Below, piece after piece: positions 1 through 64,000 of a stretch of 64,000 bases of DNA. Source of the DNA: a virus (taxonomy: Duplodnaviria; Caudoviricetes); IMG/VR virus record IMGVR_UViG_3300009678_001573, positions 31,907 to 95,906 of that record. One strand, given 5' to 3'. Position 1 is the stretch's first letter. Each line of letters starts with the position of its first letter. The position numbers were made by a program, and so were the translations under genes. The notes beneath the pieces were generated by a model. The model saw only the letters and a program-made list of their open reading frames with translations. It searched no databases and was not told the DNA's origin.

Positions 1-2
1 CC

Positions 3-605
3 GCAGTTCCTACAACATCCTCCGGAGATGCATTATTTTGTGCAGCAGGCGGAAAAACGATTTTGTTTAGCCAATGTTATATTGGAGGGTTCAGACGTAT
101 TTTAATGGCCGGACCATCCAATACTCCTCCAGGTTTAAGCATATCTTCAGTTGTCTTTGATAAGATGTGGCAATTTGGGCTTTTTCTACAAAATGGAATT
201 CCAATATTTGCTCAACACAATTCGTCCGGAGTATATTCTACGTTTCGCGATATAGGTGGTACAGCAATATATTTACAGCGCAATTGTCATTTTAGCCCAG
301 GCACTACTCAAACCATAGATATAAAATTTGAAGGCCAGGGAGCCTTTCCTTGTTTATTATTGGAACAGGGTTCTTCATGTATTATAGAAGCCGGCATAGG
401 CTTACAAAATGGTGCTACATCAAATGCTGATGTAGGAATTCAATTGTCAGGCCCACACAATAGATTAATATTAAATAGCTCTACTAATGTTAGCGGTACT
501 AATGGAGAAGTAAGGTTCTCTGATAATAGTGTCAGATTTTATGCCGATATTAAAGACGCCGGCCCGTTTATAGACACCTCGCTTAACTTTGCACAGAAAG
601 CCTAA
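3..605 (+). CDS. C-terminal part of a probable virion fibre/spike protein (5' end lies outside the window)
   Basis: The frame is open from position 3 (AVPTTSSGDALFCAAGGKTILFSQC...), so the TTG start at 63 is probably internal. The G/S/N/I-rich composition is beta-solenoid-like and the gene sits directly upstream of a giant fibre gene. Confidence 0.5.
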   Translation, partial: AVPTTSSGDALFCAAGGKTILFSQCYIGGFRRILMAGPSNTPPGLSISSVVFDKMWQFGLFLQNGIPIFAQHNSSGVYSTFRDIGGTAIYLQRNCHFSPGTTQTIDIKFEGQGAFPCLLLEQGSSCIIEAGIGLQNGATSNADVGIQLSGPHNRLILNSSTNVSGTNGEVRFSDNSVRFYADIKDAGPFIDTSLNFAQKA

Positions 606-616
606 TAGGAAATGAG

Positions 617-3600
617 ATGACCTTATTTATAGGACAACAAAAATTCGAAGGTATAAAAATTGGTGACCAACTACTCACCGATACCCTGGACGGCTATGGC
701 ACGACTATTGATGAACATCATCAACAGCAAGAACAAATTAACCAAACTATAATTCAGGCCCTAGATGGTTATGCACTTGCTCCCGAAGTGGGCTCCGGTG
801 CCGATGGATATGTAGCCTTCTTTACTGGAACAAGTTCTGTTGCCGGTGATAATGATTTATTCTGGGATAGAGAAGGTAATAGGCTTGGAATAGGTACTTC
901 TACACCAACATCTAAATTACAAGTAGTTGGAAATGCTTCTGTGCGAGCTGTCGGTGGTTCCTCTGGAAGTGAACAATTTGGAGAAAATGCCTCAGCAAGT
1001 GCGACAAACTCAACAGCTATAGGTAGTTCAACTATCGCATCTGGATCAACCTCGTTAGCCGTAGGTAGAGAGGCAGAAGCAATAGCATCTGGTGTTATAT
1101 CAATCGGTTATCAGGCTAATTCTGGTATTGTTGGCGTGAGTACCGGCAGTATGGCAATTGGTAGATTTACTCAAACTCCAGCAATTCAAGCTACAGCAAT
1201 TGCTGATGGCGCATTTGCTATGAGTAATGGCTCACTTGCCATAGGGGTAAATGCAGGCACCGGATATACTGATAATACAAAAACACACCAAACTGTTGTG
1301 GGCAATGGAGCGCGCGCCGCAAGTCACCGTAGTACCGCTATAGGTATCGCAGCTGCTGCAGGAGATACAAATGTTGATGCTACAAGTGCAATAGCTATTG
1401 GAGATACGTCTAAATCTGATGGTGTTAATAGTATTGCTCTGGGAACATCTGCATCTGCTACAAAATCAAACGCATTCGCTATAGGTGCCTCTGCCGTAAC
1501 ATCCGCCGATAACCAAGGCATATTTGGCAATTCTATTACTCCAATCAATCTTGTTAATTTTGGAAGTATGGCATTAGGAACACCATCTACTGCTCAAAAC
1601 TTTAAATTAGAAGTCGCCGGGGATGTCGGGCCAAATGTAGATGATGCTTATAGCTTGGGTTCAGAAACTTTTAGGTGGAAGGATGGTTATTTTGGGCCAG
1701 GCTCACTTCATATAATTTCAACGGCTGCTGAAAATAATTCCGGCTTTACTAGAGATTGGGTTTTAGGCACCAACGATACTGGCGGCATTGCTATTAAAAC
1801 CTCTGGTGCTTCTAAACTTTCATTTAATTCTAATTCTAATACTTGGTTCTCTTCGGGTAATTTTTCTTCCAGAGAGCCCGGTGGGGCTTCTAACAGCGAA
1901 CAATTTGGTGAATTAGCCATAGCTTCTGGCACTGATTCTACAGCCGTAGGTAGAGGCGCAACCGCAAATAATACTTCAACTACCGCTATTGGTAGTGGTG
2001 CTCAAGCAACATCTGCTGCAAATAATACTGCTATTGGACAAAATGCTCAAGCAGTTAATTCTGGTGATTCTACAGTTATAGGCATGTCGGCTTTAGCTAA
2101 TGGCGGCGATGGTGTAGCAGTAGGGCGCTCTGCACAAGCAACAGCTAATAGAGCAGTGGCTATTGGTAGAAATTCTGTAAGCTCTCAATCAGAGGCTACA
2201 GCACTTGGTTATGGTTCTGCTGCGCAACAAGTGCAGGCAGTAGGCATTGGCGCTTTTTCAAATGCAAATCAAATTGGGGCTACTGCTATAGGTGCTTTAG
2301 CTACAGCGACTGGTACAGGTGCCGTTTCAATTGGTTCAAGTGCCGGCGCAAGTGTAACCAATGGTATAGCAATCGGCTCATCAACTACCGCCGCAGCAAC
2401 CAATACGGTCATAATGGGAGCAGCAGTTTCTACAACTTCTGGTGCTACAAATGCAACAGTTATAGGCAAACCTGTTGGTACTGTTAGTAGCGCCGATGTT
2501 ACTTCTTTAGGTCATAATACCACTATTACTGGTGCACGAATTACTGTCATAGGCCACAACGCTATTGCTCAAAACGATGATGTTACTGCTATTGGTCGCG
2601 GGACTCAAGTTACTGGCCTACAGAGTACTTCTTTGGGCAGTAGTACAGTTGCTACAGGCGCTTCCGCTGTTTCTGTAGGTTTCGGAGCATCATCTACTGG
2701 ATCAGCAAATACTGCAATAGGGCACAACTCAGTTACTGGTTCTAGCGGAAGCAATACTGCTATAGGTAAAAGCGCCCAAGCTGGCGGAGATAATGCAGTA
2801 GCTGTCGGTGAAACAGCAATAGCTACTGCTGTTCGCGCTATAGCTGTAGGTGCTGATGCAAGTGCAGCAAGTACAAATAGTATAGCTATAGGCCAGGGCG
2901 CCTCTGCAGGCCCACTGGGTACCAATGCTAATTGCATAGCGATTGGATTCGGAACTCAAGCAAATGGAGCTAATGGAGCTACCGCCGTTGGCAGTACCGC
3001 TACCGCTTCTGCTGCTCAAAGTACTGCCCTAGGAAAAGACACCCTAGCCAATCAAACAAATGCAACAGCAGTTGGTTATTCGGCCGACGCAACCGGTGGT
3101 GATTCAACCGCATTAGGCTCTCAATCCACTGCTTCTTCTTCTGGCACAACTGCTTTTGGTTCGTCAGCTACAGCATCTGGTTCTAATTCTACTGCGATTG
3201 GTGCAACTACAAATGCCACTAATACCTCTACTGTTTGTATTGGTGCATCTTCTCGTGCTGCTGGCAGTGCTTCATTGGCTATAGGTCAAAATGCACAAGC
3301 ACAAACTGGAGCAGATAATACCATCCTAATAGGACAGGGTATTCAGACTACTAATCCAAGTGCTGTTGCTATCGGCTCAAGTATAGGAAGTAATATAGGA
3401 AGTAATTCAATTGCCATAGGAACCTCGTCTAATGCTAACGCCTTAACTTCTGTGGCAATAGGTACAGGTGCTACGGCCAATACAGCACACTCAGTGGCTC
3501 TGGGCGCAAGTTCTGTTGCAACCGGCACGAATGGCTCAACTGCGCTTGGTCGTGATGCCCAAGCAACTGGAGCTGATTCTACATCAATTGGTCATGGCCC

Positions 3601-6600
3601 AATAGTTCAGGCAACAAACGCTGTTGTAGTTTCTAGTGCATCTATGACCGTCACTTCTGCTGGTAGCGCAAGTACCATAGTTGGTAAAACTACTGGTTCT
3701 GTATCAGCAGCAAGTGTCACTGGTGTCGGTCATAATATTAATATCGGAACTGGTGTTGCTGAAACAACCGCTATCGGTGCTGGGGCTACGGCAACAGTTG
3801 CTAATTCTACCGCTGTGGGTTCTGGTGCTAATGCCGGCGGGACCAATGGAACCACTGCCATCGGTAGAGGAGCTACAGCAACAGGTTCTGACTCATTAGC
3901 GGTTGGAACTGGCGCAACAGCCAATTCAACTAGTACCACAGCAGTGGGCGATGGTGCTTCAGCTACTGGCTCTAGTTCAACTGCTATTGGACAAACTGCT
4001 CTAGCTAATCAGCCATCTACTGTAGCTATCGGGCAGAATGCTAGAGCCCAAGCTGCTGGTGGTGTTTCGGTAGGCGCTGGTACAAATATTACTGGCTCAG
4101 TAACAGATGCGGTCGCTATTGGTCTCGCATCTTCTGTATCAGCCTCTGGCGGTATTGCCATGGGCTCAGGCTCATCCGTTACTTCTGCTGCAACTGGTGG
4201 GTCTGTCGTAATTGGTTTAAGTGCATCTGCCTCAAAGGCAAACTCGATTGGTATAGGCGCTGGTGTCGGAACAGATGACTCTGTTGTGGTGGGTGTCAGT
4301 GCCAGCTCATTTGGTACCGGCGCAAGCAATGTAATTATAGGAAAAAGCGCTACTAATGGTGGATTAAGTTCATCGGTGGTTTCTATTGGAGCATTTTCCC
4401 AGGCCACAGCATCCAATTCTGTAGCTCTGGGAGCATCATCATCTGTCACTGGTGCAGGCTCAATTGCAATAGGAAATAATGCCAATACTTTTGCCTTTAC
4501 TAATTCTTTAGCTATTGGTAATGGATCAGTTGTTTTGGCAAATAATACTGGAACAATAGGAAACCCTAATTCTCCAATTGATTTATATACTTTTGGTAAG
4601 TTCGGCGTAGGAATTTCTCCAAGTGCTTTGTTTAATTTTAATATTGAGTCCGCTGGTGATATTGGGCCTAATGTAGATGATGCGTATAGTCTTGGTTCCG
4701 AAGCATTTAGGTGGCGAGATGGATATTTTGGCCCCGGCACTCTACATTTTAGACAAAATTCGGATGAAAATGATTTTGGTGTAGAGCGAGATTGGAACTT
4801 TGGAATTAATTCTTCTGGCGATTTAACTATTCGTCAAGATGATATGGTTTATGCTAAATTTAGTCATGATCGTCCAATAAGTCTTGGTACCCAGGCAATA
4901 ACTTCGCGCGGCCTTGGTGCTGGTAGCGTAATAGTTGGAGGCCAGCTTGAAGTCGACGGTCGAATATGGGCAGATGGTGATATAACTACAACCACCCTAA
5001 CTACCACTGCTATATCTGGTGTCGGCGGCGTATTTTTTGCCAATTCACCATTCTTCTTCTCATCTGGAGAACAATCAGTTGGGTTGGCATTAAATCAAAC
5101 ATTTGATCAATTTGTATTTGCCACTAATGCCCTATCAGGAAGGGCAGTAGTATTTACAGATGTATCAAATTATACCAAAGATCACGATCATGATATCCAG
5201 GGAAATCCGGCCATATTTATACACAGCATTACAGATGTAGATGTAGATAATTCGCAATGGTTAGGTTTTTATCACGATACAACTAAAGCTAATATCGAAA
5301 CTGGTTTAGGTTCCATCTCACTTGCCCCATACGATGGTTATGTATTACCCGCAGCGGACGATGCTTATTCAATAGGCTCTCCATCATTGCGCTGGAAAGA
5401 TATATGGTTGGGTCCAGGTACATTGCATTTTAAACAAAATACTTCTGAGAGCGATACTGGCTTAGAGCGCGATTGGACTATGGGAATAGATAGTTCTGGT
5501 GGCTTTAGGGTAAGACAATCAGAAGAACATCATATGCTTCTTAAGACAGATGGCACTAATAATGTTATATTTGGTAAAACCATTAGTACGGTATTTGGAA
5601 GTAACATTACTTCAATTGGTTTTGGTACAAATGTCGGATCAAGTATTTCTAATGCTACAGCGGTTGGTCAAGGTGCACAAGCTACAAACTCATTTGCAAC
5701 GGCAATGGGCGTTAGTTCCAATGCAACCACCAATTGTGTTGCCATGGGTGGTGGCGCTGCAGCCTCAGTAGCATCTAGTGTTGCTATTGGCTTCTCTTCT
5801 ACAAGTTCTGGTGGAAATTCAACTGCAGTCGGTGCATCTGCATCTGCTACAGGTTCTAATGCAACATCATATGGCTCTTCTGCTGTTGCAGGTGGCACTA
5901 GTGCTGTTTCAGTAGGATTTCAATCTCAAGCTAATATATCAAATGCTATTGCCATAGGCAACACTAACGTAATAGGTTCTGGTGGTGGTATTGCTATAGG
6001 AAACAATCTTACCTTTAGTTCTGGTACTTCTAATAGCATAATTATTGGAACACTTGGTGGTACCCTTACTGGCGCAAGTAATACCTCTATTGGTATAGGT
6101 AATACTGTTGGCACTGGTATAGCAAATGTTACGGCCATAGGAGCTTCATCAACGGCTAATGCAACAGATGCCACAGCGGTTGGTCAGGGTTCATCAGCAG
6201 CAGCAGCTAGTGCTTTAGCAGTAGGTAAGAGTGCCTCGGCAGCTGGTACAAATACTACGGCAATTGGCGCTAATACTATAACCACAAGCGGTGTAAATCA
6301 TACGGCGGTGGGTAAAGGTGCTACAGCCTCCAATGTTAATGATAATAATACAGCCATTGGTTATAATGCAATTGCTACAGGTGGACACTCGATAGCAATT
6401 GGTGCTTCATCTAATGCTTTGGCCGGCTCAAATGATTCTATAGCAATAGGTTATAATTCATCGAATAGTTCTTCTGATTCTGTACTTCTTGGTAATAATG
6501 CAACCATTGGTGCTTCCTTTACGGGTGCAATAGCAATTGGTGCCTCCTCTTCTGCCTCTGGAGCTGATACCATTGCCATTGGCCGTTCTTCTGGTGGCGG

Positions 6601-7483
6601 TGCTGGGGCCGTAGTTATCGGAGCAGGAACTGTTGGAACCGGAGCCAGAACTGTCAACATAGGTAATGGAACAGCGAACGGTTCAACTGATGCTATTACT
6701 ATAGGATATACTTCTCAAAGCGCTGCCAATGAAAGTGTAACAATTGGTGTAAATTCGTTAACTACTAGTAGTACTGGTAATGGTACTGGTTCAATGGCTA
6801 TCGGCTCGGGTGCGCAATCTGATGGTGGCGGTATAGCAATTGGAAAAGATGCTATAGCAAACAATACTAGCTCTGGTAGCAGGTCTATTGCTATAGGTTA
6901 TGGCGCCACTACTGGTACATTTACTAGTGCTTTAGCTATAGGTAATGGTGCTTCTGCTACTGGAAATAATAATGGACAAATTGGAACTATAGCTAATCCA
7001 ATAAACCTAAATCTTCATGGTTCATTGACATTAGATGGATATCTTTCAACCAGTTCTGGTGATTTATTTCTTACGCCGACAAGTGGAAGGGTGGTGCCAG
7101 GAGCTACTACAGAAGGCCTAGGTAATGCTGATAATCGTTGGTTAGATGGATATTTTGTTGATTTAAATACAAAGGGCTTGGTATATGGAATAGTTAATAT
7201 TGAAAGTTCTGATTCTCCATATTTAGCAAGAGAGGATGATTATACTATAATTTGCGATGGTACTATCGGAGTTATTACCATATTATTACCAGGTGCCGGC
7301 GGAAGTAATATTGGCAGAATATATAATATTAAAAAAATAGATGCTATAAGTACAATTACTGTTCAAGCATCTGGATTAGAAAACATCGATGGTATAAATT
7401 TTATTACTCTAACTACCCAATATCAATCAAGGCAAATACAAAGTGATGGCAATAATTGGCATATCATAGGAGGATTGCTCTAA
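617..7483 (+). CDS. giant tail fibre / adhesin-like virion protein (2288 aa) with YadA-head-type repeats
   Basis: It carries on the order of 100 ~14-aa repeats of the type A.A.G.xSTAIG (YadA_head/Hep_Hag-like), the phage fibre motif RLGIGTSTPTSKLQVVG, three PxxDDAYSLGS..RW modules and a C-terminal fibre domain (TILLP...GRIYNIKKID...IDG...SDGNNW). No signal peptide or autotransporter barrel. SD-like AGGA upstream. Confidence 0.8.
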   Translation: MTLFIGQQKFEGIKIGDQLLTDTLDGYGTTIDEHHQQQEQINQTIIQALDGYALAPEVGSGADGYVAFFTGTSSVAGDNDLFWDREGNRLGIGTSTPTSKLQVVGNASVRAVGGSSGSEQFGENASASATNSTAIGSSTIASGSTSLAVGREAEAIASGVISIGYQANSGIVGVSTGSMAIGRFTQTPAIQATAIADGAFAMSNGSLAIGVNAGTGYTDNTKTHQTVVGNGARAASHRSTAIGIAAAAGDTNVDATSAIAIGDTSKSDGVNSIALGTSASATKSNAFAIGASAVTSADNQGIFGNSITPINLVNFGSMALGTPSTAQNFKLEVAGDVGPNVDDAYSLGSETFRWKDGYFGPGSLHIISTAAENNSGFTRDWVLGTNDTGGIAIKTSGASKLSFNSNSNTWFSSGNFSSREPGGASNSEQFGELAIASGTDSTAVGRGATANNTSTTAIGSGAQATSAANNTAIGQNAQAVNSGDSTVIGMSALANGGDGVAVGRSAQATANRAVAIGRNSVSSQSEATALGYGSAAQQVQAVGIGAFSNANQIGATAIGALATATGTGAVSIGSSAGASVTNGIAIGSSTTAAATNTVIMGAAVSTTSGATNATVIGKPVGTVSSADVTSLGHNTTITGARITVIGHNAIAQNDDVTAIGRGTQVTGLQSTSLGSSTVATGASAVSVGFGASSTGSANTAIGHNSVTGSSGSNTAIGKSAQAGGDNAVAVGETAIATAVRAIAVGADASAASTNSIAIGQGASAGPLGTNANCIAIGFGTQANGANGATAVGSTATASAAQSTALGKDTLANQTNATAVGYSADATGGDSTALGSQSTASSSGTTAFGSSATASGSNSTAIGATTNATNTSTVCIGASSRAAGSASLAIGQNAQAQTGADNTILIGQGIQTTNPSAVAIGSSIGSNIGSNSIAIGTSSNANALTSVAIGTGATANTAHSVALGASSVATGTNGSTALGRDAQATGADSTSIGHGPIVQATNAVVVSSASMTVTSAGSASTIVGKTTGSVSAASVTGVGHNINIGTGVAETTAIGAGATATVANSTAVGSGANAGGTNGTTAIGRGATATGSDSLAVGTGATANSTSTTAVGDGASATGSSSTAIGQTALANQPSTVAIGQNARAQAAGGVSVGAGTNITGSVTDAVAIGLASSVSASGGIAMGSGSSVTSAATGGSVVIGLSASASKANSIGIGAGVGTDDSVVVGVSASSFGTGASNVIIGKSATNGGLSSSVVSIGAFSQATASNSVALGASSSVTGAGSIAIGNNANTFAFTNSLAIGNGSVVLANNTGTIGNPNSPIDLYTFGKFGVGISPSALFNFNIESAGDIGPNVDDAYSLGSEAFRWRDGYFGPGTLHFRQNSDENDFGVERDWNFGINSSGDLTIRQDDMVYAKFSHDRPISLGTQAITSRGLGAGSVIVGGQLEVDGRIWADGDITTTTLTTTAISGVGGVFFANSPFFFSSGEQSVGLALNQTFDQFVFATNALSGRAVVFTDVSNYTKDHDHDIQGNPAIFIHSITDVDVDNSQWLGFYHDTTKANIETGLGSISLAPYDGYVLPAADDAYSIGSPSLRWKDIWLGPGTLHFKQNTSESDTGLERDWTMGIDSSGGFRVRQSEEHHMLLKTDGTNNVIFGKTISTVFGSNITSIGFGTNVGSSISNATAVGQGAQATNSFATAMGVSSNATTNCVAMGGGAAASVASSVAIGFSSTSSGGNSTAVGASASATGSNATSYGSSAVAGGTSAVSVGFQSQANISNAIAIGNTNVIGSGGGIAIGNNLTFSSGTSNSIIIGTLGGTLTGASNTSIGIGNTVGTGIANVTAIGASSTANATDATAVGQGSSAAAASALAVGKSASAAGTNTTAIGANTITTSGVNHTAVGKGATASNVNDNNTAIGYNAIATGGHSIAIGASSNALAGSNDSIAIGYNSSNSSSDSVLLGNNATIGASFTGAIAIGASSSASGADTIAIGRSSGGGAGAVVIGAGTVGTGARTVNIGNGTANGSTDAITIGYTSQSAANESVTIGVNSLTTSSTGNGTGSMAIGSGAQSDGGGIAIGKDAIANNTSSGSRSIAIGYGATTGTFTSALAIGNGASATGNNNGQIGTIANPINLNLHGSLTLDGYLSTSSGDLFLTPTSGRVVPGATTEGLGNADNRWLDGYFVDLNTKGLVYGIVNIESSDSPYLAREDDYTIICDGTIGVITILLPGAGGSNIGRIYNIKKIDAISTITVQASGLENIDGINFITLTTQYQSRQIQSDGNNWHIIGGLL
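1619..5476 (+). repeat. three dispersed copies (~1619-1759, ~4655-4795, ~5345-5476) of a ~45-aa connector module inside the YadA-like fibre
   Basis: The consensus PxxDDAYS(L/I)GSxxxRW(K/R)DxxxGPGxLH...ExxxGxxRDW is visible three times. Copies 1 and 2 differ mostly at third codon positions. Confidence 0.8.
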
Positions 7484-7863
7484 TGGTTGACGGACCTAAC
7501 ATATGGGATGTGGGAGAAGGTATTCCAATTGAAATATTTATTGGTGATCCCAATACGGGCGCAGGAGTATCTGGGCAAACTGCATTTATTACGCTAACTA
7601 TTCAGAGAGACTTGGACAATAGATTTTGGTCTGGCGCTGGCTGGGTTGTTCCTAGGACTACAGTTTCTGTGGTTGAAGAGGATGCAACTAATGAGCCGGG
7701 GCATTATACCTATCTACTTTCTAGTACTGCTAATGCCGCAGCTACTAGATATGTTGCTCATGTGCTTATTGATAATCCACCAATGTTCGAATCAGTGTCA
7801 GCTTATGAAGTTCATGTTTCAAGAGTAACCGACGTGAAAGTATATGAGTCTGAGCCAGTTTAA
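7483..7863 (+). CDS. small virion-associated Ig-like protein (~126 aa)
   Basis: The ATG at 7483 overlaps the upstream stop (TAATG) and has AGGAGG at 7468-7473. The EDATNEPGHYTY pattern resembles small beta-sandwich phage structural domains. Confidence 0.55.
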   Translation: MVDGPNIWDVGEGIPIEIFIGDPNTGAGVSGQTAFITLTIQRDLDNRFWSGAGWVVPRTTVSVVEEDATNEPGHYTYLLSSTANAAATRYVAHVLIDNPPMFESVSAYEVHVSRVTDVKVYESEPV

Positions 7864-7874
7864 TAGGAGTCTAA

Positions 7875-9632
7875 ATGGCACGCAGTGGGCGAGCAGGGTC
7901 TATAATTACGCTAGGAGTTAAATTTTACTCCAATGGCACTTTATTCGATCCTTTTGAAATAGAAGATGTTCAAATCTTCAATGATGCGATATTGAGTTCT
8001 CCTTTGATAGCAGAACTTACTCCAGTTCGTGTGTCTGTTGGTTTTTATCAAATACAATTTGAGCCACTAGAAACTATTGCTCTCGGTACCTATTATGATG
8101 AATGGACTTGGACTGCTGAAGAGTTCATGGCCTCCAATACTCAAAGATATAGCTTTGAAATATTAGAGCCAAGTGAAGCTGAACCTATACCGGAGCCAGA
8201 AGCTATTGGTGTCGTAGTTTGCCTACGCCCGAGACCTGAATGGGTACATAGAATGGGACTTCGAGTTCTTGAAGACGTCGGCAATGGCATGGGCGTTCGT
8301 TTATCTTGGCAAGAAGCTATACCCGGTGAAGATGACAAACAAGTCCACTATAATATATATCATGCAACAAAACGAGTTGGCGTTTTTGAAGATCAATTTT
8401 TACCAAAAGCAGTTACTACAAATGTTGAGGCCATAATAAATATAACGCCAGGCAATTTACATTATTTTGCTGTTCGGGCAACTGAATTTGACCCAGCTCA
8501 ATTTAATATAGCGGAACTTACTCAAATTGGTGATGGAGTAGGTAGATATCCAGATATTACAACTCTAACCACTTCTATAGATGCATACGGTGAAGTCGTA
8601 GTTGGTGTGGAAAGCAATGAAAACTTTCCCAGTGCTGGATTTTTATTAATTGGCACTGAAATTTTACGATATACAAGTCTGGGCACCAATACTTTTAATG
8701 TACCGACTAACGGCAGAGGTAATGTTGGAACGGCCTTTGCCTCGCACGATGTTGGAGATGAAGTTCGTTTATGGCGCGGCGTAGAAGAAGGTAATTCCGT
8801 AATTCATAGTTATACAGCAGCCTGGATGCAAAATCATGACATCCCAGGCAGCGGATATGCCTATAATCCAGATCCGGCGGTACAAGGTGAGTTTAATGTT
8901 GCAGAAGATGGTTATCGAGAGAACGCAGAAGATATTGTAACTACTGATTTAAGTGCTTCGGATGCTAATACGGCCAACTTTTCTACTTTTGATTTTTGTG
9001 GTTACCATAGACCAAGTATCCAGGAGACCTTTAGCGGCCAATGTGTCGGTAGTTATGTCGGCGGCGAATTTAATGGCTCTAGAGGCTTCAACTTCCAAGA
9101 TCGTATTTTGTCTCAATTAGATGTTATGTTGCAAGTGACTGGGGAACCAGTAATTCTGTTAAGACGCAGACAAACAGGCCGTCGTTGCAGATGTGGTGCT
9201 TCTGACTTACGCAGAGAGCATCCAAGACAGAGATGCCCATACTGCTTCGGCACGGGCTTCGACGGCGGCTACGAGAGATTCTTTAATACCAGGGCTATAT
9301 CAGAGTTATTTGTAAATACTGCTGGTAGGATTATGATAAGAACTAATCCTTTCGTAGACGACCTAAAAATTGAGCAAAGTCAGGGTCTTGTACAGCCATC
9401 TGAATTAACGGCCTGGACTATAGTATTTCCAACTATTAAAGACCGCGATATAATAGTAAGATTTAATGAAAATGGAACAGAAGAGTTCAGATATGAGATA
9501 CTAGATGTGACCAGAAATAGACTTGTATTTGGCCAAAGCGGTAGGCAAGAATTTAGAATGCGCAGAATGGATAAAACAGATGTGGTCTATCAATATCCAG
9601 CTAATGATCCTGGCTTATTCGTAACAATCTAA
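7875..9632 (+). CDS. neck / head-closure-like protein with N-terminal Ig/FN3-like domains and a CxC...CxxC zinc finger
   Basis: The C-terminal QLDVMLQVTGEPVILLRR...RCRC...RCPYCFGTGFDGGY...PTIKDRDIIV..F....RYEILDV pattern matches head-tail joining proteins of large myoviruses. VRLSWQEA...YNIY...PGNLHYFAVRA is FN3-like. AGGAG SD. Confidence 0.65.
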   Translation: MARSGRAGSIITLGVKFYSNGTLFDPFEIEDVQIFNDAILSSPLIAELTPVRVSVGFYQIQFEPLETIALGTYYDEWTWTAEEFMASNTQRYSFEILEPSEAEPIPEPEAIGVVVCLRPRPEWVHRMGLRVLEDVGNGMGVRLSWQEAIPGEDDKQVHYNIYHATKRVGVFEDQFLPKAVTTNVEAIINITPGNLHYFAVRATEFDPAQFNIAELTQIGDGVGRYPDITTLTTSIDAYGEVVVGVESNENFPSAGFLLIGTEILRYTSLGTNTFNVPTNGRGNVGTAFASHDVGDEVRLWRGVEEGNSVIHSYTAAWMQNHDIPGSGYAYNPDPAVQGEFNVAEDGYRENAEDIVTTDLSASDANTANFSTFDFCGYHRPSIQETFSGQCVGSYVGGEFNGSRGFNFQDRILSQLDVMLQVTGEPVILLRRRQTGRRCRCGASDLRREHPRQRCPYCFGTGFDGGYERFFNTRAISELFVNTAGRIMIRTNPFVDDLKIEQSQGLVQPSELTAWTIVFPTIKDRDIIVRFNENGTEEFRYEILDVTRNRLVFGQSGRQEFRMRRMDKTDVVYQYPANDPGLFVTI

Positions 9633-9698
9633 TAATATTAACAATTTATGAGATTTTTCCATTTTTGGGCCGATAAGCTCCCAAATATACTAATATTT
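9626..9698 (+). promoter_or_regulatory. candidate phage late-promoter motif, two copies (9626-9640, 9684-9698)
   Basis: AATCTAATAATATTA and AATATACTAATATTT lie at and within the intergenic gap before gene 9745, and are near-identical to the copy upstream of the sheath gene. Confidence 0.4.
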
Positions 9699-9744
9699 TT
9701 GCTTAAATTGAATGCTAATTCTATCTAAACGGAGTGAGTAATTA

Positions 9745-12408
9745 ATGGCTTCCATAGACGATACTTCGGTATATCCTGACGAGATCGACGGTTATTCTAC
9801 CTTACCGTTACGCAGAAATCTTGTCCATGAGATACGTGCCGAAGATCATAATAGGCTTCGTAATGCCATAGTTCGCATTCAGCAAGAGCTAGGCACAAAC
9901 CCATCAGGCTCATATTCCACAGTAGCAGCCCTCTTAAATAATGTGGCCGACGCGAAAGCACTGATAGATGCACATCTTATAGATACCACTGATGCCCATC
10001 CAGCAGTAGCCATCTCTATTACTGATTCTGGCGACAACTATGTTGCCACTAATGTAGAAGATGCTCTGTCCGAATTAGCTGCTATTTTACCAGTTGCTTT
10101 GGACGTTATAGGCGCTAATAATACCGATATACCAAATTCCGGTATTCCTGATTTTGTTGAACAAGAGGGTACCTTATTTTTGTTTAATACGGTCGGTGGC
10201 GGAAGTGATGTTGAAAAAACGCAACCAATTAATATAACTGGTATTCAAGTTATTGAAGTCGGCGAAGCTAACGGTGAGGGCTCAGGAGCTGAATTAGTAT
10301 TTAATCCAGTTGGCTCTAAGTTAACTTGGAAAGCGCCAGGAGATTCGGCTGGTGCAGAGGTTGATGTATCTAGTTTGGCTACCGGAGAAATAGTAACTTT
10401 AAGTTCTGGTGATACTTCTAAAAAAATAAGAATTGTTAGAACATCTGCTCCATTTAATATCATAGGATTGCCAACTGATATTTTTGATATCTATAAACTT
10501 AAAGCCAAAACAGGAGCCTATTCATTAGATGGAACAGGCATCAAAGATACTAATTTTATAACTCGTACATCGGTTGGTAGCACAGGAACAAGTCGTAGTC
10601 AGTTTGTTATCAAGGGTACTGTGTTTCCGGCAGATAAAGGCACCCTAGTACTACAAAGAAAACTGAGAAGTAGTTCTCAGTTTTCCCCTTCAGCTGTGTT
10701 AGATCTTGCTGAAAATTTTGACGAAGACGCCCGAGCAGATGGGCAATTGGTATACACTCCGTCATTAGAAGACTTCGATACTATTATATTATATGACAGG
10801 CATCCTGCCAGAAAAGATTATGAAACGCTAGCATTAGATGCAGATGGAAATCCAATTTATGAAAATTTCGATTTATCTGCAACATTTTCACCATTTCAAA
10901 TAGCAAAATATGTTATTCCTGTTTCTAATAATACCTTGATAGGTGGTGCATTAGAAGCGCCAATAGATATTTCTGCATCTGATGTTAATGATAAAGTATC
11001 TACCTATAGATTAGTTCATTATGGTCCCGGCGTTACTGACTTTAACGGAGAGCCTGATACATCTAATATATTTAGCATTAGTGATTCATTTAGTGATGCC
11101 GATGACGGTGACAATACAGTAAGAATGTCAAATGTCTTTTTGGACGACGATGCTACTAGGCCATCAATTAATGCATTGGTATTGCGCCCAGCATTAGATG
11201 TAGAGGTATTAGAAAAAACCATATCAGGTATTCATTACTTTAATGGGGCAGATGATTTATTTGATATAGAAATGAAGTCCGATACTAATATATTTAAAAA
11301 ATCTTATTTAAGAAATGATATATTAAGATTTACAACTGATGTCTTTACTTTTCCATCAGGAGATGGTTATGGTCAAAATGTTAGAGTAACTCAACTACGT
11401 GATGATGGGTACGACCTATATTCTGATTCCAATCTCCCGGATTTTACAGATATCTCAAAAGATCATGCCTTTTACCTTGTCAATGTCACAATCAATGATG
11501 GCAGAAGGCTATACATAGGTGAAAATAAATTTAGTGTGCGCAGTCATATTACTGGGACCATCTATGATCCATTCGGCCCAGGCGATGCCAACGATGCATA
11601 TGGTTTAATTACCAGTCAATTAAAAATATTATCAAACTCTTACAGTAGATATAGAGCAACTGATACAGAAGAATATTTCACAGACGAGAGCTATAGAGTT
11701 GGCTCAAATGAAATATTTGATTTTGAGCTTGATAATGGGCAATTTACGCATGATTATGGATCAAATGGAGACGGCTATACCCTTAAAGCATGGGATAGCG
11801 GGGTTGCATTAGATACCGTAGTGGATGTAAATTCAAGTACTGCTAACGGATTGCAATGTGGCGGAAAATTTGGTACTGGATCAGAACCCGATGATACGGC
11901 AGATTTCGTGTTTCCTGGTTTAATTTACCCACAAGATGACTATTCTGCGACTGATATACGACCATTGCAATTTGGCTCCGTAGATTATAGTGCATTCTCT
12001 GGTGATAGATACTATCAAAGATTATTTAGCCTTAACAAAACTACTAATGGTGGCAAATTACGCATAGTAAGCGCGGGAAGTTCTCTTATTTCATTTAACG
12101 ACATTGCAGCCTCTAATGCAAGTCGTTTTTGTAAGATAGAAGTTAAAATACCTGGAGTTGGGCCAAATAGTACTGAATGGTTAGATTTGGGCAAATTCTT
12201 TATTACAGGTTTATTTGAAGACGGCGACGGCGCATTAATTCCACCAATTACCGGTGTCGAGGGTGATTTTACCATTCCATTTACATTTGGAGAAAGAAAC
12301 ACCGCAGATAGCGGAAATATGATTGCGGTGAAAGTAACATATTTCGGCTCACAGATAACTATCGCAAAAAAGAAAGTACTTTCGTTGTTACAATTATTAG
12401 ATCCATAA
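9745..12408 (+). CDS. virion structural protein (887 aa), probably collar/fibre-associated
   Basis: The N-terminal YPDEID...AEDHNRLRNAIVRIQQELGTNPSG domain is shared with the genes at 21652 and 24694. AHPAVAIS and ATNVEDALSEL are fibre-type motifs. GGAG SD. Confidence 0.6.
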   Translation: MASIDDTSVYPDEIDGYSTLPLRRNLVHEIRAEDHNRLRNAIVRIQQELGTNPSGSYSTVAALLNNVADAKALIDAHLIDTTDAHPAVAISITDSGDNYVATNVEDALSELAAILPVALDVIGANNTDIPNSGIPDFVEQEGTLFLFNTVGGGSDVEKTQPINITGIQVIEVGEANGEGSGAELVFNPVGSKLTWKAPGDSAGAEVDVSSLATGEIVTLSSGDTSKKIRIVRTSAPFNIIGLPTDIFDIYKLKAKTGAYSLDGTGIKDTNFITRTSVGSTGTSRSQFVIKGTVFPADKGTLVLQRKLRSSSQFSPSAVLDLAENFDEDARADGQLVYTPSLEDFDTIILYDRHPARKDYETLALDADGNPIYENFDLSATFSPFQIAKYVIPVSNNTLIGGALEAPIDISASDVNDKVSTYRLVHYGPGVTDFNGEPDTSNIFSISDSFSDADDGDNTVRMSNVFLDDDATRPSINALVLRPALDVEVLEKTISGIHYFNGADDLFDIEMKSDTNIFKKSYLRNDILRFTTDVFTFPSGDGYGQNVRVTQLRDDGYDLYSDSNLPDFTDISKDHAFYLVNVTINDGRRLYIGENKFSVRSHITGTIYDPFGPGDANDAYGLITSQLKILSNSYSRYRATDTEEYFTDESYRVGSNEIFDFELDNGQFTHDYGSNGDGYTLKAWDSGVALDTVVDVNSSTANGLQCGGKFGTGSEPDDTADFVFPGLIYPQDDYSATDIRPLQFGSVDYSAFSGDRYYQRLFSLNKTTNGGKLRIVSAGSSLISFNDIAASNASRFCKIEVKIPGVGPNSTEWLDLGKFFITGLFEDGDGALIPPITGVEGDFTIPFTFGERNTADSGNMIAVKVTYFGSQITIAKKKVLSLLQLLDP

Positions 12409-12423
12409 TAAGAGGTTTATTAG

Positions 12424-15400
12424 ATGGCAAATTTTGAGGACAAAAACAAGGAACAATTAGCAGCCGCCGAGAGGTATTTGAGCGATAAGGCCAATACTCT
12501 TGGCAAAGATGCTAATTTGATTTCAGAACCATTTGTTCGTAGTGATAAAGTACCACACAGCGATATTATGACCCAAACACCCTCTGCTAATGAAGGTCTA
12601 CTTGCGCCCAATTATGATGATTATCCTACGGAAGGTGCAATAGGAACTAGATATCCTACTGTAAGATTACTTTCATATTTGCCATCAGGATTAACTGGAC
12701 CAAATTCTGTTCAGACCTTTATGGCTATCACTGGCGCACCAGCAACTAATAACCCAATTGATATAGAAAGTGTACGTCTCAAGCCGCTAATTTCGCCAAA
12801 ATTTTCACAAGGTAAAGCTAATGCAGCCCACGGTGATCCTAACTTTAGGGGCTTTGAATTGGCCTTATATCCAGCTAAATCTACGGGTGGTATAGGATTT
12901 GCACTAGAAGCTGATACTACTAATGGCCCAATATCCATATTGGCTGATCCTGGCGCCGGCCCGCCAGCAGATATTGCGCCTGGAATGGGAAACGATGGGT
13001 TTTGGACCGTAGATTATAATAATGGTATTGTAAGATTTAGTCGTGCACCACTTAATGGATCATCCGGAGTGATGAATCCAAATAATGTATATGGCAACAT
13101 AGAAGGGGCCGAAGTATCTGATGCTTATGGCGCTATTACCATGTTTGCCACTTTCTATCACTATACAGGTGATTATGGAACTAGCTCTAACTTAGGTTTT
13201 GTAACAGTAGGCGATGGTTATGTAAGCGAAGGTATATTTAATGGTGTAGGACAAAATACCTTACAAGCCGCTATTGATTCAGTTGCTGCTCAGGGCGGAA
13301 CAGTATTTGTTAAGCCGGGAAATTATACTTATGATGGATTTGCAGAAATTCCAGTTAATGTAAGTGTAATTGGTTTAAATGGCGTTGTAATAACTAAAGC
13401 AGCAGAAGATCCGGCCTTTGTTATTACTGGAAGTAATTCTGTCTTAGATAATTTTCATATCACTTCTGTTGGCTCAAACGCAAAGCCAGTAATACAGCTA
13501 TCTACCGATGATCCAAATACTACTCTTGAAAATGTTGTTATAAAAAACATTAGATTAGATGTTGATGCAGATTCTTATGGTATTGGATTCTTGCCAGAGT
13601 ATACCAATACTTTATACAAAAATATAACAATAGAGAAAAATATATTTTCTCCAATTAATGCCAGGGCCACTTATATAGGTCTTGTGTATCCAGAAACGGA
13701 TGGATATGCATCTTTTGAAAAAATTAATATCTTCGATAATGATTTTGGAGGTGGCGGCTTTAATTCAGTAGCTATCCAATTTACAGGATCGCAGATATCT
13801 AAATTTAATGATTGTGGTATTTTGAGAAACCATGCCTATACAAATTCATCAATTATATTAGGATCACCAACTGCTGTATTTGAGCATTTTACGATTGCAG
13901 ATAATAATATGGCATTTTCAGATTTAATGTTCCATGGACTTGAGCTTGCAGCATCGCATATATCAGATTCGCAATTTGGACGAGTTACCTTACATCATGA
14001 TGGAAATTTCTTTGGTGGTTTATTTGATATAAATATAGATAATAATATAATTCATGATCAATTCGATATGGGCGGTAGAATTTCTGCAGCATCTATATCA
14101 TCTAATACCATGTTGGAATCTACAACCAATATATATGGTAGCGCTTGGGTAAGAGAAGATTACCCATACTATGGTCAGCACTATGCTATTACCGAGGGTA
14201 ATGGCACCTGGCTTGTAGTAGGCGGAGATGATGACGTATATGTTGGAGATACTTTTCTTGCCTCTACTGATAATGCCGATACTTGGCATCGTAGAAAATC
14301 ATCTTCATTTATATCAAATTCCTCTATTACATTTCATAAAATACGAAGTATAGAGTATGGTAATAATATTTGGGTTGCTGGCACTGATGCTGGAACAATC
14401 CGTGTTTCTTCGGATGCAAATAATTGGACGCACACATTCCAGTCTCCATGGGGTGTTTTTGGGGTAGTTTACGATGGTTATAGTATGTGGAATACTGTCG
14501 GTGGATCTGGCGGTGCAGCTGGTGTAATTCATTGGTCAACAGATGCCATTAATTGGAATACCGCAAGCAATATACCCGCAGTTACTGTTAATGCCGTAGA
14601 TTATGATGCATCTACCGGATTACGTGTCGCAGTCGGTGGCAGCGGTGGTACGGCAGGAATATTTACTTCAGATGACGGAATTAACTGGACTAATAAAGTT
14701 TCTCCACTGGCTACAACTTTTAACGATGTAACTAGCAATGGCGTAGGATACTGGGCCGCCGTGGGTAATAGCGGCGGTGTCATCACATCTGACAATGGTA
14801 TAGATTGGGTCACTAGAACCACCGGAATAAGCAATGCCCTTCGTGGCGTTGCTTATGGTAATGGTATTTGGGTTGCAGTAGGTGCAGCGGGTTCAATAGT
14901 TACTTCTACAGATGGTATTACCTGGACCTATAATATTACTTTCCCATTCTTGGTGACTAGTGAGAATTTTAGAGGCATTCATTTTGAAAATGGTCAGTTT
15001 GTAATGGTCTCTGAAATAAACATATATACTTCTGTTGATGGTGCAACTTGGGCACGGGCAGAAAATAAATTTACTTGTAATGCTCCTATATATGATGTAG
15101 AATATGATGGTAATGGTACTTGGGTTTCTGTAGGACATATAGAAACGCTTGGCGCACCATATATTGCGTATTCTAAAAATAACGGCAAAGATTGGACAAG
15201 ATCTATTCTTCCCGGCGTAACATCAGCTGGCTCAGGATTACGTGGCGTAGATTATGGCAATGGTGTTTGGTTGGCCGCAGGAGATACTAATGTGTTGGGC
15301 ACTCCGGGTGTAGCTACATCTACCGATGGTGTTACTTGGAACTGGCTTTCTGAGATAGGATTGCCTCCATTAGAAAAGATTCATTACGACGGCTATAGTA

Positions 15401-18400
15401 TGTGGACTGCTGTAGGCTCAAGCGGAGTAATTCGTAACTCTACCGATAATGGCGCAAGCTGGACCTCAGCAACATCAGGTGTAACATCTACATTAAGAGA
15501 TATTCATTATGCAAACGGTTTAAGAGTTGCCGTCGGTGATATAGATATTGGTACTGGTGTAATACTAACATCTCCGGACGGTACAGTGTGGACCAGAAGA
15601 ACAACAGGTCTTGCTGTTAATGTTAATGGCGTTACTTATTCACATGTTCATGGTTTATGGGTTGCTGGGACAAGCTCTGGTACTATTTTTACTTCAACAG
15701 ACGGCGAAGTATGGACCAATACAGCAGATATAGGAGACCCAATCAATCATATAAAGGCAAATGATAATGGTGAATTTGTTGCCGTAGGTGCTGGTAACTC
15801 AGGCGGAAATAAGCCCGAAATATATTATTCTACAAATGGTATAACCTGGCAAACCAGATATGTGCCTCTACCATCACATAATGCTAAGTTATCTAGAATT
15901 AGTTATGGTGCAGGGAGATGGATGAGTGTAGGGTCACATGACACCACCGGTCCAGCTATAATTATGTCTTCGATGACACCTCAATTTGATTATACATTAA
16001 ACAATGTTGCTATAGAGGGCAATGAATTGCTTGCACTTAAGATGCCACTTGGTAGTACAAACAATTCTGTCAATATTAATGACAACGATTTGCATCTAGA
16101 GTTAGAAATTGGCGGACAATTAAGTAAGAGTAATATAAATAATAATAGGGTTGGTTCATCAAAAGATCTTTCTCAGGGCGCCAGTGTGCGCTTTGGTGGC
16201 ATGGATAGATGCAATGTAAGCAATAACGTATTTGAAGCAGATACATTTGCAACACTACTAGGAACTTCTGGTTTTGTTATTAGCGGTTCTACATTCTCTA
16301 ATAACAAAATTGTGCCTCAGCTCACCGAATCTTTAACAGCCAATATATCTTTGAACTTCCAGGATTCTATTTTCGAAGATAGTTATATTCAGGGTGCCTT
16401 TACTTTTGCAAGTCCAAGAGTAAATAGTGTTATCAGGGGAAATAGAATTACGGGTTCACTAACGCTAACAAGCGATTCGGATAATTGTCTGATAGCAGAC
16501 AATATAATTACTGGAACTTTTAGCAGTGGTGACTTTGATAGCTCCCTATTTAATAATAACACAACGGCTGGAGCTACATTTGGGCTTATAGCCAATTCAG
16601 CATTAAATGAAAATAGGATGTCATCCTGGGTTTCTGGGGCTGTTCTTTCTTGTATACTTGCTGATAACAAGATTTTCTCATCTTGGACTTCTGGAGAAAT
16701 CTTTGACTCTATTTTATCAAGCAATACTATTCTTGGTTCATTTAGCCCAGGCTCAGCGAATGTCTCTAAGACGCAAATGCTGAATAATATAATTACTGGA
16801 AATATGTTATGGACTGGGTCTGTATTTGATAGCATGTTTAGTAATAATACTTTGGGTAACGCCGCAGCCGGCGCAGGCTGGACTATTTCAAAGACATTCG
16901 TAAATAATATTGTATCTGGAAATAGAATAGCTAGCTTTACAACCAATGATATTTTTGACCAGGTATTATACACAAATAATTATACAGAAAATTTCACTGG
17001 TAATAATTTAATACAGCGATCTGTTTTTTCAGACGGATACTATACTAACATATTTAATGTTCTAAATGCTTCAGGCGGAAATGATACGGCGGCTATGAAA
17101 GACTGCACCATATCAGGTAATTGGTTCGGTGGTCAGCTTTTCATAAACTCTTCACATGCAACTGCTCTTACAGTAGATAATGTCAATATATCAAATAATA
17201 TAGTGCAAAGCTCAATAGATATAGCGCCGTCTTCTTCTGTAGTTGGTAATATAACTAAATTAGTTATTGCCTCCAACAGTGTAGTGTCTGCGATTAATTT
17301 AGGAAATACTGGATTACCACCAAGCACAGTAAGTTGCACAGATGTTAGTGTAACGGACAATAAGGTTGGAGTAGCTGGCTCATCCGGTGATTTTGTAATC
17401 GGTGGCCAAATAGTAGATTCTAAAATTACAGGCAACTCTATAGGATTTACATTTACATTAGACTATGCAGATGGCGTAGACATTAGTTCTAATACCTTGA
17501 GAAATGTCGTTACCGACTATATGACTAATTGTGTGTTCTCTGGAAATAAAGTATCTGGTACGGTTGCATTTGGAAATACTGGGTCATCTAGCACAATAGA
17601 TATAACGGCCATAACCAATAACGTGTTTGAAGATGATATTACCTTTGCCGAAACTTCTGGTGGATGCTATGCGGTAATACTTTCTAATAATACAAGCCAA
17701 GGCATATTTGTAATGTGCTCAGATTGGAACCGTTGTGTTATTTCTAATAACACAGTTGATGGATCCGGTGGTCTAGCGGCTATAGAAATTGGTACGGCGG
17801 TCAATAATGGGGCCGTCACTGAAACGGTTATTGCAAATAATCAGGCAGAATTCGGATTCTTCTCTCACTCACAATTCGATGAAGTGGTATTTTGTGGCAA
17901 CAGAATATCTTCATTTGAGATAGAAATAGATGCAGCTGCTAGTTTAAGTCGTTGTGCAGATCAAAGTGCCTTTATAGGCAATTGGATAGAAAATGAAATG
18001 GTGTTTGATTTCAATCGCACAACGAGCTCTGCTGTTATCAATCAATGTACTATATCTAGCAACTCCATCGAGTTCAGTGGTATAGATATTAGCACTCTTG
18101 GTGCTAATGCTATAGCCCTTTCTACCATTTCTAGCAATGCTTGCAACGGTGGACTAATCATAACCTCTACTAGCACTGGAGACACAGTTTCTAGATGTAA
18201 TATAAGTTCTAATTCATTCTTTGGTGCTATGACTATTAATCATACCGGAACTAGTGGTAGTGTATTATTTGATTCTGTCATAGGAAATAATAGCATTACC
18301 TCTGGCAATATGGATCTTGGCCTCGGCGTCACCGGCACAGAAACTATTACTGTATTAAATGGATGCAGTGTAATAGGAAATAGAATATCAGGCGGAAATC

Positions 18401-20277
18401 TTAGTATATCTGTGAGTGGTAGAGACGAAACAACTGCCACAACAGTAAATTCTACTATTTCCGATAATTTTATGTCCGGAAACATGAATGTTTATGGCGC
18501 CACCAATGAAACTTCAATTGTTGGCAATACATTTACTAGTTTAGCATTCCATATCCTTACAGAAACTCTCTTTTCTAATAATAATCTAGACGGTAACGTC
18601 ACCTCACTGGTAGACGATGGTTATGGTATCTTGGCAGATTCGATATTTACAAACAATGTAGTGGCAGGGTCTATGACTCTCACTACAAATGCTGGAAGCT
18701 CAAGTACCAATCATCAAACTGTTATTGTTCGCTCTGGATTTACCAATAATGATATAGAAGGGCCGGTCAGATTCGTCGCTCAAACAACCAATCAATATGC
18801 GTCAGCACTAGATCAGGCCCTGATTCAGGGAAATAGATTTGGTGGAGAAGTACAAATGCAGATACGAGGTAGTGGTACTGTATTAGCGCCCCTTGAAGAT
18901 ATTACAGTAATAAATAGCATGATAGATGATAATATATTTATGGGCGAATTGCGCATTCTTGTTCTCAAGGATGATGGTTTTGGACTTGATACTTTTCATA
19001 CGTGTATTATGGCAGGCAGTACACTTAGAAATAATATAATAATGTCTAATGTTTGGATCACTAATATGGGAGGCTCGGTTTCAGCTTCAGCTATAGATAA
19101 TTGTATTATTTCTGGTAATATAATTGGAAATGAAACTACAAATCCAAACGTCGGCCCATTCACCTTCGGTAGCGCCAACTTATTTATAAATCATAACTTA
19201 AATCCAGCTTCCCCAGGCACTGTTGTTACAGATTTAATTTTAACTGATAATAGAATATATGGAGATATAATAATAGGCAACAATGCTGGATTTTCCTTCA
19301 CTAACGGAGATGTTTCCAATTCAATTATATCTAATAATAACTTGCTTCATTCGGATTCTAACTTTGGACGCATATCTATGGGAGATTTAAGTGTAGTAAC
19401 TATATCAGGTAATGTTTTCAATAATTTAGATTTTGATACTTTTGCTCAAACTACAATAACAGGAAATGTTATATTTTCGAGTTTGTCCGCCACAAGTTCT
19501 GCAGGTGTTCAGCTTAATTCAATAACGGGCAATTATATATTTGATGTTGCCTTTAGCTCAGTGCCCACTGGTACTTGGTTTGTTGGCAATAGATTCTCGG
19601 CTTTTGCCGCTTCTAGCTTCAGTTCCAATGTCATAATTGGAAACAGATTAGATACGGGAATAGATGGCGCATCATTATCCACATGTACTGTTATAGGAAA
19701 TATAATGGGGGCATTCCTTAATTTAACCTCAGTTAGTACTTCAACTATTATAGGCAATACTGCTACCAATTTTGCCATATCTAATAGTAGTGGTGCAACT
19801 ATTTTAATGAATGATACTATAGTTATTGGTAATAGATTTTCCTCAGCATTTTCTATAACACATACTGCAACTGGAACTGGCGCAACAATGTCAGAATCAC
19901 TTATAGCCTTAAATGTGTTTAATGGTACATTGACACTTGGGTCAACAGGTGCTTCTTTCGATCATGCATTTGTCAAATCCGGATTTATAGGTAATTATGG
20001 TGCCGGTGGAATTACACTTAGAACCAACGTAGATACTAATCTAACAGGACTAATAATTGCCGGAAACGCCATGGCTGCCTTTACATATAGCAATACGGCT
20101 TTAACTAATCTAACATCTCCGTCTACAACGGGAAGCGTAGATTTCTATTTGGCATTTAACTTTTTTTCAAGCTTTACCAGAGTGACATTTACAGCAAATA
20201 TTGCGTGGATTTCAAGCAATGTTAAGGCCCCAGGCGCCGCACCTACCGGCGGAGCTGGAACCAATGCATCTATATAA
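12424..20277 (+). CDS. giant tailspike/fibre (2617 aa): pectin-lyase-like beta-helix, Asp-box (BNR) beta-propeller repeats and a long parallel beta-helix
   Basis: LQAAIDSVAAQGGTVFVKPGNY is a typical tailspike beta-helix start. About 13 YGNG.WVAVG...I.TS.DG..W repeats follow, then many I.GN.I / ISNN repeats to the C-terminus. GAGG SD. Confidence 0.8.
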   Translation: MANFEDKNKEQLAAAERYLSDKANTLGKDANLISEPFVRSDKVPHSDIMTQTPSANEGLLAPNYDDYPTEGAIGTRYPTVRLLSYLPSGLTGPNSVQTFMAITGAPATNNPIDIESVRLKPLISPKFSQGKANAAHGDPNFRGFELALYPAKSTGGIGFALEADTTNGPISILADPGAGPPADIAPGMGNDGFWTVDYNNGIVRFSRAPLNGSSGVMNPNNVYGNIEGAEVSDAYGAITMFATFYHYTGDYGTSSNLGFVTVGDGYVSEGIFNGVGQNTLQAAIDSVAAQGGTVFVKPGNYTYDGFAEIPVNVSVIGLNGVVITKAAEDPAFVITGSNSVLDNFHITSVGSNAKPVIQLSTDDPNTTLENVVIKNIRLDVDADSYGIGFLPEYTNTLYKNITIEKNIFSPINARATYIGLVYPETDGYASFEKINIFDNDFGGGGFNSVAIQFTGSQISKFNDCGILRNHAYTNSSIILGSPTAVFEHFTIADNNMAFSDLMFHGLELAASHISDSQFGRVTLHHDGNFFGGLFDINIDNNIIHDQFDMGGRISAASISSNTMLESTTNIYGSAWVREDYPYYGQHYAITEGNGTWLVVGGDDDVYVGDTFLASTDNADTWHRRKSSSFISNSSITFHKIRSIEYGNNIWVAGTDAGTIRVSSDANNWTHTFQSPWGVFGVVYDGYSMWNTVGGSGGAAGVIHWSTDAINWNTASNIPAVTVNAVDYDASTGLRVAVGGSGGTAGIFTSDDGINWTNKVSPLATTFNDVTSNGVGYWAAVGNSGGVITSDNGIDWVTRTTGISNALRGVAYGNGIWVAVGAAGSIVTSTDGITWTYNITFPFLVTSENFRGIHFENGQFVMVSEINIYTSVDGATWARAENKFTCNAPIYDVEYDGNGTWVSVGHIETLGAPYIAYSKNNGKDWTRSILPGVTSAGSGLRGVDYGNGVWLAAGDTNVLGTPGVATSTDGVTWNWLSEIGLPPLEKIHYDGYSMWTAVGSSGVIRNSTDNGASWTSATSGVTSTLRDIHYANGLRVAVGDIDIGTGVILTSPDGTVWTRRTTGLAVNVNGVTYSHVHGLWVAGTSSGTIFTSTDGEVWTNTADIGDPINHIKANDNGEFVAVGAGNSGGNKPEIYYSTNGITWQTRYVPLPSHNAKLSRISYGAGRWMSVGSHDTTGPAIIMSSMTPQFDYTLNNVAIEGNELLALKMPLGSTNNSVNINDNDLHLELEIGGQLSKSNINNNRVGSSKDLSQGASVRFGGMDRCNVSNNVFEADTFATLLGTSGFVISGSTFSNNKIVPQLTESLTANISLNFQDSIFEDSYIQGAFTFASPRVNSVIRGNRITGSLTLTSDSDNCLIADNIITGTFSSGDFDSSLFNNNTTAGATFGLIANSALNENRMSSWVSGAVLSCILADNKIFSSWTSGEIFDSILSSNTILGSFSPGSANVSKTQMLNNIITGNMLWTGSVFDSMFSNNTLGNAAAGAGWTISKTFVNNIVSGNRIASFTTNDIFDQVLYTNNYTENFTGNNLIQRSVFSDGYYTNIFNVLNASGGNDTAAMKDCTISGNWFGGQLFINSSHATALTVDNVNISNNIVQSSIDIAPSSSVVGNITKLVIASNSVVSAINLGNTGLPPSTVSCTDVSVTDNKVGVAGSSGDFVIGGQIVDSKITGNSIGFTFTLDYADGVDISSNTLRNVVTDYMTNCVFSGNKVSGTVAFGNTGSSSTIDITAITNNVFEDDITFAETSGGCYAVILSNNTSQGIFVMCSDWNRCVISNNTVDGSGGLAAIEIGTAVNNGAVTETVIANNQAEFGFFSHSQFDEVVFCGNRISSFEIEIDAAASLSRCADQSAFIGNWIENEMVFDFNRTTSSAVINQCTISSNSIEFSGIDISTLGANAIALSTISSNACNGGLIITSTSTGDTVSRCNISSNSFFGAMTINHTGTSGSVLFDSVIGNNSITSGNMDLGLGVTGTETITVLNGCSVIGNRISGGNLSISVSGRDETTATTVNSTISDNFMSGNMNVYGATNETSIVGNTFTSLAFHILTETLFSNNNLDGNVTSLVDDGYGILADSIFTNNVVAGSMTLTTNAGSSSTNHQTVIVRSGFTNNDIEGPVRFVAQTTNQYASALDQALIQGNRFGGEVQMQIRGSGTVLAPLEDITVINSMIDDNIFMGELRILVLKDDGFGLDTFHTCIMAGSTLRNNIIMSNVWITNMGGSVSASAIDNCIISGNIIGNETTNPNVGPFTFGSANLFINHNLNPASPGTVVTDLILTDNRIYGDIIIGNNAGFSFTNGDVSNSIISNNNLLHSDSNFGRISMGDLSVVTISGNVFNNLDFDTFAQTTITGNVIFSSLSATSSAGVQLNSITGNYIFDVAFSSVPTGTWFVGNRFSAFAASSFSSNVIIGNRLDTGIDGASLSTCTVIGNIMGAFLNLTSVSTSTIIGNTATNFAISNSSGATILMNDTIVIGNRFSSAFSITHTATGTGATMSESLIALNVFNGTLTLGSTGASFDHAFVKSGFIGNYGAGGITLRTNVDTNLTGLIIAGNAMAAFTYSNTALTNLTSPSTTGSVDFYLAFNFFSSFTRVTFTANIAWISSNVKAPGAAPTGGAGTNASI

Positions 20278-20302
20278 TAATTTATAATTAAGGAGAATTA
20301 AA

Positions 20303-20686
20303 ATGAAAGAATCAGAAATTTTTATGTTGTTAAATAAAATATTAAGCAAAGTAGAGCACATAGAGACTAAATTAGTGGTACTAGAAAGCAAACTTGGTGC
20401 CAATATACCCAAAGTTGAGAACACTAATACTATTAAAAAAAGGGGCGATATTCCGGATATTAAAAAAGAAATTGATAAAATAAGACAAGAGCATTTTAAT
20501 AACTTTAAGATACCCACTAGCCCTGATTTAACTGGCGTTCCTGGAATATCTGGTGGTATGGCCGGAGTGCCAGATTTGACCGGATTAACAACTATGATAA
20601 AAGGTCTTCCATTTATAAAAAATGAGATAAAAGAAATCATTGATGCAGGTAATAAGGAAGTGAAAGATGAAGAACCTAATAAGTAA
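20303..20686 (+). CDS. hypothetical protein (127 aa) with N-terminal coiled coil
   Basis: Strong AAGGAG SD. K/E-rich and helical; no family recognised. Confidence 0.6.
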   Translation: MKESEIFMLLNKILSKVEHIETKLVVLESKLGANIPKVENTNTIKKRGDIPDIKKEIDKIRQEHFNNFKIPTSPDLTGVPGISGGMAGVPDLTGLTTMIKGLPFIKNEIKEIIDAGNKEVKDEEPNK

Positions 20687-21641
20687 TAAATATTTTTTGT
20701 GGTTTGTAATAATGGCATTAGGGGGTATTGGTGGATATGCCCTAGGCCATAGCATATCAAATAAGGCATTAGAAACTTATAATCGCCAACTTCAAGGTCA
20801 GCTTACAGAAAAAGAGCGAGAGCTTCAGGCTTTAAACACAGAATTGGGTCTTTCACGATCAGAATTAATGACTCAAGAGGAATTAGCTAAAAAATTAGCC
20901 AAAGACAATGAAGAATACGACAAAAAGTTCGCGGCTTTTGTCAAAAAACACAATTTAGAGGTTGCTAGCAGAGATAAAACCATAGCAGAACTCAAACAAT
21001 TGATCGAAGGCGGCGAAACTGACGTGATAGTTAGGGATTGTGCCGAGTTATCAGCAAATTGTGTTATTAAATATACTTGGCAGGACTTTTTCAATCGTTT
21101 TAAACTTGTAGATCCGAATATTTTCGAAAAAAATAATGAACTCTTTGAAAGTAGCCAGGTATTTAAGGTATATGGTGAGGTTTATCAGCAAAGAGAGGGT
21201 TCTTTGCAGACGCGCCGGTTGGTTTTGAGAGAATTATACAAAAAAGCAGATGGTTCTTATGGAGAAGTACCCGGAGCTAAAGCTGAAATTGTAGATTCTG
21301 AATTTCAATACATTAACCCACCTAGACTAGAAGATTTAGACAGCAGTCTATTTAGATTGCGTCTTATCGCCCTGGGCAGTATATTTGTACATCCAAATCC
21401 AGGAAGCACAAGGCTAGGAATTGGTGTTGAATTCTTGAACTTCAAGGGATTCGGACTTAATACTCATACATCTTTTGATTTTAGTGAAGACATCAGCCAA
21501 CACCTAGGTTTAAGTTATAATCCAAGACTTTTTGGTGAGCCATTAAATCTAGCAGCAGGAATATCATACGGCACACCATTCAATAAATTTTTTAAGGAGT
21601 TTTCTTTATCTTTTAATGTTTTGTTTTATATAACTAACTAG
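20667..21641 (+). CDS. membrane-anchored coiled-coil protein with C-terminal amphipathic beta-strands (spanin-like candidate)
   Basis: An N-terminal hydrophobic segment (YFLWFVIMALGGIGGYALG) is followed by a heptad coiled coil (~aa 30-115) and C-terminal alternating strands ending FSLSFNVLFYITN. Confidence 0.55.
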   Translation: MKNLISNKYFLWFVIMALGGIGGYALGHSISNKALETYNRQLQGQLTEKERELQALNTELGLSRSELMTQEELAKKLAKDNEEYDKKFAAFVKKHNLEVASRDKTIAELKQLIEGGETDVIVRDCAELSANCVIKYTWQDFFNRFKLVDPNIFEKNNELFESSQVFKVYGEVYQQREGSLQTRRLVLRELYKKADGSYGEVPGAKAEIVDSEFQYINPPRLEDLDSSLFRLRLIALGSIFVHPNPGSTRLGIGVEFLNFKGFGLNTHTSFDFSEDISQHLGLSYNPRLFGEPLNLAAGISYGTPFNKFFKEFSLSFNVLFYITN

Positions 21642-21651
21642 GAATGGCTAA

Positions 21652-24600
21652 ATGACTATATACCCCGAGGCACTTGATACTGATTTAGAATTACCAAGAA
21701 TAGATGAAAACGTTACTGAAATAAGTGGCGATGCTATCAATTCTTTGCGTGATGCTGTATTCGCTATTGAAAGAGCAATCGGAATAGACCCACAAGGCCA
21801 TGCAGCAAGTTTAGTAGCTAGAATAAATAATGTTATAGATGCCGATGGTAACATAAAAACATCGGCTTTGGCCAGCAGGGGTTTAGTTACTCTCCCAATT
21901 ACTAACGCTCACGTTGGCGATAATGCTGCTATAGAAGAATCAAAATTAGATCTAGATTTTACTACCGCATTTTTAAAAGGTCGTGTTGATTCCAATGCCA
22001 TAGACATAGCTGCGGTCGAGGACAGTCTAAATGCTTTCGCTGCCCAAACTTCATTGCACTTTACCGGTGATGGAGATAGGCACGATGGCTATCAAATCGA
22101 TATTTTAGATTCCATACGTGGAGTTGATGATGTAGAAAGTGCTTTGCATCAGGTTAATAATGCCTTTACTCAGCACGAAAATACTGTAGTAAATGTTCAT
22201 GCTGCCGCTGGTATATCTGTTAATAACGAGTTTCAAACCATTTCTGCAGAGAATGTTCAAGATGCTTTAGTAGAATTAGACAACGCAAACGTGGGTGTTA
22301 TTGATATACATCAAGACGCCATGCATGATAACGCTGCCGTAATTAATGTTAGAGGGCACCAAGGCGACCAGGGTAATCTCAGCGAAACTATTTTAGCAAG
22401 TACAATTTACCAAACAGATATTACTGAAGCAACTAACATTTTACAAGTAATGCGTCCAAATGTTGCGAGAGTTACTAGTAAGAATATAGACCCTCGCTCT
22501 TTATCTATAGGCGTTTCACAAAACTTACGAATAGCGGCAGGCGGACTTAATAGAAGCCCACTTGATGTGAATCTATCCTCTATAATTCCAACAGAGGATA
22601 TAGATACAATTGTATCTAAAATAAACGAAACCGCACGAACTGAACACTACCCTATATCTTCCTATAACACCGGTGGCAAACTTACGATAGCTCATAATCT
22701 GCCAGGTGAACAATTTACAATACAAATTTCTGATGCTGTTTCATTTCCTGCCGCAGAGGCTCTAGGATTTGGTGACGTTGTCTCAACTGTATTTGAATGG
22801 TCAGATAATCATCACTCTGCCTATGTAGGTGGAAAGAAAATATTAGACCTCAAAACATTATTAGACATTAGTCACACTCATGGTTCTGCTTCTGCCACTA
22901 TAGCACCAGGATTAGGTGACCTATCAGCTTTTGGTTTAGATAACGATAATACTGGCGGCGGTGCAGGCAGAGTACTATGTCACATTACTAATCACGATAC
23001 GGATTCAACCGCTAACGGAACTTATTATATAACAACTTATCCCACTACAAGCACATTTGTCTTAAATGAAATTATTCCTGCCGGCGTATTTGATTTAGAA
23101 ATAGTTGCAGACTCTACTAACTTCATAAATAGTTCTAATGGCGAAATTTTCGATATATTTTTAGAAGATGTAGTAGATGGCTATGCCGCTGTAACCAAAT
23201 CCAAGAGAGTTGCCTATGGCCCCATCGCCGGCGTAAGCATTAGAGCAGTATCAAATACCTTTCCAGATCAAGGAATGGAATGGCAGATAACCGATGCTAC
23301 CTATATTAAATTTATTCAAGACGGCGATGATGGCGAAATAGTCACAATTCCAGCCGGGTTTCAGGGACATCTTAAGGTTTATGCCCCAGATAATATCAAT
23401 AGTGCTATAATAGAAGTTACTGGCAATCCTGGCAGTTCAGCTCAAACAATTACAATGACGCCGTTTGCCGAAACAGATGATTCTTTATATATTTCTTCCG
23501 TACATTACTCTGGAAATTTTGGAACCTCTGTACTTAAATTTGTTACAGATAAAAGAAAAATAGGCGGCTCGGTCGAAAATAAAACAGAAAATAAATTAAG
23601 TCCACTACCATTTGAAGAAAGTATTAAGGATTTGCGCAATAATGGCATAGTGAGAGGATTCGAATTTGTTTCATCTGGCAGCAGCTCTTTTACTGTCAGG
23701 GGCGGAAGAGCATATGTCGATGGCCGCAAATTAGATGTTCCTACCAAAGAAATTGTAGTTACCGATTTTAGTCCCGCTAATAAGCTTTTACTACTGGACA
23801 GAGATGGTAATTATATTATTAAAGATGAATTTGACCCAGGATATTCTTTCGCAGAATTAACACAAGGAGAAGATTCATATGGTGATCATTTAGGTCTTGC
23901 TACTATATTGGAATTTTCTACTGATGGTGCATCCATAACACCAGATGGTTATTTTACAGATCGTCGTTTAATGATAGGCAAGATAGACAAACGTATTCTT
24001 GATAAAATTGGTGGTTTAAATCAAAGAGTGGCGGAAATTGAGAACACAGTTGCTGGTAATTTTTGGGGAAATATAGATGCGTATCAAGATGGAAACATAT
24101 CTAATATTACTTTAGCAACCAATCCAGGGCTTACCGCTTTAGATGAAGTTGGGTTTGCAGGTGGAAATAATCTAGTAACTACAAGAAGATTCGAAGTCAT
24201 AGATACTTGGACAGCCACAAATCACACTATGTTCCGTGCTTTAGGCGCATCTCATATTAATGTTTTCGTAGAAGTTAGATATTCCGGGCAAGGTGGTGGT
24301 GCTTTTGGAACTAGCGGAGAATTCACTTTACAAATAGGTTCGAGTTTTGATGTTGGTTTAGATAGCGTGACTACTACAGAGGACTATGCTATAGTTAAAA
24401 CTATAGATGATGATGTATTACCTTCTAATTCAGTAAAAGAAAGATATGTTATATCTGTTCCTCTTGATGTAGTGGGTGTACCAACACACGCATTTTTCGA
24501 TATTAGGCCGAGAGTTAAAATTACAGGTTCTACTTATGCAGATGGCGGAAGCGGTGGAGATGTAAATCCGATAATACAAATTTTTAATATGCGAATAGTT

Positions 24601-24684
24601 ACATCTAGCTATAGCATAGCAGGCAACATATTAGGAGATAGCACTAATCAGACATTAGCAACGACTATTGGAGATGTGCTTTAA
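21652..24684 (+). CDS. virion fibre/baseplate-associated structural protein (1010 aa), paralog of 24694
   Basis: The N-terminal ~150 aa are highly similar to the next gene. Homologous blocks recur (ARV.S, P.....IAHNL.GE.FT, DLR..G..RGF, RGG.AYV.G, D.R..I..D). Confidence 0.65.
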   Translation: MTIYPEALDTDLELPRIDENVTEISGDAINSLRDAVFAIERAIGIDPQGHAASLVARINNVIDADGNIKTSALASRGLVTLPITNAHVGDNAAIEESKLDLDFTTAFLKGRVDSNAIDIAAVEDSLNAFAAQTSLHFTGDGDRHDGYQIDILDSIRGVDDVESALHQVNNAFTQHENTVVNVHAAAGISVNNEFQTISAENVQDALVELDNANVGVIDIHQDAMHDNAAVINVRGHQGDQGNLSETILASTIYQTDITEATNILQVMRPNVARVTSKNIDPRSLSIGVSQNLRIAAGGLNRSPLDVNLSSIIPTEDIDTIVSKINETARTEHYPISSYNTGGKLTIAHNLPGEQFTIQISDAVSFPAAEALGFGDVVSTVFEWSDNHHSAYVGGKKILDLKTLLDISHTHGSASATIAPGLGDLSAFGLDNDNTGGGAGRVLCHITNHDTDSTANGTYYITTYPTTSTFVLNEIIPAGVFDLEIVADSTNFINSSNGEIFDIFLEDVVDGYAAVTKSKRVAYGPIAGVSIRAVSNTFPDQGMEWQITDATYIKFIQDGDDGEIVTIPAGFQGHLKVYAPDNINSAIIEVTGNPGSSAQTITMTPFAETDDSLYISSVHYSGNFGTSVLKFVTDKRKIGGSVENKTENKLSPLPFEESIKDLRNNGIVRGFEFVSSGSSSFTVRGGRAYVDGRKLDVPTKEIVVTDFSPANKLLLLDRDGNYIIKDEFDPGYSFAELTQGEDSYGDHLGLATILEFSTDGASITPDGYFTDRRLMIGKIDKRILDKIGGLNQRVAEIENTVAGNFWGNIDAYQDGNISNITLATNPGLTALDEVGFAGGNNLVTTRRFEVIDTWTATNHTMFRALGASHINVFVEVRYSGQGGGAFGTSGEFTLQIGSSFDVGLDSVTTTEDYAIVKTIDDDVLPSNSVKERYVISVPLDVVGVPTHAFFDIRPRVKITGSTYADGGSGGDVNPIIQIFNMRIVTSSYSIAGNILGDSTNQTLATTIGDVL
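21921..21956 (+). repeat. 36-nt exact direct repeat, second copy at 24966-25001
   Basis: TAATGCTGCTATAGAAGAATCAAAATTAGATCTAGA occurs in both paralogous genes. A further 32-nt match with one mismatch lies at 21739-21770 and 24784-24815. Confidence 0.85.
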
Positions 24685-24693
24685 AGGTGAAGA

Positions 24694-27600
24694 ATGGCAA
24701 CTATTTATCCTGAGAGACTAGATACAGATTTGGAAATTCGCAGAATTGATGACGACATTACTGAAATGGGTGGTGATGTTGTTAATTCTTTGCGCGATGC
24801 TGTATTCGCTATTGAGGGTGCTATAGGTATAGAGCCACAGGGAAATAAAGCTAGCCTTGTGGATAGAATAAATGTAGCTATCGATGACAACGGCAATATA
24901 AAAAGATCTGCGTTAGAAGACCTAGGACTGCTCACTCTACCGATTGTTAATAGACATATTGCTTTTAATGCTGCTATAGAAGAATCAAAATTAGATCTAG
25001 ACTTTGGAACGATAACGCTTAAGAATCTTATTGACTCTTTGCGCGTAGATATGACCGCCGCTCAGTCCAGTATTGCCGGCGGCGCAGCGGCATTTAGCTT
25101 ACACGTTCTTGGGCAAGACCATTTTCACGATGGCTACCAGATTAAAATTGACGTAGAAAACGACAATGGGGTCGCAGGATTAGTGGCTGAAACTGTCGGT
25201 GATGCTATTAACGAACTTAGCATTGTTCTATTAGCTGGTGATAACACACGAACGCCACATATAAATCTTGACCTTCCATCATCTGTAAAGCACGAAGCCT
25301 CTGAAATAGCTGTTGATACTATTAATTTTGAGTCTATCGACAGATCAGTTACTTCAGTTCAACAGGCCTTTGATAGCATTGACGCCGCACAAGGCATTCT
25401 AGGAATTACACACGTAGATAATTTCCATGCTAACGGTATACTAAAAGATATCAGTTCTGGAACATTCTTTAATGAAAATCGCTTATTGTTGGGCCCAATT
25501 GTAGGCATATCATATACCGAAAATACTAGTGTAATAAAAATACCAGGCGTGACCTCCTTTTCTACCTTAGGTATTACCGCAGGAAGTATATTGGAAATAG
25601 TTTCAGCCGGCTTACAAGATGTTGGGACTTATCAAATACGAGCTGTTGGCCCTCTTCAAGATGGCTCAACACTTGGTGATTTGCCAGTTCTTGCTTCTGA
25701 TGAACTAGCGGTATTTCATATATTTGTAGAAACCTTATCAGACAGCGAAGAAGCCGTTGCTAATATATATGAACCAACATCTGTATCAAGCGAAGGCGCA
25801 CCATTAGCTTGCGTGGTACGAAATAATCAGACAATTGTAGATACAATATCAATCCTTCCTCCTGACGCAGCTAGAGTAGTTAGCGTTGGTTTTAATAGTA
25901 GCATATTAAATTCTGATGGATATGAGATTGCCGTAAGAGTTGGTATAGGTCAAAATAATTTTAGAGAACTAACTATACCAGACTTGAATTTGGAGCGACT
26001 AGGCACAAATCAAGCCCAACCAGTTGACGCCAAGTCCGTTGCAGAAAGAATTAACGCCTATGTATCTAGCCCAACCCTAGGATTCAATTTTCCAATCACA
26101 GCTTACAGAATAGGCAATGAATTAGCAATTGCTCATAACTTGGTGGGCGAAGAATTTACACTAGAGATTTTGGACGGCTATACTGGCAACTTTGCGTTAG
26201 GCCTGGATGCTTATGGTGCCGATGTAGTAGATAGAGTTGTTGCAGGAAACATTAATAACATTTATTCTGTGAATGGCGTTTCGCTATCTTCACTGCGAAT
26301 CGCATTTGATGGCTACACTAATATTAGCTCTGCTACAGACACATTTTCTTTATGGACGAATGAAGGCGCTATGGTTAATCCATTGCACCTTGGTATTTCA
26401 CAGGGTTCAGTAATACATATAACTGAACATCCAACTTTAGAGACTAATGGAAGTTACACATTATTTGGAGCAACTTCTACAACAGTATCTTTATTTGCAG
26501 CAGAACCAATAGATGCACCGACTAACCCAACTACATTTAAAGTATTAGTTTCTGATTCAAATGTGCCTTTGTCGGTATTAGAAAGTGCCGAAACTGATAA
26601 TGGCTTGGTAGAATTGTATATCGATTCAGATGGTAAAGTATTAGTTCATGAAAGATTTTCTTATGGAACCAATTTAGGTTCTGCGGTTGAAGTAATAGAC
26701 ATATCTAATAACTTCCCAGTTGGAAACTTTACACTTAATGTTGGAACTACAGCCAGTGAAGCTTTATTTACTTTAATAGAGGACTCACTACCGGGCGAAA
26801 CAGTAACTGTTCAAACTGACTTTAAGGGAGTGTTTAAGCTTTATCATCCGAACAATATAGATTATGTGTTGGTAAAAGTTACCGCCGGAACAATAGTTGA
26901 TGGTACAGAAATCATAGCAGTTCAACCACCACTTAATTATGATGAATCATTTCAATTGTGCGCCTTACATTTCAACGGAACCCTTTCTATTACAAATACA
27001 ATAGATAAGCGCTTCTTTGGTAATTTGAGTGCTAATCAGGTAAGAGATGACTTCATTGAATTATTCAGTCAACGTCCTATTTCTGATTTGCGTTCAGACG
27101 GCGTCGCTCGTGGCTTTGACGTAATGGACATTCCATTTGTAGATAGTATTACTCAAATGCAGGCCCTACCTCTACGCGGCGGTATAGCATATGTGAACGG
27201 AGTAAGGCTGACGGTCGAAACTCAAAAAGTCATTGTTCCTTCGTTTGACGAAGAAGGAACAATGCTTAATAACGCAAGAAGAATAATCGGAATTAACGAA
27301 TTTGGTTCGATTAGGGTATTCTCTGATGAGCTTGGAGAATTGCTATCCGATGGTTATAATGCAAGTATAGAGTTTGGAAAAATTCTACCTTTATACCAAA
27401 TTACTATAAATAATGGCGTAATAGACGCAGTAACTGATTTGCGCTTATTCATTAATAACTTGGATAACAAGCTTGAATTAATAGTGGATGAAACAAATAA
27501 CGTAGTAGGTAACTTCAGAAGTCTAGAAGGCGCTTTGTTATACGCTTCTTCATATCCACACAGAGAGCATCTAACTATTAAAATTATCAATTCGGTTTAT

Positions 27601-29781
27601 CCAAATGGGCAAGTTATAGTTCCAGATGGTATTTCTATCATAGGTGGCGCACCATATGGTGGTAATGAAAGACATCAAATTGTAAATACTTTAGAATTAG
27701 GAAATTCCTTTTTGGTGTTGTCAGGCAATAACAGATTAGAGAATATAGAAATTGTTAGTGAGCTAGCAACTACAAACGGCGCTCTAGTAGAAGTGGCCAA
27801 TGGAAACGTGAATATAGAAAAATGTTTATTACGATTTAACGAAGATGTTACATCAACAGATTCTGACGTTGGCATCTTGGTTAGTGTAAATGCAAGCCAA
27901 GATGTTAAAATAGTAAATAATAAAATAGATACTGTGTATTCTGGCATTGTAAGCTTGGAAGGTTGCAACAGACTCGTGGTTAAAGAGAATGTCATAACTA
28001 ACTTGGCTGGAACTGGTGGGGTTTCTAATGGTATCAAGATTGGAAGTGTGAGCAGAGAAGTTGCTAATGTTTCGATTGCTGATAATATTATAGAAGTTCC
28101 GAGTGTAGTGTTGGAATCTGATATACGTGGTATTTTTGTTGATATCGGCGAGACTATAGAAGAATTAAGAATAGTTAATAATTCTATTGTTCATACTGCT
28201 AGTAACACAATGACTAATGGTATTAGAATAGAGAATGAGTTGGCAACAGGAAATAAAGCCGCCAAAGTGTTCATACTCAATAATCAAATACAAGGCATAG
28301 CGTTGGATGATAACGACGTATGGGGCATTTATATCTCAAGCGTAGAAGATGGTAAGATATCCAATAACATGATTTCAGATGTTGGAGTTTCAACTGATAA
28401 CACAGATGTGGCTTGCATTGGAATTGGTGATGATGTAGATTTTGCTGATGTTACTGGAAATATTTTAAAGAATTGTGACGTAACTCGGGGAATTGAAGTG
28501 ACAAGCGCCGGCCAAGTAAATATATCGGGCAATACACTAGATACTTTGGGCGCAAACGCTTTCTATATAAATGGTAATGCAACGCATTCTTCTGTATCAA
28601 ATAATATTTTAGTTGGGCCGGGCGACTATGGTATAAGATGGACTGGAACCAATTCAAAGATTTCAGATAATAATTTAAGTCAACCAGGCGATGCTACCGA
28701 GTATGCTTTCAGTAGTTATGCTATTTATGTATTAACTAGTGATGTTGATGTTATGAATAATACTATCACAGGCATGGTATATGATGATAATGCGGTTACG
28801 AAGCCCGTAGGTATTACTAATGCTACAGTTGGAAGAGATAGAATTAAAATTATAGGCAATACAATCTCTGGCAGCTTTATGTATAGACCAATAGAATTAT
28901 TTGGTGAAGGACACTGCGTATCTAATAATAGAATATTTAATGATGAAATAATAGATGATAATGATACAGACTTTATAGTTCTTAATGGAACTACTAACTC
29001 ATTGGTGATGGGCAATACCATTCAGGGCGATGGGCGTTATGCATTCTCTAATCTAGATTCTTCCGACGCAGCCACTACGGTATCTAATATAACAATTTCC
29101 AACAATATCATAGACCCAAGTCCAGGTAGTATAGGGCAGATAAGCGGTTCATTTAATTTAAATAGCTCTTCTGTTTCTAATTGTTTTATATCCGGCAACA
29201 GACTTCCGGTTAATAGCGCAAGTGTTACTGGCGATGACTTAATAGGAAGTACAACTGCATTAGATTATGGCGATAATACTAATACTATTGGATTGAATGC
29301 TGGGCTTATGGATATCAGAAATATCAATGCTTCTTTAGCAACTACATCATACGATTCGGCAACGAGCAATCCACATTGGGCTATGAAAGACTCTGCCAAT
29401 TATTGGGAATTATTCAATACAGCTTCTTTGACTAGAAATTTATATTTCCCAATTAATGGATTACCCAATGGTGCTCAATTGCTATCAGTTCAGGCACAGG
29501 GATTATATAATAGTCAAGGAACGCTAACTATTCAGGCATTTAGAAAGAATAGATCAGCATTATCATCCAGTGCAATAAGCTCCTCTGATACTATAACTGA
29601 CGCAACTTTTGGTATCACCGGCAATACAGATGGTTTAGTTAATACTACAACCAATGATGCTGATGGAGAAATCATTAATTATTATGATTTTCAGTATTAT
29701 GTAACTATAACTCATACTGGTGGAGCAGCCGCGCCAAGTGGTAATAGAATACACGGCTTGACAGTAATATTTAGATATTAA
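24694..29781 (+). CDS. tailspike-like structural protein (1695 aa): shared N-terminal module plus C-terminal parallel beta-helix
   Basis: The N-terminal ~930 aa are paralogous to 21652. GNFRSLEGAL is followed by right-handed beta-helix repeats (I.NN.I, ISGN). Confidence 0.7.
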   Translation: MATIYPERLDTDLEIRRIDDDITEMGGDVVNSLRDAVFAIEGAIGIEPQGNKASLVDRINVAIDDNGNIKRSALEDLGLLTLPIVNRHIAFNAAIEESKLDLDFGTITLKNLIDSLRVDMTAAQSSIAGGAAAFSLHVLGQDHFHDGYQIKIDVENDNGVAGLVAETVGDAINELSIVLLAGDNTRTPHINLDLPSSVKHEASEIAVDTINFESIDRSVTSVQQAFDSIDAAQGILGITHVDNFHANGILKDISSGTFFNENRLLLGPIVGISYTENTSVIKIPGVTSFSTLGITAGSILEIVSAGLQDVGTYQIRAVGPLQDGSTLGDLPVLASDELAVFHIFVETLSDSEEAVANIYEPTSVSSEGAPLACVVRNNQTIVDTISILPPDAARVVSVGFNSSILNSDGYEIAVRVGIGQNNFRELTIPDLNLERLGTNQAQPVDAKSVAERINAYVSSPTLGFNFPITAYRIGNELAIAHNLVGEEFTLEILDGYTGNFALGLDAYGADVVDRVVAGNINNIYSVNGVSLSSLRIAFDGYTNISSATDTFSLWTNEGAMVNPLHLGISQGSVIHITEHPTLETNGSYTLFGATSTTVSLFAAEPIDAPTNPTTFKVLVSDSNVPLSVLESAETDNGLVELYIDSDGKVLVHERFSYGTNLGSAVEVIDISNNFPVGNFTLNVGTTASEALFTLIEDSLPGETVTVQTDFKGVFKLYHPNNIDYVLVKVTAGTIVDGTEIIAVQPPLNYDESFQLCALHFNGTLSITNTIDKRFFGNLSANQVRDDFIELFSQRPISDLRSDGVARGFDVMDIPFVDSITQMQALPLRGGIAYVNGVRLTVETQKVIVPSFDEEGTMLNNARRIIGINEFGSIRVFSDELGELLSDGYNASIEFGKILPLYQITINNGVIDAVTDLRLFINNLDNKLELIVDETNNVVGNFRSLEGALLYASSYPHREHLTIKIINSVYPNGQVIVPDGISIIGGAPYGGNERHQIVNTLELGNSFLVLSGNNRLENIEIVSELATTNGALVEVANGNVNIEKCLLRFNEDVTSTDSDVGILVSVNASQDVKIVNNKIDTVYSGIVSLEGCNRLVVKENVITNLAGTGGVSNGIKIGSVSREVANVSIADNIIEVPSVVLESDIRGIFVDIGETIEELRIVNNSIVHTASNTMTNGIRIENELATGNKAAKVFILNNQIQGIALDDNDVWGIYISSVEDGKISNNMISDVGVSTDNTDVACIGIGDDVDFADVTGNILKNCDVTRGIEVTSAGQVNISGNTLDTLGANAFYINGNATHSSVSNNILVGPGDYGIRWTGTNSKISDNNLSQPGDATEYAFSSYAIYVLTSDVDVMNNTITGMVYDDNAVTKPVGITNATVGRDRIKIIGNTISGSFMYRPIELFGEGHCVSNNRIFNDEIIDDNDTDFIVLNGTTNSLVMGNTIQGDGRYAFSNLDSSDAATTVSNITISNNIIDPSPGSIGQISGSFNLNSSSVSNCFISGNRLPVNSASVTGDDLIGSTTALDYGDNTNTIGLNAGLMDIRNINASLATTSYDSATSNPHWAMKDSANYWELFNTASLTRNLYFPINGLPNGAQLLSVQAQGLYNSQGTLTIQAFRKNRSALSSSAISSSDTITDATFGITGNTDGLVNTTTNDADGEIINYYDFQYYVTITHTGGAAAPSGNRIHGLTVIFRY

Positions 29782-29791
29782 GGAGTTTAGA

Positions 29792-30379
29792 ATGGCAGAC
29801 AAAAGTGGGATAGAGATGCTAGAAATGATTTTGGCGAGATTAGATTTTCTGGAAAAGAAGATTGATGTTCTCGACCAAAATATAAAAAGAGTAGCTAATT
29901 CAACAAAGATGGCCGAGATGATAAATAAGGCAGTCGGAACACCAGTTGAAGCTTGGGCAAAAGCCAACAAGCCTAAGATACAGGCCGTTGAAGGCAAAGA
30001 CAAGAAAGCTACAGATACTAAGAGTGGTATGAGATTTAAGTTTGAGCCAACTGACGCATCCAAAGTTGCCCAACCAATAGTAGCAACACCGGCGAAAAGA
30101 GCGGTTCAAGCAGTACATAATGTGGTGGTAAAGGGCAAAATGGTTACGGTAGCTGGTGATAAGAGCATACCGCTGACCGAAGTAGCAGTTAAAATATATG
30201 ATGCTAAAGACGCATTAATTAAAGAAACTAAAACGAATAGAGCGGGTCAGTGGGTTAGTCATTTGCCGCCAGGAAAATATATTGCAGAGATGACTGGCTT
30301 ATTTAATGGACAAGAGTTGATACCGCAAAACATTAATTTCGAAATTCCAGAAGGTGTTAAAGAATTCGAGGTTCGCTAA
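29792..30379 (+). CDS. hypothetical protein with N-terminal coiled coil and C-terminal prealbumin/carboxypeptidase-regulatory-like domain
   Basis: PLTEVAVKIYD....IKETKTNRAGQW...LPPGKY is a transthyretin-like beta-sandwich signature. AAGGAG SD. Confidence 0.6.
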   Translation: MADKSGIEMLEMILARLDFLEKKIDVLDQNIKRVANSTKMAEMINKAVGTPVEAWAKANKPKIQAVEGKDKKATDTKSGMRFKFEPTDASKVAQPIVATPAKRAVQAVHNVVVKGKMVTVAGDKSIPLTEVAVKIYDAKDALIKETKTNRAGQWVSHLPPGKYIAEMTGLFNGQELIPQNINFEIPEGVKEFEVR

Positions 30380-30381
30380 AA

Positions 30382-31167
30382 ATGGTTTCTATTTACAGTC
30401 ATAGAGTTATTTCTGATATCTTTAACTTGGAACATGTTGTTCAGCAAGTTGGAATGGTTGCGACTAAAAACACCTTAATAGATACCTTACGCGATATCTT
30501 TCGACAAGATCGCGAATGGAAATATGTCCAAGATGTCTTTGGCTTTCCTAAGACACCCAGTCATCTTGGCTTAGCTCCCGATGCTGGTTTAAACGATGAA
30601 GAAACTACACGCATATTTATAGGCAGTACTTATAGGTATGATGTTAAGTTTAATCCCTCTATCATAGTAAAAAATACAGGCAGCACCTATAATCCCATTT
30701 CCTTCAACCAAGATTTCTTAGGCGTCGTCTATAGAAAGGAGTCTTTATCAGATGGCTATGGCAATAGAACTGTCGTAAATACTCCTGCATTTAACGTATT
30801 GGTCGGCGCTTGGGAACAAACTTACGAAATCAAAGTAATAGCCGAGAGTGAAGTGGATCGTGAAGAAATAACCGATATAGTAATGGTTTCTCTGATAGGT
30901 TCTAGACGCAGAGAATTAGAGCAAGCCGGTGTATTCATTAAGACAATAAGGTCTGGTGGCGAGACAGAAGAGCCCTATGCCAATGACTTCCTATATACTG
31001 TATCTATTAATATTGACGTTAGAACTGAGTGGAAGATACATATTCCTATAAATGATGTATGTGAGCGTATAGCGTTATGCCTAACTTTTAACGCCCTTGA
31101 TACTGATCCGCCTGCAAATGGACTAGATATCAATGAGCAGCTTACTCAGGCCGATGAATTAAGTTAG
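30382..31167 (+). CDS. tail completion / terminator-like protein
   Basis: It lies immediately upstream of the sheath gene, has a suitable size (261 aa), and shows the P.IIVK...YEIKVIAESEVDREEITDIV pattern of tail-terminator folds. Confidence 0.6.
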   Translation: MVSIYSHRVISDIFNLEHVVQQVGMVATKNTLIDTLRDIFRQDREWKYVQDVFGFPKTPSHLGLAPDAGLNDEETTRIFIGSTYRYDVKFNPSIIVKNTGSTYNPISFNQDFLGVVYRKESLSDGYGNRTVVNTPAFNVLVGAWEQTYEIKVIAESEVDREEITDIVMVSLIGSRRRELEQAGVFIKTIRSGGETEEPYANDFLYTVSINIDVRTEWKIHIPINDVCERIALCLTFNALDTDPPANGLDINEQLTQADELS

Positions 31168-31181
31168 TTAAATGGCTTAAA

Positions 31182-31196
31182 AATCTACTAATATTA
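31182..31196 (+). promoter_or_regulatory. candidate phage late-promoter motif upstream of sheath/tube
   Basis: AATCTACTAATATTA is 14/15 identical to 9626-9640 and sits in the largest intergenic gap (31168-31441). Confidence 0.45.
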
Positions 31197-31441
31197 TGAA
31201 ATATAGTATAAGTTAGGTGTGTATCATTTTGTCGGCGATTAGTATAAGAAAGTGTTAAAGTTTCTGCCGTATATTGTTTTTTGGTCATTATTATAGGCTA
31301 ATAATACGAAAAGACAGCATATTTTAATGTGTAAAATGATAAAAATCGCCCAAAGTATTAATACGGCGAATAAAACGAATAAGAAAACTGTACTAAAATA
31401 GTCAGGGAAAGAATAATTAAATCTAATGAGAGGTTGCTAAT

Positions 31442-34012
31442 ATGCCAAATATTCCGGGGATCGCTGGCTATGTTCAGCCCAACGTATTTAGCCGTGTACG
31501 CACCATCCGTCGATCGGTTTCAATTCCAGGCGGCCTGCGTATTCTTGCTATAATGGGTCTGGGCGAACGTCAGGAGACAATTGTATTAAACGCTGAAGGA
31601 GGCGGTCAAGACGGTGTAAACCCTGACTACGCTGCTTCAACCAGTCCAGATGGTAGACACTTTGTTCTTTCAAGAACGAGTCTAATTCCAAAACGCACTA
31701 CGCTATTATTGGACGGTATTCCGCTTCGGGGTCTTGAACAGACAATCGACCTGGATGCATTCGATGGGCGCTATGATTTCAGATTAGAAACAGAAACTGG
31801 CCGTATAGAACTTCAACGAGCCTCTCTAGTTGACCAAGGAGGAACTTTCGTAGTTCCCTCTGGCTCCAATGTTGGAGATGGTACGGTTACAGTAGAATTG
31901 ATTGATGCTAATGCGCCAACTGAGACTTGGACTATTAGAGCAACGAGCGTTATTCGAGATGCCTACGGCGATCCGGTTCCCGAAAATGCTACGTTTACTG
32001 CTACTGGTTCGGTATCAGGTCAGCCACTGGACGCTTACGGTGCTCCAGTTGTATTCCTCAGCGATGGTAGCACAAGGGATAACGGAATTATTCGTTTGAC
32101 CATTACAGATGGATCAGTTCCATTTGAACGAGGAGATAGATTTACGATTAGAGTTGCTAGCCGTGTATTGAAGCAGGGACAAACCCTTGAAGCAAGATAC
32201 ATAGCAGAGGCAGATTTAAATGATCCTGAGTTCTTTACAGATGCAAATGCTTTGTTCCAGAAACACGGCTTCCCATCTGAAACGAACACACTTTCTCTAG
32301 GCTCACAGATGGCTTTCGAAAACGGAGCCTTCGGTATATTGGCACTTCAGGCTAAGCCAGTATTGCCACGCAGAACAAGCGAAGTGTTATTAGATAGTGA
32401 TGACCCACTTTCTAGTGATTCAGAGGGATATCCTCCAATAGGCTCTCCAGTAACTTCAGCTGACTTGGATGCATTTAGATTTACTATAGATAATGGAGTA
32501 CCAGATGTTGATACTTCGGTAAATATCTTTAAGATTGACCGTGACAGCGGCGATGAAACACAGATATTTCCAACTAAAGTTGCATTTTACGATGCTACAA
32601 TCACTGCAGATCCTTTCAATAACTTCATTGACAGCCCAGATTACACCTTTAGCTACACCGTAATCTTGGATGGTCAAGTTGAAGATGAGGGCCTTGATGG
32701 TGAGGTAGTATCCGGACAAAGTACCTTTACAGCGGCGTCAGCTCAATTCGCAGCTCTCAATATAGAGGAAGGCGAATCAGATACTCTAAAACAAATCAGA
32801 ATTTTCAATCGTGACCAATTTGGAAACGACACCTCTGATGTGGCAGGCTTATATGATATTGCGTCAGTAGGCGATGGCTTGGGTGACAATACAATTGTTA
32901 CTCTTACCAATCCACAAGAAGGCGGCGTACTACCATTCGGACTTTCTAAGACCGACTTGGTATGGGAATTGATTGATCCAGCGGACCAATCAGCAAGACT
33001 ATTGCTTACTTCAGACTTAGCTACAAGTGGAACAATTCGTCAAAGAGACGGAATAAGAGTAACATACATAGATAATGATGATGCAGATTTCTATGATGCA
33101 AACTGGGCAGAGGCTTATGATAAACTAGAAGCTGCCAATGTTCAAATAGTTGTTCCATTGCCTGACCAGTCTTTCAGCGCAGTTCAGCAAGCGGGTAGAA
33201 CTCACGTAGAACTGATGAGTACTACTGCCAATCAACGTGAGCGCGTATTATTAATCGGTGCGCAAACTGGCGTAACCGCAGAGGGACTTATCGGTAGAGA
33301 GTTAGTTGCTGCTGAAGATATTGGCGTTGTAGAAGGTGTCCAGGGTGATGATGTAGAGGAAGTGCTCGGAGGAGATATTGAAGACCTACAGGATTTCAGT
33401 GTAGTTAATAACTATGGAACTACATTCCGCGTTGTTTACTTCTTCCCAGACCAAATTGTCAGAGTAATTAACGGAACTAGAACCAATGTTCACGGCTTTT
33501 ACATGGCCGCGGCTGCTGGAGGTTTGTTAGCATCAACACCAAATGTTGCGATACCCCTAACCCGCAAGATACTCACAGGATTTAGCATCCTTCGTGATCG
33601 TACTTACAAGACTTTAATCCAGAATGAGTTAGGTAATGCTGGCGTTACACTTGTAGTACCTGTAACTGGCGGCGGACAAGTTATGCACGGTAAGACCACT
33701 GTCGCAAGTGGAGCACCAGAGGAAGAAGAGATTTCGGTAGTCTTCATCCGAGACACGGTTGCTACAAGCTTGCGAAGTGTATTACGCGGATTTATTGGAC
33801 AGCCAGAAGATCCAACCTTAACGGCGGCGATGACTACCGTTGTTACAAAGACACTACAAGCCTTAACTACTCAGGGTCTAATCACACAATTTAGAAACCT
33901 CAGTGTAGTAAGGGATGATGTAGATCCAAGACAATGGAATGTTGTTGTAGAAGTACAACCTACTTTCCCCGTAAATTGGATATTCATAGACGTTAGCGTA
34001 GGTGTTCTATAA
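31442..34012 (+). CDS. contractile tail sheath protein (856 aa) with inserted domains
   Basis: N-terminal YVQPNVFSRV arm. The C-terminal EEISVVFIRD.V...LR..L..FIG...WNVVVEVQPTFPVNWIFIDVSV matches sheath C-terminal domains. It is followed by the tube gene. GAGG SD. Confidence 0.9.
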   Translation: MPNIPGIAGYVQPNVFSRVRTIRRSVSIPGGLRILAIMGLGERQETIVLNAEGGGQDGVNPDYAASTSPDGRHFVLSRTSLIPKRTTLLLDGIPLRGLEQTIDLDAFDGRYDFRLETETGRIELQRASLVDQGGTFVVPSGSNVGDGTVTVELIDANAPTETWTIRATSVIRDAYGDPVPENATFTATGSVSGQPLDAYGAPVVFLSDGSTRDNGIIRLTITDGSVPFERGDRFTIRVASRVLKQGQTLEARYIAEADLNDPEFFTDANALFQKHGFPSETNTLSLGSQMAFENGAFGILALQAKPVLPRRTSEVLLDSDDPLSSDSEGYPPIGSPVTSADLDAFRFTIDNGVPDVDTSVNIFKIDRDSGDETQIFPTKVAFYDATITADPFNNFIDSPDYTFSYTVILDGQVEDEGLDGEVVSGQSTFTAASAQFAALNIEEGESDTLKQIRIFNRDQFGNDTSDVAGLYDIASVGDGLGDNTIVTLTNPQEGGVLPFGLSKTDLVWELIDPADQSARLLLTSDLATSGTIRQRDGIRVTYIDNDDADFYDANWAEAYDKLEAANVQIVVPLPDQSFSAVQQAGRTHVELMSTTANQRERVLLIGAQTGVTAEGLIGRELVAAEDIGVVEGVQGDDVEEVLGGDIEDLQDFSVVNNYGTTFRVVYFFPDQIVRVINGTRTNVHGFYMAAAAGGLLASTPNVAIPLTRKILTGFSILRDRTYKTLIQNELGNAGVTLVVPVTGGGQVMHGKTTVASGAPEEEEISVVFIRDTVATSLRSVLRGFIGQPEDPTLTAAMTTVVTKTLQALTTQGLITQFRNLSVVRDDVDPRQWNVVVEVQPTFPVNWIFIDVSVGVL

Positions 34013-34045
34013 TAGCAAGATAACGAATTAGGAGGAATTTAAAAC

Positions 34046-34681
34046 ATGAGTACCTTTCCAAATACTGGAACACAACTAGATCAGGGGCAAACAAACTCTG
34101 GCCTGTCTACTCAAATTATAATCAAAGTAGGCACAGTTGCTGTAGGAGCCCTTCAAAGCTTCGAAGTACGCCAGACCAGAGGCATAGCAAGGATTAAAGA
34201 AATCGGAACTGATGGTGTTATAGAAGCCGTACCAAATGCCGCAACCGAGTATGAAATAACTGCCAATCGCATGGTATTCGATCAATTGAGACTACCAGAA
34301 GCATTCACAAGAGGCTTTCGCTTTATTCATGCTCAAAGAGTCCCATTTGATATTGAAATCTATGATATTTCGTCAGTTAATCCTCCAGCTGGTGAACCCT
34401 CTAGAAGCAATGGGCTTGTTGTTATGACTTATAAAAATTGTTGGTTCTCACAGTATTCAACTCCGTATAACTCGGATAATTATTTGATTACTGAATCAGC
34501 AACCATTGTAGCAGAAACAGGCTTCGTAAATGATACGGGTGCCCCATCGCTAGCAAGCGTTGGCGGAATCAGAGGATATACTCCTCAAACTGATGCTCAA
34601 GCGATTGAGTCTTCATCTAATACTGGTTCGCGAAGAGGCGCTCTAGATGCTTCGGGACTTGTAAACAGTTTGTTTACTTAA
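34046..34681 (+). CDS. tail tube protein
   Basis: Directly after the sheath gene. IIIKVGTVAVGALQSFEVRQTR...EIG...PFDIEIYD...YKNCWFSQYS....ITESATI.AE is the myovirus tube pattern. AGGAGG SD. Confidence 0.88.
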   Translation: MSTFPNTGTQLDQGQTNSGLSTQIIIKVGTVAVGALQSFEVRQTRGIARIKEIGTDGVIEAVPNAATEYEITANRMVFDQLRLPEAFTRGFRFIHAQRVPFDIEIYDISSVNPPAGEPSRSNGLVVMTYKNCWFSQYSTPYNSDNYLITESATIVAETGFVNDTGAPSLASVGGIRGYTPQTDAQAIESSSNTGSRRGALDASGLVNSLFT

Positions 34682-34767
34682 TAGTAGCAGCTGAAGATGA
34701 AAGTCATTAAGCTCCAACCAAGTACTTCTTATATCCCTAGGATACAATTTGAAATTTTATTAATGTG

Positions 34768-34794
34768 GAACAGCGCGCCCATAGGGCGCTGTTC
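34768..34794 (+). terminator. GC-rich stem-loop after the tube gene (terminator/attenuator or mRNA-stabilising hairpin)
   Basis: GAACAGCG-CG-CCC-ATA-GGG-CGCTGTTC forms an 8-bp plus 3-bp stem in an AT-rich gap. The downstream U-tract is weak. Confidence 0.5.
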
Positions 34795-34827
34795 TGCCTT
34801 GTGAATGAATAATAAAGGAGAAAGATT

Positions 34828-35502
34828 ATGACAACCAAAATTACCCATCCATCAATGCGCACTAATAAGCCCGCATCTCCGAGTGGTAACAAACCAGAGG
34901 TGTATGTGGTCGAGGACGCAAGCAATGATTTACAACAATTAGATGACAAGTTGAAGCAATTTGAGAGATCAGAGGTGCCACAATTTGTAGAGGAGCCAAT
35001 TATGCAAGTAGAAAGTCAACCTGTAGAAAATGCACAGCCAGAGCCAACGCCACAAGTTATTAGGCCCCAGGCTGTAGCACCAAGACAATTAGCTACAGCT
35101 CTAACGCCAGAGCTGAAAAGAAAGGCCGAGAGCTTAATTTTCTTTGGAAGAATGACTAAGGATGTTGAGATAGCTGGACACAAATATCAATTAAGCACTC
35201 TTACAAGTAGAGAACAAACCGAAATACTTAAAGCCTTATACAGCGTAGCTGATGCGGCTGACCTCTTCACCGTTCGTTCTTATACTCTTGCCAATGCCCT
35301 AAAATCCGTTGATGGCATCCTAATAGACAATGCAGATGTTTTCGAAGATGAAACAGATGAAACCTTTACTAGTAAATTTCATCGTAGAGTTGCTGTATTA
35401 GATCATATGCAGCTAATGGTTATAGAAAGACTATATAATGAATACAATGAGCTAATAAAAGAGTCAGAATCTGTGGTTACCGGTAGTGCAATAAAAAAAT
35501 AG
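34828..35502 (+). CDS. tail assembly chaperone (gpG-like, short form)
   Basis: Lies between tube and tape measure. Contains YQLSTLTSREQ...LANALKSVDG...LYNEYNEL and ends in a slippery A7 run. AAGGAG SD. Confidence 0.75.
   Translation: MTTKITHPSMRTNKPASPSGNKPEVYVVEDASNDLQQLDDKLKQFERSEVPQFVEEPIMQVESQPVENAQPEPTPQVIRPQAVAPRQLATALTPELKRKAESLIFFGRMTKDVEIAGHKYQLSTLTSREQTEILKALYSVADAADLFTVRSYTLANALKSVDGILIDNADVFEDETDETFTSKFHRRVAVLDHMQLMVIERLYNEYNELIKESESVVTGSAIKK
35493..35499 (+). other. programmed -1 ribosomal frameshift slippery heptamer A AAA AAA
   Basis: The sequence GCA ATA AAA AAA TAG gives an X XXY YYZ heptamer immediately before the chaperone stop codon. This is the canonical position for tailed-phage G/GT frameshifts. 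Confidence 0.75.
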
Positions 35503-35978
35503 TAGAGGAGCCGTGGCACCGACTCCGATGGAAACTCTGTCAAACGTGGAATGTGCCAGTAGACCACAAAATATTTGAAGAGCTTAACTCAGCTCAATGG
35601 CTATGGTACTATCATAGTTTTGTAAAAGACGATGAAGAAAAGTTTGAAACCAATCGAGATTTCGTAGAATATCTTGCAGGCTTCATAGAGCCACAGGCCG
35701 TACAAAAAATTCGAGAATTGCGCAATCGTAATAGTGGTAATACTGGCGGCAAGACAGTTTCAATTGATGATAATAGCTTCGCAAGAGGCATTGAACAAAT
35801 GTTTGGTAGAAAGCTTGGACTAGAGCCAAATCAAGCGGTAGAAGCCAATACAAATACAGCACAGCAAATAAATAGTGGAATAGATGTTACAGATATCATC
35901 AAGAACATGCCTTATTTGCAGAAACCAAAAGATCCAAGTTTGAATTATAAATATTGGGCCCATCTAGATCTGGAGTAA
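35499..35978 (+). CDS. tail assembly chaperone -1 frameshift extension (gpT-like)
   Basis: The -1 frame is open from the A7 run (IVEEPWHRLRWKLCQTWNVPVDHKIFEELNSAQWLWYY...) and joins the annotated 35553 ORF, whose GTG lacks a well-spaced SD. Confidence 0.7.
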   Translation: MVEEPWHRLRWKLCQTWNVPVDHKIFEELNSAQWLWYYHSFVKDDEEKFETNRDFVEYLAGFIEPQAVQKIRELRNRNSGNTGGKTVSIDDNSFARGIEQMFGRKLGLEPNQAVEANTNTAQQINSGIDVTDIIKNMPYLQKPKDPSLNYKYWAHLDLE

Positions 35979-35983
35979 ATTAA

Positions 35984-38497
35984 ATGGCTGACGCATCATC
36001 GCCAGTAGATCAAAATGTTGCAGATTCACTAGAGCGCGCAGCCAACTCGCTAGATGTTGTGACTAGCAAGCTCGATAGTGTTTCTGCCAAGATGGCTGAA
36101 CTATTTGGGCGCCTTGGTACAGAGAGTGTTGAAAAGGCCCAACAGATGGGTGATGCCTTTAAACGATCCACTACTCAGATAGGGCAAATGAACTCTACTA
36201 TGCAATCTACTAAAGCTAGTCTTCAGAGTATTGATGTAGGTAGCTTAACTGGCAGCTTTTCTAATTTGCAAGCCGCTGGTGAGGCTGCTTTTCGTAGTAT
36301 AGCAAGGTCAGCTGCTGGTGCATCTGACTCTGCTTCAAAAGATACAAATAAGGTTATTGAAGGACTCAGTGCATTGGCAGCAGTAGGTGCTGCTGGAATA
36401 CGTGTAAAAGCTTTTGAATTTCCCATTTTAAAGCAGTTAACGGAGGCACAGAATATTATGATGCCTCTACAAAAAACGGCTTTACAAACTGGTATAGCGT
36501 TTGGAGATTCTTTTAATAAAGCAAACTCACATGTTAATGCCTTTATGTCGACTGTCACAGATTCAATAATGACAACCCAAGAAACTGGAGAAAGAGTTTC
36601 TGGAGTCATGGCCGGGCTCGGAGATGCCTTTGGTGCAACCGGAGCAACAACCGCAATAACTAATTTGGCCAAAGCTACTAACCAGATACAGGGTGTGCTA
36701 AATCTCACGAATGTTGCAATGTTAGCTGGCAAGGCCACTGGAACTGATTATGGTCAAATGGTCGGTCTTCTTAATCAGGCACATTTGGAGTTGGGCGAGG
36801 GAATAGATGGAGCAGCTCTTACTTTAGGACGCATAGGGCAAGCAGCAGAAAAATCTGGACTGAGCTACAAGAGAGTTGCAGATAGTATTCTGAATTCAAC
36901 ATCAGCATTAAAAATGTTTGGTGGAACAGTTGGTTCTGTAGCACCTTTGTTTGAAAAGTTTTCAGCCAGTTTGGCAGAAGGCCGTAAGGGTTTAGCACCA
37001 GAATTATTACAAAAGTTTACCAGTGGGCTTCAAGCAATGAGCTTTGAACAAAGAGCTTTTCTTGGTATACAGGCTCCTGGTGGTACAGGTCGCGGCGGCG
37101 CCATTGGTGCCGGCCTTGAAATGGAAGCCGCTCTTGAAGAAGGCCCAGCTGGAATGCAAAAGATTATGGATAATCTAACGTCTGCTTTAGAAAAATTTGG
37201 CGGTGGAAGAATTGTCAGTAGAAAAGAAGCAATTGAAGATCCAACACTTCAGCGCAATTTTATGATACAAAGACAATTGCTACAGAATATGATGGGCCTA
37301 GATACTGCTTCCGCAAATAAGACCCTAGACATGCTACAAGAGGTTCAAAAGACAGGACTTAAAACTGGTCAGGGCCAAGAAGAAAAACTAGCAGAATTAA
37401 TTGGTAGCGGAGAACAAGTCGCTAAAGACACTACAACGAATCAAGCTAAAGCTATAAATAATATGAGTGTAGCAGTAGTTAATGCTGTTAAAGAAGTGAG
37501 CGCCCTTCTTAAAGAAGGTAAAGCCGGAACAGCTGTATCAAAATTAATGCAAAATTTTGATACAGCTATGGAAAATATGGCCAAAAGGGGCAAGTTTGAT
37601 ATTAAGGAGACCAAACGTGACTTGCTTAGAGGTTTAACTGGGGATGAAGTAAAAACAGCCAATAAATATTTACAAATGACCGGCACACCAGGTGGCACTG
37701 ATGCTTTATTAAAACAATTAGCTTCACAGGGCCCAGAGAGATTGGGTTTAATTCGCCAGCGTCAAGCAAGAGGGCCGGTAGAGCCTGAAAAACCAGTAGC
37801 TGTAGAATTAAATGTTCCCGAAGAGACTTTGTTGCCAGGTAAATTAGAACAGATACTTGCCGAAAAGGGTGTTCCTGCGGCAACTCCTGCTATATCATCA
37901 GAGCCAGTACGACAGGCGGCCAGATTACCAGAAACGCCAAGAAATGTTTTATTTCAGCAGCCTGTCAAGTCGCCAGAAATACCAAGGCCAGAACCAACTG
38001 GTATTTTTGATCCAACCTTGACCGATACTATTAAGAAAATTACCAAGCCAGGATTAGAAGCACCGCGTCCAGCAACTCGTGAAGCCCCCGCCACCACCGC
38101 GCCGGCGAAAGCAGAGACAGTTGAACGAAATATTACTGCTGAAAATATGCCAAGATTTCCTGGCGCCCAGCCATTAGAGGCTATGGCTCGCGGGCAAATT
38201 GATATGGCTAGACCGCAATCGACTATAAATACTCAGCCACAAGAAATTATAGCTAGAGAAAGTGCACAAAGAATAAGATTACAGCCACCAACCAATCAGG
38301 TTACAGAAACTGTTAGAAGGGAAAAACAGGAAGCGGCTGTCGCGACTGCTGCGGCTACAGCAAATGTAAGCCCTGCTCCTGTTGCTGCACGTCCTCCAGT
38401 TGAGCGTGAGATTATTATTACGGCTAAATTAGAGAACGATACCATTAAGCTTGGTACATCTTGGAAGCGAATGCTAATAGACAATGAGGAGACCTAA
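35984..38497 (+). CDS. tape measure protein (837 aa) with Pro-rich C-terminal region
   Basis: Follows the chaperone pair. The first ~600 aa are A/G/S/L/M/Q-rich and helical with few aromatic residues. GGAG SD. Confidence 0.75.
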   Translation: MADASSPVDQNVADSLERAANSLDVVTSKLDSVSAKMAELFGRLGTESVEKAQQMGDAFKRSTTQIGQMNSTMQSTKASLQSIDVGSLTGSFSNLQAAGEAAFRSIARSAAGASDSASKDTNKVIEGLSALAAVGAAGIRVKAFEFPILKQLTEAQNIMMPLQKTALQTGIAFGDSFNKANSHVNAFMSTVTDSIMTTQETGERVSGVMAGLGDAFGATGATTAITNLAKATNQIQGVLNLTNVAMLAGKATGTDYGQMVGLLNQAHLELGEGIDGAALTLGRIGQAAEKSGLSYKRVADSILNSTSALKMFGGTVGSVAPLFEKFSASLAEGRKGLAPELLQKFTSGLQAMSFEQRAFLGIQAPGGTGRGGAIGAGLEMEAALEEGPAGMQKIMDNLTSALEKFGGGRIVSRKEAIEDPTLQRNFMIQRQLLQNMMGLDTASANKTLDMLQEVQKTGLKTGQGQEEKLAELIGSGEQVAKDTTTNQAKAINNMSVAVVNAVKEVSALLKEGKAGTAVSKLMQNFDTAMENMAKRGKFDIKETKRDLLRGLTGDEVKTANKYLQMTGTPGGTDALLKQLASQGPERLGLIRQRQARGPVEPEKPVAVELNVPEETLLPGKLEQILAEKGVPAATPAISSEPVRQAARLPETPRNVLFQQPVKSPEIPRPEPTGIFDPTLTDTIKKITKPGLEAPRPATREAPATTAPAKAETVERNITAENMPRFPGAQPLEAMARGQIDMARPQSTINTQPQEIIARESAQRIRLQPPTNQVTETVRREKQEAAVATAAATANVSPAPVAARPPVEREIIITAKLENDTIKLGTSWKRMLIDNEET

Positions 38498-39381
38498 TGT
38501 CTAAACCGGTATTTAAAGCTGGCCCACTAACAATTACGGCACAAGACGCTGGCCAGATCAGAGACACAATTAATGCCTTTTCCCCATTTCCAAATACACG
38601 AATGGGTACGGGCATTACTAACAGAGACCAGCAAATCATTTCCTGGCGGCTTCCTAATGGCACTGCCGTTCAGATGTATATTAACCCTCAAAGCCTTTCT
38701 ATACAACACAATAAACAAATAAACACGGTAAGAACTAAAGGTGGTTATGTAGTGCAATACTGGGGTAACGAATTGACTCAAATTACAGTTGAAGGTACCA
38801 CAGGCTCATCTGGTATCAAAGGTATCAATGTACTAGAAGACATTTATAATGCAGAAAATAGAGCATTTGAGTTGGTAGCCCAGGCACAAACCAATGGTCT
38901 AATAGACCGAATAGGCGGGAGTGATGCTGATTTGGCTGATTCTGTTTTGCCAAGTTTAGCTAGCGAATTGAGCAACAAAAATTTTATTTTGCGTCCGTCG
39001 CTAGCCTCATTAGCTACCAGTATTCTTATGTTTTATCAGGGGGTTCAATACAAAGGCTTTTTCAAAGGCTTTTCTGTAAGAGAGAGCGTTGATCAATTAG
39101 GTATGTTTAATTATACAATGAATTTCGTAGCAACTGAAATTCGTGGCAAGCGTGATAACTTTATGGCTTGGCACAAAGAACCCATGGCCGACGACCTCGC
39201 TGGCCAATTAATAAATGGTATAGGCAACTCACTGCGCAGATCTTTTGGTTTGAGTGATCAGGCTCCAGAGTCCTTCCATCCGGAAAATGCTCCTCTTACT
39301 TTCGGTGGAAATTCATTAGCAGCTCAACTTGGATTTACTTCAGGCGAGCAACAGGCAATACAACAAGATTTAATTTTCTAA
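38497..39381 (+). CDS. baseplate tail-tube initiator-like protein
   Basis: MYINPQSLSI...RTKGGYVVQYWGNELTQITVEGTTG...YKGFFKGFSVRES...FNYTMNF is a tube-fold initiator pattern. It is translationally coupled (TAATG) to the tape measure gene. Confidence 0.7.
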   Translation: MSKPVFKAGPLTITAQDAGQIRDTINAFSPFPNTRMGTGITNRDQQIISWRLPNGTAVQMYINPQSLSIQHNKQINTVRTKGGYVVQYWGNELTQITVEGTTGSSGIKGINVLEDIYNAENRAFELVAQAQTNGLIDRIGGSDADLADSVLPSLASELSNKNFILRPSLASLATSILMFYQGVQYKGFFKGFSVRESVDQLGMFNYTMNFVATEIRGKRDNFMAWHKEPMADDLAGQLINGIGNSLRRSFGLSDQAPESFHPENAPLTFGGNSLAAQLGFTSGEQQAIQQDLIF

Positions 39382-39394
39382 AGGAAAACTTTTA

Positions 39395-42300
39395 ATGGCA
39401 ATCGTCTTTGGTGGAGATGCTGGAATACAACCTGGTGCTTTCGACAGCGTAACTAGTCGAATCACTCAAGAATTTCAGAGATTAAAAAATGGCTTTTTGA
39501 ATGTCTTTGGAGACACTATAGGTATTCCACCTAGCCCTCCTCTTGTGCCTGTTTATGTAGATGATGGATTTACTAACGTTCCAGGCACAGCATTTGTTGG
39601 TTCTCAGTTTTCTAATATCGATGATATTAAGACTAGAAGAATTACGACCCAGGAACCAAGCTTGACCGTTTATATAAAGAAAAAAGCATTTTGGTCATTG
39701 CGTTCTGAACACGATATTAGATTTATGGATGCTAGCGAAAAGTTGCTGATGCGAGCAACTAAAATGCTTTTTGAAAAGAAATGTATTCAATTGGCTGCCT
39801 ATGAAGCCTTAACAAAGGCGGCCAGACTTATCTCAGAAGATTCAGAGTACGATGCCCTTATTATTGATGCTATAGCTGATAATCTAGAGGAATTCTTTGG
39901 TAATGCAGTTGATTCTTTAGAGGCCGATGCCTTAACTGCCGTTCAAACTGACCCCACAAATATTGCTTTTAATAATCAAATAGTTGAACAATTAGAGGAA
40001 CTTAAGAGAGATGAAGAAGCAACTAAAAAGCTAATTAATAATTTTAGACGATTATCACAGAACGTTAGAAAAAGCAAGCAAGCCACACAAACAAATTGGG
40101 TTATAGACGCAGATGCTGCCTCTGAAGATGTACTTGGTGTAGGAAGAGGCAGCGGTGTAATAGAACTGACTTTAGTTAGTAGTTTAACAACTGCTTTAAA
40201 TTTAGCATCTGGAGATAAGGGCAGTGTCCAATTTACGATACAAGACCCATATAATCTTACTAAAATTACATCATCAGAAATCGAAGGAGCCTTGGCCGCC
40301 GCCGCGCAAGAAATATATGATATTGAGACTGCTCTTCAATCTGGAGCAAGCACTCAAGATGTTTTAAGTGCAGTCAATCTTGGCGCAACATTCTATCTAG
40401 AAGAAGCACGAAAAAAAGAAGACAGGCTAAATAAGATTAGACGCGATAAAGTTTCTAATTCATTTGGTCTGTCTGGCAGTAGTACTGGTCCAGTTGGTAC
40501 AGCCGGTGCCCCTGAAATAGTATTTGAGGTTAATCCAACTTCATTTGGTAATAAAATATCTATAAGTATTACTTCATTACCAGCATCATTTCATAGCGCA
40601 ACCGCCTTTTCTATAGCTTTGATAAGTCTTCCTATAGAGCACCAATTGGGGATAGAAGAAGTGCAATTAGTAACGGAAATTTTTGATTTACTTACATTAT
40701 ATGTCGATGCTATACAAAGATTGAGTGGAGCTATTCAAGACTTTAATGCCAATCCGTCAGTCGAATATGCTAGAAGAAAATTAAGGCAATCATATTTGGG
40801 TAAATCAATGATTCAGCCTATGGATGGCATTCATATATATATGCGTGGCAATACCTTTAGAGATGGCCAAGTTGTCGGTCCTCTCAATGCTATTTTGAAT
40901 AATTCTAATTACATACAATCTTTTTCTGAAAATAATAATATGACCGATCCTATGTTAGAAGAAGAAATGCGGTTATTTGGAATAGATGAAATAGGCATTT
41001 CGGTAGATTTATATAGACAAATACGCACAGGTAGTTTTTTAAGAAACGCGGGTACTCATGTATTCGGTGGGCTAGTATCAAGCTCTTCTGAAAGATATTC
41101 TGCTGATAGTGGATATCTTTTAGATATTTCTGGTGAAAGTAGTATGAAGTGGCTGGATATATCTAGAGCAAATACCAAGCCAAGTTTTGAGCAAACCCAA
41201 GGTCTATTAGAAGATCCTCTTACGCTTCATCAACTTGAAATTGACGAAGGGACTGGATTAGTTAAGACCGAACCCCAATTGCTTCCTCAAAATAAAGAAA
41301 GGCTCGATAAGCTAAACTATATAGATGGGGTTAATCAAGGAAAGAAACCATCTGAAGAAGATACAAAGCAGGATTATTTTCCCACTGGCAATGGCTCAGC
41401 GATACCAGTATTTCAGCATGCACCAGGACTGGTATATCGATGGAAAGAGGGTATTATAACCGCTACACGCGATGTAAACCTAAGATCAACGTTAGATGGT
41501 AGTGGGGTAGATTCAGAAAAATTACGCAGAGAGCTTGGTGTTAACGTAGTTGAAAACCCTTTCTCTAGTGCAGATGCGGCAGATGTTGTCAGCATAATGG
41601 TTACTGGATTTCCACACAACTATGAGTCTTTCGTAATCAATGCACAATCCATTGGAACATATACCTTCGGTCATGGTAATTCTTCTGAAAGCTTCTTTCA
41701 CTCATTCTTTGATGTGCTCAGAACCCAAAACAGAACGCTAGGGGATTTTCAACCCTTTAAGCTTATTAATATAAGCCAAAAGCAAATGGCAGAGCGTCTC
41801 AGAATTCAGACAGAATTAAGAGATGGCAGAGAAAAGCTTAAATCACTTAGATCAGAAATCGCAACTTTTCAAGATCAATTAGATGCTATCGAAACCGGAC
41901 CAGATGCTCTTAGGGCTCTAGGACAAAGTACAGTGCGACTTGATGCGCAAAGATCTGGCGTAGCAGCATCTTTGAGTAGAATTATTCAGGACTTGCGCGG
42001 CCAGATTGCGCGCGAATCTGCACAATTCAACAGAACTATAAATGAAGCGCCAGAAGCTGGATTACGCGTTTATGGTAATGATTTTGCATTTGAAATAGAG
42101 AAAACAACTGGTGGATCGACCGAAGAAGAATCAGCAGAAAACGATAAAAAACTTAGATTAAAAAATAGAATGTTACAATTAAGATCACAACTTAAATGTA
42201 AATTTAATTCAGATACTAACCTATTTATTATATCAGATGACTACGACAAAGACCTAGATATTCAGGCATTCGTTCTCAAATTAGCCGGTTCATCAGGCCC

Positions 42301-44137
42301 AGCACTATGGGAAAGTTCATACGATACTCCTTACAATATTTGTTGTAATGTTGCAAAGATACTGGACTTTGAATTCTTTTGTGATACACAAGGTCATATA
42401 CAATTTAGACCGCCAAAATATAATAAGATTCCATTATCTTTGTTGCTAAAATTATTTATATTAGACAGAAAAGAAAATAAGAGAATATATCCTGTATTTT
42501 TAGAGCAACTATTTAAAAATAGACAAAGAACATATGCTGATGAGGCAGAAATTAAAGAATTGGAGATTAGAGAAAATCTAATACTTTTAGGTGGTAATAT
42601 AGATATTCCAGAACAAGCCAATACTAGCCCTACAGATGAAAGTACTTCGGCAGTATTTACTAATTTAATGGATACGCAAGCTGGATTATTATCAGAAAAT
42701 GAATTAAAAGACAGATCAAGACTATTAATACAAACTCGAAATGAAAAAGCATCAAAAATAGGCGGTTCCCCAAAGGCATTCAGTGATGAAGAATTGGCTG
42801 CCGCGGCAAAAGAAATATCTCAGTATAATGTTGTATCTGGAGTTAAAAATCCTAACATCAATGTTAATCGTTTATCAATAGTAAATCAAGTTGCTCAATT
42901 AGTCAGTGTTAAGCAGGGAATGCTTAATGTGCAAAAAAGATTAGGTGGCGAAATAGAAAGATTTGAAGATACTAGAAAGTCTTCATTAGCTGGTGGGGGA
43001 AATAGAAGGTTAAGTGAAGCGGAGATGGCAAATCTTATAGCACCATTTGAGAATCTAATAGAAAATGATCTATTTGATGACTTGGGCCCTAGTTCTTCTG
43101 CTAGATTTATTATCTCTGATGACCAAATAATATCTTACGAATTTACAGAAAGCGATAGCGATATCTATTGTAGAGTTGATGTCACTGGTGCTCAAGACCT
43201 TTTAAGTACTGATGGCACCATTGGTAATGTTCCAGTTCTTTGGGCCGGAGCAACTGACTTTGATATGTGGAGACAATATGGTTGGCGCTCACAAGGCTCA
43301 ATTAATAAACCATTTCTTCATGATGCTGCATTACAATGTGCTCCATATGCTCTTATGCTTTTGTCTAGAAATAGAAGAAATGCCGTAAAGGGATCTATAA
43401 CTGTCACGGGAAATGAGTATTATCAATTAGGAGATGTTGTGTATTTAAATACCAGAGATATGCTTTATTATGTTACTGGCGTTAGACATACATTTTCATA
43501 TGAAGGAAGCGGAAGCTTCACTACTACGCTAGAGTTGAGATATGGACATCCGCTGGGTGATTATATTCCAACTCCGTTAGATGTTATTGGCAAGAGTTTA
43601 ATTAAAAATCAGGTGCTCTTTAATAGCAGAATTACATCTAGGGAAACAGCAAATAAAAAATCTGGTGTTAGTTTAGGCTTTGTATCATTTCCAAATAGCA
43701 GCGCTACTGATGTTGAAACTGTACAAAAAGAAATGTTGGCTGGTGGATTTGGCAAATTTAACCTACAATCTCTAAAAAATGCATTATTAAAGGCAAATTC
43801 ACATATAACTAATGCAGAGTTTCCAAAGATAGAGGTTAGAGGATTTTTTATAAACGAAGCGGATAAAGATAAGGTATCTATTAGAATGGGCGTTGTAGAG
43901 GACTGGCTAACTAATCCAGTTTCTATAGGGTTAAAGGGAGAAATGATTCCTCTTCCAGAAAAGGATTTTAATAAAATAAAGAGTGATGGCTTTTCACCTG
44001 TAGATCCAGTCAATGTAAAGCTACCTTCAGAGGAAGATATTAAAGCAAAACGTGTTCCAAAAGAAGAAGCGTTCGGGGCTACACTACCAGATGGTGATCC
44101 GACCAATGTAATAGATATAACCCTAGTGTTTGCTTAA
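39395..44137 (+). CDS. baseplate hub protein (gp27/GpD-like, 1580 aa with large insertions)
   Basis: FEFFCDTQGHIQFRPPKYN and the C-terminal GSITVTGNEYYQLGDVVYL...YYVTGVRHTFSY..SFTTTLELRYG are hub-type motifs. The gene order fits. Confidence 0.75.
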   Translation: MAIVFGGDAGIQPGAFDSVTSRITQEFQRLKNGFLNVFGDTIGIPPSPPLVPVYVDDGFTNVPGTAFVGSQFSNIDDIKTRRITTQEPSLTVYIKKKAFWSLRSEHDIRFMDASEKLLMRATKMLFEKKCIQLAAYEALTKAARLISEDSEYDALIIDAIADNLEEFFGNAVDSLEADALTAVQTDPTNIAFNNQIVEQLEELKRDEEATKKLINNFRRLSQNVRKSKQATQTNWVIDADAASEDVLGVGRGSGVIELTLVSSLTTALNLASGDKGSVQFTIQDPYNLTKITSSEIEGALAAAAQEIYDIETALQSGASTQDVLSAVNLGATFYLEEARKKEDRLNKIRRDKVSNSFGLSGSSTGPVGTAGAPEIVFEVNPTSFGNKISISITSLPASFHSATAFSIALISLPIEHQLGIEEVQLVTEIFDLLTLYVDAIQRLSGAIQDFNANPSVEYARRKLRQSYLGKSMIQPMDGIHIYMRGNTFRDGQVVGPLNAILNNSNYIQSFSENNNMTDPMLEEEMRLFGIDEIGISVDLYRQIRTGSFLRNAGTHVFGGLVSSSSERYSADSGYLLDISGESSMKWLDISRANTKPSFEQTQGLLEDPLTLHQLEIDEGTGLVKTEPQLLPQNKERLDKLNYIDGVNQGKKPSEEDTKQDYFPTGNGSAIPVFQHAPGLVYRWKEGIITATRDVNLRSTLDGSGVDSEKLRRELGVNVVENPFSSADAADVVSIMVTGFPHNYESFVINAQSIGTYTFGHGNSSESFFHSFFDVLRTQNRTLGDFQPFKLINISQKQMAERLRIQTELRDGREKLKSLRSEIATFQDQLDAIETGPDALRALGQSTVRLDAQRSGVAASLSRIIQDLRGQIARESAQFNRTINEAPEAGLRVYGNDFAFEIEKTTGGSTEEESAENDKKLRLKNRMLQLRSQLKCKFNSDTNLFIISDDYDKDLDIQAFVLKLAGSSGPALWESSYDTPYNICCNVAKILDFEFFCDTQGHIQFRPPKYNKIPLSLLLKLFILDRKENKRIYPVFLEQLFKNRQRTYADEAEIKELEIRENLILLGGNIDIPEQANTSPTDESTSAVFTNLMDTQAGLLSENELKDRSRLLIQTRNEKASKIGGSPKAFSDEELAAAAKEISQYNVVSGVKNPNINVNRLSIVNQVAQLVSVKQGMLNVQKRLGGEIERFEDTRKSSLAGGGNRRLSEAEMANLIAPFENLIENDLFDDLGPSSSARFIISDDQIISYEFTESDSDIYCRVDVTGAQDLLSTDGTIGNVPVLWAGATDFDMWRQYGWRSQGSINKPFLHDAALQCAPYALMLLSRNRRNAVKGSITVTGNEYYQLGDVVYLNTRDMLYYVTGVRHTFSYEGSGSFTTTLELRYGHPLGDYIPTPLDVIGKSLIKNQVLFNSRITSRETANKKSGVSLGFVSFPNSSATDVETVQKEMLAGGFGKFNLQSLKNALLKANSHITNAEFPKIEVRGFFINEADKDKVSIRMGVVEDWLTNPVSIGLKGEMIPLPEKDFNKIKSDGFSPVDPVNVKLPSEEDIKAKRVPKEEAFGATLPDGDPTNVIDITLVFA

Positions 44138-44147
44138 CGAGGAATAA

Positions 44148-46205
44148 ATGGCTAGATTACCCCTAGGTTATTCGGTCCGACTTGCTGTAGTGAAGAAGAT
44201 TGAAAGCACTCATGTTGTTTGTGAGTTCTTCGATCGCGTCGGCGAAAAATCTATTAGATGTCCTAAACCGCAACCCTACGCAGGTAGAGGTGGTGGAATA
44301 CTAGTCGGCGTAGAAAGAGATACCATAGTTTTAATTGCTACAGGCCCTACCCAAAAACCTTATATAGTTGGAATTGTTCCTGACATTAATTTTTATTCTG
44401 ATGTTTCAGGCAAGTCTAATATAAAGTTTAATGAATCAGAATATCCAGAATTGGAAGAGGGCGAAATATGTATTAAGGGCAATCCTGGACAAAGAATAGA
44501 TATAACCAAGAATGGTAATATAGCTTTAGATGCAGGATTAGGCGATAAATCATCTGATATAGAATTATCAGCGCTGGCGAGAGGGTTATTTTTTCGTTTA
44601 AATAATATATATAGATTTACAGAAGCAGGAAGAAGCATAGAAGGCGTTGTTCGTAGAGATTTGAATGAGGAAGATGATACAACTAATCTATCTACCACAG
44701 ATCTCCTTACTGGTGAATCATATGATACTTTTTTATCTGAAATAGGTCGTTCTCCAACAGATGAGGTTCAAAAAGCATCTTCAGAGTTTGTTAGATCAGT
44801 TACTAGAAATCCGGCACTTATAGAAAAACGAGATATAATTTATGAATATGCTGATAGCTTTGAAGTTAATGATCTGGAAACAGAGGCAAATTCAGTAGCA
44901 GCAACTAGCCTAAATACCGATAGAGAAACATTTTCGAGCTCATTGGCAAGACAGAATAGACGCACTGATATTCTTAACTTAAACCTTAAGAATTACAATC
45001 ATCTTATTGAAAGAGTTCAGGGCACACTGGTAGATATTTATGGTAATATTCTTGATATCAATCGGAATATTATTCCTGTTCCAGATTCCAGAACTATAGA
45101 CATTCGTGGTGCTGGTAAACCTGGTCTGCAAAATATATATACTCATTTGCGCAAATCAGTTAAGTATCACTTTGAAATTAACTCTAGAAAAAATATAAAT
45201 GATAGCGAACCGACTCTTTCATCTATAAATACTAATAATGGCAAACTTCATAGTCGTTGGAGTATGGATGTTGATGCAGAAGGATTAACTAAAGTAAATA
45301 TTCCGGCATCAACCGAAACTGGAAACATTCCAGTATTAAGTCGCTATGTTGTATCAAAAGACCAAGAAAATGTTACTTTTAAAGACCCAGAAAGAAGAGA
45401 TGTGCGAATTGTTCAATTTGGTGCCAATGAAGTTGAAGATGGATATGTTGTATTTGCTGGACAAAAGATTGTCGACGATACTTATAGGCCAAAGCTTCTT
45501 GATCCAAAGAAAATCAATCCTAATGCCCAGCCAGTTGCTTCAGTAACTGTTGGAACAGCACATCACGATATGATGAATATTGCATCGTTGATATTTACCA
45601 ATGGTAAGTTTAAGAATCCAGCTCCTACGGTTCCATTCAGTGGCAATACAGTAATTCCGCCAATGGTATCTGAAATTGATAATAGAGTTGATTCAGCTAC
45701 TGCAAATGCTGGTGGCCGCAGTTTAAATATGAATTTAGACGGCAGCACCGAAATATCCATAGGTGCTGATACAGCAGATAGAAAATCATTGGTTATGGAT
45801 CTTGCCGGTGGAGTCATTTCTCACTTTGGAAGAGATCGTAATGGAAGAAGTATGGTTCATCAAACCGATGGTGATATTATAATACAGGTTGGCGGCCCAG
45901 GGATAGACACCGATTCAAGATTCCAAACCACTAAAGATAAAGAAGATAGGCCGGGCCGAATAGAAATTCATCTAAATAGGCCTGGTGGAACACCACAAAA
46001 AATTATAATCGATGAAGAAGGAATAACATTTGATATTAAGGGTAATGGAGTTATCTCTGCATCTGGGGATTTAATATTATCGGCTGGTGCCAAGTTGTTA
46101 TTGGATGGAGATTTAATAGATAAATATGGTAGCTTTGATATTGAGAAGAGAATAGTTACCGGTGCAGAAAAACGCGATAGACGTAAAGGTCGCGGCGGAG
46201 CTTAA
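44148..46205 (+). CDS. baseplate central spike protein (gp5/gpV-like)
   Basis: The N-terminus is OB-fold-like (RLAVVKKIE...PQPYAGRGGGILVGVERDTIVLI) followed by PELEEGEICI. The C-terminus has short beta-strand repeats (ITFDIKGNGVISASGDLILSAGAKLLLDG). It follows the hub gene. Confidence 0.65.
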   Translation: MARLPLGYSVRLAVVKKIESTHVVCEFFDRVGEKSIRCPKPQPYAGRGGGILVGVERDTIVLIATGPTQKPYIVGIVPDINFYSDVSGKSNIKFNESEYPELEEGEICIKGNPGQRIDITKNGNIALDAGLGDKSSDIELSALARGLFFRLNNIYRFTEAGRSIEGVVRRDLNEEDDTTNLSTTDLLTGESYDTFLSEIGRSPTDEVQKASSEFVRSVTRNPALIEKRDIIYEYADSFEVNDLETEANSVAATSLNTDRETFSSSLARQNRRTDILNLNLKNYNHLIERVQGTLVDIYGNILDINRNIIPVPDSRTIDIRGAGKPGLQNIYTHLRKSVKYHFEINSRKNINDSEPTLSSINTNNGKLHSRWSMDVDAEGLTKVNIPASTETGNIPVLSRYVVSKDQENVTFKDPERRDVRIVQFGANEVEDGYVVFAGQKIVDDTYRPKLLDPKKINPNAQPVASVTVGTAHHDMMNIASLIFTNGKFKNPAPTVPFSGNTVIPPMVSEIDNRVDSATANAGGRSLNMNLDGSTEISIGADTADRKSLVMDLAGGVISHFGRDRNGRSMVHQTDGDIIIQVGGPGIDTDSRFQTTKDKEDRPGRIEIHLNRPGGTPQKIIIDEEGITFDIKGNGVISASGDLILSAGAKLLLDGDLIDKYGSFDIEKRIVTGAEKRDRRKGRGGA

Positions 46206-46216
46206 AAGGGATAGAC

Positions 46217-48160
46217 ATGTCAATACATTTTATAAAAGACGAAAAAACAGTAGCAATTCTTCAGGCAATTTTAGATTTGGCTGGACCGAATTTTATTGCG
46301 CCATATGATGCTTCATTGCAGCCATTCAACGCCAATAACCTCAATCAAGAAACACTAATTCAGTATTTGGTGCCAGGCGGAACTAGTTTACAGGGCTACG
46401 CAGAGCCATCCACAACCGAATCTATGGGCAGCGCAATCAATAGTATGTTGACCGTTCTGGCACCAGTTATCTCGGCTTATGGCCTAATATTGCCTATCTT
46501 AGGTGTTATTAGGGGTATTATAGAAGTTCTTTGTGCTATGATGAATCCATTTGCAGTTGTTCGCGCGGTAATTAGATTATTTAAAAAATGGATTCCGCCG
46601 TTTATTTCCTTATTTCCTCCTCTCGCTGGCGTTATAATTATCATTAGCACTATTAAGGCTATTTTGGCAATAGTATTTTTCATTTTAACAGTAGTAGTGC
46701 CAACCATACAATTAATCATTGCTAACATTAGATCCCTCGCTGATGCATTTGGTGGAGATGCTAATGAGCAGACTAGAGCTGCTGGTAGAGAAAAGCTTCT
46801 TACTATGATAGCAGAAATGGCAAATCAGACAGGGGTTATGGGAGCTTTATTGCCGTTATTAGAAATAATTATGTTAATATTAAACCTTGTAGCTGGCTTA
46901 CCTTGTAAGAAAGGAAAAAGTAAAAAGGCTGATTGTGATACGTCTAGTATGGTAAAGGTAAAAAGCAAGTTTAGTTGTGATGATAATGATGCAGATTGTT
47001 GTAATGATAAAGTATGTCCGCCGGAACTAAGACGCCGCGCCGTTAAGGGAAGAGGAACTCTAATACCATCTATTTTTGGTGAGGCTCCACCATTCTTTGC
47101 CTACAGATTACATACTGGCAATTCATTAGTGCCAAAGCTTAAAAAATACAACCAAAGTATGACTGAACAGTTGAATCCACAACTAGATGAAGAGATTGAT
47201 GAGGGGTGTCCTCCAGGTGGTGACGACGATGATTGTCCAAATCTCAGAATTAGAATTGAAAGTCGAAGAGGAAATTCAAGACGAGTAACTAGAGCCATAG
47301 CAAAAGTTAAAGGCCAGGTCATCACAATTATGAGCCCATCTCTAATTAGAATGATAGGCGCGGTTAATTATGAAGTACTGCCAAATTATGAATCATTGGT
47401 TATGCGCAATATAATAGGGCTTGCATGTCATCCAGACGTGGAGCTTGCCAAAGAAGAATTGGCAATTAAATATGCTATAATGGAAACTCCAATAGTAGAA
47501 AGATTTCCAGAAACCGCTGACATATTTGATAGATACTCTGGACTTAATAACGATTTCAATAGTTTGGTCGGTGAGCTTTCTGACAAAATTTCTGAAGTTG
47601 TAGCTAAAAATCCACCTTATGACGATGATATAGATGATATTAACGGCATACAAGATAGTATGCTCAATCTATTGAATGGTTTTGCCGGCGATATGATAGG
47701 TAAACTAAATGCTATAGTTGCTAAAGCAAGTAATAGGTTTGATAGTGAATTAGAAGTGGACAAAAATTTAGTTAAAGCCAATGGACAAGACCTTGCAACT
47801 ATTATAGTTACTCCAAGAGATGCAACTGGTTCTTTATTGGCACAGAATCTTCCAGATGGCGTAGATATAAGTGTCGAGATGTCTACAGATTTTGGTATTA
47901 TATCAAATCAGCGTAGAGTTAATTCTACGGGGCAAATCTTAGCAGATATTAAATCTGCTACCCCAGGATTGGCTACTATTAGAGCAAAAATTAATTCAGA
48001 ATTCATTTCAGAATTAGAAAATGGCGTTGAGAGTGTTTCAGAAGTAACTGTACGATTTGTTGCCGATGCTACATTGCCGCAACGCAGATTAGTGTCTACG
48101 CCAGCAACAGGAACCAAAGCACAAACTGGTTCAACTTCTGAGAGAGAGACTAAGGGTTAA
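46217..48160 (+). CDS. hydrophobic-helix, Cys-rich virion protein with C-terminal Big_1/invasin-like Ig domain
   Basis: Long hydrophobic helices at aa ~75-230, then a Cys cluster (PC...DC...SCDDNDADCCNDKVC). S.L.VDKNLVKANGQDLATIIVTPRDATG...SATPGLATIRAKIN is a Big_1-like signature. Confidence 0.6.
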   Translation: MSIHFIKDEKTVAILQAILDLAGPNFIAPYDASLQPFNANNLNQETLIQYLVPGGTSLQGYAEPSTTESMGSAINSMLTVLAPVISAYGLILPILGVIRGIIEVLCAMMNPFAVVRAVIRLFKKWIPPFISLFPPLAGVIIIISTIKAILAIVFFILTVVVPTIQLIIANIRSLADAFGGDANEQTRAAGREKLLTMIAEMANQTGVMGALLPLLEIIMLILNLVAGLPCKKGKSKKADCDTSSMVKVKSKFSCDDNDADCCNDKVCPPELRRRAVKGRGTLIPSIFGEAPPFFAYRLHTGNSLVPKLKKYNQSMTEQLNPQLDEEIDEGCPPGGDDDDCPNLRIRIESRRGNSRRVTRAIAKVKGQVITIMSPSLIRMIGAVNYEVLPNYESLVMRNIIGLACHPDVELAKEELAIKYAIMETPIVERFPETADIFDRYSGLNNDFNSLVGELSDKISEVVAKNPPYDDDIDDINGIQDSMLNLLNGFAGDMIGKLNAIVAKASNRFDSELEVDKNLVKANGQDLATIIVTPRDATGSLLAQNLPDGVDISVEMSTDFGIISNQRRVNSTGQILADIKSATPGLATIRAKINSEFISELENGVESVSEVTVRFVADATLPQRRLVSTPATGTKAQTGSTSERETKG

Positions 48161-48166
48161 GCCATC

Positions 48167-49537
48167 ATGGTTAAAAATACAGATTTTAATTTTGAGAATT
48201 TTACTGTAGCGGCTATTAAGGCTATAGACGAAATTAGATCTAATGGTATTAATGGATTAACCTCTTCTACAGAATCTCGTATAAATGCTTTTTATAGATC
48301 ATTGGGTCTGCCAGCCATTAGATCAAAAAATGTTGTATTGGACTCTTTTAATACTGGAAATTTATTTGCATCTTCTTCATTTTCATCAGATGAATTAGAG
48401 CAAAATAAATTATTAGATAAGCTTAATATAAGAAAATTAGATTTTATTAAGCCTCTAACAGAAGAGGAAATTCAGACTTTTACTACGAATAACCGAGTTA
48501 GGCTCAAGGAAAATTTAGGTGTAGAGGGTGAAAATCAGACCAGTGAAAGCAGCAAAAGATTGCGTGGAGTTATGTTACCTATGGTTGTTGACGGGAACAT
48601 TCCTATATTTCCACAAAGTAAGAGGGTCGCCGGCGCGTTCAAATTGGATGAAGAGCTTATTATAGACAGGAATACATATAAGAGGCCACTAATCGAGACT
48701 ATAATATCTATGAGACTAAAGTCCCAGGGCGCCCAAAATTCACAAACACAAAGTAATGTTAACTCCGATCTTACTGGACAAGAGGTTTTAGATTTTAATA
48801 ATATTGGCGAAAGTATAGGTGGTATATTAGAGCTATCAACTTATAATATTGATGAACTAATATATAAGGCCATTTTAGAGACCGTTGATGCTAAAAAGAA
48901 CTTTAATAATAAAGAAATAGTTCCAACAATAGCTAATATAGCGGAACAAAGGCCAACTATACGAGCAGCGCCTTTACCAGCCAAGTTAGGAAAAGCCGAA
49001 GTAAAAAAGCTATTCCAGCAAGAAAAAGATGAGATAAAGCGGGCCATTTTATCTATATTTGAATACGATGATACTTTTGCTTCTGATGTATCTAATAAAA
49101 GAAATCTTAAAGGTTCTATATTAGGTTCTATTTTGTTAGATGTTGTAAATCCACAAGAAGAAAATGCTGAAAGAGAAGAGAAGGAAATAGATAAACAGGA
49201 AGACAAAGAAACTACAAGACTTGTCAAAGCTTATAGATCATTAGATCTAGTATTCGGGCAATTTTCTGGTATAGCTGGAACGGATATTATAATAGTTTTA
49301 ACAGCAATGTTTCAAGTTGAGCTTAGATTTTTGGTTGGATTATTAAACGACGAAGCAAAAGAAAGACTTCTGGCCTTTGGTTTAGGCGCAGATAATTTAG
49401 TAAATACAAGTCTTATTGAATCATTGTCAGCACTTGAGGCTAAGGTAACAGAATTATATGATAGAATTAGCACTGGCATCAATCAATATAAACATAAAGA
49501 TAAAAAGACCAACCAGAGAAGACAAGGGAGGAGCTAA
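48167..49537 (+). CDS. hypothetical baseplate-region protein (456 aa)
   Basis: Long ORF in the operon, coupled by TAATG to the gp25-like gene. Contains ESRINAFYRSLGLP; no family recognised. Confidence 0.6.
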   Translation: MVKNTDFNFENFTVAAIKAIDEIRSNGINGLTSSTESRINAFYRSLGLPAIRSKNVVLDSFNTGNLFASSSFSSDELEQNKLLDKLNIRKLDFIKPLTEEEIQTFTTNNRVRLKENLGVEGENQTSESSKRLRGVMLPMVVDGNIPIFPQSKRVAGAFKLDEELIIDRNTYKRPLIETIISMRLKSQGAQNSQTQSNVNSDLTGQEVLDFNNIGESIGGILELSTYNIDELIYKAILETVDAKKNFNNKEIVPTIANIAEQRPTIRAAPLPAKLGKAEVKKLFQQEKDEIKRAILSIFEYDDTFASDVSNKRNLKGSILGSILLDVVNPQEENAEREEKEIDKQEDKETTRLVKAYRSLDLVFGQFSGIAGTDIIIVLTAMFQVELRFLVGLLNDEAKERLLAFGLGADNLVNTSLIESLSALEAKVTELYDRISTGINQYKHKDKKTNQRRQGRS

Positions 49538-49965
49538 TGTCTTTTGATCTCGAAATCGTAGATAGCGATATTAAAATTAAAGCCGATGGTACGATCAGTA
49601 CTATTACTGACACACCAAAATTACGACAAGACATAATTAAAATTATTTTAACGCCTCTTAGCTCCAATAAGTTTCATCCATGGTACGGATGTTCTGTAAC
49701 CGAAGCCATATCTGGAAGAAATATGCCAAGTAATATGATGGTAGAAGAAATCAGAACAACTGTAAGTCAAAGTTTGGATAGATTAAAGACTCTACAAATC
49801 GCTCAAGCAAGTGGGCAAAGCGTATCGTTAGCAGAGATGATTAGCGCTATCGGCGAGATTCAGTCGGGCCGAAATCCTATAGACCCACGACAGATTAACG
49901 TTTTAATTTCTGTTCTTACTAAACGATTGACAAAAATTGAAGAAATATTTACTGTAATTTCATAA
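49537..49965 (+). CDS. baseplate wedge / sheath initiator, gp25/GpW-like
   Basis: KLRQDIIKIILTPLSSNKFHPWYGCSV matches the gp25 signature (I.T..G....P.YG). It is 142 aa and precedes the J-like gene. Confidence 0.85.
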   Translation: MSFDLEIVDSDIKIKADGTISTITDTPKLRQDIIKIILTPLSSNKFHPWYGCSVTEAISGRNMPSNMMVEEIRTTVSQSLDRLKTLQIAQASGQSVSLAEMISAIGEIQSGRNPIDPRQINVLISVLTKRLTKIEEIFTVIS

Positions 49966-49977
49966 TGAGGTTTAGCA

Positions 49978-52900
49978 ATGGCCATATTTCGATCATTTAA
50001 TGACTTAGTGATATCCTTTATAGAATATCTACGATTAGTCCAACCAGAACTGGATACCAAGCCGGGTACTGTATCAAGAGATTTGTTTGTTGATGCGCAA
50101 TCACAGCAGCTTGCAAATTTTTACAATGAATTGAGAAATATAGCTAGTTTACAGTCGATGTTTTCGGCCGGCGGCAACGACCTAAACAAATTAGCCTCAA
50201 ACTTCGGAGTTCGTAGATCACCAGGATCTAAAGCAACTGGTGTAGCGGTTTTTACTACAAATAATTTGGACGTAGATGTTTCTATTCCATCTGGCTCAAT
50301 AGTTACTGCTACAAATGGTATAACTTATCAAACAGTAGAAAATGCAACCATGAGTTCATCTAGCTCGAATGTGTTTAGGGCAAACGCAACTAGATTTAGA
50401 ACAGACTTAGATATGGTTGGCATTACCGATCAGTTTGCTATAGAAGTAAATTGCCAGGCACTTACTCCAGGGACATCTGGAAATATAGGTAGATTTAGTT
50501 TATCCACTCATAATATTCCTGGGATTTCTCACGCAACAAATTTACAATCATTTTCTGGCGGAAGCAATGCTGAAACGGACAGTGAATTTAGAACAAGAAT
50601 TTTAAGTATATTTGCCGGTAGTAATACTGGAACTGCACTTGGATATAGAACAGCCATATCTGTTTTAGATGGTGTTCAAGACTCTATAGTTGTGGTACCT
50701 GGTGATCCATTGTTGATTAGAGACGGTACTCAAGTAGTAACAGACACTAATGGCAATTTAATTGTTTCAGATCCTGGTTCGGGCGGCAAAGTAGATATTT
50801 ATGTTCTAGGTACTTCACTGCAGAGCCAGGTAGACTCATTTATATATAATGATGAAAGTGGCAGAGATGACCCAACGAGTCCATTGAATGACTTTGTTTT
50901 AGGTCAACGAGGACAGGATACGTCATTAAACGCGGCGCAGCGAAGAGTTACTTTGATAGAAGCAGATACACTTCCATTTCAGCCAGTAGAAAATATTCTT
51001 TCCATAAGTGGTAGTTTATCTGGTCCAAATTTTGTAGAAAAATTTACTGACACTCAAGGTAGAACTCGCGGTAACTTTGAGTTAGTAAAAGATGAAGGTG
51101 ATTTCGGCGGAAGTCCATTCGGATTTGATCGTATTCACTTTATATCAAATAAAATTGAATTAAATGATGAAGATATATCTAAGGGCGTATTTAACGGAAC
51201 CGATGCACTTTCATTTTCTGATGTAGAGGAGATTAGGGAAGTTACACAAGATATTTTAGTAACTAACGAAAACTCTACAACCAATAACGCAAATCGTAGC
51301 CAGGTTATCTTACGACATACTCCAATTAGAACTGTAAGCAGAGTTGTGAATCTAACAACCGGCGAACGATATGTTATTGAGAATCAAAATCCTGATGGAG
51401 TGTCAGGAGAATTAAATACTACTGGAAAAATAACTATTAGCGGTAGTACACTTCCTGTAGGTACTGACGTTTTACAAGTAGACTATACTTGGGTTAAGCC
51501 CTACGATAATTTCTTTGATTTTGATAATCTAAAAGATTTTAATATCAATAGAACCGTACAAGACTCTGTGGATTGGGGTTTTGGTAATCTTGTGGCTAAC
51601 GAACCGGCAGTTGTAGAAGTTGATGATGATGGAAATTATATAGTTGTATTGACACATCCAATTTCTAAAATATTATCCATTAATACATTTCAAACCGATA
51701 CATCAGTCGTTAGCAGTGGATCTGTACAAGTAGATGATTCGGTAACTAATATTATAGACATTCGAAGATCATCTGACAATGCAGAATTGTTCAATACTGA
51801 TAGTGGAGATGGGACGTTATCTGGAACTTCTGCAATTATTTTACCAACTGATTCATTAGCAGAAGATGATGATGCCGTAACTGTACGATTTAATGCCACT
51901 GATATATTTGCTCCAGATGGATACGATCCTGGCACCTTTATAGATAATATTGTAACCCTTACACCTAATATAGTTGCTGAAGGTACGCCAGTTCTAGTAA
52001 ATTATGTGGCCAATGTATTTACTTTGTTTCCAGAGACCAATATATCAGAGCTTCCAGTAAATAGAGATGAAAATAAATTCTTATTGGGTGCGGAAGAAGT
52101 CGGAGAGCAACCAACCTCAAATATTTTTGATACCGATGGTAATATTATCAATAATCTTCGTAGAGCTTCCTCTCATTTACGAGTAACTGTTGGGGCCACT
52201 ACCTCTAATGGAAGTATAACTATCTCCGGAACCTCAATAAGAAAAGTGACAGATGCGCTAGTTACTGTAACTGCTGGTTCTGGATTTGAGGTAGACCTAA
52301 CTCAGGCTATAAAAGCGGATATGGGAGTATCTACTATTCCATCTACTGTTAAAGTTGCTATATTAAGAAAGCTTGAAAGGGTTAATTTAAATAATCTAGA
52401 TCAAGTAGCATCAGTAGATAATGATTACGATATTATTAACTATACTATAAAGGATAACTCATTAGATATGAATATTGCTCTTGAAGACGCCTCTTTGAGT
52501 ACAACCAAGGTGGCATTGGCAGAAACCCCAGACAATACTCAAGCAATTTTTAATACCGGTGATATTATTAGAGTTACTTTCTACTATATAAATACATCAG
52601 ATTCAGAGCTATTATTCTTTTCACGAAATGGCACTCAAATAACTAATAAGATATTCGTGAATATAGCCAAGATTTCACTTGGCGCAGGCTTCCAAAATGC
52701 TGCAGGCGAAATAGAGGGCACCATAGCTATTACCAATTTTAACCAGCCTATTAATAATACAACATATAGTGCAGACTATGATTATATAGCACCAAAGGAA
52801 AATGAGCGAATTACTATTACTTTTAATCATAATCAGCTTATTAATCAGTCTACTTTGGCTATTGAGAATGTAAGGCCAATTACGGCAGATGTTCTTATTA

Positions 52901-53208
52901 AGGCTGCTCAGGCGAAGGATATTGATGTCAGTATACGTATTGTATTGTTGTCAGAATTCCTTGACCAAGAGCAAACTGTCATACAGGATGCTATAGATGC
53001 TGTTTCTGCGTTCCTTAACACAAATAGCTTGGGCTCCACTATAGATGCATCTGACGTTACGAATGTTTTATATACGGTCAGTGGAATTGACAGAGTACAA
53101 ATGATTAACTTTTCAACCGGAAGTAGTGGAAACGTTTTAAGCATTACGGCACAGAAGAATGAATTTTTGCGAGCGGGAACTATTACTATAGTTACTGAGG
53201 AGAGATAA
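49978..53208 (+). CDS. baseplate J-like wedge protein (1076 aa)
   Basis: DLNKLASNFGVRRSPGSKATGVAVF...IPSG..V...PGTSGNI...FSGGSNAETDSEFRTR, GGKVDIYV and the C-terminal LGSTIDASDV...VSGIDRV are Baseplate_J motifs. Confidence 0.88.
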   Translation: MAIFRSFNDLVISFIEYLRLVQPELDTKPGTVSRDLFVDAQSQQLANFYNELRNIASLQSMFSAGGNDLNKLASNFGVRRSPGSKATGVAVFTTNNLDVDVSIPSGSIVTATNGITYQTVENATMSSSSSNVFRANATRFRTDLDMVGITDQFAIEVNCQALTPGTSGNIGRFSLSTHNIPGISHATNLQSFSGGSNAETDSEFRTRILSIFAGSNTGTALGYRTAISVLDGVQDSIVVVPGDPLLIRDGTQVVTDTNGNLIVSDPGSGGKVDIYVLGTSLQSQVDSFIYNDESGRDDPTSPLNDFVLGQRGQDTSLNAAQRRVTLIEADTLPFQPVENILSISGSLSGPNFVEKFTDTQGRTRGNFELVKDEGDFGGSPFGFDRIHFISNKIELNDEDISKGVFNGTDALSFSDVEEIREVTQDILVTNENSTTNNANRSQVILRHTPIRTVSRVVNLTTGERYVIENQNPDGVSGELNTTGKITISGSTLPVGTDVLQVDYTWVKPYDNFFDFDNLKDFNINRTVQDSVDWGFGNLVANEPAVVEVDDDGNYIVVLTHPISKILSINTFQTDTSVVSSGSVQVDDSVTNIIDIRRSSDNAELFNTDSGDGTLSGTSAIILPTDSLAEDDDAVTVRFNATDIFAPDGYDPGTFIDNIVTLTPNIVAEGTPVLVNYVANVFTLFPETNISELPVNRDENKFLLGAEEVGEQPTSNIFDTDGNIINNLRRASSHLRVTVGATTSNGSITISGTSIRKVTDALVTVTAGSGFEVDLTQAIKADMGVSTIPSTVKVAILRKLERVNLNNLDQVASVDNDYDIINYTIKDNSLDMNIALEDASLSTTKVALAETPDNTQAIFNTGDIIRVTFYYINTSDSELLFFSRNGTQITNKIFVNIAKISLGAGFQNAAGEIEGTIAITNFNQPINNTTYSADYDYIAPKENERITITFNHNQLINQSTLAIENVRPITADVLIKAAQAKDIDVSIRIVLLSEFLDQEQTVIQDAIDAVSAFLNTNSLGSTIDASDVTNVLYTVSGIDRVQMINFSTGSSGNVLSITAQKNEFLRAGTITIVTEER

Positions 53209-53211
53209 TAT

Positions 53212-56200
53212 ATGGCACTTGCTATAGTGCGCATAAATAAAATTACCGTTTCAAGTATGGAAATTTTATTCTCTGATGAAATAGACCAGAATATTGGTAT
53301 AGCAAACGTGTCTATTACGTCCCAAATAGATAGTGTTGCTAACCCAGAAATAATTTCTGTTGCTGTAGAAAACGATTTGGTTTCTATAACCTTCCGTCCA
53401 CTATTTCCAAACGTTCAGTACAAGATAATCTTCAGCAGTACAGATGAGCAGCCATTCCAAACTATTAATGGTGATAGAATTACTGAAGATGGTAATCGCA
53501 ATAGCTTGTTCTTCTCAAGTCCAGGCGAAGATGAAAACGTCATCCGCGATACTATGTTGAATAATATTTCGGTTATTTATGAGACTGAGGAGCCATCTGT
53601 AGTACGTACGGTTATTACAGGTATAGCGAACGAATTTCAAAAATCATCTGATGCACTTCAAACTGTCAAATCAGCAAACTATATATCAGTAGATGTTGCG
53701 GATGAGCGACTTATAAGAGACGATGGACCGATAGATAAATTTGCTAACGGCGGAGTTTATGAAGTATTACGAGTTGCATCTGTTCCAACTGGCTCAAGTG
53801 TCGCAGGATCCATTGAATTTAATGATGCCAGAATTCAAGGTTTCCAAGTAAATGCTACCACTATTGTTAATTCTGTAATAGGAAGCCTAACAGAAGATCC
53901 AATTAGTTTACAAGCTATTGAAACGATAAATGAAAGAGTTACAGACGATGCAGAGTTGAATAACTTCTTTGATGGCATGTTGATTAAAGTAGCTAATCGC
54001 CCGGTCATACAGGTTATATCAGTTACCCTAATTAGAGATAATGTACTGATACCGTATGACATTGAAACATTTGGATATACCCTACTCGATAACAGATATG
54101 ACACTTTGTCGGCATCTAGAAATGTAAATTTATCTGATCAGGAAATAGAATTATCTCTTAGTTCCTTAACTGGGCAGCCTGGTGGGTTTCTATTACCAAA
54201 AGTTGGAGATGAAATACGAATCTCATACGTTCATAAGAGATTAGGTAGAGATATTACAACTGATAGTGTTCAGCTAAGTACAATTAAAAATGTTGTTAGA
54301 GAACTAACTCCGGCTACTATTACAAAATTTTCTTTGAAGCATGCACCGATAGTAGCATCAAATGATGAGATTCCAGTATCCGATGGTGTTGTATTTTTAA
54401 ATACTCAGGCTGCAGATGACCAACCTCCATTTGCCACTATACATCCAGCATTTACAAGGGAAATTAGATTTAGTCTTAGCAGATTACCCGCTAGAGCTGG
54501 AGAATATAGCGTTAACTATGAAACTGGGGAGGTATTTGTATTCGGTGCCGATCAAAATAATGATGGTACTGGAGACGACCCGCCAGTAGCTAACTACACC
54601 TATCGTCAAATATTTACAAATAATCTCGATTATACCTTTAATAGTGATAGAGATGAGCTTGCTGTAAAGAGTATTAGAAATATAAGTGGCATTGATGCCA
54701 AAATTTCATTTGATTATGAGGATACATTTGCTGAAGGTGAAGATTATCGCTTCTTGTCACATATCGAGGCCCTAAACGAAAGAGTTGAAAATAGACTTAT
54801 TGAAGACTTAAAAATACAAACTAAAAATTTCCCAGTTACAGACGTATTTCGTATTTTCAACGAAACAACTGGAGAAATATATACGCCCGTACGATTTAAT
54901 GATAATTCCATATCATTTACTGGTCGTAAGGTTCCAAGACAACGAGATATAACCAGAGAGCGCGCAACCTTTGCCAGAATTCCACAAGAAACTTTGTTAG
55001 TTTCCGATGAATTAGAAAATACTATTGGTTTGAAAATATTTAAGATAGAATTGGAAAATAGAGGTATCACAGACAACCAAGGAAGATTTATAGGTGCTAA
55101 CTTTGACTCTTCTGTTCTATTTTCTGATACAAGCATCTTTATTAATGAAATGTTTTATGAAGATGACTTATTTGATAGCGTTGATGTTAATTTGGATAGG
55201 CTGGAACAAGAAGGCGACTATCTAATAGATTATAATAATGGAATAGTTTATGTTGCTGTTTCTGATGAACAAAATACCAATATCGGTGATGTAACTTACC
55301 AGTATAAGAGTATTCAAACAAGAAACAAGCATATCCTCAGAGCTTATAATATTTATAGAAGCTCCAGTGTTCTTCGACCAAATATTAGAGACTATACTAT
55401 CGGAGCTATAAGCGATTCATCAGTAGATATTGTTAACTTAGAGGAAGTTGGTGAGCGTTTTATAGATGGTAATCCATCAAGAGTTGTTATTGTTGGTAGC
55501 TATCAAAATGGCGAAGATGGCATTACTACTGATGGCATAGCTATCTTTACCTCCAATACTGCTGTGTTTACAACAGATGATTTGCAAAGAACTTTAATTG
55601 TGGGATCAAGTACCCAGTCACCAGTCGAAGAAGCAACTATTACAGGCATTATCAATTCTCATCAGGTGACTGTTGATATTCCATTTGCTGTCACTAATAC
55701 CGGTAGAGTATGGAATGTTGTAGACTTATCAGAAGATGCTGAAAAAATAATAACACTTGGTAATGATATCTTGTCAGTCAAGAATATCTATTTGGTTGGA
55801 CAGCTTGGAACAGTCCCTGCCTCTGAGCTGGATGGTTATTTTGATATTTCTCGTGATAGTATAGATGGAAATACCATCTTGTTAGGAGAAGATAATCCAT
55901 TAAGCGTTGGTGATGCTGTAATTGTAAATTATAATTACGGTGAAGTTTATATTGATTATAGACATCTACAAGACGAATTGTTAATATCATATGAATATGG
56001 CAACAATAGTCTAGATTGGAGCATTAGTGATTCTCTCGCTCCAGAGGAAGAATACTTTGTTACTTATAGATACGGAGCTTTAAGAGAGCCACTACTAGCA
56101 AACTTTGGAGCTCTAACACAGATTCCAGAGCTTACAACCTTCTCCCCAAATCTAGATAGAGAAACATATCGTTCTGTGGTCGGTGGAACCCTACAGTCTT

Positions 56201-59200
56201 TTATAGAAGGCCCAACTATTCCCTCTATAGAAAGGCTAGTAGAATCATTTACTGATGTCACTCCAAATATTAATGAAGCAGCTTTCAATAATTGGGTGTT
56301 AGGGCGAGATAACTTACATTTACGCGATGTTGAAATTTCTAATGGCACACTATTCGATATCGGAAGATATGATAATGGTGTTGTTGTAGAGGGCGATAAG
56401 AATGTTAGAGTGCCAGCTCTCGCGCACTTTAGATTAAATGAAGGAACTCTTGAAACATGGGTAAGACCTGATTGGAAAGGATTAGCTAATGACGCATCTC
56501 TTACTTTTGATATAGCTATAAATGATGAGGCTGATGCAGAACAAGTATTTATTGGCTTTTCAAGCACAAATCCGGCTCAAATACCATTCACTTTAAATAT
56601 TGACGACCCATCCGTATTCGGTGAGCCAGCTAATATTGAAGATGAAGTCGGTTATTTTATATGGTTTGATGAATTTGCTAATACATGGAATATGCGTTGG
56701 CGCGGTTCTTTAACCGAATATCACTCATTTACTGGTACCATTACAACTACTGGCGAATTTTATAATGTTAAAAATCCAGTTGGTGAAGATGGATACGAAA
56801 TTAATGAAATTACCGATACTATAACTAGTTCTATTAAAACTATAAGATTTGAAGCAACAATAGATGCTCACGAAGACGGCGCTGGTAATAGTATAGATGG
56901 TGGAAACTTCACTGATACGGAGTTTGCTGCTATTTATAATGGTGGTGGTTTTAAGACTTCTACCTTTGAATACACATTTGATGGTGGTGACTTCCTTGAT
57001 ACCGAATTCTCTCCAGAACAACAGCCTGGATTCTCAACAGATGGTATTTCGTTTGCTTCTGATGACCAACACTTTATATTCGATATGGCAGCAAGACCAG
57101 AATCAAATAGAGTTTCTTTGTATAAGGATGGCACAGGATATTTAAACTTCCAAGTATTTGATAATCGTGCTTTGTCTTCAGATAATGTAGGATTCTATAA
57201 TTTATCCACTAATATAAGAGACTGGCAGGCAAGTGAGCCCCATCATTTAGCTATGGCCTGGAAATTTAATTCTGTAGATGAGCGAGATGAAATGCATTTA
57301 TTCGTTGATGGGGAAGAGGTGCCAAACTTATTCAAATTCGGTGGAAATCCAAAGGCAAGTAGTGCTTATGATTTTGGTGATGTTGGTGAAGAAATCATTA
57401 CCTCTGCTGCTACTAGACCAATTGTTGGTGGTTCAGACGGCTCATCTAATGCCGGCTCCAATGTATTTGTTTCGCAAACTGTTAATTTTGTAGAATTAGG
57501 CGTTCTTGTTGGTGACTCTTTTTATATTTTAGACGATACACCAGATGGAACAGGTGATCCCAATTTTGGTACTGTATATATAATAACTGGTGTCGGGGAA
57601 AATAGTTTGTCTTTGGATAGACCACTTACCCTAACTATAGGTGATATTAACTATACAATAAATAGAATTGTCGCTACAGTTACTACCCCAGTTAATTATC
57701 AGGACTTTATAGTATTGGCCGTCGCACCAGATGGAACAGAAACTGAATTAAATGGTTTAACAGCTGATCATCCAGATTATTCTATAACCAGAGGCTCTGA
57801 TAACTCTCATATAATATCAATTAATAATGGTGTAGCAGAGGGTTATGCAATTCTCATAAAAACTTTGGGCTTATTATTTAGAAGATGTCGCGAAAAAATA
57901 TTCGTGTACTCTGAGTCTGATGAGATTAGGGTTAATGCAGCTGCTCCAATGAACTTAAATGATGTTAGCATTACTGCTATTATATTACCAAGAACATTAA
58001 TTACGGCAGATGGCTATGATGGCTATACTGGATTTGATACCATACAAATTGATATTGATAATCAAGATATTTCTATTTTACAATCTACTTTTACAGATGT
58101 ATGTCAACCAAGCAATAACGCTAATGGTAAAAAATTAGCGGTAACCTTATCTGGAGATAATATCAATTATGATATACCGGACAATAAGGTTACAATACGA
58201 GGAACGACTTATTCTGGTGCGGCGGAAGAAATTATCACCTTCACTGATAATGGCACTATTGTTACTAGCGAGTATTGGTTTACAATAGATACAATTACTG
58301 TTTCAGCTGTATTAATTGACCCAACCCAATCAGCCGGCATGGTAGAAATCAAAGAAAATATACCATTAACCAAATCAGAAAATAACGGAGATTATGCTGA
58401 AGTTGTAGAATACTCAAATGGCATATTCAGATTAGAAATATTTGGTTCAGCTGGAATGCCATTCGTGCTTCATGGGCATTGTTATTATATCATAGATTAT
58501 CCTTCATTCTTACGCGTAAGACTCAATAATCAGCCAGACCAATTCTTCATTGGCAGTGATTACTCTGGTGCTAATAGATTTGATGGTGTAATCGATGAAT
58601 TTAGAATATTAGATACAGCACTAACAGACACAAGAGTTGGTGAAACTGTACTTTCTGGAGAAGTTTCTATTACAACTGACTTTAACGAGCCTAATGCCTT
58701 TGTTAATGATGAAAACACATTATTCTTAGCGCATTTTGATACTGACGCAACTGATTCATCAGTCTTTAGAGATAGGTTCGATGAAGGCTTTGCTGTCGCC
58801 CCAAGCGTTAACGAAGACTTTGGTTATGCTATTAAAATATCTGAAAATAGACCATTTATTGTTGACAATGCCGAAGCGGTATTCAATAATAATGAGGGAA
58901 CTATTGAATTTTGGGTAAGTCCAATAGATGACAATGCTAATGACCCAAATTTCCATTATTATATAGATATGTCCCCGGTTATTATCGAGGAATTGGTCTC
59001 TGCAACGAGCACTATAGTGATTGCCCCACAACGAGTGCGAAGTGTTGAAAGCGTAAGACTAGTAACCGATACTGCTAATACTGGCACAAACTTCTTTACT
59101 AGCGGAAGTATATCTAATGTTGATAGAAAAACAATAACATTAGGAATACCACTTCCAAATCAGAATATGCCAGTTAAGATAACCTATACTCCGCTAAACA

Positions 59201-59916
59201 GCCAGGGCGATAGGGTAAGCGTATACAGAGACCCAAATGGTTTCGTTAACTTCTTCATGAGAGCCTCTGGTGTTGATCATCTAGTAAGTGTTCATACCAA
59301 TTGGAAACGTCATACTTGGCACCGCATAATGGTTATGTGGCGCACCAATAGCCTTGATAATGAAGATAGATTGCGCTTATTTGTAGACGGTGATGAACGC
59401 GGCACTATTAAGTATGGGACCGGATTAATATACGGCACTGGTGTTATTTATGGTGAAGCCGAAGTAAGACCTGGTGTAAATCGCTTTATCGTAGACAATA
59501 TTGATTTAACCGATACATTCTCGCAGATATTCATAGGCACAGATACATTAGGCGTACATGGTGCTAGGGCAAGACTGGATAATATAAGATTCTCAGAAAT
59601 AGAAAGATTGCAATCAGTTAGACTTACTACTAACGGCGCATTTGATGTTAATTTCACATCTAATACTGAATTCGTAGAACCAGTTGTTGAAGATTCCAAT
59701 ACTACTGGATTATTTGACTTTAATAAGGAAGAAGGCGATATAGAGTTTCTAGCAACCTTGATAAATGCAGAGAGGGGTATTTTCAGATTTGAGGTTGAAG
59801 TTATAGACTCGTTTGATAAGGTGATAGGTAATGCACAATTGGAAGAATTGCTTAAGGGCTTGATAGATACTATTAAGCCAGCTCACACCGAGTCAATAAT
59901 TAAATTTACTAAGTAA
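53212..59916 (+). CDS. large baseplate wedge protein (2234 aa) with two LamG/concanavalin-like domains and a gpI-like C-terminus
   Basis: Contains LLANFGAL...RETYRSVV....GPTIPSIERLV, LamG motifs (EGTLETWVRP, HHLAMAW...LFVDG, FIGSD...FDGVIDEFRI; EGTIEFWVSP, WHRIMVMW...LFVDG, LDNIRFS) and the terminal IKPAHT. Confidence 0.75.
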   Translation: MALAIVRINKITVSSMEILFSDEIDQNIGIANVSITSQIDSVANPEIISVAVENDLVSITFRPLFPNVQYKIIFSSTDEQPFQTINGDRITEDGNRNSLFFSSPGEDENVIRDTMLNNISVIYETEEPSVVRTVITGIANEFQKSSDALQTVKSANYISVDVADERLIRDDGPIDKFANGGVYEVLRVASVPTGSSVAGSIEFNDARIQGFQVNATTIVNSVIGSLTEDPISLQAIETINERVTDDAELNNFFDGMLIKVANRPVIQVISVTLIRDNVLIPYDIETFGYTLLDNRYDTLSASRNVNLSDQEIELSLSSLTGQPGGFLLPKVGDEIRISYVHKRLGRDITTDSVQLSTIKNVVRELTPATITKFSLKHAPIVASNDEIPVSDGVVFLNTQAADDQPPFATIHPAFTREIRFSLSRLPARAGEYSVNYETGEVFVFGADQNNDGTGDDPPVANYTYRQIFTNNLDYTFNSDRDELAVKSIRNISGIDAKISFDYEDTFAEGEDYRFLSHIEALNERVENRLIEDLKIQTKNFPVTDVFRIFNETTGEIYTPVRFNDNSISFTGRKVPRQRDITRERATFARIPQETLLVSDELENTIGLKIFKIELENRGITDNQGRFIGANFDSSVLFSDTSIFINEMFYEDDLFDSVDVNLDRLEQEGDYLIDYNNGIVYVAVSDEQNTNIGDVTYQYKSIQTRNKHILRAYNIYRSSSVLRPNIRDYTIGAISDSSVDIVNLEEVGERFIDGNPSRVVIVGSYQNGEDGITTDGIAIFTSNTAVFTTDDLQRTLIVGSSTQSPVEEATITGIINSHQVTVDIPFAVTNTGRVWNVVDLSEDAEKIITLGNDILSVKNIYLVGQLGTVPASELDGYFDISRDSIDGNTILLGEDNPLSVGDAVIVNYNYGEVYIDYRHLQDELLISYEYGNNSLDWSISDSLAPEEEYFVTYRYGALREPLLANFGALTQIPELTTFSPNLDRETYRSVVGGTLQSFIEGPTIPSIERLVESFTDVTPNINEAAFNNWVLGRDNLHLRDVEISNGTLFDIGRYDNGVVVEGDKNVRVPALAHFRLNEGTLETWVRPDWKGLANDASLTFDIAINDEADAEQVFIGFSSTNPAQIPFTLNIDDPSVFGEPANIEDEVGYFIWFDEFANTWNMRWRGSLTEYHSFTGTITTTGEFYNVKNPVGEDGYEINEITDTITSSIKTIRFEATIDAHEDGAGNSIDGGNFTDTEFAAIYNGGGFKTSTFEYTFDGGDFLDTEFSPEQQPGFSTDGISFASDDQHFIFDMAARPESNRVSLYKDGTGYLNFQVFDNRALSSDNVGFYNLSTNIRDWQASEPHHLAMAWKFNSVDERDEMHLFVDGEEVPNLFKFGGNPKASSAYDFGDVGEEIITSAATRPIVGGSDGSSNAGSNVFVSQTVNFVELGVLVGDSFYILDDTPDGTGDPNFGTVYIITGVGENSLSLDRPLTLTIGDINYTINRIVATVTTPVNYQDFIVLAVAPDGTETELNGLTADHPDYSITRGSDNSHIISINNGVAEGYAILIKTLGLLFRRCREKIFVYSESDEIRVNAAAPMNLNDVSITAIILPRTLITADGYDGYTGFDTIQIDIDNQDISILQSTFTDVCQPSNNANGKKLAVTLSGDNINYDIPDNKVTIRGTTYSGAAEEIITFTDNGTIVTSEYWFTIDTITVSAVLIDPTQSAGMVEIKENIPLTKSENNGDYAEVVEYSNGIFRLEIFGSAGMPFVLHGHCYYIIDYPSFLRVRLNNQPDQFFIGSDYSGANRFDGVIDEFRILDTALTDTRVGETVLSGEVSITTDFNEPNAFVNDENTLFLAHFDTDATDSSVFRDRFDEGFAVAPSVNEDFGYAIKISENRPFIVDNAEAVFNNNEGTIEFWVSPIDDNANDPNFHYYIDMSPVIIEELVSATSTIVIAPQRVRSVESVRLVTDTANTGTNFFTSGSISNVDRKTITLGIPLPNQNMPVKITYTPLNSQGDRVSVYRDPNGFVNFFMRASGVDHLVSVHTNWKRHTWHRIMVMWRTNSLDNEDRLRLFVDGDERGTIKYGTGLIYGTGVIYGEAEVRPGVNRFIVDNIDLTDTFSQIFIGTDTLGVHGARARLDNIRFSEIERLQSVRLTTNGAFDVNFTSNTEFVEPVVEDSNTTGLFDFNKEEGDIEFLATLINAERGIFRFEVEVIDSFDKVIGNAQLEELLKGLIDTIKPAHTESIIKFTK

Positions 59917-59933
59917 CTTGAGGGAGTAATAAA

Positions 59934-62756
59934 ATGGCAGCAAAAGTTTTACCAAGAAATAATTGGTTTGATGGACAACAAATAACAGAAACGGATATGG
60001 ATGTTGAGCAAATAGCCTGGCATGATGGTCTTGCCGCCGTTGCTGATCATACAACGGGCAGCGGTGTCGAAAAAGAATTTGCTACTCAACCAATATTGTT
60101 CGATAGTGATAATGTGCCCTCCTCAATTCAAGGCCTCATAGATACTGAAAATTTTGATGGTGAGCCAATATACGAAACTGACTCATTTGGTGAAACGGTC
60201 TTTATTCAACCCTCTGATGTTGCTGAAGGTGCCCAACTTGAAATAGAAATATCTGGATCTGAGTTGGACGGCGCCCCCAGTCTTAAGATTTATATTTTTG
60301 GTACAATATTCGGAGGAAACTTTGTACAAGAGGTTTTAACCTTTGAGAAAAATGAATCTCAGGTTACCAAAAATTACTTTACAAAAATGATTGCTTTCAT
60401 GACACAGGATTTATTTGGCAATCAAAATACTATAATTACTGGCACAGCTTGTCGAAATAATGGTGGTCGACTACGCATCCTTGAATCATCACAGATGGCA
60501 GTTGTAAGGGATGAGATAATGGCCGAGCAATCCAGCGAACCAAATATGGATTATTTTAATTTTAAGCCCGCTACCTTAGCAAAAACATTAGATATATTAT
60601 TAGATGAAATTGCAGACAGAGAAGACTTAAGTTCAGACGATCTGAATATAGATATTTTTGAATCTACTACCACTAGATTATTACCAAGAAATGCTAGCAC
60701 TGGATTAATAATTGGTGAAAAATTTAAGGCCACTACTAATAATATACAAAAAATTCAATTATTGCTATCGGTAGAGGAAAATGAATTTGCACTTCCCGGA
60801 GAAGAGTTTAATTGGTCCGGTGATATAGTAGTTGGCATTAGAAAGCTCCAAACTTCTACTACCTGTCCGACAGATGCTATTCCGGGTACAGCCATTGAAT
60901 TCGATCCAGAACCATCTGCTTTGGCCGAAGTCTCTTTCGATCAAAATGATTTGGCGGAATTGGGCGTATCACTTTCAGATGTTCCACAGATAGTCGACTT
61001 TGTATTTACCCAGTCTTTATTAGCTAATCCAAATATAGAACCCTCAACGGTGCCTGGCGATTTCTATATTTTAACAATTAGACGTTCCGGCGATATAAGT
61101 GTTGGAAATATAGTTCTACAAGAGGCGGCAAATACTAATGCCTCATCTGATGAAGCTGATGAAATGCTCATGTCGGTATTCTCACAGAATATTTGGACTG
61201 ATGTACCAGAAAGTGATTTATGGTTTAGAATATTTACTGATGCAATTCGTATCACAAGTGGTTCTGCTTTTGATAGTGGCGTACAGATACCATCCCCAAA
61301 GATTAAAAAGAATGAAGCAACGGGTGTAGAAGAACCATTCATCGAGGGGCATCACAGCTTGATTGATGTTTCTCAAAGTGCCCTTAATTATATCATTATA
61401 CAAAGGGCAAATAACTTTACTGACCCACAACCGCATCCGGCGACTGGTAATTTAGTATTTACGCGCATAGAAGATGTTTCACAAGTTTCGGTTGTATCAG
61501 AGGAAACATTAACAACTCTTATAGATGCTGGAAACGAGCCAATTGTCTTAGGTTCAATTAGGGACACCAATCCTGTTAACAATCCCACCATAGAGGGAAG
61601 GCTAGAGTTTCCTGGATTGGCTAATGGTAATCAGCTAACTATTATACAGCCCAATTCAGATATCATATTAAATAATTTGGTTGGTTCTGTAATTATACCA
61701 AATGTTAACGAACAAGATTTTAGATATAGAATAATTGCAGTTGAAATAATTACAGATGCTTATGGAGATGTTAATGGAGATGGAATTATTGACCTCAGTG
61801 ATGTCTCTAGAGCACAGGCCCTAGACGGGTATTCAAAGGACTTAGAATCTGGGTCGTTACCATCAGTTGATCAAAAGGCTGCAATTGATGCAAAGACTGT
61901 AACAATAGACGAAATACTCCGTGCTGATGTAACAGAAGATGGGGTAATTAATATTTTAGATCCCCAACTTATCCAACAAAATATTGCTTTGGGCACTGCA
62001 TTTACGGCTGGTTCAACTTTCGTCAGAGCAGTATTAACACTTGAGAATTTAGTTGACCCGCTCAGCACAACGGTAGATCTATTGGCTGCGGATCCATCAT
62101 TTAATACAGTTCCATTTAATGTAATTAATTTTAGAATTAACTTTGTTCCACTATGGAGTCCAAGCAACCTAATAATAACAGATTTGCGAAGATTTGTTCC
62201 CAAAACCTTTACTGAATTTACATCAGAAGATATTACTGAAGACCCACAAAATGGCGGACAAAACACAGTATTTATGCCAGGCGATTTATTATTGGGTGGC
62301 AATCTTCTTGACACCTTTGGAGATCCATACAAGATAGACTTGGAGGTTAATACAATAGTAATTAACTTGCCTACAGGGTCTACACAAGGCGAACTAGATA
62401 TATTTAATAACTTTATTAAAAATCAAATGAGATTTGCTGATGGCACTTTTGTTCCATCCACTGCTCTAGATGATAATCAAGTTAAAGTTGCTACTGCGAT
62501 TAAATCATTTGTCAAAGATACGGGTACAGCAGATTTCGTAGACGGATTAACATCAATTGATGAAACAATAGCAGTATTATATACACAAAGCTCTGGAATC
62601 TTGAGAATTAGAGCGGCCAATATAGAAAACATAAGTACAAGGCCAGAATTGTCAACAAAAATACTGTTGACGGTGTATCTAAAGAAAGCAGGATTCAGAA
62701 ACAGTGAACAAACAGTAACATCCGATAGGGTAACAGAATTACTTGTTCCAGTATAA
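59934..62756 (+). CDS. baseplate/fibre adaptor-like virion protein (940 aa) with a dockerin-like Ca-binding pair
   Basis: The N-terminal RNNWFDGQQITETDMDVEQ resembles contractile-tail fibre attachment N-termini. GDVNGDGIIDLSD ... ADVTEDGVINILD is dockerin-like. Confidence 0.6.
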   Translation: MAAKVLPRNNWFDGQQITETDMDVEQIAWHDGLAAVADHTTGSGVEKEFATQPILFDSDNVPSSIQGLIDTENFDGEPIYETDSFGETVFIQPSDVAEGAQLEIEISGSELDGAPSLKIYIFGTIFGGNFVQEVLTFEKNESQVTKNYFTKMIAFMTQDLFGNQNTIITGTACRNNGGRLRILESSQMAVVRDEIMAEQSSEPNMDYFNFKPATLAKTLDILLDEIADREDLSSDDLNIDIFESTTTRLLPRNASTGLIIGEKFKATTNNIQKIQLLLSVEENEFALPGEEFNWSGDIVVGIRKLQTSTTCPTDAIPGTAIEFDPEPSALAEVSFDQNDLAELGVSLSDVPQIVDFVFTQSLLANPNIEPSTVPGDFYILTIRRSGDISVGNIVLQEAANTNASSDEADEMLMSVFSQNIWTDVPESDLWFRIFTDAIRITSGSAFDSGVQIPSPKIKKNEATGVEEPFIEGHHSLIDVSQSALNYIIIQRANNFTDPQPHPATGNLVFTRIEDVSQVSVVSEETLTTLIDAGNEPIVLGSIRDTNPVNNPTIEGRLEFPGLANGNQLTIIQPNSDIILNNLVGSVIIPNVNEQDFRYRIIAVEIITDAYGDVNGDGIIDLSDVSRAQALDGYSKDLESGSLPSVDQKAAIDAKTVTIDEILRADVTEDGVINILDPQLIQQNIALGTAFTAGSTFVRAVLTLENLVDPLSTTVDLLAADPSFNTVPFNVINFRINFVPLWSPSNLIITDLRRFVPKTFTEFTSEDITEDPQNGGQNTVFMPGDLLLGGNLLDTFGDPYKIDLEVNTIVINLPTGSTQGELDIFNNFIKNQMRFADGTFVPSTALDDNQVKVATAIKSFVKDTGTADFVDGLTSIDETIAVLYTQSSGILRIRAANIENISTRPELSTKILLTVYLKKAGFRNSEQTVTSDRVTELLVPV

Positions 62757-62791
62757 AGAAAACGGTGTAAAATAGTATAAAGGAAGTAAGA

Positions 62792-64000
62792 ATGGCAGAA
62801 CCACTGAATATAAGAACCTACACTTGGTTAAATGACTCAACCAATTTAAGTTGGGTTTATGTAATGAAGGAATTAATTAAGGCTTTCGATGAACTAGGAA
62901 ACAATACTTATATTGTTTCTACTAATGGTTTAAACGAAAGCACCTTTCCTCATGCCAAGATGCTTAAGTCTATGGCCGAATTACAAAAGTTCGGCGCAGG
63001 AAAGAAGGCGATAGATATAGATGTGACTTATACGGTTCCGCAAAACTTCCCACAGAGATTTTTACCAAATTCTAAAGCGAGATGCGCAATATATAACTAT
63101 GAGACTACTTACTGGGATCCTAGATGGAAACAGTATTATGGTCTTGTAGATTATTATTTCCCAAGTTCTAATTTTTCTGCTGAAGTATTTTACATTAATG
63201 GTATAGACCCCAAAAAGATATTTGTAATTCCTCATGGTGTAGATACTTCCTTATTTAATCCTGATATTCCAGCTGTAAAACTTAATACGAAGAAAAAATT
63301 TAAATTTGTTGCTGTTGTCGCTCCGCACTTTCGAAAGAACATAGATTTATTGTTAGAATCTTATTGTGAGGCCTTTACAGATAGGGATGATGTGTGTCTT
63401 GTTCTCAAAAGTAAGGTATTTAAACACAGCGATGGTGCTTATGATCCAACCAAAAATCCGAAGGGCCGTAAAGCATTTGAGATAGTGTTAGGTGATATAT
63501 TCAAACGATTACACGATAAGCATGGTAGTAGCATGCCAGAAATCGAATTGCTAACGGGCTATGTAGATAATGTTGCCAGCATTTATAATGCCTGCCAGTG
63601 TCATGTAACCACAACTGGAGCAGAAGGGTTTGGGCTTCCCTTATTGGAGAGCATGGCTTGTAATCTATTAAGCATAGCTCCAAATTATTCTGGTCAGTTA
63701 GATTTCATGAATAAGGATAATTCGTTGTTGATAGATACGTCGATACGATTTGCTAAACCCCTAGAACAATATTGGACTTTTAACTCAAAATCAAAGATAG
63801 GGCAACCAAGCAAGAAACACACTATAGAAATGATGCGCAAGGCCTATACAGAATATGATACATTGATGGAAAGATTTCAGCCAAATATGCGAAAGGCCGT
63901 TGAGCACTTTACTTGGAAGCGCGCAGCTCAGATGATAGTAGACGCAACACAAGGAAAGATGACACACTATGAGCCCGGAACATATAGATTACCTAAATGA
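62792..64000 (+). CDS. GT-B fold glycosyltransferase, family GT4 (Glycos_transf_1)
   Basis: Shows VIPHGVD, RKNIDLLL, YNAC, EGFGLPLLESMAC (EX7E motif) and FTWKRAA. The ORF is complete and ends at 64000. Confidence 0.92.
   Translation: MAEPLNIRTYTWLNDSTNLSWVYVMKELIKAFDELGNNTYIVSTNGLNESTFPHAKMLKSMAELQKFGAGKKAIDIDVTYTVPQNFPQRFLPNSKARCAIYNYETTYWDPRWKQYYGLVDYYFPSSNFSAEVFYINGIDPKKIFVIPHGVDTSLFNPDIPAVKLNTKKKFKFVAVVAPHFRKNIDLLLESYCEAFTDRDDVCLVLKSKVFKHSDGAYDPTKNPKGRKAFEIVLGDIFKRLHDKHGSSMPEIELLTGYVDNVASIYNACQCHVTTTGAEGFGLPLLESMACNLLSIAPNYSGQLDFMNKDNSLLIDTSIRFAKPLEQYWTFNSKSKIGQPSKKHTIEMMRKAYTEYDTLMERFQPNMRKAVEHFTWKRAAQMIVDATQGKMTHYEPGTYRLPK

Follow-up and report, generated by a model that had tools for sequence, protein, structure and literature searches.

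Why should a single tripeptide, Asp-Gly-Tyr, recur across the outer proteins of a phage particle, and what might read it? The question is raised by a 64,000-nt stretch of DNA (the window, by which we mean the whole stretch analysed, with a counted protein set of 21,049 aa) from an uncultured phage of ~468 kb. Among the tail, fibre and sheath proteins that face outwards, in this phage as in its relatives, DGY occurs at 12-16 times the frequency expected by chance (Table 1). A preliminary description of the window had proposed that DGY, together with its variant DAY, is a sequon for a particle-modification system. Its scope proved too small: the enrichment is clade-wide, and ~60 further DGY sites lie in the 32 kb upstream of the window on the same contig.

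Table 1. Motif carriers, motif-free genes and candidate enzymes, with site positions (nt of the window unless stated otherwise; site counts in brackets).
Feature	Position	Strand	DGY	DAY	Remarks
2288-aa fibre	617..7483	+	689, 764, 803, 1682, 4718, 5333, 7034, 7145 (8)	1643, 4679, 5360 (3)	YadA-head-like repeats; Pfam YadA_head E 2.9e-51
585-aa virion protein	7875..9632	+	8907	8580	
887-aa fibre-like protein	9745..12408	+	9787, 11362, 11404, 11770	11593	
2617-aa spike or fibre	12424..20277	+	13213, 13699, 14473, 15388, 17032, 18616 (6)	13120 (1)	
1010-aa fibre	21652..24684	+	22084, 23176, 23944	24076	Paralogue of 24694
1695-aa beta-helix fibre	24694..29781	+	25129, 25915, 26173, 26308, 27349	26206	Pfam Beta_helix E 1.8e-9
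261-aa protein	30382..31167	+	30751		Directly upstream of sheath
Tail sheath, 856 aa	31442..34012	+	(0)	31958, 32030 (2)	Both DAY(G)
Tube, chaperones, tape measure, tube initiator, 1580-aa hub	34046..44137	+	(0)	(0)	Motif-free
685-aa baseplate or spike protein	44148..46205	+	45438		
Baseplate J-like protein, 1076 aa	49978..53208	+	51916		Pfam Baseplate_J E 7e-30
2234-aa distal fibre	53212..59916	+	55831, 56788, 58009, 58018		Laminin_G_3 domain
940-aa last fibre	59934..62756	+	61824	61755	
GT4-family glycosyltransferase, complete, 402 aa	62792..64000	+			Pfam Glycos_transf_1; candidate writer
Sulfotransferase, 236 aa	genome 26661-27371, outside window				Between two DGY-rich fibres

All per-protein counts of the preliminary description were reproduced, giving totals of 35 DGY and 11 DAY (seven of the latter as DAYG), with five DGF and two EGY as controls. 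Per-protein composition predicts 2.9 DGY (Poisson p 1e-25) and a first-order Markov model 5.2 (p 8e-18); DGY ranks first of all tripeptides in the window, and none of 2000 within-protein shuffles (mean 2.9, maximum 13) reaches 35, so that the excess stands under each of these nulls. The enrichment of DAY is weaker, at 11 against 2.5 expected in the window and 1.6-fold clade-wide. When sites whose flanks resemble each other were linked so as to collapse repeats, 41 clusters were left, 32 of which include DGY (p <= 2e-15). The nucleotide pattern GAYGGNTAY occurs 35 times in frame, with no off-frame copy on the + strand and a single copy on the - strand, and the Asp, Gly and Tyr codons at the 35 sites mirror background usage, bearing out the free codon variation reported earlier; this in-frame-only occurrence and background codon use argue that selection acts on the peptide. 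The 12 carriers are indeed mostly non-homologous, true paralogy being limited to the 21652 and 24694 fibres, and the motif-free remainder, previously put at ~5,900 aa, comprises 15 proteins (5,915 aa) with no site of either kind, against 6.0 expected at the window-wide 12x ratio (p = 0.002).

Within the virion block the motif is limited to peripheral proteins, as had been proposed, with none in the inner tail proteins. In G001, a complete 435-kb relative, the motif is likewise absent from the orthologues of the tube, chaperone, tube initiator and hub; BLAST finds no orthologue of the tape measure in that genome. Foldseek matches the sheath with probability 1.00 to the phi812, T4 gp18, P1 and pyocin sheaths. 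Three sheath columns read DGY in 18-21 of 28 orthologues; the DAY(G) pair of this phage corresponds by homology to columns one and three and lies in loops of an extra beta domain confidently modelled by AlphaFold2. Across the fibres, 49-83% of sites adjoin columns rich in indels; for residues in general the figure is 16-22%. The sheath model, taken at the level of secondary structure, and the indel proxy together suggest that DGY sits on surface loops, in agreement with the placement first envisaged. Some sites are well kept, with DGY in 15 of 20 orthologues of the 30382 protein and, at aa 1193 of the 53212 fibre, invariant in nine aligned orthologues. The motif nonetheless turns over, being gained and lost between orthologues: DGY is swapped for unrelated tripeptides, new DGY appear in insertions, and sites per orthologue range from 1 to 15. 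Two DGY sites of the 12424 protein have the context YDGYSMW in common. The 7875 protein has weak PHROG matches (the best to a family of unknown function, then to a baseplate wedge and a virion structural protein), and its G001 orthologue carries five DGY; for a DGY-rich 482-aa protein, no cultured phage relative was found.

Comparison of structural with non-structural genes confines the excess to the virion block of G001, where 180-300 kb holds 82 DGY against 7.7 expected and the other 315 kb holds 18 against 12.3, ruling out a genome-wide amino-acid bias. Among 80 loci on related contigs anchored on the glycosyltransferase GT4 discussed below, the upstream fibres carry 860 DGY against 52.3 expected, and the genes downstream of GT4 carry 22 against 32.2. 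Nor is DGY a general property of phage tails or fibres, since 100 kb of Bacillus phage G, tail module included, holds 4 against 4.6. DGY also has a practical use, since it cleanly marks out, across hundreds of uncultured genomes, which genes form the virion module and which of them encode its outer parts. The motif is also strict: clade-wide observed/expected ratios are 16.2 for DGY, 1.3 for NGY, 0.39 for EGY, 1.1 for DGF, 0.5 for DGW and 0.27 for the depleted DSY, and DTY is not enriched, so that the Asp carboxylate and the Tyr phenol OH both seem to be needed. No flanking consensus emerges from 203 non-redundant sites (~0.1 bit per position), around which K and R alone are depleted, and the notion of a self-contained peptide signal is thereby borne out. 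DGY is, in short, a linear motif with strict D and Y that offers a residue able to accept a glycan and is independent of fold context.

A sister lineage qualifies this picture. In three of its genomes (G006, G011 and G014), the homologues of the sheath, the 261-aa and 1695-aa proteins and the J-like protein carry DGY at chance level (2 against 2.6), and we found no substitute enriched tripeptide in the lineage. Because these are the same virion proteins without DGY, the fold does not need the motif. The lineage had appeared to be a clean DGY-negative, GT4-positive control, a status that must be softened, as both fibres adjoining GT4 are still DGY-rich (14 against 2.0 in G013).

What, then, could read such a motif? 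GT4, already noted as adjacent in the preliminary description, heads a glycosylation cluster directly beside the motif carriers. Both PF00534 (36.0 bits, cut-off 26.4) and PF13692 (35.6 bits, cut-off 27) match its GT-B C-terminal domain and place it in the GT4 family, its acidic residue E278 is invariant in seven orthologues, and no NCBIfam equivalog reaches cut-off. Orthologues occur in 6 of 10 relative records searched and 4 of 5 from the sister lineage, the misses being fragments, and typically lie ~30-45 kb downstream of the sheath; in six large genomes with GT4 and in the 80 loci the gene directly follows the last fibre gene. No GT4 relative was found in any bacterial or archaeal genome. 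The cluster runs past the window, whose end at the GT4 stop is an artefact of database trimming only: on the full contig GT4 is followed by five GT2 genes, a methyltransferase and a further group-1 (GT-B type) glycosyltransferase. Automatic 'provirus' trimming had cut this genuine phage glycosylation cluster out of the record.

G001 for its part encodes at least eight GT2 enzymes, a UDP-GlcNAc 2-epimerase and dehydratases, and in three complete relatives no priming phosphoglycosyltransferase (Bac_transf), Wzx or Wzy scored above cut-off. Nucleotide-sugar enzymes and many soluble-type glycosyltransferases are thus present without lipid-carrier export genes, which is consistent with what would be expected of direct cytoplasmic transfer. 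The preliminary description had proposed testing for dependence on a particular enzyme; apart from GT4, treated below, no other glycosyltransferase tracks DGY across complete genomes. Two small GT2 genes after GT4 are conserved in 47 of 58 DGY-rich loci, but this pair is missing from the complete DGY-rich genomes G016 and G018, which rules it out as a clade-wide writer and leaves no single transferase tracking the motif cleanly. GT4 itself is also found in the sister lineage, most of whose virion proteins are devoid of DGY, and its presence is therefore insufficient for the virion-wide pattern. The glycan clusters could instead serve DNA modification or another acceptor, and the lack of DGY in the major head protein likewise counts against glycosylation at this motif.

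We suggest that DGY is a recognition motif, and that its likeliest reading, one held tentatively and at somewhat less than an even chance, is as a Tyr-acceptor sequon for cytoplasmic glycosylation of the virion. DGY, with DAY tolerated in this lineage, would be a three-residue motif placed repeatedly and independently on peripheral surface loops of the fibres, the outer sheath domain, the neck and the baseplate periphery, where it would be read by a trans-acting factor. The likeliest reader would be a set of soluble glycosyltransferases encoded by the phage itself, led by the GT4 whose gene comes immediately after that of the last fibre. These enzymes would assemble a glycan directly on the Tyr hydroxyl, in the cytoplasm of the host and at the time of late gene expression, yielding a particle with a sugar coat. 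The sequon idea of the preliminary description is supported in part: the enrichment, strictness, context independence, virion restriction, loop placement and turnover of the motif and its physical linkage to glycosylation genes are established, and we infer that the motif is modified at all, that the modification falls on Tyr and that GT4 carries it out. The broader proposition that the DGY tyrosine is covalently modified by phage transferases, through GT4-led cytoplasmic glycosylation and in this phage perhaps also sulfation, we regard as only just short of an even chance.

Were this broader proposition correct, DGY would be the first phage sequon for post-translational modification to be described across a whole virion, with a density tuned per lineage, some tagging just two distal fibres and others all of the outer particle, in the manner of a viral glycan shield. 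Huge phages would be coating their fibres and sheath by means of a portable three-residue code and their own enzymes, which would explain the 10-20 kb of sugar-metabolism genes beside structural genes and predict exposed virion surfaces in uncultured phages. It would also represent a new Tyr-directed protein-modifying activity, with a minimal tag useful for glyco-engineering.

Three-residue sequons are known from other systems, among them N-X-S/T (including the cytoplasmic HMW1C/NGT type) and the Bacteroidota O-glycosylation motif D-(S/T)-(A/I/L/V/M/T). Like these, DGY is minimal, linear, fold-independent and enriched on exposed loops; it is gained and lost as are the sequons of viral glycan shields, and it places Asp first, as does the Bacteroidota motif. 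Unlike them, its sole hydroxyl is that of Tyr (the behaviour of DSY and DTY is in keeping with this), its acceptor and enzyme are putative, and in the three complete relatives neither an oligosaccharyltransferase nor a lipid-carrier pathway was found. Our literature search returned nothing applicable on a DGY motif, phage Tyr sulfation or Tyr O-glycosylation sequons, nor any case in which a soluble GT4 or GT2 from a bacterium or phage O-glycosylates Tyr, which counts against the glycosylation reading.

Two further systems are close. In mycobacteriophages, phage-encoded glycosyltransferases glycosylate virions (Freeman et al., 2023, as cited in PMC12619734); there too glycosyltransferase genes lie beside virion genes, and a cytoplasmic coating of structural proteins has been proposed. 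As summarised in that citing article, the mycobacteriophage glycans are reported on the C-terminal ends of the subunits of capsid and tail tube (PMC12619734), whereas in the DGY phages capsid and tube lack the motif and the candidate acceptor is an internal tripeptide scattered over the fibres and outer sheath. The second is Tyr O-glycosylation of Gram-positive S-layers, as in Paenibacillus alvei SpaA and Thermoanaerobacter, where the glycan is likewise on a Tyr hydroxyl of a self-assembling, many-copy surface protein (PMC2943079), the DGY glycan being a predicted one. S-layer glycans differ in that a lipid carrier serves for their assembly and an O-oligosaccharyltransferase then attaches them outside the membrane, at only two or a few sites, and that review describes no DGY-type sequon (PMC2943079).

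Docking-site and other Tyr-modification alternatives remain compatible with the data. In the first, which we judge unlikely though the most serious of the rivals, DGY would be a non-covalent micro-site requiring no enzyme and bound by a decoration or cement protein, a host-surface polymer or a metal ion. A context-independent, strict, loop-located, peripheral and turned-over motif fits a binding site as well as it fits a sequon, the failure of any transferase to track the motif cleanly is what such a site would lead one to expect, and differing hosts could account for the differences between lineages. Three residues are, however, very few for specific binding of a protein or glycan, and we found no gene in the virion block that accompanies the motif and might encode a partner: those common to G000 and G001 there also occur in the DGY-poor lineage. 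Docking further leaves the tight, universal adjacency of DGY-rich fibres to GT4 unexplained. We note that, in its host-polymer version, it would involve many weak contacts along the fibres during adsorption.

The motif might alternatively have no reader at all. Asp-Gly is a good former of tight turns, and, followed by an aromatic anchor, it might act as a staple stabilising long-lived extracellular beta-rich proteins. The sheath sites do lie at strand-loop junctions, Tyr replaces an older aromatic in some modules (RWKDGYFGPG as against RWASVYVGP or RWKDIWLGPG), and some sites are invariant over deep divergence. That the equivalent combinations of turn and aromatic (NGY, DGF and DGW) do not share the enrichment of DGY argues against this idea, as do the sister-lineage homologues that fold without the motif: the variants are not equally favoured, nor is the motif retained with the fold. 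DGY also appears alike in helical-repeat caps, propeller blades, beta-helices and N-termini, is absent from equally beta-rich inner tail proteins and from the tail module of another jumbo phage (Bacillus phage G), and varies between 1 and 15 sites among orthologues. We consider such a structural role improbable.

Another modification of Tyr (sulfation by the 236-aa sulfotransferase in the present case; phosphorylation, oxidation or cross-linking more generally) strikes us as decidedly improbable. The enzyme has a PAPS-dependent sulfotransferase fold (Sulfotransfer_1 23.2 bits, cut-off 22; Sulfotransfer_3 26.3 bits, E 1e-5), its gene is flanked by fibres with 19 DGY, and its best profile matches among solved structures are phenol and protein-tyrosine sulfotransferases (against PDB sequences, SULT1C2 8e-4, SULT4A1 0.004 and TPST1 0.012); its AlphaFold2 model (pLDDT 51) is too poor to classify it. 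In G002 a second, unrelated sulfotransferase precedes the sheath by ~17 kb. With TPST1/2 and RaxST the system would have in common the modification of Tyr, favoured by nearby acidic and disfavoured by basic residues, which agrees with the depletion of K and R around DGY. The sulfotransferase encoded among the fibres of this phage resembles TPST1 weakly at the profile level, but it is not conserved with the motif, and its similarity to TPST is no better than that to cytosolic phenol sulfotransferases. Known Tyr sulfation sites have an acidic residue at -1, not -2, whereas DGY has Gly at -1 and Asp at -2. Across the clade, matches are sporadic (G002, G018 and G011), and none was found in the complete DGY-rich genomes G001 (protein and PF13469 searches) or G016 (PF00685), which rules the enzyme out as a clade-wide writer. 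The sulfotransferase-like genes of G018 and G011 sit within the glycan cluster or next to it, a position that suggests sulfation of sugars.

That repeats, codon bias or a DNA-level signal produced the pattern can be dismissed as vanishingly improbable, since, although some DGY sites lie in internal repeats (four small clusters), the shuffles and Markov model, the independent contexts that remain after clustering (32 in the window, 203 clade-wide), the frame and codon counts and the confinement of the excess to the virion block of G001 all tell against it. The next-ranked tripeptide of the window, AIG, is itself such a repeat artefact, with 42 of its 48 copies in the YadA-like repeats of the 617 protein.

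We find that the enrichment of Asp-Gly-Tyr (DGY) is real, strong and clade-wide, and that the tripeptide behaves like a recognition site read in trans. When the window was translated as 27 open reading frames (21,049 aa), the distribution over 12 proteins reported in the preliminary description was reproduced exactly, with 35 DGY and 11 Asp-Ala-Tyr (DAY), as were its counts of DAYG (7 of the 11 DAY), DGF (5) and EGY (2). The claimed excess is borne out: per-protein composition predicts 2.9 DGY and a first-order Markov model 5.2, DGY heads the ranking of over-represented tripeptides in the window (p = 1e-25 under composition, 8e-18 under the Markov model), and its count never gets to 35 in 2000 within-protein shuffles. 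All 35 copies of the codon pattern GAYGGNTAY on the coding strand are in frame, the opposite strand has a single copy, and codon choice at the 35 sites, described as free, matches background usage for D, G and Y; the signal hence resides in the peptide. When sites whose flanks resemble each other are merged, 41 clusters remain, of which 32 contain DGY, and the only true paralogues among the 12 carriers are the proteins starting at 21652 and 24694. The second-ranked tripeptide, AIG, is an artefact of the YadA-head-type repeats of a single fibre (42 of 48 copies), which indicates that the test separates artefact from real signal. The 15 proteins said to lack the motif (5,915 aa, including tube, chaperones, tape measure, tube initiator, hub and the glycosyltransferase GT4) would be due about six sites at the window-wide ratio and have none (p = 0.002).

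The motif extends well beyond this genome. A search of IMG/VR with the sheath protein returned 29 loci, nearly all of them 5-15x enriched in DGY. The relative G001, with a complete 435-kb genome, has 82 DGY vs 7.7 expected in its virion block (180-300 kb) and 18 vs 12.3 in the remaining 315 kb, which excludes a genome-wide amino-acid bias and makes the motif a property of the virion. At 80 loci used of 112 found by GT4 anchoring, the 10 kb upstream of GT4, encoding fibres, contain 860 DGY vs 52.3 expected, and the 10 kb downstream 22 vs 32.2. The motif is strict, with clade-wide observed/expected values of 16.2 for DGY, 1.6 for DAY, 1.3 for NGY, 1.1 for DGF, 1.0 for DTY, 0.5 for DGW, 0.39 for EGY and 0.27 for DSY. 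No extended flanking consensus was found in 203 sites with <40% flank identity, near which a depletion of Lys and Arg is the sole bias. In Bacillus phage G, a distantly related jumbo myophage, DGY is not enriched (4 vs 4.6 expected). We also note that NGY never occurs in frame in the window, although the coding strand carries 12 off-frame copies of AAYGGNTAY; given the clade-wide value, its absence from this genome is probably due to chance.

Individual sites turn over between orthologues. At three sheath columns, 18-21 of the 28 orthologues have DGY and the others DSY, DTY, DEY or unrelated residues; the sheath studied here has DAY at two of them, a tolerance that is lineage-specific. DGY has been gained at six other sheath columns, each in single lineages. 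The two distal fibres (2234 and 940 aa) have a few invariant sites, such as aa 1193 of the former, most being lineage-specific, in place of unrelated tripeptides or within insertions, so that orthologues carry 3-15 and 0-6 DGY, respectively; 49-83% of sites lie beside indel-rich columns, vs 16-22% of all residues. The expected loop location is supported by an AlphaFold2 model of the sheath built from 19 sequences, in which each of the two DAY falls in a loop directly following a beta strand, within a domain (residues 70-300, pLDDT 70-91) additional to the conserved core that matches the phi812, T4, P1 and pyocin sheaths in Foldseek. Extra domains on tail sheaths face outward.

A sister lineage (G006, G011, G013 and G014) offers a natural negative control. 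It carries syntenic homologues of the sheath, the proteins at 30382 and 24694, the hub, the J-like protein and the distal fibres, with DGY at chance (2 vs 2.6 in G006; 14 vs 6.1 in the G011 block) and no alternative enriched tripeptide. These folds evidently do not need DGY, a strong argument against a purely structural role, and we regard a structural staple as the less likely explanation. A GT4 orthologue occupies the same position in the sister lineage as well, and the two fibres directly upstream of it are DGY-rich (14 vs 2.0 in G013, 8 vs 1.4 in G014, 6 vs 1.4 in G011). Together with the complete 335-kb genome G018, which is intermediate (17 vs 4.5 expected), this indicates that the extent of the system varies, ranging between the distal fibres alone and the entire outer particle.

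GT4 is the sole enzyme always present beside DGY-rich fibres. The best-supported mechanism, which we put forward tentatively, is that the phage's cytoplasmic transferases would O-glycosylate the tyrosine of DGY. No priming phosphoglycosyltransferase, flippase or Wzy-type enzyme scored above cut-off in three complete genomes, suggesting that the predicted transferases reach their targets directly in the cytoplasm. Past GT4, the untrimmed contig encodes five GT2, a methyltransferase and a further group-1 (GT-B type) glycosyltransferase; G001 has a zinc-finger protein, at least eight GT2, a UDP-GlcNAc 2-epimerase and three epimerase/dehydratases. The sister-lineage cluster, adjacent to virion genes, is instead GT-B-rich and includes a sialyltransferase-like GT29 as well as a DHDPS-family enzyme, which suggests that these phages may make a nonulosonic-acid-type sugar. 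No transferase apart from GT4 tracks the motif: two small GT2 lie 3' of it in 47 of 58 DGY-rich loci and are absent from the sister lineage, but also from the complete, DGY-rich G016 and G018. No relative of this phage GT4 family was found in a genome collection of ~186,000 bacterial and archaeal species.

The rivals to tyrosine glycosylation are a non-covalent docking site and another tyrosine modification. A sulfotransferase gene lies between two DGY-rich fibre paralogues holding 19 DGY, and its profile weakly matches phenol and protein-tyrosine sulfotransferases (its structure model is poor); it might sulfate tyrosine in this phage. As a general reader of DGY it is ruled out, sulfotransferases being sporadic in the clade and not found in G001 or G016. 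In G018 and G011 such a gene lies in or beside the glycan cluster, and the more economical view is that the glycan is what becomes sulfated. No description of a DGY motif was found in the literature searched.

Features of the phage and its relatives, with locations
Feature	Location	Remarks
Major head protein	genome 1-1026	PHROG E 2e-78
Sulfotransferase, 236 aa	genome 26661-27371 (L002:8661-9371)	upstream of window
YadA-head-type repeat fibre, 2288 aa	window 617-7483	Pfam E 2.9e-51; 11 stretches, most of protein
195-aa protein upstream of sheath	window 29792-30379	weak prealbumin/CnaB-like (SpaA) and CarboxypepD_reg-like match; conserved in both lineages
Laminin_G_3/concanavalin-like domain	window 53212-59916, aa ~1775-1809	in 2234-aa fibre
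Dockerin-like calcium-binding segment	window 59934-62756, aa 610-684	in last fibre; E 2.4e-4, just under cut-off; DAYG and DGY on its flanks
GT4, complete, 402 aa	window 62792-64000	last gene of window
Genes after GT4	L144:11178-21209	untrimmed contig
Second, unrelated sulfotransferase, 211 aa	relative G002, L053:1306-1941	beside LAGLIDADG endonuclease, ~17 kb upstream of sheath
GT29 sialyltransferase-like gene	G014, L202:6118-6774	
DHDPS-family gene	G014, L202:8245-9438	sialic-acid-lyase/synthase-like
TubZ-like tubulin gene	G001 218302-219666 (L042:18302-19666)	between glycan cluster and replication genes

The IMG/VR record is 95.9 kb long and the window takes up its final 64 kb; the 32 kb upstream of the window encode ~60 more DGY in 10.6 k aa, with 11 in one 482-aa protein and 8 in one 678-aa protein. 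Some DGY lie in recurrent fibre modules (a 27-aa helical repeat ending LDGY, GDGY-x-AF-F/Y-TG, and RW-K/R-DGYFGPG), and the majority fall outside any such module. Labelled 'provirus', the record was itself cut out of a 468,446-bp contig, and its end coincides with the GT4 stop codon; the trimming probably took the phage glycan cluster for host DNA. The particle is unusually rich in appendages. Some 96 kb (genome 1-31906 and window 1-62756), with almost all coding on a single strand, specify roughly 20 or more fibre/spike-like proteins of up to 2617 aa, whose genes are interspersed with those for head and neck.
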